Shown: positions 1-64,000 of the stretch, in pieces
Position numbering within the stretch: the stretch's first letter is position 1
How the letters are laid out: each line of letters begins with the position of its first letter
Notes under the pieces: generated by a model
What the model saw: the letters and a program-made list of their open reading frames with translations, nothing else
Database searches by the model: none
Told to the model about the DNA's origin: nothing
Sequence record: NZ_CP039562.1
From: a plasmid
Reading direction: 5' to 3' (one strand)
Length of the DNA stretch: 64,000 nucleotides
Program-made: the position numbers and the translations under genes

Positions 1-4
1 GCTT

Positions 5-859
5 ATGGGGGTAGTACGAGTTCCCTACCTCTTGGCTGAGCTGAAAGAACGCGGATGTGCTGATGAATCTGCTCTGGCGCAGGTTATGCAGCCTGGATGC
101 CGAATTGGAGAGGAAGACCTGCGGAAGTTGGCCGCAAATTTAGGGCTTGAAGTGTCCGAGCTGGCACCAGCGCCAGAGAACGCGGCCAACACCCGGTTCA
201 AAGCAAAGCTGAGAGGAGGTTTGGCCTCCTTTCTTTTTGAGTACGACGGCTGTTTCCGACATGCAGAAGGCTCCAGCCATGCAGAAATGTTGGGTATCGA
301 GCAAGAAGACGACATAGGTCTTCCGAGTCGAGCTGCTGACGCCATGCTCCTGGAGAAGACGCTTTACCAGGTAATCGCTCGGGCTAAGTACATGCTCGGC
401 AAAATCGACAGCAAGTTTGTCAGGTCAGAACAAGCAATCGAGTTCCGTGAGCAACTTGCTCCTGGGATCTTCAAACCAGGTTACAGAGGTTTCCGATTCA
501 AGGAGGCTGCCGCTGGTGATTTGCCTACTGTCATGATTGACGGTCGGAAGTTCAACTGCGTTGCCAGCATAGCCAGAGCACATGGACTTGATCCGGTAAC
601 GGTGCGTAGGCGCATTGCGGACACCGGGAAGGCCGCAGACAAACTCTCCAATGATGAGTGGAAGCTCATCCTCGCCAAGAAAAAAGGTAAAGGGAAACCC
701 TTCACCTATCTGGACAGGACCTACAGCAACATTGCTCAGTTCTGTCGTGAGCATCAGCTCAACACCAACCTTGTTTACCAGAAAGTCAAAGACCGGGCTG
801 ATAGCGCTGATGAAGAGTTCTGGGGACTGATAATCGAAACATGCAAAAGGAAAAACTAA
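5..859 (+). CDS. hypothetical protein (may begin upstream of the window)
   Basis: Long ORF of 284 aa. Its stop overlaps the next start (TAATG). No recognisable motif. Confidence 0.4.
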   Translation: MGVVRVPYLLAELKERGCADESALAQVMQPGCRIGEEDLRKLAANLGLEVSELAPAPENAANTRFKAKLRGGLASFLFEYDGCFRHAEGSSHAEMLGIEQEDDIGLPSRAADAMLLEKTLYQVIARAKYMLGKIDSKFVRSEQAIEFREQLAPGIFKPGYRGFRFKEAAAGDLPTVMIDGRKFNCVASIARAHGLDPVTVRRRIADTGKAADKLSNDEWKLILAKKKGKGKPFTYLDRTYSNIAQFCREHQLNTNLVYQKVKDRADSADEEFWGLIIETCKRKN

Positions 860-1818
860 TGGCAGAAAACAAAGAGATCCCCTGGGAGAAAGAACTCATT
901 GAGAAGTACATGTTCACCCTGCATAAAGAGCAGGTGAAAGACCGGCGCTGGCGGACCATGTTGCGTGTGCTTCGCGCATCTGGTTTCGTGCTTCTCATGA
1001 TCGGCTTCATCATTTTGGCATCTAATCCGGGTGGGATGCCGTGGCAAAGCGCCAAGGCAGGAGCCCCTCACACCGCGTATATCAACATCCGTGGTGAAAT
1101 TGCTGCTGGCACTCTGGCCGATGCTGATCACCTTATCCCGTCCATCCAAGCTGCATTCGACAACCCGAACTCACAAGCTATCGTGCTTCGCATAAACAGC
1201 CCTGGCGGTAGCCCGGTTCAAGCAGGACGGATTTATGACGAAGTGAAGGCGCAGCGAGCCCTTCATCCGGAGAAAAAGGTCTACGCCATCATTGATGACA
1301 TCGGTGCCTCTGGCGGTTACTACATCGCCTCTGCTGCGGATGAAATCTATGCTGACCGCGCCAGCCTTGTCGGTTCTATCGGCGTCATCAGCTCGGGGTT
1401 TGGATTCACCGGCTTGATGGACAAGCTCGGCATCGAGCGCCGGGCTATCACTTCCGGAGAGCACAAAGCGCTTCTCGACCCATTCTCCCCTCTTACCTCT
1501 GACATGAAGAAATTCTGGGAGGGCGTTCTATCGAAAACCCACCAGCAGTTCATCGAACGAGTGAAGGCTGGGCGGGGTGATCGACTGAAAGACGACCCAG
1601 AGGTGTTTTCTGGATTGCTCTGGAACGGGGAGCAGGCCAAAGACATTGGGCTGATTGATGGCCTGGGTAGTTTGAACTCCGTGGCGCGAGACGTCATCCA
1701 CCAGAGCAACTTGGTGGACTACACACCAACCGAAGACATCATCCGGCGACTGACCCAACGAGCGAAGCTCGAAGCCAGTTCCTTCGTGCAAGAACTCAGC
1801 GCTGTGAAAGTTTACTGA
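859..1818 (+). CDS. S49-family peptidase (SppA-like signal peptide peptidase)
   Basis: ATG at 859 follows an AAGGA Shine-Dalgarno sequence. N-terminal membrane segment. Conserved SppA-like 'PGGS...DDIGASGGYY' block. Confidence 0.65.
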   Translation: MAENKEIPWEKELIEKYMFTLHKEQVKDRRWRTMLRVLRASGFVLLMIGFIILASNPGGMPWQSAKAGAPHTAYINIRGEIAAGTLADADHLIPSIQAAFDNPNSQAIVLRINSPGGSPVQAGRIYDEVKAQRALHPEKKVYAIIDDIGASGGYYIASAADEIYADRASLVGSIGVISSGFGFTGLMDKLGIERRAITSGEHKALLDPFSPLTSDMKKFWEGVLSKTHQQFIERVKAGRGDRLKDDPEVFSGLLWNGEQAKDIGLIDGLGSLNSVARDVIHQSNLVDYTPTEDIIRRLTQRAKLEASSFVQELSAVKVY

Positions 1819-1833
1819 TAGGAGCAGTTTGAT

Positions 1834-2694
1834 ATGACAGAACAAAGTACCAAATCACTACGTCTCGGGGTTGTTGCCGCCATTCTTTTGGGGCTCGTAG
1901 GAACCGGGTTCGGGATCTACCAGTTCGTGAAAGAGAAGGATCTGGCGCAAGAGATCGCCAACGTGAAGTCTACGGTCAACCAGGTGAAGGATGCCGAAGG
2001 CGTCACCTTCAAAAGCAAGGCAGAGTTTGAAGCTGCTGTGGCCGAAAGCATCAACAAGTTTGTCGCGCAGAAACAACAAGCCGACATCGATCAGAAGTAT
2101 GCCCAGTTCGAGGCAGCACCTGAGAAGGTCGAAGAAGGCAAACACATCTACGGGGACCTTGGTGCTCGGTTCACGCTGGTGGAGTTCTCCGATATGGAGT
2201 GCCCATTCTGCAAGCGATTCCACGACACACCCAAACAAATTGTGGATGCCAGCAAAGGCAATGTGAATTGGCAGTGGAAGCACATGCCTCTCGATTTCCA
2301 TAACCCGGCAGCTCACAAGGAAGCTCTGGCCGCTGAATGTATTGCTGAGCAGAAGGGCAACCGTGGCTTCTGGGTCTTCGTTAACGACATTTTCCACCAT
2401 ACCCAGGGGAATGGTGGCGGTGTTGCTGACCTGGCCTCTGTTGTCACTGGTGTTGGTGCTGATCTGGATGCGTTCCGGGAGTGCCTCGGCTCAGGAAAGT
2501 ACGAAGACAAGGTTGAAGCTGACATCCAGAAAGCCAAGAGCTATGGCGTCAACGGGACACCAGCCACTTTTGTAGTGGACAACCATACCGGCAAGAGCCA
2601 GCTTCTCGGCGGCGCTCAACCGGCGCAAGCCATCATGGCCGTGATGCGAAAAATGATGATTGAGTCGCAACAAGACGACTCCGCGAACCAATAA
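1834..2694 (+). CDS. DsbA-family thiol:disulfide oxidoreductase
   Basis: N-terminal membrane anchor. Thioredoxin active site FSDMECPFCKRFH (CPFC) with a DsbA-like fold signature. Confidence 0.7.
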   Translation: MTEQSTKSLRLGVVAAILLGLVGTGFGIYQFVKEKDLAQEIANVKSTVNQVKDAEGVTFKSKAEFEAAVAESINKFVAQKQQADIDQKYAQFEAAPEKVEEGKHIYGDLGARFTLVEFSDMECPFCKRFHDTPKQIVDASKGNVNWQWKHMPLDFHNPAAHKEALAAECIAEQKGNRGFWVFVNDIFHHTQGNGGGVADLASVVTGVGADLDAFRECLGSGKYEDKVEADIQKAKSYGVNGTPATFVVDNHTGKSQLLGGAQPAQAIMAVMRKMMIESQQDDSANQ

Positions 2695-2727
2695 AAACTT
2701 TCACATGTGAAAGTGGAGTGAGAACTG

Positions 2728-3156
2728 ATGATCAAGATTACAACTAAATTGGGATGCCTTCTGGCGGGGCTGCTTGTCCTGTCGGCTTGCTCAAGCGTCC
2801 CTCAGCCAAACAACGAATACGCGAAGGCCTTGGATGATACCAAACAGGTATGCGCTGCCTGTGCCCTGGTTGGTAATGACCTGCTGGTTGCCCTCAACAA
2901 GTCATGCGACACCCCAATGACCCCCGAGACTCTTACAAGCGTCATGAACAGTAACCCGATGTTTGCCGCCATGATGGCAATTAACTCCATAGGTGGAACC
3001 GACTTCTATCAGGTTTACCGTGATGCGGCCATAGACACCCTGCGGTGCAATGAAATGGACAGTTGGCCTGATCGGACCAAGGTGCGTTTCCAGCAGCCCG
3101 ACATGCAAAAGGCGCTGGCCTTGAGGGTTTCTGCCAGACAGCAGAAGGCAAATTAA
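2728..3156 (+). CDS. lipoprotein
   Basis: Lipobox LLVLSAC. Bounded on both sides by the 18-bp palindrome. Confidence 0.5.
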   Translation: MIKITTKLGCLLAGLLVLSACSSVPQPNNEYAKALDDTKQVCAACALVGNDLLVALNKSCDTPMTPETLTSVMNSNPMFAAMMAINSIGGTDFYQVYRDAAIDTLRCNEMDSWPDRTKVRFQQPDMQKALALRVSARQQKAN

Positions 3157-3212
3157 CTTTCACATGTGAAAGTCAGGCTCTCCGGGGCCTGATTTCACTA
3201 TGAGGTGAATCT

Positions 3213-3572
3213 ATGGAGTTACAAGAAGCAAAAGAGGCTCTCGATAGCCTTCATCCACACAAGGCCTCAGCGCCTTTGAGGCTTGTCATCCACCAGCCAG
3301 GTGGGATTGGTGGAACCCCTACAGTGGGGGTGAAAGCTATTCACGCAGGCTTTGACTGGGACAGCAACACCATCCTGATCTATCCGGAAGAGCAGCTCAC
3401 CCGGTTGACGCCGGATGAGGTCGCCGCCATCACGAAGTCAGTATCGAAAGGACAGTCCTGGCATTCATATCAGCAGTTCAAGAAGTATCGGGAGCAGTTG
3501 GCCGAAGCCACGGAAGAAATTAATAGGCTCAGGGCTGAGCTGGGCAGGTATCAGAATAACGGGAGGGGGTAA
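3213..3572 (+). CDS. hypothetical protein
   Basis: 119-aa ORF with a coiled-coil C-terminus. Its stop overlaps the next start. Confidence 0.4.
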
Positions 3573-4018
3573 TGCTAAAACGCGGAATTATCAATCTCGC
3601 TGCTAGTTACATCATTGTTGATGCCCTACTCCGGAATGCAGCAATTTGGATCTTTGGCTTGTCCTTCTCCGTTGGTGGCACTTACGTCACTGGCGAGGCC
3701 AGTACATGGGTCGTTTACCTAGCCACTTCTGGTGCCATGACACTCTGTTCTGTCGTAACAGCCTACCTGCTCGTGACCTATCACCGCTGGGGGCTGATGA
3801 CGGCCAGGGTCTGGTTGCTATTGAGTGCCTGCCTAAACGGCTATGCCGTCTATTTGAGTAGCCACAACATCCAGTTGGTGGTGGCACTGCTTTCCAGCCT
3901 GTTTATTGCTTTGTGGATGCTCAAGACCCTTGAGCAACCAGCAGTGAAGGGGACGTACAAGGTAATCGCTGATCTTCACCGTCAGCTATGGGGAATGTTG
4001 AAGGGGCAAACACAATGA
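3572..4018 (+). CDS. membrane protein
   Basis: Four predicted transmembrane helices. Translationally coupled to neighbouring genes. Confidence 0.4.
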
Positions 4019-4533
4019 CGACGAATACTCAAAACGCGAACGCCAACCAGGTTCGGTCTTTACGCGACATGCTTGTCCCCGCCCTGTTGTTCTATGTGGT
4101 GATGACGGCCATGTTTGTGGGTCTTGACGCATTCATGGATAAACCCACCAGCATGAACCTGCCATTTATGCCGTTCCTTGTCTCGATGGTGAGTTTTACC
4201 AGTGACGCACGTCGAGCGTGGGACTGGCGAAACGGGACCAAGGTTGTAGCTGTATTGACTGCGGTAGCCATGCTGTTGGCATTCATCTATCAGCTCGCGG
4301 TCGGAGAGATGAATCTCTTAGGGGTTGGTATATACCCGGCCACAGCCATCCTTCTGTTGGCAATCTCCTGGGTGATTCGCGCTATCGGAAAGACAGCACC
4401 TTTCCAGTTCCTGGGGAGACACCTGGCGCGGTTTGGTGCATCGAAGTGGGTCCAGCGTACCGCCGCAGTCATTGTGCTCGCGGGAGGCCTTGCCATCACT
4501 ATCTATGCCTACTGGCTTAACCACGGGAGCTGA
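4015..4533 (+). CDS. membrane protein
   Basis: ATG at 4015 follows a GAAGGGG ribosome-binding site. Multiple hydrophobic helices. Confidence 0.4.
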
Positions 4534-4763
4534 TGATGATCATTGCAACGAAGAACGGCTTTCTGGTGGCCGCAGAACTAATCAGGGAAGAGGCCGGGTA
4601 CTGGCTACTACAGCCTCGTGACCAAAAGACGCCGGTCAGGGTGAATAAGCAGGATAACAATAAACGCGCTTTCACGCATATGGGAGACGCCCTTCGCTGG
4701 GCCGGTGATCCTGAGCTTGCAAAGCAATTCGATGCCGAGGGGGAAGAACATGCAAATTCGTGA
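4533..4763 (+). CDS. small hypothetical protein
   Basis: 76-aa ORF. Its start overlaps the preceding stop. Confidence 0.3.
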   Translation: MMIIATKNGFLVAAELIREEAGYWLLQPRDQKTPVRVNKQDNNKRAFTHMGDALRWAGDPELAKQFDAEGEEHANS

Positions 4764-5607
4764 CTACATGACAAAGTTGTTTGACGCATTTGGTGATGTG
4801 GAGGAAGTCACCCGAGAAATGCTTCTGGAGCAGGCGGAGCTCATTCATACGATCAGCGATAAGTGTCAGAGCACAGGCCTGTTTCTGGATAGTCAGGTTC
4901 GTTTCAACCAGTTCGTTCAAGAGATTGAGGCTGACGACAAGGTAGAGGATCGGTTGCTTCATGCTTGGTGCTGGGTAATGGACCGAATAGTGAAGGCTCC
5001 AACATCCTTTCACATGGATGGGGCTGTGATTTTGACAATGCCTCTGGTCGCCAGATACCTGCCACCGGTTGAACAGGAGCCGGAAACCATCGTGGTGAAT
5101 CTCGATGAGGACTACAAGGCTCCTGTAGGCAACCAAACGCTCTGCGAGCTCGTTATGGAACGGAGGCATTGGCCGCAAGGTGCAACCTGTGCGACCCAAG
5201 AAGCGGACGGGGGAGTCCTCTACTGGGACGCCCCGGTTGATGTGGTAGAGGAAGGCAGAAAGGTCGCCGGTAAGCACGGCATGATGGCCGAGATCGGATT
5301 GAAACATCAGGTTGATGCCTGGTATGCAGATATGGACGAAACACGGCTCGCAACCGATTGGAACACCGCCGTCATTACGCCTCACTGCTTGCTGCTTTCC
5401 TATCTGGATGTGCTTCAAAAGAACAAAGTTCCCTTTGATGAAGGTGTGCAGCTCGCTGCCGAATGGGTGAAGCAACTTGGCGGGGAATTTCGTGAAGACA
5501 CTGAGGAAGCGCCGGAAGCTGAGGCTTCAGTGCTTTCCCTGGGGAGAGCCACGGCTCATTGCTTTAAACCCTATCCGGACACAAAAAATTTCTATTACGA
5601 GGCCTAA
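4750..5607 (+). CDS. hypothetical protein
   Basis: ATG at 4750 follows a GAGGGGGAAG ribosome-binding site. 285 aa with no recognisable domain. Confidence 0.45.
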   Translation: MQIRDYMTKLFDAFGDVEEVTREMLLEQAELIHTISDKCQSTGLFLDSQVRFNQFVQEIEADDKVEDRLLHAWCWVMDRIVKAPTSFHMDGAVILTMPLVARYLPPVEQEPETIVVNLDEDYKAPVGNQTLCELVMERRHWPQGATCATQEADGGVLYWDAPVDVVEEGRKVAGKHGMMAEIGLKHQVDAWYADMDETRLATDWNTAVITPHCLLLSYLDVLQKNKVPFDEGVQLAAEWVKQLGGEFREDTEEAPEAEASVLSLGRATAHCFKPYPDTKNFYYEA

Positions 5608-5632
5608 GCCTCACCCAAACAGGAGGATCAAC

Positions 5633-5821
5633 ATGCGATACCAGGTATTTAAAACGAAGGAAGGGGGCCAGCCGGTGTTTACGGCACCGTGGTACTGGTT
5701 GGCCTCTGCCATTGCTCACTGGTCATCTCTTAACTGGGATGCCTGTCGAATCGTAGACAGCAAGGTGGATGAAACAAGGCTCTGTTGGGCCAAGGCTCTA
5801 CCGGCTGGGAAAAAAAAGTAA
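5633..5821 (+). CDS. small hypothetical protein
   Basis: Strong AGGAGG ribosome-binding site 6 nt upstream of the ATG. 62 aa. Confidence 0.35.
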   Translation: MRYQVFKTKEGGQPVFTAPWYWLASAIAHWSSLNWDACRIVDSKVDETRLCWAKALPAGKKK

Positions 5822-5837
5822 TTTGGATGGAGTGATT

Positions 5838-6365
5838 ATGAGGTTAGGTTTTGTGAAAAATACGGGGGTTTCAGCGTTCCTGGTAGCCATGCTGGTGGTG
5901 GCCCCTCAGGTATGGGCAGAAACCTTTACTGCGAAGGTTGTGGGGGTGTCTGACGGTGATACGGTCAAGGTCCTGACTGAACAAAGCTGTGACTCCGGGA
6001 AAGATTGCCGGAGCGGCAAAATCCAGTACCGGGTAAGGCTGGCGGAAATCGACACCCCAGAGAAGAAACAACCCTACGGCTCAAAGGCGAAACAGGCGTT
6101 GTCCGATCTGGTGTTTGGTCGAATGATTAAAGTCGAGCAAATCGACAAAGACCGTTATGGCCGTCTGGTCGCCAACCTTTATGTCGATGGCAAATGGGTC
6201 AATGCCGAAATGGTCCGTTCTGGGAGTGCGTGGGTGTACCGGCAGTACGCCAAAACACCGGAGCTGTTCAAGCTGGAGGCCGAAGCCAAAGCCGATAAGC
6301 GAGGTCTCTGGGCATTACCGGAATCGGAGAGAACTCCCCCTTGGGAGTGGCGAAGAAAGCACTAA
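5838..6365 (+). CDS. nuc: secreted thermonuclease (SNase-like)
   Basis: Signal peptide. Staphylococcal-nuclease-like motifs (DGDT, RLxxIDTPE, YGR). Confidence 0.7.
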   Translation: MRLGFVKNTGVSAFLVAMLVVAPQVWAETFTAKVVGVSDGDTVKVLTEQSCDSGKDCRSGKIQYRVRLAEIDTPEKKQPYGSKAKQALSDLVFGRMIKVEQIDKDRYGRLVANLYVDGKWVNAEMVRSGSAWVYRQYAKTPELFKLEAEAKADKRGLWALPESERTPPWEWRRKH

Positions 6366-6422
6366 CCACACCCCAGAGTATGCAGGTGTAAACAGTAACC
6401 AAGAAAACAAACAGGAATAACG

Positions 6423-6695
6423 ATGAACAAAAGTGAACTGATTATGAAAGTGGCCGAAGACGCTGACATTAGCAAAGCAAAGGCCGAAGCTGCGGTAAAT
6501 GCGCTGATCAACTCAGTGACAGAGGAGCTTAAAGCGGGTGGGACAGTAGCGCTCACTGGGTTTGGTACTTTCCACGTTAAGGAACGCGCAGCGCGAACCG
6601 GGCGGAATCCCCAGACTGGAGAGAACATCCAGATCGCGGCGGCCAACATTCCTGGGTTCAAAGCTGGTAAGGGGTTGAAAGACTCCGTGAACTAG
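6423..6695 (+). CDS. HU-family DNA-binding protein
   Basis: 90-aa protein with the classic HU/IHF signature (GFGTF...RNPQTGE). Followed by a hairpin terminator at 6728–6752. Confidence 0.85.
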
Positions 6696-6782
6696 ATCTT
6701 AATCATGTGACACATGAATAAGGTTTACATAAGGCTCCTTCGTGGGAGCCTTATTCATATCAGACATGAATAAGGGGAAGGG

Positions 6783-7076
6783 ATGAGATTGTCGTCAACT
6801 CAAAAAGACGTTTTGTTCATTCTATACGCAATTGAGGCCGGTGGAAAAGCCGAGCCTGTACCAGGTGTAAAAATACTGGAGATGATCAATTCAGCTCGCC
6901 AGAGCGGTATTCATGGAACGAACTTCCGAACGTCATGCCACACGCTGGTGGAGAACGGCCTGTTGAACAAGTACCGGAATGCTTCTCTAAAGCTGGCCTT
7001 TAGGCTGACCGACGATGGCAGGGAACGTGCAGGAGAGATATACCGAAAACGGCTGGAAGAAGAGCAAGAGAAGTAA
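6783..7076 (+). CDS. hypothetical protein
   Basis: 97-aa ORF. Confidence 0.35.
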   Translation: MRLSSTQKDVLFILYAIEAGGKAEPVPGVKILEMINSARQSGIHGTNFRTSCHTLVENGLLNKYRNASLKLAFRLTDDGRERAGEIYRKRLEEEQEK

Positions 7077-7102
7077 TACGCCCCATAACGGGGCGTATCG
7101 AG

Positions 7103-7405
7103 TTAAACGGCAAAGCCGTAGTGGGTGCCGTCCGGAAGTTCAACATCGAGGCGTAGCTTGCCACCGGAGGCCTCAACGTACCGCTTAATGGACGACAGCT
7201 TGAGATCTCGTCCAGGTTTTTCCATCTCGGAGACTGTCGGCTGTCTCACACCCAGAGATGCAGCAATTTCCCCCTGGGTAAGGTTCATGCGATCACGAAG
7301 CTCTGCCAAGTGGATGTTCAGTAACATCTCAGTGGCCGCTTTCTGTGCTTTGGCAACAACCTCAGGCTTTTCTGTTGCCAGCATTTGGTCAAGAGTTCTT
7401 GCCAT
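7103..7405 (-). CDS. higA: HigA-like XRE-family antitoxin
   Basis: HTH block NLTQGEIAASLGVRQPTVS. Lies immediately downstream of the toxin gene in the same operon. Confidence 0.7.
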   Translation of the reverse strand: MARTLDQMLATEKPEVVAKAQKAATEMLLNIHLAELRDRMNLTQGEIAASLGVRQPTVSEMEKPGRDLKLSSIKRYVEASGGKLRLDVELPDGTHYGFAV

Positions 7406-7409
7406 AACG

Positions 7410-7760
7410 TCACTCCTTCTTCAATTTATCCAAGTGCGCCGCAAACTCACGGTCTGCAATTGGGATCATTACTTCATAAAACCTTTTCTCGTCCCCGGTC
7501 TTGTTACCGGCGCAGAGAAGAATCCCCTTACGCTTTGGATCGAACGCAAAGAACGCTCTGATAGGATCTCCTTTGCTTTGGACCCGAAGCTCTTTCATGT
7601 TGCTGTAGGATGAACCGTTAACAGTATCCGCGTATGGCCTCGACAGCATGGGGCCTCTATCTCGCAGCACCATCATCGAAGCCAGCACGTTTGCTCTATC
7701 GGTATCATCCAGAGCATCGAACCACTCATCAAAGGTGTCGGTTGTCTCGATGACCCACAT
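7410..7760 (-). CDS. higB: HigB/RelE-family toxin
   Basis: 116-aa protein resembling HigB-type toxins. Its stop abuts the antitoxin start. Confidence 0.6.
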   Translation of the reverse strand: MWVIETTDTFDEWFDALDDTDRANVLASMMVLRDRGPMLSRPYADTVNGSSYSNMKELRVQSKGDPIRAFFAFDPKRKGILLCAGNKTGDEKRFYEVMIPIADREFAAHLDKLKKE

Positions 7761-7852
7761 GATTTCTCCTTACTTAATATAGGTGCAATCCTATATAGAT
7801 TCAAACCTATAATCAAGAAAAATCGGCGGCGATGGGGGCCGAAATGTCAGTA

Positions 7853-7912
7853 AGTAGTCATGTGACTAAAATAGGGGGTAGAATAAGCCTCGATATAGTC
7901 ATGTGACTAAAA
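7853..7912. promoter_or_regulatory. direct repeat AGTCATGTGACTAAAA ×2 (candidate operator)
   Basis: Identical 16-mers at 7853–7868 and 7897–7912, in the divergent region between higB and the 7923 gene. Confidence 0.4.
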
Positions 7913-7922
7913 GGTGTCCTGA

Positions 7923-8471
7923 ATGAACAACCTACCCCTACTGCTCGATGCAAGAGAAGCCATTGACTACTACCACCAGCATCCAGGCATGACTGATGCA
8001 GAAAAGGCCTATGTGGTCGCGTTCCTAAGCGGAGAGGGGCGTTCAAACAGTCAGATCAGAGAGGATCTGGGTATTGAGAAGGTCTATACGGTTACACACC
8101 TGAAACGCGCCGGTACGCTATCGGAGGAAGAGCTAACACTCTGGCTCAGAAATCCACGCAAGATCACCCTGGGGCATGTGAGGGCCGTGGCTAAGTTACC
8201 TTTCAGCAAGAGAGAAAAGCTCCTGAGGGATCTCCTGCATACCAGGACACCGGTTCATAAATTTGAGGCGATAGCGAAGGGCAAAGAAGTGGACAGGGAT
8301 GCAGACATTAAGCGCCTGGAGACCCTGATGAGCGATGCTACGGGTAGGCCTATCAAAGTTCGCTATAACCCCGCGAAGCGCTCCGGGGAACTGACGCTGG
8401 GATTCTTCACGCTCGATGACCTGGATGACGTGTGCAAGGCTTTGGGGTTTGATCCAAGCGAGCAGATGTAA
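7923..8471 (+). CDS. hypothetical protein
   Basis: 182-aa ORF with no clear domain. Confidence 0.4.
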   Translation: MNNLPLLLDAREAIDYYHQHPGMTDAEKAYVVAFLSGEGRSNSQIREDLGIEKVYTVTHLKRAGTLSEEELTLWLRNPRKITLGHVRAVAKLPFSKREKLLRDLLHTRTPVHKFEAIAKGKEVDRDADIKRLETLMSDATGRPIKVRYNPAKRSGELTLGFFTLDDLDDVCKALGFDPSEQM

Positions 8472-8560
8472 ACCAGAAAACTTTCACATGTGAAAGTCTT
8501 GCAAGGTGTCTTTTTATTGTTTACAGTATCATAAAATGAATCTGTAAAGGTGCGCGATGA

Positions 8561-8812
8561 ATGTGCTTCCAACGAAAAGCTGGCCTTGGGCGTTATAACT
8601 CAACCAGACCTGAGTGGCTGGCGGCGTACCGAAACGCAAGATGTATGAGAAGCTCAGGTAAAGAACCTGATGCTTCTCTTTCCGGGATAGCTTGGAAGGC
8701 GCAACTCATTGTTGCCCATGAAAGAGGCAGAATTGACAGCCTGGCTGTCCCTTTGGATGCCAGATTGATAGCAAAGAACCTCATCGACGAGATCCTTGCT
8801 GAGGAGAACTGA
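8561..8812 (+). CDS. hypothetical protein
   Basis: 83-aa ORF, first gene of a coupled four-gene set. Confidence 0.3.
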   Translation: MCFQRKAGLGRYNSTRPEWLAAYRNARCMRSSGKEPDASLSGIAWKAQLIVAHERGRIDSLAVPLDARLIAKNLIDEILAEEN

Positions 8813-9006
8813 TGGACGAAAAAATTACCTACGAAGAAATGCTTGAACAACTCGACCAGAAAGGCATCCGCGTCACCAACGGGGCGAGACGGCTTTATGT
8901 CGCGTTGAACAACGGAGTCAAAGCTGAGGTGCTGGGTAACTGCGGTCCCGCCACAATCAGCTTGGTTGACGGGATGATTGTTGTGGAAGAGCAGACTCTC
9001 CACTAA
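8812..9006 (+). CDS. small hypothetical protein
   Basis: Start overlaps the preceding stop (TGATG). Confidence 0.3.
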   Translation: MDEKITYEEMLEQLDQKGIRVTNGARRLYVALNNGVKAEVLGNCGPATISLVDGMIVVEEQTLH

Positions 9007-9016
9007 GGGCAGCAGC

Positions 9017-9388
9017 ATGGGCAAAAAAGTACACATCATTTGTGGAAAGTGCGGCAGTGACGAGATGAACTTTGTCATCAATGAACACTGTCCAGACGAT
9101 CCCCAGAATGTTGCCAGTATGTCCTGCTCAAATTGTTGCGAACTGACAGGCATAGCCGAGTGGTCGGAATTTAATGGACGTGAGCTGAAAGGTGAAGCCG
9201 TCGCCCTATCAACACCGGCAAACGTGAATGCTCTTCTAGGATTGCTTCGCCAGGCGATGGACAGCGTTGAGTATCGCCTCTATGGCGGGGACATGTCATT
9301 GAGCGGTAATGATGCTGCCGAACTCATAGACCTCCAGGAGCGAGCTGAGAAGGTCTTGTCTGTTCTTCGGAGTGATCAGCATGAGTGA
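9017..9388 (+). CDS. zinc-ribbon protein
   Basis: CGKCGS...CSNCC cysteine pairs. Confidence 0.35.
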   Translation: MGKKVHIICGKCGSDEMNFVINEHCPDDPQNVASMSCSNCCELTGIAEWSEFNGRELKGEAVALSTPANVNALLGLLRQAMDSVEYRLYGGDMSLSGNDAAELIDLQERAEKVLSVLRSDQHE

Positions 9389-9851
9389 TTTATACGAACC
9401 GCTTGAGTTTGTGTTCTGCGGCTTTAGGAAAGGGGACGCTGGGCTATTTATCTCGGTAGCCACTTTGCGCGATGGTGTTTTAGGCCGTGAGATGTATTTC
9501 TCAAAGGGAAAAAGCAAAAGGCGCTGGGTTGTCGGTGGCATTTACTCAGGGGCCTCGTTTTCGGACAACGGAGCAAAAGGTCTGGATGATGCTCATTACG
9601 TTAAAGCATGGGAAGTGCAAGGCGACAAGATAGAGTGGCAAGCAAAAAGCGAGCAAGCCGAAGCCTTGGCGCGAAGCGAGAAACTTGAAGCCGACGATAG
9701 GAAGCGCAATGAACTCGAAGAGCTGATGCTACCCATCAGGAAGCAATATGGGGCATTAACAAAGCGACGTGATAGGGCAGGGGCCGCAGCTCTTGAAGAA
9801 GCTGTCCTGAGAGCGCTGAGAGCGCCCATCAGGAAGGCTGAGGAGAAATAA
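9381..9851 (+). CDS. hypothetical protein
   Basis: Overlaps the previous stop. Coiled-coil C-terminus. Confidence 0.35.
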   Translation: MSDLYEPLEFVFCGFRKGDAGLFISVATLRDGVLGREMYFSKGKSKRRWVVGGIYSGASFSDNGAKGLDDAHYVKAWEVQGDKIEWQAKSEQAEALARSEKLEADDRKRNELEELMLPIRKQYGALTKRRDRAGAAALEEAVLRALRAPIRKAEEK

Positions 9852-9865
9852 CCGTGGAGCCAGTC

Positions 9866-10207
9866 TTAGCTAAAGCATTCGCCGGTTTTAAAGTCGTAGC
9901 TGTAAGTGCCCATCAGATTGGCTTTTCGGCTTTTCTTGCCATTGGTGTTTGCTGGCGCTTTAGGGGTCGCAAGTACGCCATAGAACAGGATACCAACAAG
10001 TGCCGCTTGCCACGCGAAAACAGCAACCAGAATCCAAAAAGCAGCAGCCAGAACCGGCAGTTTGTGCAGAAGGTTGAGCACCGACTTGGCCCAAATCACT
10101 GCCGGGATAGCCAGCACTGCGTAACCCCAGTTGGTGGCCTCAAGCATAGCCAGGCCAAGAATAACAACAGCCATCAGCGCGATATTCAGTACATGTTTCA
10201 TGGTCAT
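9866..10207 (-). CDS. membrane protein
   Basis: 113 aa with three predicted transmembrane helices. Confidence 0.4.
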   Translation of the reverse strand: MTMKHVLNIALMAVVILGLAMLEATNWGYAVLAIPAVIWAKSVLNLLHKLPVLAAAFWILVAVFAWQAALVGILFYGVLATPKAPANTNGKKSRKANLMGTYSYDFKTGECFS

Positions 10208-10297
10208 CTCTCCTTTTCAACTTACACTTTTATCCTATCACAGCATTAAAAAATGCAACTGTGAAAGGGCATTTTTCATTCAAAAAGAGGTGACACT

Positions 10298-10786
10298 TTG
10301 AGTGCAATTATCAGCAAGTGCGGCATGTACAGATACCGTCTGGAAAGGGATGTGCAACCCGAAGGCCTTGTGTTCGGTTATTTTGGTGTAAACGGCTCTA
10401 CGGCCACGGCCACCGAGGACGATCACACGGTCAGAAAGTGGATAGGGTTTACCAAGGTCAACGGAGGGAGGCGATTCATAGTCGGTAATGCTTTTGCTTT
10501 TCGGGCGACCGACGTTCGAGAGCTGGCTACGGCGGTTGATCCTGTCGGGCCTGAAAATGAAATCCACTTGGAAAGGATTATTCGGGATGCTGATGTCTTG
10601 GTGCCCTGCTGGGGGAGCCGAACTAAGCTGCCTAAGTCTTTGCATGTTCATTTGGACAGGCTTTTAGAGCAGCTCGTTGCATCTGGGAAGCCGGTATTGG
10701 CATTTGGCGTGACTGGTTCGGGGGACCCGAAGCACCCACTAATGCTTGGATATTCGACAAAACTTGTGCCCTGGGGAGGAAAATAA
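10298..10786 (+). CDS. hypothetical protein
   Basis: 162-aa ORF. Starts at TTG in the track; an ATG at 10325 is an alternative start. Confidence 0.35.
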   Translation: MSAIISKCGMYRYRLERDVQPEGLVFGYFGVNGSTATATEDDHTVRKWIGFTKVNGGRRFIVGNAFAFRATDVRELATAVDPVGPENEIHLERIIRDADVLVPCWGSRTKLPKSLHVHLDRLLEQLVASGKPVLAFGVTGSGDPKHPLMLGYSTKLVPWGGK

Positions 10787-10788
10787 TT

Positions 10789-11286
10789 ATGTCGATGCTT
10801 GAAGCACGTTACTTCGTGGCAAAGATAAGCGATGCACAGGCCGTGCTCTGCGATGAGGAGCTGGCGACACTGGAAAGGCTGATCCGGAAGGTTGATGATG
10901 GCCGCAGAGCAAATGGCAAGAGCTCGCTTACTTGCGTTGTTGTCGAAGAAGATTGGCCGAACTGGCAGCAAACGGTTGACTCTGTACTTTCACTTGCTGA
11001 CGGGAAAGACAACGATTGGACCAATGCCACACCAGAACAAATCAAGGCCTTTTGGGTCGATGACTCAGTTTGGAAAACTCTGGATGGCCGGGATAAATGG
11101 ATTGAAGATCTCGACCTGCTGGTGGACGGTTCCCCGGTGGCTTCTGAGTGGGAACCTTTTGGCTTGGAATCAGGGCAGTCTGTCGTCATACGAGGCGGAT
11201 GGATAGAAGGGAATGCCTTGAGTGATGATGGCGTACCGCTAGTGCAGGCATTCGTCGCTTGGAAACAGGGCCAAGACAACCACTAA
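10789..11286 (+). CDS. hypothetical protein
   Basis: 165-aa ORF, 3 bp after the previous stop. Confidence 0.4.
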   Translation: MSMLEARYFVAKISDAQAVLCDEELATLERLIRKVDDGRRANGKSSLTCVVVEEDWPNWQQTVDSVLSLADGKDNDWTNATPEQIKAFWVDDSVWKTLDGRDKWIEDLDLLVDGSPVASEWEPFGLESGQSVVIRGGWIEGNALSDDGVPLVQAFVAWKQGQDNH

Positions 11287-11448
11287 AGGAAAATTACTTC
11301 GGAAGGGCGGCTATGGCCGCTTTCTTTTTAATATTTACAGCATCACATAATGATACTATGATGTTGTTAATTTACTTGGGGAGGCGCTTATGCTCACTGC
11401 TAAATGTATAGGGTGCGGATGCACCGATGATCACGCTTGTGTTGAAAA

Positions 11449-12268
11449 GGCACTGTTGCAAAGTTAGCGATGAGGCAGCCTTTTGTCTTATTCAAAGGCC
11501 TTACATTTCAAAAACTCTGCTTACCAGGCGCATTTCGCCCAGGGGATCACCATAATAAAATGCTGAGGCCTGGCCTTTGCGTAGTGCACGCATCACCTCA
11601 ATACCTTTGATGGTGGCGTAAGCCGTCTTCATGGATTTAAATCCCAGCGTGGCGCCGATTATCCGTTTCAGTTTGCCATGATCGCATTCAATCACGTTGT
11701 TCCGGTACTTAATCTGTCGGTGTTCAACGTCAGACGGGCACCGGCCTTCGCGTTTGAGCAGAGCAAGCGCGCGACCATAGGCGGGCGCTTTATCCGTGTT
11801 GATGAATCGCGGGATCTGCCACTTCTTCACGTTGTTGAGGATTTTACCCAGAAACCGGTATGCAGCTTTGCTGTTACGACGGGAGGAGAGATAAAAATCG
11901 ACAGTGCGGCCCCGGCTGTCGACGGCCCGGTACAGATACGCCCAGCGGCCATTGACCTTCACGTAGGTTTCATCCATGTGCCACGGGCAAAGATCGGAAG
12001 GGTTACGCCAGTACCAGCGCAGCCGTTTTTCCATTTCAGGCGCATAACGCTGAACCCAGCGGTAAATCGTGGAGTGATCGACATTCACTCCGCGTTCAGC
12101 CAGCATCTCCTGCAGCTCACGGTAACTGATGCCGTATTTGCAGTACCAGCGTACGGCCCACAGAATGATGTCACGCTGAAAATGCCGGCCTTTGAATGGG
12201 TTCATGTGCAGCTCCATCAGCAAAAGGGGATGATAAGTTTATCACCACCGACTATTTGCAACAGTGCC
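11449..12268 (-). mobile_element. tnpA: IS26 copy 1
   Basis: 820 bp bounded by the 14-bp inverted repeats GGCACTGTTGCAAA. Tnp26 ([18 protein letters not shown]...) encoded at 11501–12205 on the minus strand. No 8-bp target duplication. Confidence 0.95.
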
Positions 12269-12449
12269 GTCCAGCGGATATCAGCGCTGAAAGATGATGG
12301 CTGAGCGTGGAGGCAGGAATCTCAAGGTGCTTCTGCAGTTCGCCAACCGGCAGGCCTTCATGACCCGCCCTGACCAGCTCCCGGTATATGCTGAGACGTG
12401 TCGGGTGGCCCAGTTCTCGAAGTGCGTTTGCAGCAGTGTTTAAATCCAT
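12269..12449 (-). pseudogene. ArsR-family regulator fragment, cut by IS26
   Basis: N-terminal 60 aa with an ArsR-type HTH (ELGHPTRLSIYRELV). The reading frame continues into IS26 sequence. Confidence 0.5.
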
Positions 12450-12692
12450 AATACCTCCTTTATCTATATTTCCAGAATAATAGAAATATAGCCTGCGTCA
12501 ATCGTTTCTGCCGTGAGGGTACCGCTTTCCCAATCATGCTCTGTCCGCCAGGTTATGGGGGGCAGAGCCAGAGCACTACCGAAATCCTTGCGAATACCCG
12601 TGCAGGGAATAATTTCCGCCCCCTTTATGGCCGGAAAAAAAACTGATAAACGTCGCCTTTTCAGAAGGTTGCTTTCTTAACGTGGTTTTTCG

Positions 12693-13512
12693 GGCACTGT
12701 TGCAAATAGTCGGTGGTGATAAACTTATCATCCCCTTTTGCTGATGGAGCTGCACATGAACCCATTCAAAGGCCGGCATTTTCAGCGTGACATCATTCTG
12801 TGGGCCGTACGCTGGTACTGCAAATACGGCATCAGTTACCGTGAGCTGCAGGAGATGCTGGCTGAACGCGGAGTGAATGTCGATCACTCCACGATTTACC
12901 GCTGGGTTCAGCGTTATGCGCCTGAAATGGAAAAACGGCTGCGCTGGTACTGGCGTAACCCTTCCGATCTTTGCCCGTGGCACATGGATGAAACCTACGT
13001 GAAGGTCAATGGCCGCTGGGCGTATCTGTACCGGGCCGTCGACAGCCGGGGCCGCACTGTCGATTTTTATCTCTCCTCCCGTCGTAACAGCAAAGCTGCA
13101 TACCGGTTTCTGGGTAAAATCCTCAACAACGTGAAGAAGTGGCAGATCCCGCGATTCATCAACACGGATAAAGCGCCCGCCTATGGTCGCGCGCTTGCTC
13201 TGCTCAAACGCGAAGGCCGGTGCCCGTCTGACGTTGAACACCGACAGATTAAGTACCGGAACAACGTGATTGAATGCGATCATGGCAAACTGAAACGGAT
13301 AATCGGCGCCACGCTGGGATTTAAATCCATGAAGACGGCTTACGCCACCATCAAAGGTATTGAGGTGATGCGTGCACTACGCAAAGGCCAGGCCTCAGCA
13401 TTTTATTATGGTGATCCCCTGGGCGAAATGCGCCTGGTAAGCAGAGTTTTTGAAATGTAAGGCCTTTGAATAAGACAAAAGGCTGCCTCATCGCTAACTT
13501 TGCAACAGTGCC
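12693..13512 (+). mobile_element. tnpA: IS26 copy 2, inverted relative to copy 1
   Basis: 820 bp with terminal inverted repeats. tnp26 at 12756–13460. 424 bp separate it from copy 1. Confidence 0.95.
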
Positions 13513-13754
13513 GCGCGACGAGCAGCAGCACCAGGAGCAGAAGCACGTCGAGAAAAAGCAACAGCAGATCGAGCAGCGCCCACGGCGGGCCGCTCGCATC
13601 GGATAAGTCGAAAAATCCGGCTAAAGTGGCCGAGCTGCACATCAGGCCGCGCGGTTTTCCTCCCTGATCGCCGGCGCGGTTTCTTCCTCCCTGAACCGCA
13701 TGCAGACTTGCCGCCTCGGACACCCCGAGGCGGTTTTTTTTCGCCTCGCTCGAG

Positions 13755-13966
13755 CATCGCCGCATCCGACGATGCCGAGACGACCAGGCCGCGCACGTCG
13801 AGCTGCAGCATCGCCATTGCCGACGATGGCACCAGGTCGCCGGCGGTGGCCACCGACCTCGAGCTCGCATCGCCACATCCGACGATGCGCGCCGGCGTCG
13901 ACCATCGCCAGGTCTGACGATGGCGGCCGCCCTGCCCTGGATCTCGCATCGCCATTTCTGGCGATG
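13755..13966. repeat. five tandem imperfect palindromes CATCGCC-N6-GACGATG
   Basis: Copies begin at 13755, 13809, 13868, 13904 and 13947, in a GC-rich stretch upstream of the recombinase gene. Confidence 0.5.
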
Positions 13967-14091
13967 AGATCCACGGAGCGGCCATTTAGACCCGCCAATA
14001 ACGACCCGGCCAAGATAAATCGCATGACGGCCTTTTTGGCCGGGGGTAGCATGACCGGACACTTTGCGTATGCCCAAAGGAGCCCGCAAGT

Positions 14092-14829
14092 ATGCGCAGG
14101 ACGAAGCCAGTAGCCGCGCCGATGGTGGCGCGGGTCTATCTGCGCGTCAGCACCGACGCGCAGGACTTGGAACGCCAAGAGGCGATCACTACGGCCGCGA
14201 AGGCCGCCGGCTACTACGTCGCCGGCATCTACCGTGAGAAGGCATCCGGCGCACGCGCCGACCGGCCTGAGCTGCTGCGCATGATCGGCGACCTACAGCC
14301 CGGCGAGGTGGTCATTGCCGAGAAGATCGACCGCATCAGCCGCCTACCTTTGCCCGAGGCCGAGCGCCTGGTGGCCTCGATACAGGCCAAAGGCGCACGC
14401 CTGGCCGTCCCTGGCGTGGTCGATCTATCCGACCTGGCGGCCGAGGCCCAGGGCGTCGCCAAGATCGTGCTGGAAGCCGTGCAGATCATGCTTTTTCGCC
14501 TGGCCTTGCAGATGGCCCGCGACGACTACGAGGACAGGCGCGAACGCCAGCGCCAAGGCATTGAGTTGGCCCGCCAGGCCGGGCGGTACAAGGGCCGCCG
14601 TGCTGATCCGAAGCGCCGCGCCCAAGTTGTCGCGCTGCGCAAGTCCGGCTACAGCATCAACAAGACCGCCGAGCTGGCCGGGTACAGTGCGGCCCAGGTG
14701 AAACGGATATGGGCCGAGGTCAGCCAGGCCGAAGCGAAGCAGCACGGCGCGTTCGTGGAGGACGCATTGACGGAAGCCGATGCCCTGGCCGCTGTCGGCC
14801 AGGATGAGCGCCAGGAGGAAAGGGCATGA
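14092..14829 (+). CDS. serine recombinase (resolvase/invertase family)
   Basis: AAGGAG ribosome-binding site. N-terminal catalytic motif RVYLRVSTDAQ. C-terminal HTH. Confidence 0.7.
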   Translation: MRRTKPVAAPMVARVYLRVSTDAQDLERQEAITTAAKAAGYYVAGIYREKASGARADRPELLRMIGDLQPGEVVIAEKIDRISRLPLPEAERLVASIQAKGARLAVPGVVDLSDLAAEAQGVAKIVLEAVQIMLFRLALQMARDDYEDRRERQRQGIELARQAGRYKGRRADPKRRAQVVALRKSGYSINKTAELAGYSAAQVKRIWAEVSQAEAKQHGAFVEDALTEADALAAVGQDERQEERA

Positions 14830-15137
14830 AGAAGCCGAACCAAGACGACGAGCCGTTTTTCATCACCGAGGAGATTGCGGCCGAAATGATCGCCGGCGGC
14901 TATGAGTTCGAGCTGCCGCCCATTCCTTGCACCATCCGCCTACGCGACGTGCTGGAGCGCATGACCGATGCTGAGCTAGCATTGCAGCCGGGCGAGATCG
15001 CCGACCAGGAGCGTGAACGCTGCCGGCGCAAGCCGTGTTCAACCTCATGATCTGGTCATGGTATTTTTCATGGCACTGAGCCTGATAGTTCTTGCAAATT
15101 GTTGTCACTAAAGGGTTTTGTGTGCTTGTTTACAATC

Positions 15138-16985
15138 GAGTGGGAGTGACGGGCACTGGCTGGCAATGTCTAGCAACGGCAGGCATTTCGGCTGAGGGTA
15201 AAAGAACTTTCCGCTAAGCGATAGACTGTATGTAAACACAGTATTGCAAGGACGCGGAACATGCCTCATGTGGCGGCCAGGACGGCCAGCCGGGATCGGG
15301 ATACTGGTCGTTACCAGAGCCACCGACCCGAGCAAACCCTTCTCTATCAGATCGTTGACGAGTATTACCCGGCATTCGCTGCGCTTATGGCAGAGCAGGG
15401 AAAGGAATTGCCGGGCTATGTGCAACGGGAATTTGAAGAATTTCTCCAATGCGGGCGGCTGGAGCATGGCTTTCTACGGGTTCGCTGCGAGTCTTGCCAC
15501 GCCGAGCACCTGGTCGCTTTCAGCTGTAAGCGTCGCGGTTTCTGCCCGAGCTGTGGGGCGCGGCGGATGGCCGAAAGTGCCGCCTTGCTGGTTGATGAAG
15601 TACTGCCTGAACAACCCATGCGTCAGTGGGTGTTGAGCTTCCCGTTTCAGCTGCGTTTCCTGTTTGCCAGCCGGCCCGAGATCATGGGGTGGGTGCTGGG
15701 CATCGTTTACCGCGTCATTGCCACGCACCTGGTCAAGAAAGCGGGCCATACCCACCAAGTGGCCAAGACGGGCGCGGTCACCCTGATCCAGCGTTTTGGA
15801 TCGGCGCTCAATCTGAATGTTCACTTCCACATGCTGTTTCTCGACGGTGTGTATGTCGAGCAATCCCACGGCTCAGCGCGTTTCCGCTGGGTCAAGGCGC
15901 CGACCAGCCCAGAGCTCACCCAGCTGACGCACACCATCGCCCACCGGGTGGGTCGCTATCTGGAACGGCAAGGCCTGCTGGAACGGGATGTCGAAAACAG
16001 CTATCTGGCCTCGGATGCGGTGGATGACGACCCGATGACACCCCTGCTGGGGCACTCGATCACTTACCGTATCGCTGTCGGTTCACAGGCGGGGCGAAAG
16101 GTGTTCACTTTGCAAACTCTGCCGACCAGTGGTGATCCGTTCGGTGACGGGATTGGCAAGGTAGCCGGGTCCAGCCTGCACGCCGGCGTGGCGGCCAGGG
16201 CCGATGAACGCAAGAAGCTCGAACGGCTGTGCCGGTACATCAGCCGCCCGGCGGTATCCGAGAAGCGGCTGTCGTTAACACGAGGCGGCAACGTGCGCTA
16301 CCAGCTCAAGACGCCGTACCGGGACGGCACCACGCACGTCATTTTCGAACCATTGGATTTCATTGCAAGGCTGGCCGCCCTGGTACCGAAGCCCAGAGTC
16401 AACCTAACCCGCTTCCACGGGGTGTTCGCACCCAACAGTCGGCACCGGGCGTTGGTCACGCCGGCAAAACGGGGCAGGGGCAACAAGGTCAGGGTGGCTG
16501 ATGAACCGGCAACACCAGCACAACGGCGAGCGTCGATGACATGGGCGCAACGGCTCAAGCGTGTTTTCAATATCGACATCGAGACCTGCAGCGGCTGCGG
16601 CGGCGCCATGAAAGTCATCGCCTGCATTGAAGACCCTATAGTGATCAAGCAGATCCTTGATCACCTGAAGCACAAAGCCGAAACCAGCGGGACCAGGGCG
16701 TTACCCGAAAGCCGGGCGCCACCGGCTGAGCTGCTCCTGGGTCTGTTTGACTGACGAGCCTGAAGGCCAACGATACCAATCAAAATGCTGCGTTCACAGC
16801 GCCGCGGCAGGGATCCGCCGTGCTGGTTGTCGGAAAAGGAGCCGCTAGTGGGAAAGAGGAGGGTAAATTTTCAGCGTTGCTGGCTCCCCGTCAGCCGGAT
16901 TGGGTTGCATCGCAGGGGTGTCGAAAGAGTCAACTGCGGTCCAAAGCTGTTGGACTTGGGTGAAAAGGGCGTTTATTCTTCCTAT
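15138..16985 (+). mobile_element. ISCR2
   Basis: The 497-aa product (15261–16754) matches the Rcr2 IS91-like rolling-circle transposase of ISCR2. Candidate oriIS near 16966–16987 (GGGCGTTTATTCTTCCTATAC). The 5' 309 bp are repeated at 19428–19736. Confidence 0.85.
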
Positions 16986-17669
16986 ACGTGCCGCGTTCCA
17001 GGCGGCGACTATGAGGGCTATGTCGATGCCCATGTGCGCCGGCTGGAGGCGCTACGCCGGGCCGGTATCGTCGAGCGGATCGACGCCGACCAATGGCGCA
17101 TCCCCGATGATCTGGTCAGCCGTGCCGCCGCCCATGACGCCGGCCGAGACAGTCAGGCCAGCGTTCGCGTCCTTTCCCCGGTCGATCTGAACAAACAGAT
17201 CGGATCGGACGGCGCGACCTGGCTGGACCGGCGGCTGATCCACGGCGAGACGGCCGACCTTGCGCCAACCGGCTTCGGGCAACAAGTCCGCGAAGCCATG
17301 GACCAGCGCCGCGAGCACCATATCGAACAGGGCGACGCCACCCGCAGCCGGGACAGCCGCGTCTTCTACCGGCGCAACCTTCTCGCCATCCTGCGGGAGC
17401 GCGAGGTAGTCGGCGTCGGATCGGATATGGCTTTGAGTAAGGGCCTGCCGTTCCGCGCCGCCACGGACGGCGAGAGCGTCAGCGGCAAGTTTACCGGAAC
17501 CGTGCATCTATCGAGCGGCAAGTTCGCCGTGGTCGAGAAATCCCATGAGTTCACCCTTGTCCCGTGGCGGCCGATCATCGACCGCCAACTCGGCCGCGAG
17601 GTTATGGGCATCGTGCAGGGCGGGTCGGTGTCGTGGCAGTTAGGGCGGCAGAGGGGGCTGGAACGCTGA
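16785..17669 (+). pseudogene. VirD2-like relaxase fragment usually found between ISCR2 and floR
   Basis: Its position in the ISCR2–floR module matches published contexts. I could not confirm the assignment from motifs. Confidence 0.4.
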
Positions 17670-17885
17670 GTGCGCCCATGCCGCATTGCGAAGCAAAAGA
17701 TAATCGGATAAAATGTAGCAATTCATATTCGTAAGCGTGGAGTAATCAGATGGGAAATTCCAAGTCAGCAGACAAGTAAGCCGCAACAACCAGTATTGTT
17801 GTTGCGGCGCTCTGTAAGGCTAGTCTCATCTGATTGCTGACGAGCAGACGTCGCCCGGTATTCCTTAATCGAGGGTTGATTCGTC

Positions 17886-19100
17886 ATGACCACCACACGC
17901 CCCGCGTGGGCCTATACGCTGCCGGCAGCACTGCTGCTGATGGCTCCTTTCGACATCCTCGCTTCACTGGCGATGGATATTTATCTCCCTGTCGTTCCAG
18001 CGATGCCCGGCATCCTGAACACGACGCCCGCTATGATCCAACTCACGTTGAGCCTCTATATGGTGATGCTCGGCGTGGGCCAGGTGATTTTTGGTCCGCT
18101 CTCAGACAGAATCGGGCGACGGCCAATTCTACTTGCGGGCGCAACGGCTTTCGTCATTGCGTCTCTGGGAGCAGCTTGGTCTTCAACTGCACCGGCCTTT
18201 GTCGCTTTCCGTCTACTTCAAGCAGTGGGCGCGTCGGCCATGCTGGTGGCGACGTTCGCGACGGTTCGCGACGTTTATGCCAACCGTCCTGAGGGTGTCG
18301 TCATCTACGGCCTTTTCAGTTCGGTGCTGGCGTTCGTGCCTGCGCTCGGCCCTATCGCCGGAGCATGGATCGGCGAGTTCTTGGGATGGCAGGCGATATT
18401 CATTACTTTGGCTATACTGGCGATGCTCGCACTCCTAAATGCGGGTTTCAGGTGGCACGAAACCCGCCCTCTGGATCAAGTCAAGACGCGCCGATCTGTC
18501 TTGCCGATCTTCGCGAGTCCGGCTTTTTGGGTTTACACTGTCGGCTTTAGCGCCGGTATGGGCACCTACTTCGTCTTCTTCTCGACGGCTCCCCGTGTGC
18601 TCATAGGCCAAGCGGAATATTCCGAGATCGGATTCAGCTTTGCCTTCGCCACTGTCGCGCTTGTAATGATCGTGACAACCCGTTTCGCGAAGTCCTTTGT
18701 CGCCAGATGGGGCATCGCAGGATGCGTGGCGCGTGGGATGGCGTTGCTTGTTTGCGGAGCGGTCCTGTTGGGGATCGGCGAACTTTACGGCTCGCCGTCA
18801 TTCCTCACCTTCATCCTACCGATGTGGGTTGTCGCGGTCGGTATTGTCTTCACGGTGTCCGTTACCGCGAACGGCGCTTTGGCAGAGTTCGACGACATCG
18901 CGGGATCAGCGGTCGCGTTCTACTTCTGCGTTCAAAGCCTGATAGTCAGCATTGTCGGGACATTGGCGGTGGCACTTTTAAACGGTGACACAGCGTGGCC
19001 CGTGATCTGTTACGCCACGGCGATGGCGGTACTGGTTTCGTTGGGGCTGGTGCTCCTTCGGCTCCGTGGGGCTGCCACCGAGAAGTCGCCAGTCGTCTAA
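17886..19100 (+). CDS. floR: florfenicol/chloramphenicol efflux MFS transporter FloR
   Basis: 404 aa beginning MTTTRPAWAYTLPAALLLMAPFDILASLAMDIYLPVVP, which I recognise as FloR. Confidence 0.95.
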   Translation: MTTTRPAWAYTLPAALLLMAPFDILASLAMDIYLPVVPAMPGILNTTPAMIQLTLSLYMVMLGVGQVIFGPLSDRIGRRPILLAGATAFVIASLGAAWSSTAPAFVAFRLLQAVGASAMLVATFATVRDVYANRPEGVVIYGLFSSVLAFVPALGPIAGAWIGEFLGWQAIFITLAILAMLALLNAGFRWHETRPLDQVKTRRSVLPIFASPAFWVYTVGFSAGMGTYFVFFSTAPRVLIGQAEYSEIGFSFAFATVALVMIVTTRFAKSFVARWGIAGCVARGMALLVCGAVLLGIGELYGSPSFLTFILPMWVVAVGIVFTVSVTANGALAEFDDIAGSAVAFYFCVQSLIVSIVGTLAVALLNGDTAWPVICYATAMAVLVSLGLVLLRLRGAATEKSPVV

Positions 19101-19127
19101 CCGACGACTGGTAGCAGGCCCGCTCCG

Positions 19128-19433
19128 ATGCGGCGCACTAACCATCGAAACCTCGTGAATGTCGGTATCCTGTCTGGCAGGATACCGCTCATTTCCCTTG
19201 TTCAGTTCATCGCCGTCGCCGAGCATCTGAATTTTCGGCATGCGGCCAAGGCACTTGGTATCAGCCAGTCGAGCGTCAGCGCGCGTGTGAAAGCGCTGGA
19301 GGATAACCTTGGTGTCCTGCTATTTGAGCGCCATGCGCGGGGCGTTCGGCTAACAGACGCAGGCAGGCACTTCATGGAGCGTGTCACGGCGGGTGTCGAT
19401 CAACTCGATCACGCAGTGAAGACCGCGGAGTGA
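19128..19433 (+). pseudogene. LysR-family regulator, N-terminal fragment
   Basis: LysR-type HTH (FRHAAKALGISQSSVSARVKALE). Truncated at the junction with the partial ISCR2. Confidence 0.6.
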
Positions 19434-19736
19434 CGGGCACTGGCTGGCAATGTCTAGCAACGGCAGGCATTTCGGCTGAGGGTAAAAGAACTTTCCGCTA
19501 AGCGATAGACTGTATGTAAACACAGTATTGCAAGGACGCGGAACATGCCTCATGTGGCGGCCAGGACGGCCAGCCGGGATCGGGATACTGGTCGTTACCA
19601 GAGCCACCGACCCGAGCAAACCCTTCTCTATCAGATCGTTGACGAGTATTACCCGGCATTCGCTGCGCTTATGGCAGAGCAGGGAAAGGAATTGCCGGGC
19701 TATGTGCAACGGGAATTTGAAGAATTTCTCCAAAGC
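19428..19736 (+). mobile_element. partial ISCR2 (5' 309 bp)
   Basis: Identical to 15138–15446. Ends inside the tetA 3' end. Confidence 0.8.
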
Positions 19737-20899
19737 CCGCGACGCAGCGCCGGCAGGCAGAGCAAGTAGAGGGCAGCGCCTGCAATCCATGCCCACCCGT
19801 TCCACGTTGTTATAGAAGCCGCATAGATCGCCGTGAAGAGGAGGGGTCCGACGATCGAGGTCAGGCTGGTGAGCGCCGCCAGTGAGCCTTGCAGCTGCCC
19901 CTGACGTTCCTCATCCACCTGCCTGGACAACATTGCTTGCAGCGCCGGCATTCCGATGCCACCCGAAGCAAGCAGGACCATGATCGGGAACGCCATCCAT
20001 CCCCGTGTCGCGAAGGCAAGCAGGATGTAGCCTGTGCCGTCGGCAATCATTCCGAGCATGAGTGCCCGCCTTTCGCCGAGCCGGGCGGCTACAGGGCCGG
20101 TGATCATTGCCTGGGCGAGTGAATGCAGAATGCCAAATGCGGCAAGCGAAATGCCGATCGTGGTCGCGTCCCAGTGAAAGCGATCCTCGCCGAAAATGAC
20201 CCAAAGCGCGGCCGGCACCTGTCCGACAAGTTGCATGATGAAGAAGACCGCCATCAGGGCGGCGACGACGGTCATGCCCCGGGCCCACCGGAACGAAGCG
20301 AGCGGGTTGAGAGCCTCCCGGCGTAACGGCCGGCGTTCGCCTTTGTGCGACTCCGGCAAAAGGAAACAGCCCGTCAGGAAATTGAGGCCGTTCAAGGCTG
20401 CCGCGGCGAAGAACGGAGCGTGGGGGGAGAAACCGCCCATCAGCCCACCGAGCACAGGTCCCGCGACCATCCCGAACCCGAAACAGGCGCTCATGAAGCC
20501 GAAGTGCCGCGCGCGCTCATCGCCATCAGTGATATCGGCAATATAAGCGCCGGCTACCGCCCCAGTCGCCCCGGTGATGCCGGCCACGATCCGCCCGATA
20601 TAGAGAACCCAAAGGAAAGGCGCCGTCGCCATGATGGCGTAGTCGACAGCAGCGCCGGCCAGCGAGACGAGCAAGACCGGCCGCCGCCCGAAACGATCCG
20701 ACAGCGCGCCCAGCACAGGTGCGCAGGCAAATTGCATCAACGCATACAGCGCCAGCAGAATGCCATAGTGGGCGGTGACGTCGTTCGAGTGAACCAGATC
20801 GCGCAGGAGGCCCGGCAGCACCGGCATAATCAGGCCGATGCCGACAGCGTCGAGCGCGACAGTGCTCAGAATTACGATCAGGGGTCTGTTGGGTTTCAC
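19700..20899 (-). CDS. tetA(A): tetracycline efflux protein TetA(A), with its last 9 codons replaced
   Basis: Matches Tn1721 TetA(A) from (V)KPNRPLIVILST to ...ALRRGLW. The C-terminal 9 aa read RNSSNSRCT, read from the adjoining ISCR2 fragment. GTG start inferred at 20899. Confidence 0.9.
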   Translation of the reverse strand: MKPNRPLIVILSTVALDAVGIGLIMPVLPGLLRDLVHSNDVTAHYGILLALYALMQFACAPVLGALSDRFGRRPVLLVSLAGAAVDYAIMATAPFLWVLYIGRIVAGITGATGAVAGAYIADITDGDERARHFGFMSACFGFGMVAGPVLGGLMGGFSPHAPFFAAAALNGLNFLTGCFLLPESHKGERRPLRREALNPLASFRWARGMTVVAALMAVFFIMQLVGQVPAALWVIFGEDRFHWDATTIGISLAAFGILHSLAQAMITGPVAARLGERRALMLGMIADGTGYILLAFATRGWMAFPIMVLLASGGIGMPALQAMLSRQVDEERQGQLQGSLAALTSLTSIVGPLLFTAIYAASITTWNGWAWIAGAALYLLCLPALRRGLWRNSSNSRCT

Positions 20900-21004
20900 G
20901 TCTGGCCTCCGGACCAGCCTCCGCTGGTCCGATTGAACGCGCGGATTCTTTATCACTGATAAGTTGGTGGACATATTATGTTTATCAGTGATAAAGTGTC
21001 AAGC

Positions 21005-21655
21005 ATGACAAAGTTGCAGCCGAATACAGTGATCCGTGCCGCCCTGGACCTGTTGAACGAGGTCGGCGTAGACGGTCTGACGACACGCAAACTGGCGGAA
21101 CGGTTGGGGGTTCAGCAGCCGGCGCTTTACTGGCACTTCAGGAACAAGCGGGCGCTGCTCGACGCACTGGCCGAAGCCATGCTGGCGGAGAATCATACGC
21201 ATTCGGTGCCGAGAGCCGACGACGACTGGCGCTCATTTCTGATCGGGAATGCCCGCAGCTTCAGGCAGGCGCTGCTCGCCTACCGCGATGGCGCGCGCAT
21301 CCATGCCGGCACGCGACCGGGCGCACCGCAGATGGAAACGGCCGACGCGCAGCTTCGCTTCCTCTGCGAGGCGGGTTTTTCGGCCGGGGACGCCGTCAAT
21401 GCGCTGATGACAATCAGCTACTTCACTGTTGGGGCCGTGCTTGAGGAGCAGGCCGGCGACAGCGATGCCGGCGAGCGCGGCGGCACCGTTGAACAGGCTC
21501 CGCTCTCGCCGCTGTTGCGGGCCGCGATAGACGCCTTCGACGAAGCCGGTCCGGACGCAGCGTTCGAGCAGGGACTCGCGGTGATTGTCGATGGATTGGC
21601 GAAAAGGAGGCTCGTTGTCAGGAACGTTGAAGGACCGAGAAAGGGTGACGATTGA
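21005..21655 (+). CDS. tetR(A): tetracycline repressor TetR(A)
   Basis: MTKLQPNTVIRAALDLLNEVGVDGLTTRKLAERLGVQQPALYWHF... 216 aa. Divergent from tetA. Confidence 0.9.
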   Translation: MTKLQPNTVIRAALDLLNEVGVDGLTTRKLAERLGVQQPALYWHFRNKRALLDALAEAMLAENHTHSVPRADDDWRSFLIGNARSFRQALLAYRDGARIHAGTRPGAPQMETADAQLRFLCEAGFSAGDAVNALMTISYFTVGAVLEEQAGDSDAGERGGTVEQAPLSPLLRAAIDAFDEAGPDAAFEQGLAVIVDGLAKRRLVVRNVEGPRKGDD

Positions 21656-22128
21656 TCAGGACCGCTGCCGGAGCGCAACCCACTCACTACAGCAGAGCCA
21701 TGTAGACAACATCCCCTCCCCCTTTCCACCGCGTCAGACGCCCGTAGCAGCCCGCTACGGGCTTTTTCATGCCCTGCCCTAGCGTCCAAGCCTCACGGCC
21801 GCGCTCGGCCTCTCTGGCGGCCTTCTGGCGCTCCTGCTGCGGCGTCCGCTCGTGGGCCGTGGCGCGGGTCCGCGCGCCGGCCTCGTGCGCCTGGCGCTCG
21901 CGGGCGAGGTCCAGGGCGGCCGTCTTCACGTTCTGCCTTGCGCAGATGAGATAGATCTAGCGTGGACTCAAGGCTCTCGCGAATGGCTCGCGTTGGAAAC
22001 TTTCATTGACACTTGAGGGGCACCGCAGGGAAATTCTCGTCCTTGCGAGAACCGGCTATGTCGTGCTGCGCATCGAGCCTGCGCCCTTGGCTTGTCTCGC
22101 CCCTCTCCGCGTCGCTACGGGGCTTCCA

Positions 22129-22209
22129 GGGGTCGTTTGCGGGAAGGGGCGGAATCCTACGCTAAGGCTTTGGCCAGCGATATTCTCCGGTGAGATTGAT
22201 GTGTTCCCA
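22129..22209. repeat. Tn5393 terminal inverted repeat (81 bp) downstream of strB
   Basis: GGGGTCGTTTGCGGGAAGGGGCGGAATCCTACGCTAAGGCTTTGGCC... matches the Tn5393 IR as I recall it. Confidence 0.6.
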
Positions 22210-22234
22210 GGGGATAGGAGAAGTCGCTTGATAT

Positions 22235-23071
22235 CTAGTATGACGTCTGTCGCACCTGCTTGATCGCGGCCGCGATAGCTAGATCGCGTTGCTCCTCTTC
22301 TCCATCCGCGTTCCAAGCTGCGGAAAGGCACCCATAAGCGTACGCCTGGTCGAGCAGGCGACGCGGATCGACGTCCAGCGCACGAGAGAATGCGTCCGCC
22401 ATCTGTGCAATGCGTCTAGGATCGAGACAAAGGTCGTCTCTGTCAGCCGGATCGTAGAACATATTGGCGGCGCCAAAGCCCACTTCACCGACCAGACCGA
22501 CGGGATCTATCACCAGCCAGCCGCGACTGGAGAACATGATGTTTTCATGATGCAGATCGCCATGTAGCCCACGCAGTTCCGAGGCATTGCTCATCATTTG
22601 ATCGGCTATAATCGCCGCGTGGACGTAGTCAGTTTGACAACCTGCGTTTTGATCATCGCGCGCCCGCTGAAACAAAGCTGCAAAGCGATCCCGGATCGGG
22701 AGAAGGGCAGAAGGCAGGGGTTCCTCAGATGCGGCATACAGCTTCGCCATTAGTTCCGCTGCAATTTCGGTCGCCTGGTAGTCGCCGTGCTCGGCAACGA
22801 TGTGAGAGAGCATTCGCTCCCCGGCATATTCGAGCAACATCAGATTGTTCTCACGACCGAGCAACCGGACTGCTCCCCTCCCATTGCGCCATACCAGATA
22901 GTCGGCCCCGCGCAGTTCATCAGCAATGTCTTCTATAGGTTTCAATCCCTTGACGATTGCAGGAGTCCCGTCTGGCAATGAAACTTTCCAAACGAGGCTG
23001 GAAAAGGTGTCCGCAATGAGAACAGGTTGCGAAACGTGCCAATGAGCAGGAAAAACAGGCGGCATGAACAT
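22235..23071 (-). CDS. strB: aminoglycoside 6-phosphotransferase APH(6)-Id (StrB)
   Basis: MFMPPVFPAHWHVSQPVLIADTFSSLVWKV..., 278 aa. Confidence 0.95.
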   Translation of the reverse strand: MFMPPVFPAHWHVSQPVLIADTFSSLVWKVSLPDGTPAIVKGLKPIEDIADELRGADYLVWRNGRGAVRLLGRENNLMLLEYAGERMLSHIVAEHGDYQATEIAAELMAKLYAASEEPLPSALLPIRDRFAALFQRARDDQNAGCQTDYVHAAIIADQMMSNASELRGLHGDLHHENIMFSSRGWLVIDPVGLVGEVGFGAANMFYDPADRDDLCLDPRRIAQMADAFSRALDVDPRRLLDQAYAYGCLSAAWNADGEEEQRDLAIAAAIKQVRQTSY

Positions 23072-23874
23072 CAACCCCAAGTCAGAGGGTCCAATCGCAG
23101 ATAGAAGGCAAGGCGTTCGCGGTCGGGGGCTTCGATCCCCAATACATTGAATAGGACAGCGAAGGCGCGCTCTGCTTCATCTGGCGCTGCCCAGTTCTCT
23201 TCGGCGTTAGCAATCATGAGTGCCAAATCGGCATAGCGATCTGCTGTTCCGAGCCGCCCAAGGTCGATCAGACCCGTGCATTGAAGAGTTTTAGGGTCCA
23301 CCATGAAGTTCGGCATGCAGGGATCACCATGGCAAACAACCATATCGGTGCGCTCTTGGTCGAGCCGCACCGGTAGCTCTCGTTCGACACGAGCCAAAAG
23401 ATCGAGCTGCGGCGTACTCTTGTCCTCGTCCGGTAAGAAGTCGGGATTGACGGCATTGCGGGACACCACATCAACGGCGCGTCCGAACATTCGCGACAGC
23501 CTGCGCTCAAACGGACATTGATCAACCGATAGGCTGTGAACAGCGCCAAGTTGCTGCCCCATTGACGGCCACGCTTTGAGCAAATCCGCTCCAGACAGAT
23601 CAGCCGCCGGTACTCCCGGAATTGCCGTTATCACCAAGCATGCACCCTCCTGTTCCTCCTGCCAGTTGATGACCTCGGGGCAAGCCACACCTCGACCTTT
23701 GAGCCAAATGAGGCGGTCACGCTCTCCAGCGAGCTCACCGCGGCGGGAAGCAGGTGCGATTTTCGCGAAGGCATGCCCGTCACCACGTCGAAAAACAAAA
23801 TCACCAGATTCTCCGCCTCTGACAGGCAACCAGTCAGAATGCGATTCACCAAAAAAAATATTAGTTCGATTCAA
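23071..23874 (-). CDS. strA: aminoglycoside 3''-phosphotransferase APH(3'')-Ib (StrA)
   Basis: MNRTNIFFGESHSDWLPVRGGESGDFVFRRGDGHAFAKIA..., 267 aa. Confidence 0.95.
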   Translation of the reverse strand: MNRTNIFFGESHSDWLPVRGGESGDFVFRRGDGHAFAKIAPASRRGELAGERDRLIWLKGRGVACPEVINWQEEQEGACLVITAIPGVPAADLSGADLLKAWPSMGQQLGAVHSLSVDQCPFERRLSRMFGRAVDVVSRNAVNPDFLPDEDKSTPQLDLLARVERELPVRLDQERTDMVVCHGDPCMPNFMVDPKTLQCTGLIDLGRLGTADRYADLALMIANAEENWAAPDEAERAFAVLFNVLGIEAPDRERLAFYLRLDPLTWG

Positions 23875-23934
23875 TGGAGGTTCCTTCAGTTTTCTGATGA
23901 AGCGCGAATATAGAGAAATATCCCGAATGTGCAG

Positions 23935-24750
23935 TTAACGAATTCTTGCGGTTTCTTTCAGCGCCGCCAATACCGCCAGCCCGTCGCGCAAGGGGCGCGG
24001 CTCGTGTGTGCGGATGAAGTCAGCTCCACCTGCGGCGGCGGCAAGCTCTGCAGCGAGTGTCGCGGCCCCGACATCCCCCGGACCACGGCCTGTGAGCGCG
24101 CGCAGAAAGGATTTGCGCGAAACAGACAGAAGCACCGGCAAATCGAAGCGCAGCCGCAATTCATCGAACCGCGCCAGCACCGAGAGCGAGGTTTCGGGAG
24201 CAGCCCCCAGAAAAAACCCCATGCCGGGATCAAGGACAAGGCGGTTGCGTTTGATACCGGCACCCGTCAGCGCCGCGATGCGCGCGTCAAAGAACGCCGC
24301 AATGTGATCCATGATGTCGCCAGCGGGTGCCTCGCGCCGATCTGCCTGCCCGTCTTGCACCGAATGCATAACGACGAGTTTGGCAGATGATTTCGCCAAT
24401 TGCGGATAGAACGCAGCGTCTGGAAAACCGCGAATATCATTGAGATAGGCCACACCACGCGACAAGGCATAGGCTTGCGTCGCGGGTTGATAACTGTCGA
24501 GCGAGACGGGAATGCCATCTGCCTTGAGCGCGTCCAGCACCGGCGCGATACGCGCGATTTCTGTGTCGGACGAAACAGGCGCGGCGTCGGGATTGCTGGA
24601 TGCCGGACCGAGGTCGATCACATCTGCCCCCTCGGCCATCAGCTTACGCGCCTGCGCAATGGCTGCGTCTGGCGCCAGATACCGGCCTCCATCGGAGAAA
24701 CTGTCCGAGGTTATGTTGACGATGCCGAAAATGATGAGCGATTTATTCAT
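23935..24750 (-). CDS. sul2: sulfonamide-resistant dihydropteroate synthase Sul2
   Basis: MNKSLIIFGIVNITSDSFSDGGRYLAPDAAIAQARKLMAEGADVIDLG..., 271 aa. Confidence 0.95.
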   Translation of the reverse strand: MNKSLIIFGIVNITSDSFSDGGRYLAPDAAIAQARKLMAEGADVIDLGPASSNPDAAPVSSDTEIARIAPVLDALKADGIPVSLDSYQPATQAYALSRGVAYLNDIRGFPDAAFYPQLAKSSAKLVVMHSVQDGQADRREAPAGDIMDHIAAFFDARIAALTGAGIKRNRLVLDPGMGFFLGAAPETSLSVLARFDELRLRFDLPVLLSVSRKSFLRALTGRGPGDVGAATLAAELAAAAGGADFIRTHEPRPLRDGLAVLAALKETARIR

Positions 24751-25056
24751 GGGGGCTTCTATAATAATAATAATCGAGCATGAGTCTCATACGGATGCTC
24801 GGGTCGAAAGGGAATCCCCAGGCGAGTAACCTGTTTGCGGTGATCCATTAGCTGCAGGAGCAGAATAGCATACATCTGGAAGCAAAGCCAGGAAAGCGGC
24901 CTATGGAGCTGTGCGGCAGCGCTCAGTAGGCAATTTTTCAAAATATTGTTAAGCCTTTTCTGAGCATGGTATTTTTCATGGTATTACCAATTAGCAGGAA
25001 AATAAGCCATTGAATATAAAAGATAAAAATGTCTTGTTTACAATAGAGTGGGATAA

Positions 25057-25368
25057 ATGGACGCTAAAGAACTGAACCACATGATAGCTGAGGCCTACAG
25101 CCGGGATTTGCAAAAGCCTGAGCTGGTATCGTTCAAAGAGGTGAGTCGCTGGGGGCGTAAGTACGGTTTCCCCGTCGTATGCACTCTGGCCGATGAAAGT
25201 GAAGAAAAGCAGATCCACTGGGCTGCCAGTTTGCTCATTCAAGTAGCCGGTACTTGGCCGCGAGAAGATATGCCGGAATTGCTCACACCGGAACGGGGCT
25301 CCGCGCTGTTCAACGATGCGATGCAGTTATTGGCGAATGGGCTTGGAGCAGCAAATCAATTGCGCTGA
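25057..25368 (+). CDS. hypothetical protein
   Basis: 103-aa ORF starting at ATG. Confidence 0.35.
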   Translation: MDAKELNHMIAEAYSRDLQKPELVSFKEVSRWGRKYGFPVVCTLADESEEKQIHWAASLLIQVAGTWPREDMPELLTPERGSALFNDAMQLLANGLGAANQLR

Positions 25369-25541
25369 CAGCACAAACCTTGTCAATAAGCGGCCTTCAT
25401 GGCCGTTTTTTTGTTTAAAGTTTGTTTTAACAGAACCATAATTAGATATTGCAGTATCATTTTATGATCGCTACAATCTTTCACATGTGAAAGTTTGGGG
25501 GTGGTCTTGATCACCTGCGAGAAACCAAAATAGAGGTGGGT

Positions 25542-26327
25542 ATGGCAAAAGTAATCAGCTTCGCCAACCAGAAAGGCGGAGTGGGTAAGAGTACCCTCTG
25601 TATCCAGCAGGCCTTTTATCTGGCGTTACAGAAGAAAAAGAAAGTGCTGGTCTTGGATATGGATGGTCAGGGGAACACGTCCTCTCGACTGGCCCCCAGA
25701 CGAGAGCTTGAGGATGGTGACTACGAGCCCATCCTCACAGGAACCAAAACCGCAGAGCTGTTCGCTTACGAGCTGGACGGCATTGAGGTCATGCACTGCC
25801 CTTGCGGTGCAGACCTCATTCATACGCCGAAAAACGACCCGGATCTGTTTGAGATGGAGGCTGTGCCTCTTGACCAGGCCATGAATCCGGCTCGCCATTT
25901 GGCTGAGCTGTTTGAGAACTACGACTACGTGCTGATTGATTGTCCGCCTAGCCTCGGCAGAAAGCTGGTGGCAGCGTTGGTGATGTCTACCCATGTGGCA
26001 TGTCCAGTAAAGCTCTCTGGCTTCGCTGTGGACGGCGTAGAAGGTCTCCTGAACACGATTATTGGTGTGCGCGAGGCGTACAACCAAGATTTGGAGATCC
26101 TGGGCATCGTGATCAACGACATGGACCGCTCTGTCAATCACGACAAAGCCCTCAAGTCGCTGGAGAACACAGTTCCGGATCTGTTGTTTGAGAACAAAAT
26201 TATGCACCGGCCTCCGCTCGATACGGCGACGACTGATGGCATCCCTGTCTGGGAGCTTCGCTATGGACATGTCGCGGCCAAAGAAGTTGAGGCGGTGTTG
26301 GAAGAACTATTAGAGAAGGTGGGCTAA
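25542..26327 (+). CDS. parA: ParA partition ATPase
   Basis: Deviant Walker A motif KGGVGKST. GAGGTGGG ribosome-binding site. The palindrome ACTTTCACATGTGAAAG sits about 50 bp upstream. Confidence 0.9.
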   Translation: MAKVISFANQKGGVGKSTLCIQQAFYLALQKKKKVLVLDMDGQGNTSSRLAPRRELEDGDYEPILTGTKTAELFAYELDGIEVMHCPCGADLIHTPKNDPDLFEMEAVPLDQAMNPARHLAELFENYDYVLIDCPPSLGRKLVAALVMSTHVACPVKLSGFAVDGVEGLLNTIIGVREAYNQDLEILGIVINDMDRSVNHDKALKSLENTVPDLLFENKIMHRPPLDTATTDGIPVWELRYGHVAAKEVEAVLEELLEKVG

Positions 26328-26330
26328 GCG

Positions 26331-27512
26331 ATGGCATTGAACAATTTAAAAGGCCTGTCCGAACTTGCTAAAGCCGCCAAAGGCAAGAAAGGCAAAGAGG
26401 TTCTTACCGTACCTGTTGACGACGTTGTATCCAAGGTCCAGGTTCGTAAGCGCTTCCGTAACATTGAAGAGCTGGCGGCAACCTTGCTGACCGAAGGGCA
26501 GCAGTCTCCGATCATCGTGTTCCCGAAGAACGAAGAAGGCAAGTTCGTCATCCAAAAAGGGGAGCGGCGTTGGAGAGCGTGTAAACACGCTGGTATCGAG
26601 ACCATTGACTTGGTGGTGAATGATAAGGTCCAGAACAACTTGGACGAGACTGCTGGTGAGCTGATCGAAAACATCCAGCGGGATGACTTGACTCCGGTAG
26701 AGATTGCCGAGGCGTTAAACCTGTTTATTGAAGAAGGTTGGAAGCAAAAGGATATTGCTGATCGGCTCGGTAAGAATATCACTTTCGTATCTACGCATCT
26801 GTCGTTGCTCAAGCTACCTGACTGTGTGCGTGAGTTATACGATAATGAAGTATGTTCTGATACAGAGACCTTGAATAACCTTCGTCTCTTGTTCGATCTG
26901 AATGAAGAAAGATGTCGCGCCGTCTGCGCGGTGGCTATGTCTGACGGGATTACTCGTAAACAAAGCCGTGAGCTGCTGAATGATGCCAAACGTATCAAAG
27001 ACGAAATGGAAAAAGGCCCACTGACTGGCTCCCACCAGAATGATGAGCTTGGCGCTGGCAACACCGACGAGCAATCCCTCAACTCGGGTGGGGATGGTAC
27101 GTCGGAACAAACCGGGAATGACGACCTGAACCTTGCCCAGGAGGAACTGGAAGGGGGTAAAAATTCCAATGGTCAGGACGATGATGACGAAGACCCTTTG
27201 CGTGATGAAGAGGGTGAGCACAAAGATCCTGTCAAGCAGCCAGATAACAGCGGCAAGGACAAAGATGAAGAAGGCGGTGATGCTCTTCCTCCTCTGCCGA
27301 AGGACAAGGAATGGAAGAACGTCCGGGCTGACAGTTTGATTTTTGCTGTCAACGTTAACCTGGATGGCGAGACCAAACGTGGAGTCATCATGACCGACCG
27401 TGTTGCTCTGGTTCCGTCTACTGTCTGGGTTAAAACGCTCGATGGCGAAGGCAAGGAAAAGCATGTTCATGTGCCTGTGTCAGACATTGAACTCCTGAGT
27501 GTCGAAGGCTAA
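26331..27512 (+). CDS. parB: ParB partition protein with a long acidic linker
   Basis: ParB N-terminal box (SPIIVFPKNE...GERRWRA), an HTH, and a 90-aa acidic low-complexity stretch. Confidence 0.85.
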   Translation: MALNNLKGLSELAKAAKGKKGKEVLTVPVDDVVSKVQVRKRFRNIEELAATLLTEGQQSPIIVFPKNEEGKFVIQKGERRWRACKHAGIETIDLVVNDKVQNNLDETAGELIENIQRDDLTPVEIAEALNLFIEEGWKQKDIADRLGKNITFVSTHLSLLKLPDCVRELYDNEVCSDTETLNNLRLLFDLNEERCRAVCAVAMSDGITRKQSRELLNDAKRIKDEMEKGPLTGSHQNDELGAGNTDEQSLNSGGDGTSEQTGNDDLNLAQEELEGGKNSNGQDDDDEDPLRDEEGEHKDPVKQPDNSGKDKDEEGGDALPPLPKDKEWKNVRADSLIFAVNVNLDGETKRGVIMTDRVALVPSTVWVKTLDGEGKEKHVHVPVSDIELLSVEG

Positions 27513-27560
27513 TAAAGGAGGCCCAGCCAGAGAGGTTGGGCCTGTCAAGAACAGGTGAAT

Positions 27561-27833
27561 ATGAAGATCTCACAGGACATGAAAAGAAAATTTGCTTTGG
27601 TGAATGCCCTGTCTAAAACGGAGAAGCCAAGTCTCCAAGACCTTCACAAGGCAACAAATATTCCTGAATCAACGATCAAGAGACAGTTGTCTGCCCTGCG
27701 TGATGAGTTCGGAATGAATATCTTGTTCGTCAGGGAGTCTACCGGCGAACGAGGTGCCACCGGCTACTACATGCTGACAGACTGGGGGATCTTAGACAGG
27801 TCTTCGTTCTTGAACCGGTACGGAAAACTGTAA
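27561..27833 (+). CDS. small HTH protein downstream of parB
   Basis: HTH-like segment IPESTIKRQLSALRDEFG. Followed by a terminator hairpin at 27866–27888. Confidence 0.45.
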   Translation: MKISQDMKRKFALVNALSKTEKPSLQDLHKATNIPESTIKRQLSALRDEFGMNILFVRESTGERGATGYYMLTDWGILDRSSFLNRYGKL

Positions 27834-27885
27834 GGTGCCATAGAGCAGCGCATTGAATGCAAAACCCGCCAATCGGCGGGTTTTT

Positions 27886-28521
27886 TTATGCTGCCACGGT
27901 AGCGGCGGTTGCTGGAGGTTTTTCGGCGTAGTAGGCGATGTTCTTGGTTCGTCTGCTAAGGGTGTCTATGCCGACGATACTCAGCGTTTTGGGAGTGGTA
28001 TTGCGGGACTCGAAATAATGGAATAGCTGGATCATGCAGCACTTCACCATCAACGGATCGATGTCTTCCAGGTAGATTGAGGCTTCTCTCAATGCTTCGG
28101 GACCGTGGTTCTCGATCAGGTTTTCCATCCAGTGAATGGCGTTGATGCCAGAACCACAGCAGGGCTCATAAAAGTCTGCCGAAGACTGTGAGCCAACAAT
28201 GAGTGACATCAAGCGGCCAATCTCTGGAGGAGTGGGGAAGTAATTGGTGCCCTTCTTGTGGAAGCCAGACATGCTTAGGACGTAACCCAAAACATCGCTG
28301 GTGGGGTCGCGCTTAATGGCGGCAGACAGGACGTGAGAGAGCTCGAAGGCGACCGGCTGAAGTTCTTCCGGGATCTCCTCCTTGGCTGGGTATAGGCCAG
28401 TCTGCAAGTATGCCCACTGGTCAATAAAGGCCTCAACAAACCGAGATGTGCCCATTCTGTATCGGGACTGCTCGATGAGAGATAAAGCCTTGGATGTAAG
28501 TTGCTGTGTTTCTGGTGACAT
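27886..28521 (-). CDS. small SAM-dependent methyltransferase-like protein
   Basis: FYEPCCGSG (motif I-like) and NYFPTPPEI (motif X-like). No canonical NPPY/DPPY motif. Confidence 0.45.
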   Translation of the reverse strand: MSPETQQLTSKALSLIEQSRYRMGTSRFVEAFIDQWAYLQTGLYPAKEEIPEELQPVAFELSHVLSAAIKRDPTSDVLGYVLSMSGFHKKGTNYFPTPPEIGRLMSLIVGSQSSADFYEPCCGSGINAIHWMENLIENHGPEALREASIYLEDIDPLMVKCCMIQLFHYFESRNTTPKTLSIVGIDTLSRRTKNIAYYAEKPPATAATVAA

Positions 28522-28612
28522 AAGCGCTCCAGTTTGTTCTGACGAAACATTCAAGAGGTAGAAACGAAGAACCCCGCCGAAGCGAGGTTCTTTGCTTTCC
28601 TGCCTGATCGCC

Positions 28613-28756
28613 TTAATGCCGAAGCAAAGACGTCTTGATAAAGTCGGGGCAACCGGACATTTCCCGGTCGATGAAGTCCTGACGTTTCGCCAGCGGCCAT
28701 TTCATGAACGCCGCGAGCGGGATGCGCTTATTCGTGTTAGTATTGCCTTGCAGCAT
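28613..28756 (-). CDS. unlisted small ORF (47 aa)
   Basis: TAAGGAG Shine-Dalgarno 7 nt upstream of the ATG. MLQGNTNTNKRIPLAAFMKWPLAKRQDF... Lies directly upstream of the methyltransferase-like gene. Confidence 0.3.
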   Translation of the reverse strand: MLQGNTNTNKRIPLAAFMKWPLAKRQDFIDREMSGCPDFIKTSLLRH

Positions 28757-29082
28757 AACAAAGCTCCTTAATTGCTTGATTGTGTTGTAAGGGCTGCAAC
28801 GAAGGTCGAAGAGCGATGCGGCCCTTATTTATGATTATTACAGCATCATAAAATAATATCAAGAGACAATAAAACGATACCAAGAAACAAAACTTTCACA
28901 TGTGAAAGTCTCCCCGCTGTCCACCTCGCACACTCCAAACGCCCAAACGCCCAAATAACTTGTCTATCTGCCCAAAATGGGCGCGTAAGCGTCCGATAGA
29001 AAGTAATTGTTAGTGAGATATTGACTACACGGAATATGGCTATATCATAGAATCATAAAATGATGCTGTAAAAGTGATATGT

Positions 29083-29460
29083 ATGCCAAAGCAAGCAAAT
29101 CATCTCCGTTTGAAGAAACCTTGCGCCAACTGTCCATTCCGGAAGGAGGGCGCTATCGAGCTGGCCCCTGGGCGATTAGAAGGCATCATCAACGACATCG
29201 TTGAAAACGACATGACGACGTTTCATTGCCACAAGACCGTGCACTCAAAGTCAGGTGGTGAATGGGATGAAGAGGGTAACTATGCACCTTCGGGACAAGA
29301 GTCGATGTGTGCCGGTGCTGCGGCTTACTTGATGAAAATAGGCAGGCCGACAGTGGCTATGCGAATTGCCTTTGCGTTTGGTGATGCAAAGGTGTCCGAC
29401 TGGGACGAAGCTCAAGAGCTGGTTGTCGAGCCTTTGGTACAAGGGGACCGAAATGAGTAA
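29083..29460 (+). CDS. Cys-rich hypothetical protein
   Basis: CANCPF...HCH...C motif. First gene of a long co-directional operon. Confidence 0.4.
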   Translation: MPKQANHLRLKKPCANCPFRKEGAIELAPGRLEGIINDIVENDMTTFHCHKTVHSKSGGEWDEEGNYAPSGQESMCAGAAAYLMKIGRPTVAMRIAFAFGDAKVSDWDEAQELVVEPLVQGDRNE

Positions 29461-29734
29461 GCGATATGCGGTAGTGCCGCATCCGAAACTGAAACGAGAG
29501 TACAAAGGTCGGCTGGTCAGAACTACTCGGGTACTAAAAAACGGCTGGGGGTTGATCCCTCTAGGGGCTGTGGCAACGGTCACGCATCAGTCTCCCAAGG
29601 GATCAGAACTGACCTTTGAACCATGCGACTGCTGCGGCCTGAAAGCCATTATCAGTCATGTAAGCATGGACTCCATTGAATTTATCGAACCGATTACTGA
29701 GGAAGAAGATGGACGAGAACAAGCTCAACATTGA
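29453..29734 (+). CDS. hypothetical protein
   Basis: ATG overlaps the preceding ORF. 93 aa with a CDCC motif. Confidence 0.35.
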   Translation: MSKRYAVVPHPKLKREYKGRLVRTTRVLKNGWGLIPLGAVATVTHQSPKGSELTFEPCDCCGLKAIISHVSMDSIEFIEPITEEEDGREQAQH

Positions 29735-30383
29735 AACGGTCGATGGGCACAACGAGCTGGTAGTCAGCTTTTTGTCCAGAATGGTAAGCCTGAGTGACGA
29801 GGAAAAGCAGACAGTATTGTCCTGCCTTCCGGACACCGGCAAACAAACAATCACCCAGCTCTATGAGGCGCTGCGTTCTCAAGGGCACCAGGATCTTGCA
29901 GAGAAAGTCGAACCATACCTCCAGCAGGGGGTGTTTGGGCCGATCTTCGATAACGCCAAGTCCAAGGTGTTCGTTCGGGACGAAGCGCCTTTTTTCCTCA
30001 TGGATGAAAATCCTTTGAACTGGGATGACGCTAAAGCATTCAATCGCCTACGTATGAGTACGACCTGTGTTCTTGGCCGTGGCGGCTGGACTATCGGTGA
30101 GCGCTTTGATGACCGCTTTGATACCGAGGTGGGCGGAACACAGCTTATCGTCACTCAGTCACTCAACGAAAAAGGTGAGATTGAAGGAGGACTTCCTACC
30201 TCGATGTCGCTGAATGACTTTGCTGAGTTCCCTAAACAGCCAAGGCCTCCTCAAATAGTCGATTACCAGGAAGACAAGCGATACACGCTTGAGGAAGCGG
30301 AAGCTATCCCTGAGCTCGCACCAGTGGTTCAGCGTCTGAAAGAGCGCATCGAAGAGTATGAGGAGAGAAGAGCCCATGATTGA
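29709..30383 (+). CDS. hypothetical protein
   Basis: 224-aa ORF in an overlapping operon. Confidence 0.4.
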   Translation: MDENKLNIETVDGHNELVVSFLSRMVSLSDEEKQTVLSCLPDTGKQTITQLYEALRSQGHQDLAEKVEPYLQQGVFGPIFDNAKSKVFVRDEAPFFLMDENPLNWDDAKAFNRLRMSTTCVLGRGGWTIGERFDDRFDTEVGGTQLIVTQSLNEKGEIEGGLPTSMSLNDFAEFPKQPRPPQIVDYQEDKRYTLEEAEAIPELAPVVQRLKERIEEYEERRAHD

Positions 30384-30882
30384 CCTGACATGCCGCCTTT
30401 GTGCTGGTTCCGGTGTTTATGACTTTTCCCCTTCCAAAGAAACCTGCGGTATGTGCCAAGGGCATGGGAAATTTGTTGACGCCAAAGCAATGCTGGTGGC
30501 TGCCATCGAGCTGGCAAAGAAGCAACGCGAGCCTGTCATTGAAGTGGTAATGGGGTTGGTGCTCCAGGGTGTGGATGTTAGAGGGAAGGAGCCTGGAGAG
30601 CGGTTCAAGGCTGCTCAGGCCTTTAACGCCCCAGGGCACAACCTATTACGATACGGGTGGGATGCTTGGGAGCTCTATGCCCTCCATGAGGGTGTAAGTC
30701 CAGAACTTGCATCGCTTGGCCGAAGTGTGATGCGCGAGTGGCATAGCCATTCATGGGGCCGGTTCAGTGGAGAGGTAGGCTTTAACGCCGCCGAGATCAT
30801 GATCAAACAGGCCAAAGACAACCCAGAAAAAGCAGAAGAGCGCTGGGCGTTCCTGCTTAGTGAAGAATGGATGGTGGAGTAA
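30376..30882 (+). CDS. DnaJ-type zinc-finger protein
   Basis: Two CxxCxGxG repeats (CRLCAGSG, CGMCQGHG) at the N-terminus. Confidence 0.45.
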   Translation: MIDLTCRLCAGSGVYDFSPSKETCGMCQGHGKFVDAKAMLVAAIELAKKQREPVIEVVMGLVLQGVDVRGKEPGERFKAAQAFNAPGHNLLRYGWDAWELYALHEGVSPELASLGRSVMREWHSHSWGRFSGEVGFNAAEIMIKQAKDNPEKAEERWAFLLSEEWMVE

Positions 30883-31199
30883 TTGTCGTGACAGAACAAA
30901 CCAATAAGAAATTGATGCTGGATGAGTCTCCAGATATGCCCCTGCAATTCAAGTGGAGAAAGTTTGGTGGTGCGATTTTTACTGCCACGCAAACAATGGA
31001 GCACGTCAAGGAAGGACGTAAGCTCGGGCCGACTCCAGCAGGGATGCTACCTCAAGAAGTGTGGCTGAACCGCCTGATCGCTATGGAAGAAACCCTGCCA
31101 CGAGGGAAGTTTTTTGACAGATTCCGCCGCCGCGACAAAAACGAGCAGTATGACTTGGCCGCCGATCATCTCCGTCTTGTCGGAAAGAAAAAGCGATAG
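30867..31199 (+). CDS. hypothetical protein
   Basis: ORF with an alternative GTG start at 30888 preceded by GGTGGAG. Confidence 0.35.
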   Translation: MDGGVIVVTEQTNKKLMLDESPDMPLQFKWRKFGGAIFTATQTMEHVKEGRKLGPTPAGMLPQEVWLNRLIAMEETLPRGKFFDRFRRRDKNEQYDLAADHLRLVGKKKR

Positions 31200-31207
31200 G
31201 GGGATAG

Positions 31208-31708
31208 ATGAAAGCCCAGGCATACCCACCATCAGTCATTCGTAAAGGCGCTGTGTTGTACGCAGCCCTTTATTACATCTCTGATGATGATAAAGCAAAG
31301 GTCGAGGTTACAGAGTGGATAGTTCGCTCTATTCAGAAACGACGCAACTCAACCAGCGATCAACGCTATGTCAATCTTGCCCAAAAGTTAGATGGGATTA
31401 CGTGGGGGAAAAGGTCACGGAAGAATGGGGACTTTGGTTGGTTGCCATCTATACCGAGCTGGTGCTTGAAGCAGTTCCGGGAAGGTGGCGAATTGCCTTT
31501 TGGCGTTTATACGACGCGACTGGCCGCTCTCAAGTTTGCGAAAGTCAGCTTGCAGGAAGAGGTCCAATATTGCGAGGCCGAGCTGAAAAAGGCTCAGACA
31601 GAAGAGGATACTCAGGAACTCCAAGAGGAGCTGGCGGAGAACCAGAGACTTCTGAAAGCTGCTGGAGCAATGGTGAAGCGCGAGCAAAACAAGAAGAAAA
31701 GAGGTTGA
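31208..31708 (+). CDS. hypothetical protein
   Basis: 166 aa with a coiled-coil C-terminus. Confidence 0.4.
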   Translation: MKAQAYPPSVIRKGAVLYAALYYISDDDKAKVEVTEWIVRSIQKRRNSTSDQRYVNLAQKLDGITWGKRSRKNGDFGWLPSIPSWCLKQFREGGELPFGVYTTRLAALKFAKVSLQEEVQYCEAELKKAQTEEDTQELQEELAENQRLLKAAGAMVKREQNKKKRG

Positions 31709-31711
31709 CCA

Positions 31712-33139
31712 ATGTTACCGATCGTCTCCCCCTCCGTAGTAACCAAACAACTTGCGTTCAATCGAGTAGGCGATAAACGCAAGGTTAGGGTTTCGTCCAA
31801 CTTTTTGGATGTTATGGGGTTCAAGCCAGGTATGGGCATCGCCGTTGAGCCAGGGGAGGGGATGGGCGGTTTTTCGGTGATCCCAGCGACCGATGAACTA
31901 CAGACACACCAGGTTTATCAGCGCCGGTATCAACCAAAGAGTCGCTCCAACAACCCGCTGGAAACCGTTATTGAGTTTTCTGGACAAGGGCTCATAGATA
32001 AGTGCTTCCCTCGCTATACAGAGCGTTTCCACGTCGAAATGCGAAAAGGTCGAGTAGTCTTCACTCCCGTCGCAAACAGAGCCTTTGCCATTGCTGATCG
32101 GTTCAGAAAAACCAGCCCTTTCCGTGCCTTTGTGGCATTGACTGGCGGGGTAGACATTCATGTTATGGAATCGCTTGGCTGGAAGGCTGAGATTGTTTTG
32201 GAACATCGTCCAGTTGAAGCCAGAGACAGAGCATCCGGGCGGAACCTGAGTGAAGTACATGCGCTCAATACGCTGGTGAACAGCTCCCCGCGTATCCTGC
32301 TGAATGAAGACATTCATCACCTGGAGCTGGATCGCCTTGGAGCCTTGCTGGCGGAGTGCCCACCAATTGGTTTGGCCCATTACTCGTTGGGGTGTGATGA
32401 CCACTCAAACGCCAAAAGTCCAAGGGACAAAGAGCGTTCTCTTGAAGATCTCTCCACCATGCTCGACATGGTTTACCCGGCACTAAAACAGATCGAGGTC
32501 GTGAACCCTGCCGTCGTGCTGGTGGAAAACGTCCCGAACTTCAAAGCATCCGGAGCCGGGGCGATGATGGGAACGACACTGCGGCGGATGGGGTACTTCC
32601 TCACTGAGATGGTCTTGAACGGTCTGGATTTCGGCGCGTACCAGGGGCGAGAACGCTATTACATGGTGGCGTCGGTCTTCCCTGGGTTCGTTCCACCGAA
32701 ACCTGAGCAGAGAGCTGGTGGACGATTGTGGCCGGTGATCGAGAAGCACCTCGGGGATTGTGCAGACGTCACAGCGTTGAAGTCAATTCAGGCCAGAGAG
32801 TCAACTTCTCGCAGGATGCCTGCGTTCTTGACGAGAGAAAGCACCAGTTGCCCGACCATCCTCAAGTCTCAGGATCGTGGGGTAAAGGATGCAGTGTACA
32901 TCCAAGACGGTGGCCGCATTTACAAGCCATCGGTCGATCTGGTTCAGGAGTTGATGTCGATACCTGATAGCTTTGATATTTCGTGGATGGCAAAAGAACA
33001 AGCGACAGAAACACTTGGGCAGAGTGTGGATTACAGATTGCATTCAGCGGTCATGGCCGCAGTTCGGGATCACCTGAATGTGAATTGCGGTCGCCATACC
33101 GTGGTGCAGCACGGTATCAGAAGTAAGGAAGGTAAATAA
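31712..33139 (+). CDS. C5 cytosine methyltransferase-like protein
   Basis: ENV motif (VLVENVPNF) and QxRxR motif (AYQGRERYYMVA). A GCD sequence sits where PCQ is expected. Confidence 0.5.
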   Translation: MLPIVSPSVVTKQLAFNRVGDKRKVRVSSNFLDVMGFKPGMGIAVEPGEGMGGFSVIPATDELQTHQVYQRRYQPKSRSNNPLETVIEFSGQGLIDKCFPRYTERFHVEMRKGRVVFTPVANRAFAIADRFRKTSPFRAFVALTGGVDIHVMESLGWKAEIVLEHRPVEARDRASGRNLSEVHALNTLVNSSPRILLNEDIHHLELDRLGALLAECPPIGLAHYSLGCDDHSNAKSPRDKERSLEDLSTMLDMVYPALKQIEVVNPAVVLVENVPNFKASGAGAMMGTTLRRMGYFLTEMVLNGLDFGAYQGRERYYMVASVFPGFVPPKPEQRAGGRLWPVIEKHLGDCADVTALKSIQARESTSRRMPAFLTRESTSCPTILKSQDRGVKDAVYIQDGGRIYKPSVDLVQELMSIPDSFDISWMAKEQATETLGQSVDYRLHSAVMAAVRDHLNVNCGRHTVVQHGIRSKEGK

Positions 33140-33795
33140 TGGCAGTCATTTACTACGGCGAGGGAACCCATGACGCCGGTTTCGTCGGGTTCCGTGTCGC
33201 ACGAACAGTTGGGGTGGCGGATGATTACCGGCAGGAATACTTCTCCTTGAGAGAGTATTCCTACGCAACAGCTCACCGGCTGGCCTACAGCTTGGACCGA
33301 AAGTGGGAAGCTGAGGCAGAAGAGGTGAAGCGTCAGAATAAGACTTGTAAGCGGCGACGCAACTCCGGGCCAAATATCATTGCTGAGGGGCTGAGGGCTT
33401 ATATCAGTATCGAGAACCGGAGCCGGATGGGGGTGAAGAGAACCTACTTCGCACCTTGTTTTCTCGTCACAAAGCCAGGCTACGGCAATGGGGATATTGT
33501 TTTCAGGATTTCCACTCATGGCTACGCAGAAGCCTACGAAAAGGCGGTGGAAAAATATTGTGAGATCCATGATTTGACGGATGAGCAGTATGTTGAGTTG
33601 CTTGACCGTATGCCGAGTACAGAGGTGTTCACTGGATACCTGCTGAATGCTCTTTTAATACGCGGTCATCGCGCCACAAAAGCTGAAATACTGAGTAAGC
33701 TGGGGGCTGCGAAGAATGAAGATGACATCACCAATAGCAAAGGGAAAAGCGGCCACAACAGAGTGCGTTGCCCAGAGTATCGGTGGGCGCAATAA
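33139..33795 (+). CDS. hypothetical protein
   Basis: 218-aa ORF, start overlapping the previous stop. Confidence 0.4.
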   Translation: MAVIYYGEGTHDAGFVGFRVARTVGVADDYRQEYFSLREYSYATAHRLAYSLDRKWEAEAEEVKRQNKTCKRRRNSGPNIIAEGLRAYISIENRSRMGVKRTYFAPCFLVTKPGYGNGDIVFRISTHGYAEAYEKAVEKYCEIHDLTDEQYVELLDRMPSTEVFTGYLLNALLIRGHRATKAEILSKLGAAKNEDDITNSKGKSGHNRVRCPEYRWAQ

Positions 33796-33850
33796 CAGCG
33801 CCAGATGTTCAAACCATGTTTTATAGCAACACCTCTTTGGGGGCGGAATT

Positions 33851-34468
33851 ATGTTTTTTGATAACAAAGTAGAATCTCACTCGCTCGTAATGGGAGCCAG
33901 CGGGAAGGGCAAATCGGTCTTGTCCGAACAAGTGCGGAAAAACGCGAGGCTGCGCGGTGATCTGCTGGTGGATACTGAGATGTACCGTGAAGGTCGAGGG
34001 TTGAAACCATACGAGCATGAGTACGCTCGTCGCTTAGTTCTGGGGCTAAGTGGACCGTTGCCGCGTGAACTGCGTGGGAAGCCGGTGACGGTTATCTCTG
34101 ATGTGTCCAGACCAAAAAAGGTAAAGCGTCAGCCAAAGCAATTTGTTAAGACCGTAAATGGCGTCACCCTTGAACGCCAATTGGTGGCAGATGCAAGAGA
34201 CCAGTTGGAAATGCAAACAGGCGTCTGGCTCAAACAACCTCAGCTCATCGAGCTGATGGAAGAGTCGGGCATAGACGAAACTCTAGCCGATTTTGGTGAG
34301 GCTGAAACACAGATCCGAGAAATGCTGGCGGATGCGTTGGCGATGAAACTGGTAGGGCGCTCATGGCCCAAGTGTGGAGCCCTCTATAACGCGGCAGAAA
34401 AGTCCGACGTTAACTTTTCCTCCGAGCTTGATGCTGCGGCAAAAGAAGCTGGATACATGGTTCGCTGA
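33851..34468 (+). CDS. P-loop NTPase-like protein
   Basis: Walker A motif GASGKGKS near the N-terminus. Confidence 0.4.
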   Translation: MFFDNKVESHSLVMGASGKGKSVLSEQVRKNARLRGDLLVDTEMYREGRGLKPYEHEYARRLVLGLSGPLPRELRGKPVTVISDVSRPKKVKRQPKQFVKTVNGVTLERQLVADARDQLEMQTGVWLKQPQLIELMEESGIDETLADFGEAETQIREMLADALAMKLVGRSWPKCGALYNAAEKSDVNFSSELDAAAKEAGYMVR

Positions 34469-34675
34469 ATGGGATTTGGTGTGGACAAGATAGATCGGCA
34501 AAGTTGGCTCGTTAAATTCAGGCGAGCGAAGTGTCAGGACACTTTAGACACGATGCGGGATGCGGCCATTCGCAACTATGAAGGGAATATTCGTGTTATC
34601 GCGGATATTGTATTGGCCCATGAGGCGAGAGAGACAGAAATTGAAAAAGGGATGTTTTGTCTAATAGTTAGATAG
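34469..34675 (+). CDS. small hypothetical protein
   Basis: 68 aa, immediately follows the previous stop. Confidence 0.3.
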   Translation: MGFGVDKIDRQSWLVKFRRAKCQDTLDTMRDAAIRNYEGNIRVIADIVLAHEARETEIEKGMFCLIVR

Positions 34676-34700
34676 TCTGATGAGCTATCAGGTGGTGATT

Positions 34701-34979
34701 ATGAAAAAGAGAATACTTCATCTGCCCGTAAAAAAGATTTACTTCGATCAGATCAAATCTGGAGAAAAACCAGATGAATATCGCCTCGTCACAGACTACT
34801 GGATAAAAAGACTAGAGGGGCGCGAGTATGATGAAGTCCATGTTAAGTGTGGCTACCCAAAGGCTGGAGATATGTCCAGGATAGAGATTCGTCCTTGGCG
34901 TGGCTTCTCAAGGAACGTCATAACGCACCCGCACTTTGGAGATTATCCGGTTGAAGTATTCGCCATCCATGTGAATTGA
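34701..34979 (+). CDS. ASCH-domain protein
   Basis: IYFDQIKSGEKPDEYRL pattern typical of ASCH/PUA-like domains. Confidence 0.45.
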   Translation: MKKRILHLPVKKIYFDQIKSGEKPDEYRLVTDYWIKRLEGREYDEVHVKCGYPKAGDMSRIEIRPWRGFSRNVITHPHFGDYPVEVFAIHVN

Positions 34980-35069
34980 TTTTGGTATTCTGATTTAAAA
35001 CTATTGTAGCTCAGGTATCAAAAGAACTTGGGTAATTAAAGATAAGGGGCCGACGGCCCCTTAATTGTT

Positions 35070-35558
35070 TTAGTTTGTGAATATTGAACAATCGAGGTGG
35101 GATAGCGCTTGTTCGTAGCTACCTTTGTTGTTCGTCTTACGCAGTGCCACCAGCTCAACAATCAATTGGCTTAAAGCCAGTGATTGAGGCTCCCAGACGC
35201 GCTTGCATTTGTCAGCCATGTTGGCATTTACGTCTGTAATGACGTAGAGGAAATCAGGGACGTCTTTCAAGGTCCCCAGGCCTTTTGCCATATCAACAGC
35301 CTCAGGGTTTTGATAGCTTCGAGTGGCGCTCAGGTCATCGTGGGAAATATAGCTGGCAGATGTCTCAGCGAAACCTAACACCATGCCTTTTCCTGCGCTT
35401 TTTGCAATGGCCGAGCCGATAGCTAGAGTTGGCATGATGGCCTGACCTATTTGGCGGGTAGATGCAGTTGCCAAGCCTGAGGCGATGTTCTTCCCGGCAT
35501 CTTCGGCAGTGGCAGAGCTGGTTGTGAGCATCGCAGTTAAAATGATTTTTCCAAACAT
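35070..35558 (-). CDS. secreted hypothetical protein
   Basis: Start MFGKIILTAML with a signal peptide. Immediately downstream of topB. Confidence 0.4.
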   Translation of the reverse strand: MFGKIILTAMLTTSSATAEDAGKNIASGLATASTRQIGQAIMPTLAIGSAIAKSAGKGMVLGFAETSASYISHDDLSATRSYQNPEAVDMAKGLGTLKDVPDFLYVITDVNANMADKCKRVWEPQSLALSQLIVELVALRKTNNKGSYEQALSHLDCSIFTN

Positions 35559-35572
35559 ACTTAATTCCTCTA

Positions 35573-37765
35573 TCAATCCATAAAGTCCGACTTTTTGAAG
35601 GGCATAGTGCCTTTGCAATCGGGATACGCTGTGCAGCCCCAGAACTTAGAGGCTCGTTTCTTGCCAGGGGCTTTTCCTTTCCTGAGACGCATCGGGCTAC
35701 CGCAATCTGGGCAGTCTGGACAATCCTCCGCCGCGATACGTTTCTCGGGTTTCCCTCGGTTGTCTGGGAACGTCTTCTTGCAAGCCTCGTTCTGGCAGCC
35801 CCAGAAAAAACCGTTCTTCCCTTTGATCCGGTGCATCTCTCCACCGCAGTTGAAGCATTCGTGTGAAGGAGGCTTCGCGCCCTCGAAGGCTTTAGCCATC
35901 GCGCCACCTTCTTTGGTCAGAACCGGTGCGGCCACTTTGAGCTGCTCAACCATTTGGCAGATCCAGGTGGAAATCTGCTTCATGAAGACAGACATGTTCC
36001 CGGAGCCGGAGGCAACTTTCTCAAGCTCCTGCTCCCAAGCCGCAGTCATGCCGGGTGATTTGATGGCTGGTGGAAGCACTGCTATAAGCGCATGAGCCTT
36101 ATCAGTTGCAAGCAGTACCTTTTTCTGACGCTTGAAGTAGCCTTTATCAACAGCGCCCTGGATGATGCTTGCGCGTGTTGCTGGAGTGCCTAAACCGGCT
36201 GTGTCTTTGAGGATTTGTTTGAACTTCTCCTCAGTCACGAACCGGGCAATGTTCTCCATCGCGGCAAGCAATGTGGCTTCGGTGAAGTGCGGTGCTGGCC
36301 GCGTCATTTTGTTTGCCAGCTCGGCCCCATTCAGCAAGGCAGGTTCGCCCTGGCTAACCCTGGGGAGCTTCTCTTGTTCAACCGGCGCGTCGGTGTCTTC
36401 CCCCTCGTCCTTGGGACTGCTTTCACTATCAGAAGCAAACAAAACCTTCCAGCCTTGTTTGGTAGGTGTCTTACCAGCGGACGCAAAGAGGTGACGCCCA
36501 CACTGCACCTCGATGGAGGTTTTGGTGAACTCGAACTCGCTGTAGAACTGCGCGATGTAGAAACGACGGATGGCGTCGTAAAGATTGAACTCGATCTCAG
36601 ACATGGCACTGATGTCTGTTCTGGCCGGTGTTGGAATGATCGCGTGGTGCGCGGTCACTTTGGCGTCATTGAATACCCTGGCCTTGCGATGAGGATCTGC
36701 GCCAGCCACCAGCCCAGAGACGTTCTGATCGGACAAAATGAGCGCCTGGAGAATGTCCGGAATGTCTTCCTTTTGGCTCTCGGGTAGATAACGACTGTCA
36801 GTACGAGGGTAGGTGGTCGCTTTGTGCGTCTCGTACAGAGCTTGAGCTGCATCCAGTACCTGCTGAGCTGTGTATCCCCATCGTTTGCTCGCGTATTGTT
36901 GCAGCGACGTTAGATCGAAGGGGAGGGGGGCTGACTCTTTACCTGGTTTGGTTTCTGCTTTGCTGATAACAGCATTGGCACCATTGACCTGGGAGGCTAC
37001 CTGCTCGGCATAGGCCTTATTGACGCACCGGCCTTGCTCGTCACTGCACTCTTCTGGTGGTATCCATTGGGCGGCAAACTGTCCATTCTGTACGGACACG
37101 TTCACACCCAGAGTCCAGTATGGTGAGGGGGTGAAACCGGCGATCTCTCGGTCCCGTTGACAAACAAGAGCGACGGTTGGGGTGATAACCCTGCCAACGT
37201 GAAGAGTGTGGTTGAAGCCGACATCTCGGGCCAGCACTGTGTAGAGGCGGCTCACGTTCATGCCTACCAACCAGTCAGCGCGTTGCCGTGCCAATGCGGC
37301 GTAGTAGAGTGAGACCGTATCCTTGCCATCCTTTACGTTGTTCAGCGCTTTCTTGATGCTTGACTCATCGAGAGCCGTCAAACAAACTCGGCGAATAGGG
37401 CCAGAGTAGCGGAATCGATCCAGAAGCGAACGGGCGATAGCCTCACCTTCTCGGTCGTAGTCCGTTGAGATGTAGATGGTGCTCGCCTTTTTGACCAGTC
37501 CCTCAACAATTTTGTACTGTTTGAACGCACTCTTGCGAACGTTGTACCGCCATGACTCTGGTGCAATAGGGAGGGTCTCCAGTGACCATGACTTGTAGCG
37601 TTCGTCATAATCGTCTGGCATATACAATTCCAGCAGGTGGCCGAACGCCCACGTAATAACGCGGTTTCCTCCATCATGGAGAAATCCATCACCTCGTTGG
37701 GAGGCCTTCATTACGCCAGCCAAATCTTTTGCCTGAGAAGGCTTCTCGCAGATATAAAGGTCCAT
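35573..37765 (-). CDS. topB: DNA topoisomerase III
   Basis: 730 aa. N-terminal TOPRIM (MDLYICEKPSQAKDLA), topoisomerase IA core, C-terminal zinc-ribbon repeats. Confidence 0.85.
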   Translation of the reverse strand: MDLYICEKPSQAKDLAGVMKASQRGDGFLHDGGNRVITWAFGHLLELYMPDDYDERYKSWSLETLPIAPESWRYNVRKSAFKQYKIVEGLVKKASTIYISTDYDREGEAIARSLLDRFRYSGPIRRVCLTALDESSIKKALNNVKDGKDTVSLYYAALARQRADWLVGMNVSRLYTVLARDVGFNHTLHVGRVITPTVALVCQRDREIAGFTPSPYWTLGVNVSVQNGQFAAQWIPPEECSDEQGRCVNKAYAEQVASQVNGANAVISKAETKPGKESAPLPFDLTSLQQYASKRWGYTAQQVLDAAQALYETHKATTYPRTDSRYLPESQKEDIPDILQALILSDQNVSGLVAGADPHRKARVFNDAKVTAHHAIIPTPARTDISAMSEIEFNLYDAIRRFYIAQFYSEFEFTKTSIEVQCGRHLFASAGKTPTKQGWKVLFASDSESSPKDEGEDTDAPVEQEKLPRVSQGEPALLNGAELANKMTRPAPHFTEATLLAAMENIARFVTEEKFKQILKDTAGLGTPATRASIIQGAVDKGYFKRQKKVLLATDKAHALIAVLPPAIKSPGMTAAWEQELEKVASGSGNMSVFMKQISTWICQMVEQLKVAAPVLTKEGGAMAKAFEGAKPPSHECFNCGGEMHRIKGKNGFFWGCQNEACKKTFPDNRGKPEKRIAAEDCPDCPDCGSPMRLRKGKAPGKKRASKFWGCTAYPDCKGTMPFKKSDFMD

Positions 37766-37998
37766 TAAGCAGCTCCTCTCATCTTTGATTCCAGATTCGC
37801 CAGCTCAGTCCAGCTTTGAGCCAGACCTTTGACTTCGGGGTAGTCTCTGGAGAGGTTTTCGAGGACTCCAGAAATGACATAGGCCGCTTCGCTGGAATTA
37901 CCCCTCGAACCGGCCTCCTGGAGCATGATTAATAAAGCGTCGAAGAGCTCAGCCTTACGGCCTAGCTCTGTCTGGTTTCTTATTTCAGAGCTTTGCAT
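37765..37998 (-). CDS. small hypothetical protein
   Basis: 77-aa ORF. Confidence 0.3.
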   Translation of the reverse strand: MQSSEIRNQTELGRKAELFDALLIMLQEAGSRGNSSEAAYVISGVLENLSRDYPEVKGLAQSWTELANLESKMRGAA

Positions 37999-38597
37999 GG
38001 GTTCACCACTGAATAGGGACGCACGGACTCGCGCACAATGCGGCGATCTGCGTCAGTTACAGCCTGACTGGTGCAAAAGTGCGTCCAGGCATTCAGATAA
38101 TCTTTATAGGTGTGGGTAGGTGGTATGCAGCCGGTTACAACGTCCTTGGGGATGTTTGTGGTTCCCTCGGCTTCCACAAAGCGCCAATCGTGCTCGTCCA
38201 TACCTTTGCCACCATCGCAATAGCGTTCCCAGCGTGACAACTCGTACAGCGAGTAGCCTTTGCCTTTATTCATGGACTTGAAGGTATTGATGGCTTCGTT
38301 GACATCCCCGTGCTGTTTGATCCCTGCTGGAGTTTTATCTGAACCAGCGGAGTCATCTTTGACCTTGTTCATCGTTGCGCTGACATTACCGTCGCCCAGC
38401 ACATGGATATAACCAGGTTGACGTAATGCAGCACCACCGCGCCCCATGTTGTCCCATGCCATCGACAGTTCCCGGCTAACTCGGGCAGGTTTGTCATTTT
38501 CGGCAGGGGCAGTCTGGGGCTGAGGCTTTTGCTCGGGGGCGTTAGAGGCACACCCGGCCAGAATTGCCACTCCCAGAATTGCTATCAGTTGTCTCAT
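37980..38597 (-). CDS. lipoprotein
   Basis: Start MRQLIAILGVAILAGC (lipobox) with a GAGGA ribosome-binding site. Divergent from traI. Confidence 0.5.
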   Translation of the reverse strand: MRQLIAILGVAILAGCASNAPEQKPQPQTAPAENDKPARVSRELSMAWDNMGRGGAALRQPGYIHVLGDGNVSATMNKVKDDSAGSDKTPAGIKQHGDVNEAINTFKSMNKGKGYSLYELSRWERYCDGGKGMDEHDWRFVEAEGTTNIPKDVVTGCIPPTHTYKDYLNAWTHFCTSQAVTDADRRIVRESVRPYSVVNPCKALK

Positions 38598-38764
38598 CGT
38601 GTCGTTCCTCATAAAAAATTGTCGATGAGCCCATTCTAAAAGGGGGGGGATGGAAAGCTGGTTTCTCAAACTGCCCAAATTGGACAGATAGGCGTGTGTG
38701 CGATCTAAAGGTGTTTTGAGAGCATGTAGCGACGAGAAATACGATAGGAATATGGTCAACCTAC

Positions 38765-41737
38765 ATGCTGAAAGCCCTTAACAAGTTATTTGGTGGGCGA
38801 AGTGGAGTGATCGAGACCGCGCCGAGCGTCAGAGTGTTGCCGCTTAAAGACGTGGAAGATGAAGAAATCCCTCGATACCCACCTTTTGCCAAGGGCCTGC
38901 CAGTGGCCCCACTAGACAAGATACTGGCAACCCAAGCTGAACTGATTGAGAAAGTGCGGAACTCTCTCGGTTTCACTGTGGACGACTTCAACCGGCTTGT
39001 TTTGCCGGTGATCCAGCGGTATGCCGCGTTTGTTCACCTGTTGCCAGCTTCCGAATCACACCACCACCGTGGCGCTGGTGGTCTGTTCCGACATGGGCTT
39101 GAAGTGGCCTTCTGGGCAGCTCAGGCATCTGAGTCAGTTATCTTTTCCATCGAGGGGACGCCTCGTGAACGCCGTGACAATGAGCCGCGTTGGAGACTGG
39201 CGAGCTGTTTCTCCGGGCTGCTGCATGATGTGGGTAAACCGCTCTCGGATGTGTCCATTACGGACAAAGACGGGTCAATCACATGGAACCCGTATTCGGA
39301 GTCACTTCATGACTGGGCACACCGTCACGAAATCGACCGTTACTTTATCCGGTGGCGCGACAAGCGACACAAAAGACATGAGCAATTCTCGCTGCTGGCG
39401 GTGGATCGAATTATTCCGGCTGAGACTCGGGAGTTTCTGTCCAAGTCTGGCCCGTCCATCATGGAAGCGATGCTGGAAGCTATCTCAGGAACCAGCGTCA
39501 ATCAGCCTGTGACCAAGCTGATGCTTCGCGCTGACCAAGAGAGCGTCTCACGGGACCTTCGCCAGAGTCGTCTCGATGTGGACGAGTTCTCCTATGGTGT
39601 GCCTGTCGAGCGGTACGTGTTCGATGCCATCCGCCGCCTGGTTAAAACCGGAAAATGGAAGGTCAATGAGCCAGGCGCGAAAGTCTGGCACCTCAACCAA
39701 GGTGTATTCATTGCCTGGAAACAGCTTGGGGACCTTTATGACTTGATCAGCCACGACAAGATCCCCGGTATTCCACGAGACCCTGACACACTGGCCGACA
39801 TTCTCATCGAACGTGGTTTTGCTGTACCAAACACGGTGCAGGAGAAGGGTGAACGTGCGTACTACCGCTACTGGGAAGTTTTGCCTGAGATGCTCCAGGA
39901 GGCGGCGGGATCGGTGAAGATCTTGATGCTCCGACTCGAATCAAACGACCTGGTGTTTACGACTGAGCCTCCTGCGGCTGTTGCTGCGGAAGTTGTTGGT
40001 GATGTTGAGGACGCTGAGATTGAGTTCGTTGATCCTGAGGAAGTCGATGACGACCAAGAGGAAGATGTGTCAGCTCTGAACGATGACATGTTGGCCGCAG
40101 AGCAGGAAGCAGAGAAAGCTCTAGCTGGTCTTGGCTTTGGTGATGCGATGGAGATGCTGAAAAGCACCTCAGATGCTGTCGAGGAGAAACCAGAGCAAAA
40201 AGATGCTGGATCAACGGAATCATCTAAGCCTGACGCTGGCAAGAAGGGTAAGCCGCAGAGCAAACCGGGCAAAGCAAAACCGAAGAGTGATACAGAGAAA
40301 CAACCCCACAAACCAGAGGCAAAAGAGGATTTGTCCCCTCAGGACATTGCCAAAAACGCACCACCTTTGGCAAACGACAATCCGTTACAAGCACTCAAGG
40401 ATGTTGGGGGTGGACTGGGGGACATCGACTTTCCGTTTGACGCATTCAGCGCATCGGCAGAGACAGCCAGCACTGACGCAACAAACTCAGAAATCCCAGA
40501 TGTGGCAATGCCCGGAAAGCAAGAGAAGCAGCCAAAACAGGACTTCGTTCCACAAGAACAAAACTCCCTGCAGGGCGATGACTTTCCAATGTTCGGTAGT
40601 TCTGATGAACCGCCATCATGGGCGATTGAGCCGCTCCCTATGCTGACTGACGCACCAGAACAAACAACACCAGCGCCAGCAATGCCACCTACGGACAAAC
40701 CTAATCTGCATGAGAAAGACGCAAAGACCTTACTCGTTGAGATGTTAGCCGGGTACGGAGAAGCATCGGCGTTGCTTGAACAAGCGATCATGCCTGTTTT
40801 GGAAGGTAAAACGACGCTGGGCGAAGTCCTATGCCTGATGAAGGGTCAAGCCGTCATTTTGTACCCGGATGGCGCTCGGTCGCTGGGTGCGCCGTCAGAG
40901 GTTCTCTCGAAGCTGTCCCACGCCAACGCGATTGTTCCAGACCCGATTATGCCAGGTCGCAAAGTTCGTGATTTCAGCGGAGTGAAGGCAATTGTACTGG
41001 CGGAGCAGCTTTCAGATGCAGTCGTAGCGGCCATTAAGGATGCCGAGGCGTCAATGGGGGGATACCAGGATGCCTTTGAGCTCGTCTCTCCCCCTGGCTT
41101 GGATGCAAGCAAGAATAAGTCTGCACCGAAACAACAAAGCCGAAAAAAGGCGCAGCAGCAGAAGCCTGAGGTTAACGCCGGTAAACCCTCGCCTGAACAA
41201 AAGGCGAAAGGTAAGGACTCCCAGCCACAGCAGAAGGAGAAGAAGGTCGATGTTACTTCTCCGGTTGAAGAGCCGCAGCGCCAGCCGGTCCAAGAAAAAC
41301 AGAACGTGGCTCGCCTTCCTAAGCGGGAGGTTCAACCAGTGGCTCCTGAGCCCAAAGTTGAGCGTGAGAAGGAATTGGGACACGTCGAGGTGCGAGAAAG
41401 GGAAGAGCCAGAGGTTAGGGAGTTTGAGCCGCCTAAGGCGAAAACAAACCCGAAAGACATCAACGCGGAAGATTTCTTGCCGTCTGGTGTTACGCCTCAG
41501 AAAGCACTCCAGATGCTCAAGGACATGATCCAAAAACGCTCGGGCAGATGGCTCGTGACACCTGTCCTGGAAGAGGATGGCTGCTTAGTAACCAGTGACA
41601 AAGCCTTCGACATGATTGCCGGTGAAAACATCGGCATCAGCAAACACATCCTCTGCGGGATGCTGAGCCGGGCACAGAGACGGCCTTTGCTCAAGAAACG
41701 TCAGGGAAAACTGTATTTAGAGGTAAATGAAACATGA
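38765..41737 (+). CDS. traI: MOBH-family conjugative relaxase TraI (HD domain)
   Basis: 990 aa. HD phosphohydrolase motif (LLHDVGKPLSD) near the N-terminus and a long acidic/basic low-complexity C-terminal half. Followed by traD. Characteristic of SXT/IncA-C-type TraI. Confidence 0.8.
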   Translation: MLKALNKLFGGRSGVIETAPSVRVLPLKDVEDEEIPRYPPFAKGLPVAPLDKILATQAELIEKVRNSLGFTVDDFNRLVLPVIQRYAAFVHLLPASESHHHRGAGGLFRHGLEVAFWAAQASESVIFSIEGTPRERRDNEPRWRLASCFSGLLHDVGKPLSDVSITDKDGSITWNPYSESLHDWAHRHEIDRYFIRWRDKRHKRHEQFSLLAVDRIIPAETREFLSKSGPSIMEAMLEAISGTSVNQPVTKLMLRADQESVSRDLRQSRLDVDEFSYGVPVERYVFDAIRRLVKTGKWKVNEPGAKVWHLNQGVFIAWKQLGDLYDLISHDKIPGIPRDPDTLADILIERGFAVPNTVQEKGERAYYRYWEVLPEMLQEAAGSVKILMLRLESNDLVFTTEPPAAVAAEVVGDVEDAEIEFVDPEEVDDDQEEDVSALNDDMLAAEQEAEKALAGLGFGDAMEMLKSTSDAVEEKPEQKDAGSTESSKPDAGKKGKPQSKPGKAKPKSDTEKQPHKPEAKEDLSPQDIAKNAPPLANDNPLQALKDVGGGLGDIDFPFDAFSASAETASTDATNSEIPDVAMPGKQEKQPKQDFVPQEQNSLQGDDFPMFGSSDEPPSWAIEPLPMLTDAPEQTTPAPAMPPTDKPNLHEKDAKTLLVEMLAGYGEASALLEQAIMPVLEGKTTLGEVLCLMKGQAVILYPDGARSLGAPSEVLSKLSHANAIVPDPIMPGRKVRDFSGVKAIVLAEQLSDAVVAAIKDAEASMGGYQDAFELVSPPGLDASKNKSAPKQQSRKKAQQQKPEVNAGKPSPEQKAKGKDSQPQQKEKKVDVTSPVEEPQRQPVQEKQNVARLPKREVQPVAPEPKVEREKELGHVEVREREEPEVREFEPPKAKTNPKDINAEDFLPSGVTPQKALQMLKDMIQKRSGRWLVTPVLEEDGCLVTSDKAFDMIAGENIGISKHILCGMLSRAQRRPLLKKRQGKLYLEVNET

Positions 41738-43599
41738 CAATGAGTTATGACCCGCTCGCCTACGAGATGCCGTGGCGGCCCAACTATGAAAAAAATGCTG
41801 TAGCAGGCTGGCTTGCCGCCTCCGGCGCGGCTTTGGCCGTAGAGCAAGTCAGCACGATGCCTCCGGAGCCCTTCTATTGGATGACGGGGATCTGTGGCGT
41901 GATGGCGATGGCTCGTTTGCCAAAGGCTATCAAACTTCACCTGCTCCAAAAGCATTTGAAGGGGCGTGATCTGGAGTTTATTTCTATTGCGGAGCTCCAA
42001 AAGTACATCAAGGACACGCCGGACGATATGTGGCTTGGTAGTGGGTTCCTGTGGGAAAACCGCCATGCCCAGCGCGTGTTTGAGATCCTGAAACGCGACT
42101 GGACTTCCATCGTAGGGAGAGAGTCCACGGTCAAAAAGGTTGTCCGGAAGATACAGGGTAAGAAAAAGGAGCTGCCAATCGGCCAGCCCTGGATTCACGG
42201 GGTAGAACCCAAAGAAGAGAAGCTGATGCAGCCACTCAAGCACACTGAGGGGCATTCGCTGATCGTTGGGACCACCGGCTCGGGCAAGACCCGTATGTTC
42301 GACATCCTGATTTCACAGGCCATTCTGCGTGGGGAAGCCGTGATCATCATAGACCCGAAAGGGGATAAGGAGATGCGGGACAATGCACGACGTGCCTGTG
42401 AAGCTATGGGGCAGCCGGAAAGATTCGTCTCATTTCATCCAGCATTCCCGGAAGAGTCGGTGCGTATCGACCCTCTGCGTAACTTCACCCGCGTGACTGA
42501 AATTGCAAGTCGTTTGGCAGCGTTGATCCCGTCCGAAGCAGGGGCCGACCCGTTCAAATCATTTGGATGGCAGGCACTGAACAACATCGCTCAGGGCTTG
42601 GTCATCACTCATGATCGTCCCAACCTGACAAAGCTCCGCCGATTCCTTGAAGGTGGCGCTGCTGGCTTGGTCATCAAGGCCGTTCAGGCTTACTCAGAGC
42701 GAGTTATGCCCGACTGGGAGGCAGAAGCAGCGGCTTATTTGGAGAAAGTCAAAAACGGTTCGCGTGAGAAGATCGCTTTCGCGTTGATGAAGTTCTACTA
42801 CGACATCATCCAACCTGAGCACCCAAACTCTGATCTGGAAGGCTTGCTGTCGATGTTCCAGCACGACCAAACCCACTTCTCCAAGATGGTGGCGAACCTC
42901 CTGCCGATCATGAATATGCTGACGTCCGGGGAGCTAGGCCCTCTGCTGTCTCCAGACTCATCTGATCTGAGCGACGAACGCCAGATCACTGATTCCGCAA
43001 AAATCATCAACAACGCTCAAGTTGCTTATCTGGGGCTCGACTCCCTGACCGACAACATGGTTGGTAGTGCTATGGGGTCCATCTTCCTGTCAGACCTGAC
43101 AGCGGTTGCCGGTGACAGATACAACTACGGCGTCAACAACAGACCCGTAAATATCTTTGTTGATGAGGCTGCTGAGGTGATCAACGACCCGTTCATCCAG
43201 CTCCTGAACAAAGGTCGCGGTGCGAAACTTCGTCTTTTCGTTGCAACTCAGACTTTTGCTGACTTCGCAGCTCGACTGGGTAGCAAAGACAAAGCGCTCC
43301 AAGTGTTGGGGAACATCAACAACACGTTTGCTCTGCGTATCGTCGATGGTGAAACACAGGAGTATATCGCAGATAACTTGCCGAAGACCCGGCTCAAGTA
43401 CGTCATGCGGACTCAAGGCCAGAACTCGGATGGCAAGGAGCCCATTATGCACGGAGGCAACCAAGGCGAGCGTTTGATGGAGGAGGAAGCTGATCTGTTC
43501 CCAGCCCAGTTATTGGGAATGCTTCCGAACCTGGAATACATAGCCAAAATTTCAGGCGGAACAATCGTAAAAGGCCGTCTGCCCATATTGACCCAGTAA
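41734..43599 (+). CDS. traD: type IV coupling protein TraD
   Basis: N-terminal transmembrane helices, Walker A motif GTTGSGKT, Walker B motif IFVDEA. 621 aa. Confidence 0.85.
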   Translation: MTMSYDPLAYEMPWRPNYEKNAVAGWLAASGAALAVEQVSTMPPEPFYWMTGICGVMAMARLPKAIKLHLLQKHLKGRDLEFISIAELQKYIKDTPDDMWLGSGFLWENRHAQRVFEILKRDWTSIVGRESTVKKVVRKIQGKKKELPIGQPWIHGVEPKEEKLMQPLKHTEGHSLIVGTTGSGKTRMFDILISQAILRGEAVIIIDPKGDKEMRDNARRACEAMGQPERFVSFHPAFPEESVRIDPLRNFTRVTEIASRLAALIPSEAGADPFKSFGWQALNNIAQGLVITHDRPNLTKLRRFLEGGAAGLVIKAVQAYSERVMPDWEAEAAAYLEKVKNGSREKIAFALMKFYYDIIQPEHPNSDLEGLLSMFQHDQTHFSKMVANLLPIMNMLTSGELGPLLSPDSSDLSDERQITDSAKIINNAQVAYLGLDSLTDNMVGSAMGSIFLSDLTAVAGDRYNYGVNNRPVNIFVDEAAEVINDPFIQLLNKGRGAKLRLFVATQTFADFAARLGSKDKALQVLGNINNTFALRIVDGETQEYIADNLPKTRLKYVMRTQGQNSDGKEPIMHGGNQGERLMEEEADLFPAQLLGMLPNLEYIAKISGGTIVKGRLPILTQ

Positions 43600-43609
43600 G
43601 AGCAGAGCT

Positions 43610-44194
43610 ATGTGTGACAAGAAGTATAGAAATTACGAGGTAGCCATCATGGTCGATGTGAACCCTTTCGACAGGGTTATGAATGAATTGAAAAGTCGTG
43701 GCCGCAAGAACGCTCACATCCTGAGCATCCTCCAATTCGACTGGCCTGCATCGGAGGCCATCATCGAGAAGCTGAGCTGCTACATCACAGACGGGATTAA
43801 GGCTAATCAGGAGCCTGTGATTTACCCGATCATTGAAGAAGCTCTGCATCGCTACAGCCAGCTCGTGTTTCATGAGCAGAGAGAGAAATATGAAGACCCG
43901 GCCAGAATTGGGGCATTTCTGGAAACCCTGATCACCGAAACCTGCCGGGCGTTGGAAGTGCAAATTGTCGATAGTGGCGGTGATTCATGGTCTGTCGATT
44001 CAGGAGAGTCGTTCTCACTGTGGCTTTCTTCCCATCCAGGAGAACTATCCATTAACCCGCAGCCCCATGAGGATGAGACCTCTTTGCGTGGCTTGCTGTA
44101 TGAGCTCATCACCTGTGAGAGCGTGAAAACTGTTTTAAGGAGAACCGACTATGAAGAAGCCGTGGTTGCTGGTCGCATGGCTGCTGGTTATTGA
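43610..44194 (+). CDS. hypothetical protein
   Basis: 194-aa ORF downstream of traD. Confidence 0.4.
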   Translation: MCDKKYRNYEVAIMVDVNPFDRVMNELKSRGRKNAHILSILQFDWPASEAIIEKLSCYITDGIKANQEPVIYPIIEEALHRYSQLVFHEQREKYEDPARIGAFLETLITETCRALEVQIVDSGGDSWSVDSGESFSLWLSSHPGELSINPQPHEDETSLRGLLYELITCESVKTVLRRTDYEEAVVAGRMAAGY

Positions 44195-44780
44195 GTTGCT
44201 GGCAATATTGCTGCTGATCCCTGGCGACTGGACAGACAGAGCCATCAAAAGGGAATCCGAGCTGGTGGAACAGAGTCTTGGTGTCGAAGCAAGAGACTGG
44301 ATACAGAACAAAGCATCTACCTGGTTCAGGTCGAGCGTTATTGATTCAGGATTCTATGAGGGGATGTACCAAACGCTGATCCCATCAGAAGAGGAGCGCC
44401 AGAAGTCCAAGGGGATGCAGGACATGGGCAAGGGCTGGTTTGTGTGGGTCAAAGGCCGCATGGAAGCCTTTGTCAACGTCATTTACCAGTTCTACACAAG
44501 GTTGGCACTGTTAGCCGCGTGGGCTCCCTATATGCTGATCCTGTTCGTACCTGCGGTATATGACGGGATGATGACATGGCGAATTAAGCGGACCAACTTC
44601 GATTATGCGAGTCCGGTTCTCCATCGTTACAGCGTTCGCGGAACGATGTACCTGATGGCCGGATTGTTCATCGCGTTCTTCATCCCCATAGCGCTCGATC
44701 CGGTTGTCATCCCGATGACAATGATGACGTGCTGTGTCCTGGTTGGCCTGACGTTCGGCAACCTCCAGAAACGGGTATAG
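44151..44780 (+). CDS. membrane protein
   Basis: 209 aa with multiple transmembrane helices. Confidence 0.4.
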   Translation: MKKPWLLVAWLLVIELLAILLLIPGDWTDRAIKRESELVEQSLGVEARDWIQNKASTWFRSSVIDSGFYEGMYQTLIPSEEERQKSKGMQDMGKGWFVWVKGRMEAFVNVIYQFYTRLALLAAWAPYMLILFVPAVYDGMMTWRIKRTNFDYASPVLHRYSVRGTMYLMAGLFIAFFIPIALDPVVIPMTMMTCCVLVGLTFGNLQKRV

Positions 44781-44789
44781 GGAGGGAGG

Positions 44790-45236
44790 ATGAGCTACTC
44801 CGTTATAAATCAAGATGGGGTGCATCTGTGCGACATCCCATTGAACGTCTACCAGGTGATACGTCGCCAATCCTTGTCTGCGTTGTGGCTTTACTGGGCG
44901 CAGAGCTTGAATTTGGTGAAGGTGCTCATTGCTTGCGTCGGAAAGATGATCTTTGTGATGCCGGTAATGTGGTTCTGGGTGCTGGTGGTGTGCCGCTTGG
45001 TTGAACCAGAACGTATCTCAGACGTGTCAGGACTTATCTCTCCGGACGTGATCGGGTGGGCCGCTGGTGCGGCCATCACCCTCATTATCTTTTCCGTATT
45101 TACACGCCCAGCGTTGTACGGATACCACAACTTTTTCAAGCAGCATATTTGCTCAAGAGTAAAGCAAGTAACGCCGGAACTCAGAACAGTCACTGGGCCA
45201 CTGTTCTTTTACCGAAACGAAATTGGAACGATATAG
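44790..45236 (+). CDS. membrane protein
   Basis: 148 aa with three or four transmembrane helices. Confidence 0.4.
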   Translation: MSYSVINQDGVHLCDIPLNVYQVIRRQSLSALWLYWAQSLNLVKVLIACVGKMIFVMPVMWFWVLVVCRLVEPERISDVSGLISPDVIGWAAGAAITLIIFSVFTRPALYGYHNFFKQHICSRVKQVTPELRTVTGPLFFYRNEIGTI

Positions 45237-45245
45237 AGAGGAACC

Positions 45246-45623
45246 ATGAAAGTAACTAATAGACTCCAACTGCTGGCACTGGGGCTGTGTATAGCCGGTA
45301 CTGCCATCGCGGCTCCTGATGTGCTCAATGACGACGCAAAGCTCAAGAACCTTGAGAAGGTGTGTCCCGACTGTCAGATGGTGGCAAAAGATGTACTCAA
45401 TCTGCGGGTTGAAAACTGCCAGCTCAAAGACACTTCCAGTGCAATGATGATTGGCACCATGCAAAATGACCCTATGTTTTCGTTTATGCTGGCTGTACAC
45501 ACAGCGGCAGGCTCGGAGGCATACAAAACGGTAGTTGGTGCCGCTGGCAACCATGTTGACTGTGAAAACCCGTTGAACTGGATCAAGCTGACCCAGCAAG
45601 CGATTAAAGGTGGCAAAGTCTAA
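45246..45623 (+). CDS. periplasmic protein
   Basis: Signal peptide MKVTNRLQLLALGLCIAGTAIA. Contains cysteine pairs. Confidence 0.4.
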   Translation: MKVTNRLQLLALGLCIAGTAIAAPDVLNDDAKLKNLEKVCPDCQMVAKDVLNLRVENCQLKDTSSAMMIGTMQNDPMFSFMLAVHTAAGSEAYKTVVGAAGNHVDCENPLNWIKLTQQAIKGGKV

Positions 45624-46285
45624 TGCGTAAGAGAGATTTCTTTTTTGGAGAGGTGTATGAGGGGAGTGGAGGAGCCACTCTACGACTGAGTGATATGGAA
45701 CCATTGGCAAGAAAAGTGTCGGCAGAGTTCTTCACTGCACAACTGAACCGTATACTGAAAGAGCATGACGGTCAGTTGACGCTCAGCGATGGAACGTCGT
45801 ACCCCAGCTTTTGGAGCTTCATCGACAAGGTTGATCCAGAGCAGGTTGGTTTCGTGGAGATCTACGCTCGGCAGGATGTTAACGATAATGTTGAAGCGAC
45901 ACTGGCGTGTGACATCGTTTTGGTAAATGGTGTGATCACCGTTAAACCTCACTGGTGTGCTTACAAAGACATCAGGGCTGACGAAGTGATTTCCACCTTA
46001 CTGGTGCCTTTGCATTTGAAGGCTCTCCAGGGTAAGGCTTACATTCGCTGGGATGATGGTGAAACCGAACCTCTGTTACAAAACGACGACTATCAGGCTG
46101 AACTTGAAAATGTGTTTAGTGTTTCCAAGTACCCATCAGCCATGAGCTGGGGCGATACAGCAGACCAGAAGGTTAAGCAGTACAAGATGGACCTTGAGTG
46201 CGCCACAGATGTTGGTCGTCGAGGTGTCTCATCAGAGCAAGCATGGGATGCTTATCGAGAACTCCGTTACAATAGAACAGTGTGA
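45623..46285 (+). CDS. hypothetical protein
   Basis: 220 aa. Hairpin terminator at 46289–46307. Confidence 0.4.
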   Translation: MRKRDFFFGEVYEGSGGATLRLSDMEPLARKVSAEFFTAQLNRILKEHDGQLTLSDGTSYPSFWSFIDKVDPEQVGFVEIYARQDVNDNVEATLACDIVLVNGVITVKPHWCAYKDIRADEVISTLLVPLHLKALQGKAYIRWDDGETEPLLQNDDYQAELENVFSVSKYPSAMSWGDTADQKVKQYKMDLECATDVGRRGVSSEQAWDAYRELRYNRTV

Positions 46286-46608
46286 AACAAGCGGCCATCG
46301 GCCGCTTTGAACTTTCACATGTGAAAGTTTTTCGCCTCCCGCTCTTATCATCTCCTCGAATAAACCTCCATAAAGTGCCCAAAATGGGCCGTAACAGCAC
46401 TGTTCCTAGATTGATCAATTAAGAGACGATTACTCCGTGATGACGACAAGTTATTTGGAGGGTCTATGTCCGCACAAGCTCACGTCAGAGAAAGCGAAAG
46501 CTCATCTGGTTCATTCATCTCCTGGCAGTTCCTTGTCTGGCAGGTGATGTTCGTTATAGGTGTTGTTGCAGGGATGAACCTGGAACACGCATTCAATTTT
46601 CTAGGTTA

Positions 46609-46986
46609 ATGGGAGGAAGTGTGAACCTTAATAAACAATTTTTCTGGTTTTTGATGAACGCGGTGCTGATGTGCATCTTCATCGTTCCAGTGGCCGTCGC
46701 GTTTTGGCTGTCTGCTTTTGCGGCAGGTTTTGACTGGAGTCAGTGGGTTAAGTTGGCTGCTGATACGGCCAACAGAGCTGCAAGTGACCCGGCCAAGGCT
46801 CTGGGCACGGTTCAGACCTACTGGGGCATTCTCAGCTTCTTCCTGCTGGCGGCGTACAGTCTGATGTTCAAGTTTAAAGCCAATGCTAACAAGGAAGTGA
46901 AAACTCTGGAGGTGGCCCGACCAGCCAATGAAGTTAGCGTTGCGGCTTCGGAAAAACATTCGGAAGCGGTTCCTCAAAATCAATAA
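46609..46986 (+). CDS. membrane protein
   Basis: 125 aa with two transmembrane helices. Confidence 0.35.
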   Translation: MGGSVNLNKQFFWFLMNAVLMCIFIVPVAVAFWLSAFAAGFDWSQWVKLAADTANRAASDPAKALGTVQTYWGILSFFLLAAYSLMFKFKANANKEVKTLEVARPANEVSVAASEKHSEAVPQNQ

Positions 46987-47130
46987 CCGATCCAGTAAAC
47001 GCAAAAAAGGCGGCTTAGGCCGCCTTCTTTTATTTGTCGCTGGAAGTGCCCGAAAAGGGCGCGAAGCCGTGGCAGAAAATCAGTGACCCTGAATGAGAAT
47101 ACAGGCCACTAGGAAAAGAAGAGGGTTGCT

Positions 47131-47412
47131 ATGAAGCCTGTAAAGATACCGCGCCGGGTCGATGAGCCCCCGCATCTGCTGTTGTGGAGCGCAGATGAGT
47201 TGGCCCCGATGCTTTTGGGGCTAACGATAGGGGTCATCATCGGTAAGGCTCTGATCTGCTTTCTGGGGGGGTTACTTGTAACCAACCTTTATCGCCGATT
47301 CAGGGATAACCATCCGGATGGATACCTGCTCCACATGATCTACTGGGCCGGGTTCATCATGACCAAGGCCAAATCTCTCAAGAACCCGTTTGTCCGGAGG
47401 TATTTGCCTTGA
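47131..47412 (+). CDS. traL: conjugative pilus assembly protein TraL
   Basis: 93 aa, single transmembrane helix, TraL-like (F-type type IV secretion). Confidence 0.6.
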   Translation: MKPVKIPRRVDEPPHLLLWSADELAPMLLGLTIGVIIGKALICFLGGLLVTNLYRRFRDNHPDGYLLHMIYWAGFIMTKAKSLKNPFVRRYLP

Positions 47413-47800
47413 ACCTGAAAAAGTATCTCAAGACCTGGGAAGGGACCCAAACAGAAAATAAGTGGGGGCGAATCTTCCAGGGTGGTCTTATTGCTATCGT
47501 TTTCCTGCTGGTGGTCCAAGTATTCAGCAAGGAAACCATCGTCACTATCCAGCCTTTCACGCTCACGGAAGAAGCCTGGGTGACGAAAAGTAACGCCTCT
47601 CAGTCCTATAAAGAGGCTTGGGGTTTCGCTTTTGCTCAGCTCCTTGGCAATGTGACGCCAGGAACCGTTGACTTTGTGAAAGAACGGATCACCCCGCTTC
47701 TCTCCCCGAGCATCTATCAGGACGTGATTGATGCCATCGAAATTCAAGCTCAACAGATCAAGAACGACCGCGTAACCATGCGGTTTGAGCCGCGTTTTGT
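47409..47800 (+). pseudogene. traE: traE truncated by IS26
   Basis: TraE-like N-terminus (MNLKKYLKTWEGTQTENKWGRIFQGGLIAIVFLL). The frame runs directly into the IS26 inverted repeat at 47801. Confidence 0.6.
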
Positions 47801-48620
47801 GGCACTGTTGCAAATAGTCGGTGGTGATAAACTTATCATCCCCTTTTGCTGATGGAGCTGCACATGAACCCATTCAAAGGCCGGCATTTTCAGCGTGACA
47901 TCATTCTGTGGGCCGTACGCTGGTACTGCAAATACGGCATCAGTTACCGTGAGCTGCAGGAGATGCTGGCTGAACGCGGAGTGAATGTCGATCACTCCAC
48001 GATTTACCGCTGGGTTCAGCGTTATGCGCCTGAAATGGAAAAACGGCTGCGCTGGTACTGGCGTAACCCTTCCGATCTTTGCCCGTGGCACATGGATGAA
48101 ACCTACGTGAAGGTCAATGGCCGCTGGGCGTATCTGTACCGGGCCGTCGACAGCCGGGGCCGCACTGTCGATTTTTATCTCTCCTCCCGTCGTAACAGCA
48201 AAGCTGCATACCGGTTTCTGGGTAAAATCCTCAACAACGTGAAGAAGTGGCAGATCCCACGATTCATCAACACGGATAAAGCGCCCGCCTATGGTCGCGC
48301 GCTTGCTCTGCTCAAACGCGAAGGCCGGTGCCCGTCTGACGTTGAACACCGACAGATTAAGTACCGGAACAACGTGATTGAATGCGATCATGGCAAACTG
48401 AAACGGATAATCAACGCCACGCTGGGATTTAAATCCATGAAGACGGCTTACGCCACCATCAAAGGTATTGAGGTGATGCGTGCACTACGCAAAGGCCAGG
48501 CCTCAGCATTTTATTATGGTGATCCCCTGGGCGAAATGCGCCTGGTAAGCAGAGTTTTTGAAATGTAAGGCCTTTGAATAAGACAAAAGGCTGCCTCATC
48601 GCTAACTTTGCAACAGTGCC
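47801..48620 (+). mobile_element. tnpA: IS26 copy 3
   Basis: 820 bp with inverted repeats. tnp26 at 47864–48568. Confidence 0.95.
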
Positions 48621-49527
48621 CCACCTGCAGCGCGTTATAATGCATCACATTTTCTGCAGAAAGTGGCATAAGAAGATAGTCCGTATGCCTGTTGACATGC
48701 TCGAGCATTTCAAACGGGCGCATGTGACGCGGGATTAGATCCGGCGCTCTGGCAATAAGATGAAGGAGATGCTGCTTTTCACGAACTTTCTGTTCACGGA
48801 TGGAAGGGCAATACATGGCCAGCATCAGCGTCGATGACAGGGGCAGATAGATTTGTATGCCGGGCACGGCTAGGCCGATATTACCGTACACACCGAAGTC
48901 ATTGCGGTTCTCCAGTACCACCGGATTGTCTGACACATAGAACGGATGTTCTGGCCTGGTTTCCAGGAGGTACCAGTCCTTACTTAGCAGGTGTTTAATA
49001 TGCGACACCTGTTGGACAAGCTGCCGCAGAAAAATGTCTCTGGTATCGCCCCCGGGCGATAAACCCAGAGTTTCTCCTGCCTGCTCCTCAGTCACGCCCA
49101 TTGCCGCCAGCTTATCAGTCAGCACCGAAATCATGCCTGAGATACGTTCCAGCTCACCGAAGGTACGTGCGCGCTGCACGGCAACAAACACGGCCAGCTT
49201 GTAGCGGTCATCTTCAGTCAGCCGGCGAATGTCCTTATGCTCCAGTAGGCCGGCAATGACCGGTGCCGCGTCATGTTCGTAAATCCCCAACAACGGTTCA
49301 AGACTGAATCGTTGAGGGTGATTATCGAAGTTGTAGAACGTATTCCGGACGGTGGCGTCATCCGGCGTGGTGGCATAAGCACGCCCGGCAGCCTTATCAA
49401 AGGCGTGTAAACGCTGGCGTTTTCCCTTTACCGGCTTGCTGAAGTGCTTCAGTAAAAAACGGGGGACTGTGTGCTGCCTGACAACGTCGGTCCGCAGGTT
49501 TAATGGTTCGGTCATGGAAATTATCAT
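48621..49527 (-). CDS. DUF4238-family protein, C-terminally truncated by IS26
   Basis: About 300 aa that I recognise as DUF4238-like. The frame continues into the IS26 end. Divergent from the next gene. Confidence 0.5.

Positions 49528-64000: not shown

Follow-up and report, generated by a model that had tools for sequence, protein, structure and literature searches.

IncP-1 plasmids (RK2/RP4) carry 12 OB sites, and their KorB acts both as ParB and as a global repressor, with KorA as its partner. Chromosomal parS, the site recognized by Spo0J/ParB proteins, is the 16-bp sequence TGTTNCACGTGAAACA. The F plasmid has a clustered centromere, sopC, in which a 43-bp unit containing a 16-bp inverted repeat (IR) is repeated in tandem.

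The parS of IncC plasmids has been described as a 22-bp inverted repeat, AAAC-TTTCACATGTGAAA-GTTT, present in 14 copies on plasmid R55, 4 of which lie inside ORFs (Murányi, Szabó, Acsai, Kiss, NAR 2024, PMC10954446). ParB, a KorB-domain protein encoded by the second ORF of parAB053, shifted site-carrying probes in EMSA, with the purified protein alone being enough; three probes were bound, namely the consensus, the PparA site, and DR2 of SGI1 (PMC10954446). A 4-bp insertion in the middle of the site abolished ParB binding, and the 14-bp core alone was insufficient, i.e. the flanks matter (PMC10954446). An unstable replicon with parS was stabilized only when ParA and ParB were both supplied, and the two sufficed (PMC10954446). 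SGI1 itself carries two parS mimics, DR1 and DR2 (PMC10954446).

We analyzed a 64,000-nt stretch of plasmid DNA (record NZ_CP039562.1; hereafter, the window), which represents IncC (IncA/C2) backbone and matches hundreds of IncC records at 100% identity. A whole-window motif scan found five perfect 18-mers ACTTTCACATGTGAAAGT at 2697, 3156, 8480, 28892, and 46311 and a sixth copy at 25477-25494 that matches the 18-mer at 17 of 18 positions (T replaces the first A), placing the six palindromes where a first-pass annotation of the window had put them. The six matches to the 18-mer compare with 0.04 expected from 100 shuffles of the window. For the 16-bp core, which all six copies keep without a mismatch, the expectation is 0.01. 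Both figures agree with the annotation's view that the set is beyond chance. With up to three mismatches allowed, the window scan returned no palindrome copy beyond the six. The 14-bp core TTTCACATGTGAAA is exact in every window site and is directly followed by GT in all of them; AC stands directly to its left in five of the six (TC in the PparA site). The two outermost bases are variable, and at four window sites the outer flanks are off consensus (GTGG, GTCA or GTCT for GTTT; TTAC or TGAC for AAAC). Further out, the six copies show no relationship across their 58-nt flanks, whose mean pairwise identity of 25-26% is at the random level, and the copies are therefore no part of a longer repeat. 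We are highly confident that the palindromes in the window make up six of the ~14 parS sites belonging to the IncC type I parABS (parAB053) system:

2695..2716, no strand assigned: parS, AAAC-TTTCACATGTGAAA-GTGG; pR55 10340 ('R55_13')
3154..3175, no strand assigned: parS, TTAC-core-GTCA; pR55 10799 ('R55_14')
8478..8499, no strand assigned: parS, AAAC-core-GTCT; pR55 16123 ('R55_24')
25475..25496, no strand assigned: parS in PparA, AATC-core-GTTT, an imperfect 22-bp inverted repeat; pR55 39917
28890..28911, no strand assigned: parS, AAAC-core-GTCT; pR55 43332 ('R55_55')
46309..46330, no strand assigned: parS, TGAC-core-GTTT; pR55 61212 ('R55_74')

The cross-plasmid comparison proposed in the first-pass annotation was made on pR55 (NC_016976.1). 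An independent re-count gave a total of exactly 14 perfect cores. The six of the window fell on the pR55 positions listed above, five of them paired by identical 54-mers and the one at 46311 by its position after a homologous gene. Core, flank preference, plasmid family, cognate ParB, and backbone positions are all identical to those of the IncA/IncC parS. The window has no R55_29 site, since it lacks an 11.5-kb piece of the backbone, and the remaining seven sites of R55 fall beyond its limits. Since the six map onto published R55 parS, the first-pass annotation was right to suggest a multi-site parS or KorB-OB-like set, which is borne out by published experiments on the exact sequence in IncC plasmid R55, and wrong to regard the motif as uncharacterised: it is already known as IncC parS and is not new (PMC10954446). 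Because the literature already covers both the sites and the protein that binds them, nothing new is added to the biology.

Two further statements of the annotation hold as well, namely that all six copies are intergenic and that the acquired resistance regions are free of them. The former applies within the window only; unlike there, several copies lie inside ORFs on whole IncC plasmids. As to the latter, the IS26/ISVsa3-floR-tetA-strAB-sul2 region (~11.45-25.0 kb) and the IS26/CTX-M-55 region (~47.8-64 kb) contain zero copies each. Site 2697 lies within the 33-bp gap from dsbA (stop at 2694) to ORF 2728, and site 3156 shares the last stop-codon base of ORF 2728-3156, with ORF 3213 starting 39 bp further on. 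No promoter was predicted in these short intra-operon gaps, and therefore a regulatory role is not evident at either site. Site 8480 is located 8 bp past the stop of a gene for a ParB-like regulator (7923-8471) and 22 bp upstream of a second dyad (described below) and promoter of the 8561 operon. Site 28892 is found in the divergent vcrx035/vcrx036 promoter region, between the genes at 28757 (minus strand) and 29083 (plus strand), 60 bp upstream of the 14-mer TGCCCAAAATGGGC (28969-28982, AcaCD-box region). The same 14-mer recurs near site 46311, which is found 25 bp past the stop of ORF 45623-46285, immediately behind a GC hairpin, and 48 bp upstream of TGCCCAAAATGGGC (46376-46389; vcrx068 promoter).

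The remaining site, at 25477, belongs to the par operon itself:

25449..25477, plus strand: PparA core promoter, -35 TTGCAG (25449-25454), 17-nt spacer, -10 TACAAT (25472-25477)
25542..26327, plus strand: parA, short Walker-type (type Ib) partition ATPase; AAA_31/CbiA/ParA
26331..27512, plus strand: parB, KorB-type centromere-binding protein; ParB_N, HTH_ParB, KorB (Pfam)
27561..27833, plus strand: gene 053, small winged-HTH protein, third gene of the par operon

The PparA boxes were read directly from the sequence, in agreement with the published BProm prediction of a promoter 64 bp upstream of parA with its -10 box overlapped by the inverted repeat (PMC10954446). The parS covers this -10 box together with the transcription start region, and the 25477 copy ends 48 bp short of the parA ATG (25542). 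According to EMSA and lacZ data, the PparA copy is the site of ParB autorepression (PMC10954446). The N-domain of ParB contains the motifs GERRWRA and ENIQRDDL, both invariant in the ParB alignment. Across IncC, IncA, Xenorhabdus, Aeromonas, Vibrio, and Pseudoalteromonas plasmids the DNA-binding region of ParB is nearly invariant and the linker divergent, and the identical core is kept in all six; gene 053 directly follows parB in 6/6 A/C-like plasmids compared. TTTCACATGTGAAA is the only 14-bp palindrome that is multi-copy on both an IncC plasmid (11 copies) and the Pseudoalteromonas plasmid (9 copies; ParB 57% identical). The Pseudoalteromonas relative has a different palindrome in its parA promoter, with the core dispersed all the same; thus, autorepression via parS is not universal.

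In the mechanism that we propose, ParB binds the 22-bp inverted repeat and, together with ParA, then stabilizes the site-bearing DNA, as published for this sequence; bound at the copy over PparA -10/+1, it represses its own operon, as also published. Because ParB shares with ParB/KorB clamps the conserved motifs for CTP binding, it probably loads at each dispersed site and then slides or spreads. Such loading at every site would bring the many sites together into one plasmid-wide partition complex, moved by ParA over the nucleoid. The promoter-adjacent sites 8480, 28892, and 46311 may also modulate transcription, as KorB does at OB.

A stronger version of this last idea, compatible with the parS reading, is that the sites are mainly transcriptional operators and ParB a KorB-like global repressor or modulator, with partition being secondary; site-loaded ParB would slide to nearby promoters, where a partner repressor would hold it. 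We consider it a real possibility, if a doubtful one. The KorB domain and CTP-clamp motifs of ParB speak for it, as does the placement of four sites out of six on or close to promoters (PparA, the 8521 dyad/promoter, and two AcaCD-dependent promoters), three sites having the second dyad at a distance of 3-160 bp. Moreover, full PparA repression needs a factor encoded outside the par operon, and mutation of the parS beside SGI1 PS004 alters SGI1 copy number (PMC10954446). However, repression is published for PparA only, sites 2697 and 3156 have no promoter nearby, and 4 of the 14 R55 sites are intra-ORF (PMC10954446). Beyond PparA, the plasmid-wide regulon suggested by the first-pass annotation is a hypothesis, raised also by the 2024 authors (PMC10954446).

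We also observed a second dispersed dyad of 27 bp, TTACAGyATCAT-N3-ATGATrCTGTAA, which overlaps PparA and other backbone promoters. It occurs at about 10 places on pR55 (at promoters, including PparA and Pacr1) and at five in the window:

8521..8547, no strand assigned: second dyad, best palindromic copy, TTACAGTATCAT-AAA-ATGAATCTGTAA
11335..11361, no strand assigned: second dyad, 1 mismatch, at the backbone edge just ahead of the IS26 junction
25449..25475, no strand assigned: second dyad, TTGCAGTATCAT-TTT-ATGATCGCTACA, from -35 to -10 of PparA
28838..28864, no strand assigned: second dyad, overlapping a predicted minus-strand promoter TTGATA-17-AATAAT
29045..29071, no strand assigned: second dyad, just 3' of a predicted plus-strand promoter TTGACT-16-TATCAT, before ORF 29083

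The PparA dyad is a hypothetical operator of a second repressor, separate from the published parS. By analogy with KorB/KorA, parS and the dyad might form a two-operator backbone circuit, in which the dyad would bind the PparA co-repressor postulated in 2024 (PMC10954446), cooperating with the adjacent ParB, and the SGI1 anti-repressor Sci would act on this co-repressor. We put this forward as a tentative and rather unlikely scheme. Acr1 would be the best candidate for the co-repressor, because Pacr1 carries the dyad and is repressed by Acr1; the product of gene 053 is the alternative.

Other explanations of the palindromes fare far worse. It is very improbable that their main ligand is another protein, either the truncated ParB-like regulator encoded at 7923-8471 or a methyltransferase/restriction system reading the central ACATGT. 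The former, of 182 aa, combines a ParB_C dimerisation domain with a weak match to HTH_ParB, without a CTPase domain, but gave no significant similarity to ParB in BLASTP; as for the latter, the par operon is indeed followed by an orphan N6-methylase gene in plasmids of IncC, IncA, Xenorhabdus, and Aeromonas. Against either candidate, ParB alone shifts the site and ParA with ParB alone stabilize (PMC10954446). We give even less credence to the palindromes acting as RNA hairpins that terminate or stabilize transcripts between genes. The intergenic location of all six, several after a stop codon, would suit such a role, as would the strong GC hairpin before site 46311 and the T run after the site; however, the fold is weak (-6.4 kcal/mol; at 2697 and 3156 in context no better than shuffles, z about -1), and 4/6 sites have no T-run behind them. 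Besides, the sequence is invariant over 162 contexts with zero compensatory changes, which fits recognition of duplex DNA and not selection for a fold. Finally, a small mobile repeat (MITE/REP-like) scattered in host chromosomes without a dedicated binding protein, named by the first-pass annotation as what could overturn its reading, can be dismissed almost outright: other genomes, chromosomes among them, do contain the exact 18-mer in at least 120 stretches, but the chromosomal copies lie in integrated mobile elements (by mobI, integrase or parAB) and not in host core DNA, conservation ends ~4 bp outside the core, ParB binding is published (PMC10954446), and the unrelated window flanks together with 162 distinct flank contexts elsewhere refute the MITE/REP reading for practical purposes.

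Returning to the parS reading, the core is invariant in the 162 flank contexts from other genomes, and the preference extends to A at -2, C at -1, G at +1, and T at +2. Copies of the core are also found in other arrangements: Cupriavidus and Limnohabitans contigs have 3-5 of them clustered directly upstream of parA-parB, with ParB only 33% identical, and in an Edwardsiella contig it is arrayed in tandem, in 8.6 repeats of 48 bp each. Many elements of marine proteobacteria carry the same parS, MobI-type genomic islands and beta-proteobacterial parAB loci among them.

IncC plasmids, which are major vehicles of multidrug resistance, need the ParB-parS system to be inherited stably; SGI1 exploits the same sites, stabilizing itself and expelling the plasmid. 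Worth pursuing are possible KorB-like regulation by the dispersed sites, the binder of the second dyad at PparA, and the extent to which parS has been copied by other genomic islands.

Among known systems, SGI1 DR1/DR2 have the same 22-bp inverted repeat, which is bound by IncC ParB and hijacks ParAB (PMC10954446); they sit on a chromosomal island without par genes, whereas the window copies are the plasmid's own sites. With F sopC the IncC system shares a ParB site in the form of an inverted repeat, but the IncC sites are single and spread over >100 kb instead of being arrayed beside the par operon. The resemblance to chromosomal parS includes a ParB with a CTP-clamp N-domain, multiple sites dispersed round the replicon, and the same half-site hexamers TTTCAC/GTGAAA. 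Compared with the chromosomal consensus, however, the IncC centre is 2 bp longer (CAC-AT-GTG versus CAC-GTG) and the outer bases differ; a search of the window for TGTTNCACGTGAAACA gave nothing above chance, with only one 3-mismatch match versus 1.76 expected. The IncP-1 OB sequence TTTAGCSGCTAAA had 0 matches in the window at up to 2 mismatches, IncC ParB and KorB are about 30-35% identical, and global repression and a KorA-like partner are established for IncP-1 and hypothetical for IncC. In organization, the IncC set nevertheless resembles IncP-1 KorB-OB: a ParB that combines a KorB domain with a CTPase N-domain, roughly a dozen identical palindromes dotted over the backbone, one copy at the par/central-control promoter, and a possible second operator set by several of the sites.

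The perfect 18-mer ACTTTCACATGTGAAAGT was found by pattern search at five places in the window, starting at 2697, 3156, 8480, 28892 and 46311, and a sixth copy at 25477–25494 carries one mismatch, T replacing the first A. The six matches compare with 0.04 expected from dinucleotide-preserving shuffles of the window, and the 16-bp core, exact in all six, with 0.01; no credible extra copy of the 18-mer was detected in the window at up to three mismatches. All six copies are intergenic and none lies inside either acquired region of the window. By this search against shuffles, the first-pass annotation was accurate in its coordinates, in the intergenic placement, in the absence from the acquired regions and in holding the count to be beyond chance.

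Features of the window around the palindrome copies
7923–8471: ParB-like 182-aa protein; ParB_C dimerisation domain, weak HTH_ParB match, no N-terminal CTPase domain
about 11.45–25.0 kb: first acquired block, IS26/ISVsa3-floR-tetA-strAB-sul2
25449–25454 and 25472–25477: −35 (TTGCAG) and −10 (TACAAT) of the parA promoter, PparA, with a 17-nt spacer
26331–27512: ParB; ParB_N, HTH_ParB and KorB domains
27886–28554, minus strand: orphan N6-DNA-methylase gene directly after the par operon
about 47.8 kb onward, to about 64000: second acquired block, IS26/CTX-M-55

A full-text search with the 14-bp core returned one paper, in which Murányi, Szabó, Acsai and Kiss (Nucleic Acids Res 2024, PMC10954446) were searching SGI1 for the functions by which it destabilises IncC plasmids. 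They described a 22-bp inverted repeat that occurs within two direct repeats of SGI1, in the R55 parA promoter and at 13 more places on the backbone of that IncC plasmid. Purified ParB, the product of the second parAB053 ORF, caused a shift with three probes carrying the consensus, the PparA site or SGI1 DR2 and did not bind the 14-bp core alone; a central 4-bp insertion abolished both binding and incompatibility, and an unstable SGI1 mini-replicon with one site was stabilised only by ParA and ParB together (PMC10954446). PparA, whose −10 box is overlapped by the site, was repressed approximately 8–11-fold by whole IncC plasmids. Because ParAB053 alone repressed it less, the authors inferred an additional repressor elsewhere on the backbone, the effect of which is relieved by the SGI1 protein Sci (PMC10954446). 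Several sites adjoin AcaCD-dependent promoters, and ParB was proposed as a possible KorB-like global regulator, with that work described as 'ongoing' (PMC10954446); our literature search found no follow-up to this paper.

The motif, which the first-pass annotation took to be perhaps uncharacterised, had already been published as the IncC parS, and its reading as a multi-site parS or KorB-OB-like set was right in view of the published ParB binding (PMC10954446). The palindrome set is genuine, this interpretation of it is correct and the feature itself is already known. ParB binds the 22-bp repeat, ParA and ParB partition DNA carrying it, and the PparA copy serves autorepression (PMC10954446). 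For the remaining sites, we propose as a hypothesis that they may have a transcriptional role beyond PparA.

ParA is a short Walker ATPase, and 053, the product of the third gene of the operon, is a small winged-helix protein. In a six-plasmid alignment of ParB (IncC, IncA pRAx, Xenorhabdus, Aeromonas, Vibrio harveyi and Pseudoalteromonas; 90–57% identical to IncC ParB), almost no variation was seen in the N-terminal domain or the HTH/KorB region, GERRWRA and ENIQRDDL included, and the linker varied. These two are CTP-binding motifs of ParB/KorB. Given its KorB domain and the conservation of its CTP-clamp motifs, we infer that ParB would load at each site and then slide or spread, and the approximately 14 dispersed sites would jointly build a single plasmid-wide partition complex. 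The 182-aa ParB-like protein showed no similarity to the plasmid ParB by BLASTP. An N6-methylase gene also directly follows the par operon in the IncA, Xenorhabdus and Aeromonas plasmids (loci L125, L126 and L127), and the parS centre includes ACATGT/CATG; that methylation might influence ParB binding at parS is pure speculation.

A function of the palindromes as RNA hairpins is unlikely, given that the hairpin is weak (−6.4 kcal/mol), that in context at two sites it was no better than shuffles, and that across 162 contexts among the matches listed it is the sequence itself and not the pairing potential that is invariant. A ligand other than ParB is not needed, since an EMSA with ParB is already published (PMC10954446). 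The mobile-repeat origin (MITE or REP elements) that the first-pass annotation had raised against its own reading is excluded by flank comparison: over their 58-nt flanks the six copies share 25–26% identity, the random level, and flanks are unrelated in other genomes as well.

The parA/parB region of the window is 100% identical to that of hundreds of IncC, MOBH, MPF_F plasmids from Salmonella, Klebsiella, E. coli, Aeromonas, Vibrio and other hosts. Starting upstream of the S49 peptidase/dsbA genes, the window takes in the HU gene, a RelE/XRE toxin-antitoxin pair, parA-parB-053, two methylase genes, topoisomerase III, traI/traD, traL and the beginning of traE. On pR55, counted on RefSeq record NC_016976.1 (the accession in the 2024 paper is JQ010984.1), we found exactly 14 perfect cores and one single-mismatch variant. 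Identical 54-mers tie five window sites to R55 10340, 10799, 16123, 39917 and 43332, and the sixth was matched by position to R55 61212. R55 site 19459 ('R55_29') falls in an 11.5-kb backbone segment (R55 18.9–30.5 kb) that is missing from the window, its place being occupied by an IS26/ARI-B-type resistance block. Colinearity with the pR55 backbone stops at about 47.8 kb, within traE (expected end 48035), where the IS26-bounded CTX-M-55 region starts; the transfer region is therefore interrupted. Six IS26-sized ORFs are present in the window.

The cross-plasmid conservation that the annotation had proposed to examine was borne out, with an identical core on all six plasmids of the ParB alignment. 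In an unbiased count of perfect palindromes, TTTCACATGTGAAA was the sole multi-copy 14-bp palindrome on the 103-kb IncC plasmid NZ_CP009412.1, which has 11 cores, and again on the A/C-like Pseudoalteromonas plasmid NZ_CP033067.1 (loci L130–L132), which keeps nine dispersed cores. The parS place in the parA promoter of that plasmid (L129:2300–2356) holds another, single-copy palindrome, TTGCTTTAAGCAA, with the second-dyad-like spacer kept.

At PparA the 22-bp repeat begins at 25475; therefore, ParB would occupy the −10/+1 region, 48 bp ahead of the parA ATG (25542). This architecture recurs base for base in IncA, and the Xenorhabdus, Aeromonas and V. harveyi plasmids show a close match to it. 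A shared 14-mer, TGCCCAAAATGGGC, is located 60 bp downstream of site 28892 and 48 bp downstream of site 46311, and these two sites fall in regions described as the AcaCD-dependent vcrx035/036 and vcrx068 promoters (PMC10954446). Site 8480 lies 8 bp past the 182-aa ParB-like gene and 22 bp ahead of the putative promoter of the next operon; sites 2697 and 3156 occupy short intra-operon gaps with no promoter predicted. Since consensus promoter scans gave nothing near sites 2697, 3156 and 8480 and also missed the published PparA, whose −35 TTGCAG scores only 3/6, promoter positions at sites other than PparA are tentative.

A second dispersed dyad, distinct from parS, has the 27-bp consensus TTACAGyATCAT-WWW-ATGATrCTGTAA. 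In the window its short pattern ATCATWWWATRA gave four matches against 0.02 expected, and a 19-nt pattern with up to 3 mismatches gave five places against 0.27 expected.

Copies of the second dyad in the window
8521–8547: copy of the dyad
11335–11361: copy of the dyad
25449–25475: copy spanning PparA from −35 to −10
28838–28864: copy of the dyad
29045–29071: copy of the dyad

On pR55 (loci L133–L136) about ten copies of the dyad are present, each in an intergenic region of the backbone (4879, 16162, 18976, 20425, 26791, 39887, 43276, 43475 and 166756 among them). It overlaps core promoters including Pacr1, a promoter known to be repressed by Acr1, where the pR55 copy has 2 mismatches. The PparA copy is kept in all five diverged relatives, even with diverged flanks. 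Judged from sequence, it is plausible that the dyad is the operator of the PparA co-repressor postulated in 2024, for which Acr1 is the best candidate, with 053 as an alternative. Alternatively, the promoters with the dyad could share an architecture that has no repressor of its own. With regard to the operator reading, no autoregulated repressor could be nominated from the small ORFs downstream of the dyad (8561, 8812, 9017 and 29083), which had no Pfam match even at permissive thresholds. A literature search with the dyad string returned unrelated papers only, and a similar Acr1/AcaB operator may be described in Hancock et al. 2020 (Nat Microbiol).

At least 120 stretches from species-representative genomes (loci L005–L124) contain an exact copy of the 18-mer, the hosts among the matches listed being mostly marine or aquatic Gammaproteobacteria. 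About nine matches to an 18-mer palindrome are expected by chance in 596 Gb, and the few archaeal and Firmicute matches therefore fit chance.

Example loci in other genomes
L010:4102–4119 (parS of a Marinobacter MobI island), L009, L076, L118, L023 and L067: example island/18-mer loci
L098:4896–7653, Cupriavidus pampae: core cluster upstream of parA-parB
L092:4–2495, Limnohabitans MAG: core cluster upstream of parA-parB; pair adjoining a DUF3701 integrase gene
L110:5064–5478, Edwardsiella anguillarum contig: tandem array of 8.6 repeats of 48 bp

Among the matches listed, some loci are A/C-like elements and about 17 are small islands with an integrase, an AlpA/excisionase, a DUF927 protein and a MobI protein. 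The 2024 paper reported parS elsewhere only in SGI1-family islands and a few plasmids (PMC10954446). Because the MobI-type islands keep one parS beside mobI while their flanks diverge, their sequences suggest that SGI1-style hijack may be more widespread than reported. The Cupriavidus and Limnohabitans contigs carry 3–5 cores directly upstream of parA-parB, with a ParB 33% identical to IncC ParB; on the strength of this clustering, a wider ParB clade would use the identical parS, arranged in these contigs in the classical manner, with the centromere next to the operon. Each Edwardsiella repeat includes TTTCACATGTGAAA, with C...C/T flanks and not AC...GT, and the array resembles a sopC-like centromere array.

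The six sites are part of the IncA/C parS set already published. Their mode of action resembles that of the IncP-1 KorB-OB network, of which they are not members: the RK2 OB operator sequence is absent from the window, IncP-1 KorB and IncC ParB are only about 30–35% identical, and global repression of the kind exerted through KorB-OB is a hypothesis for the IncC sites. The chromosomal parS consensus is TGTTNCACGTGAAACA, and a parS of this type is absent from the window. The IncC parS has the same TTTCAC/GTGAAA half-sites plus two extra central bp, the centre of all six sites being CACATGTG, and these two extra bp might keep host ParB from acting on the plasmid.
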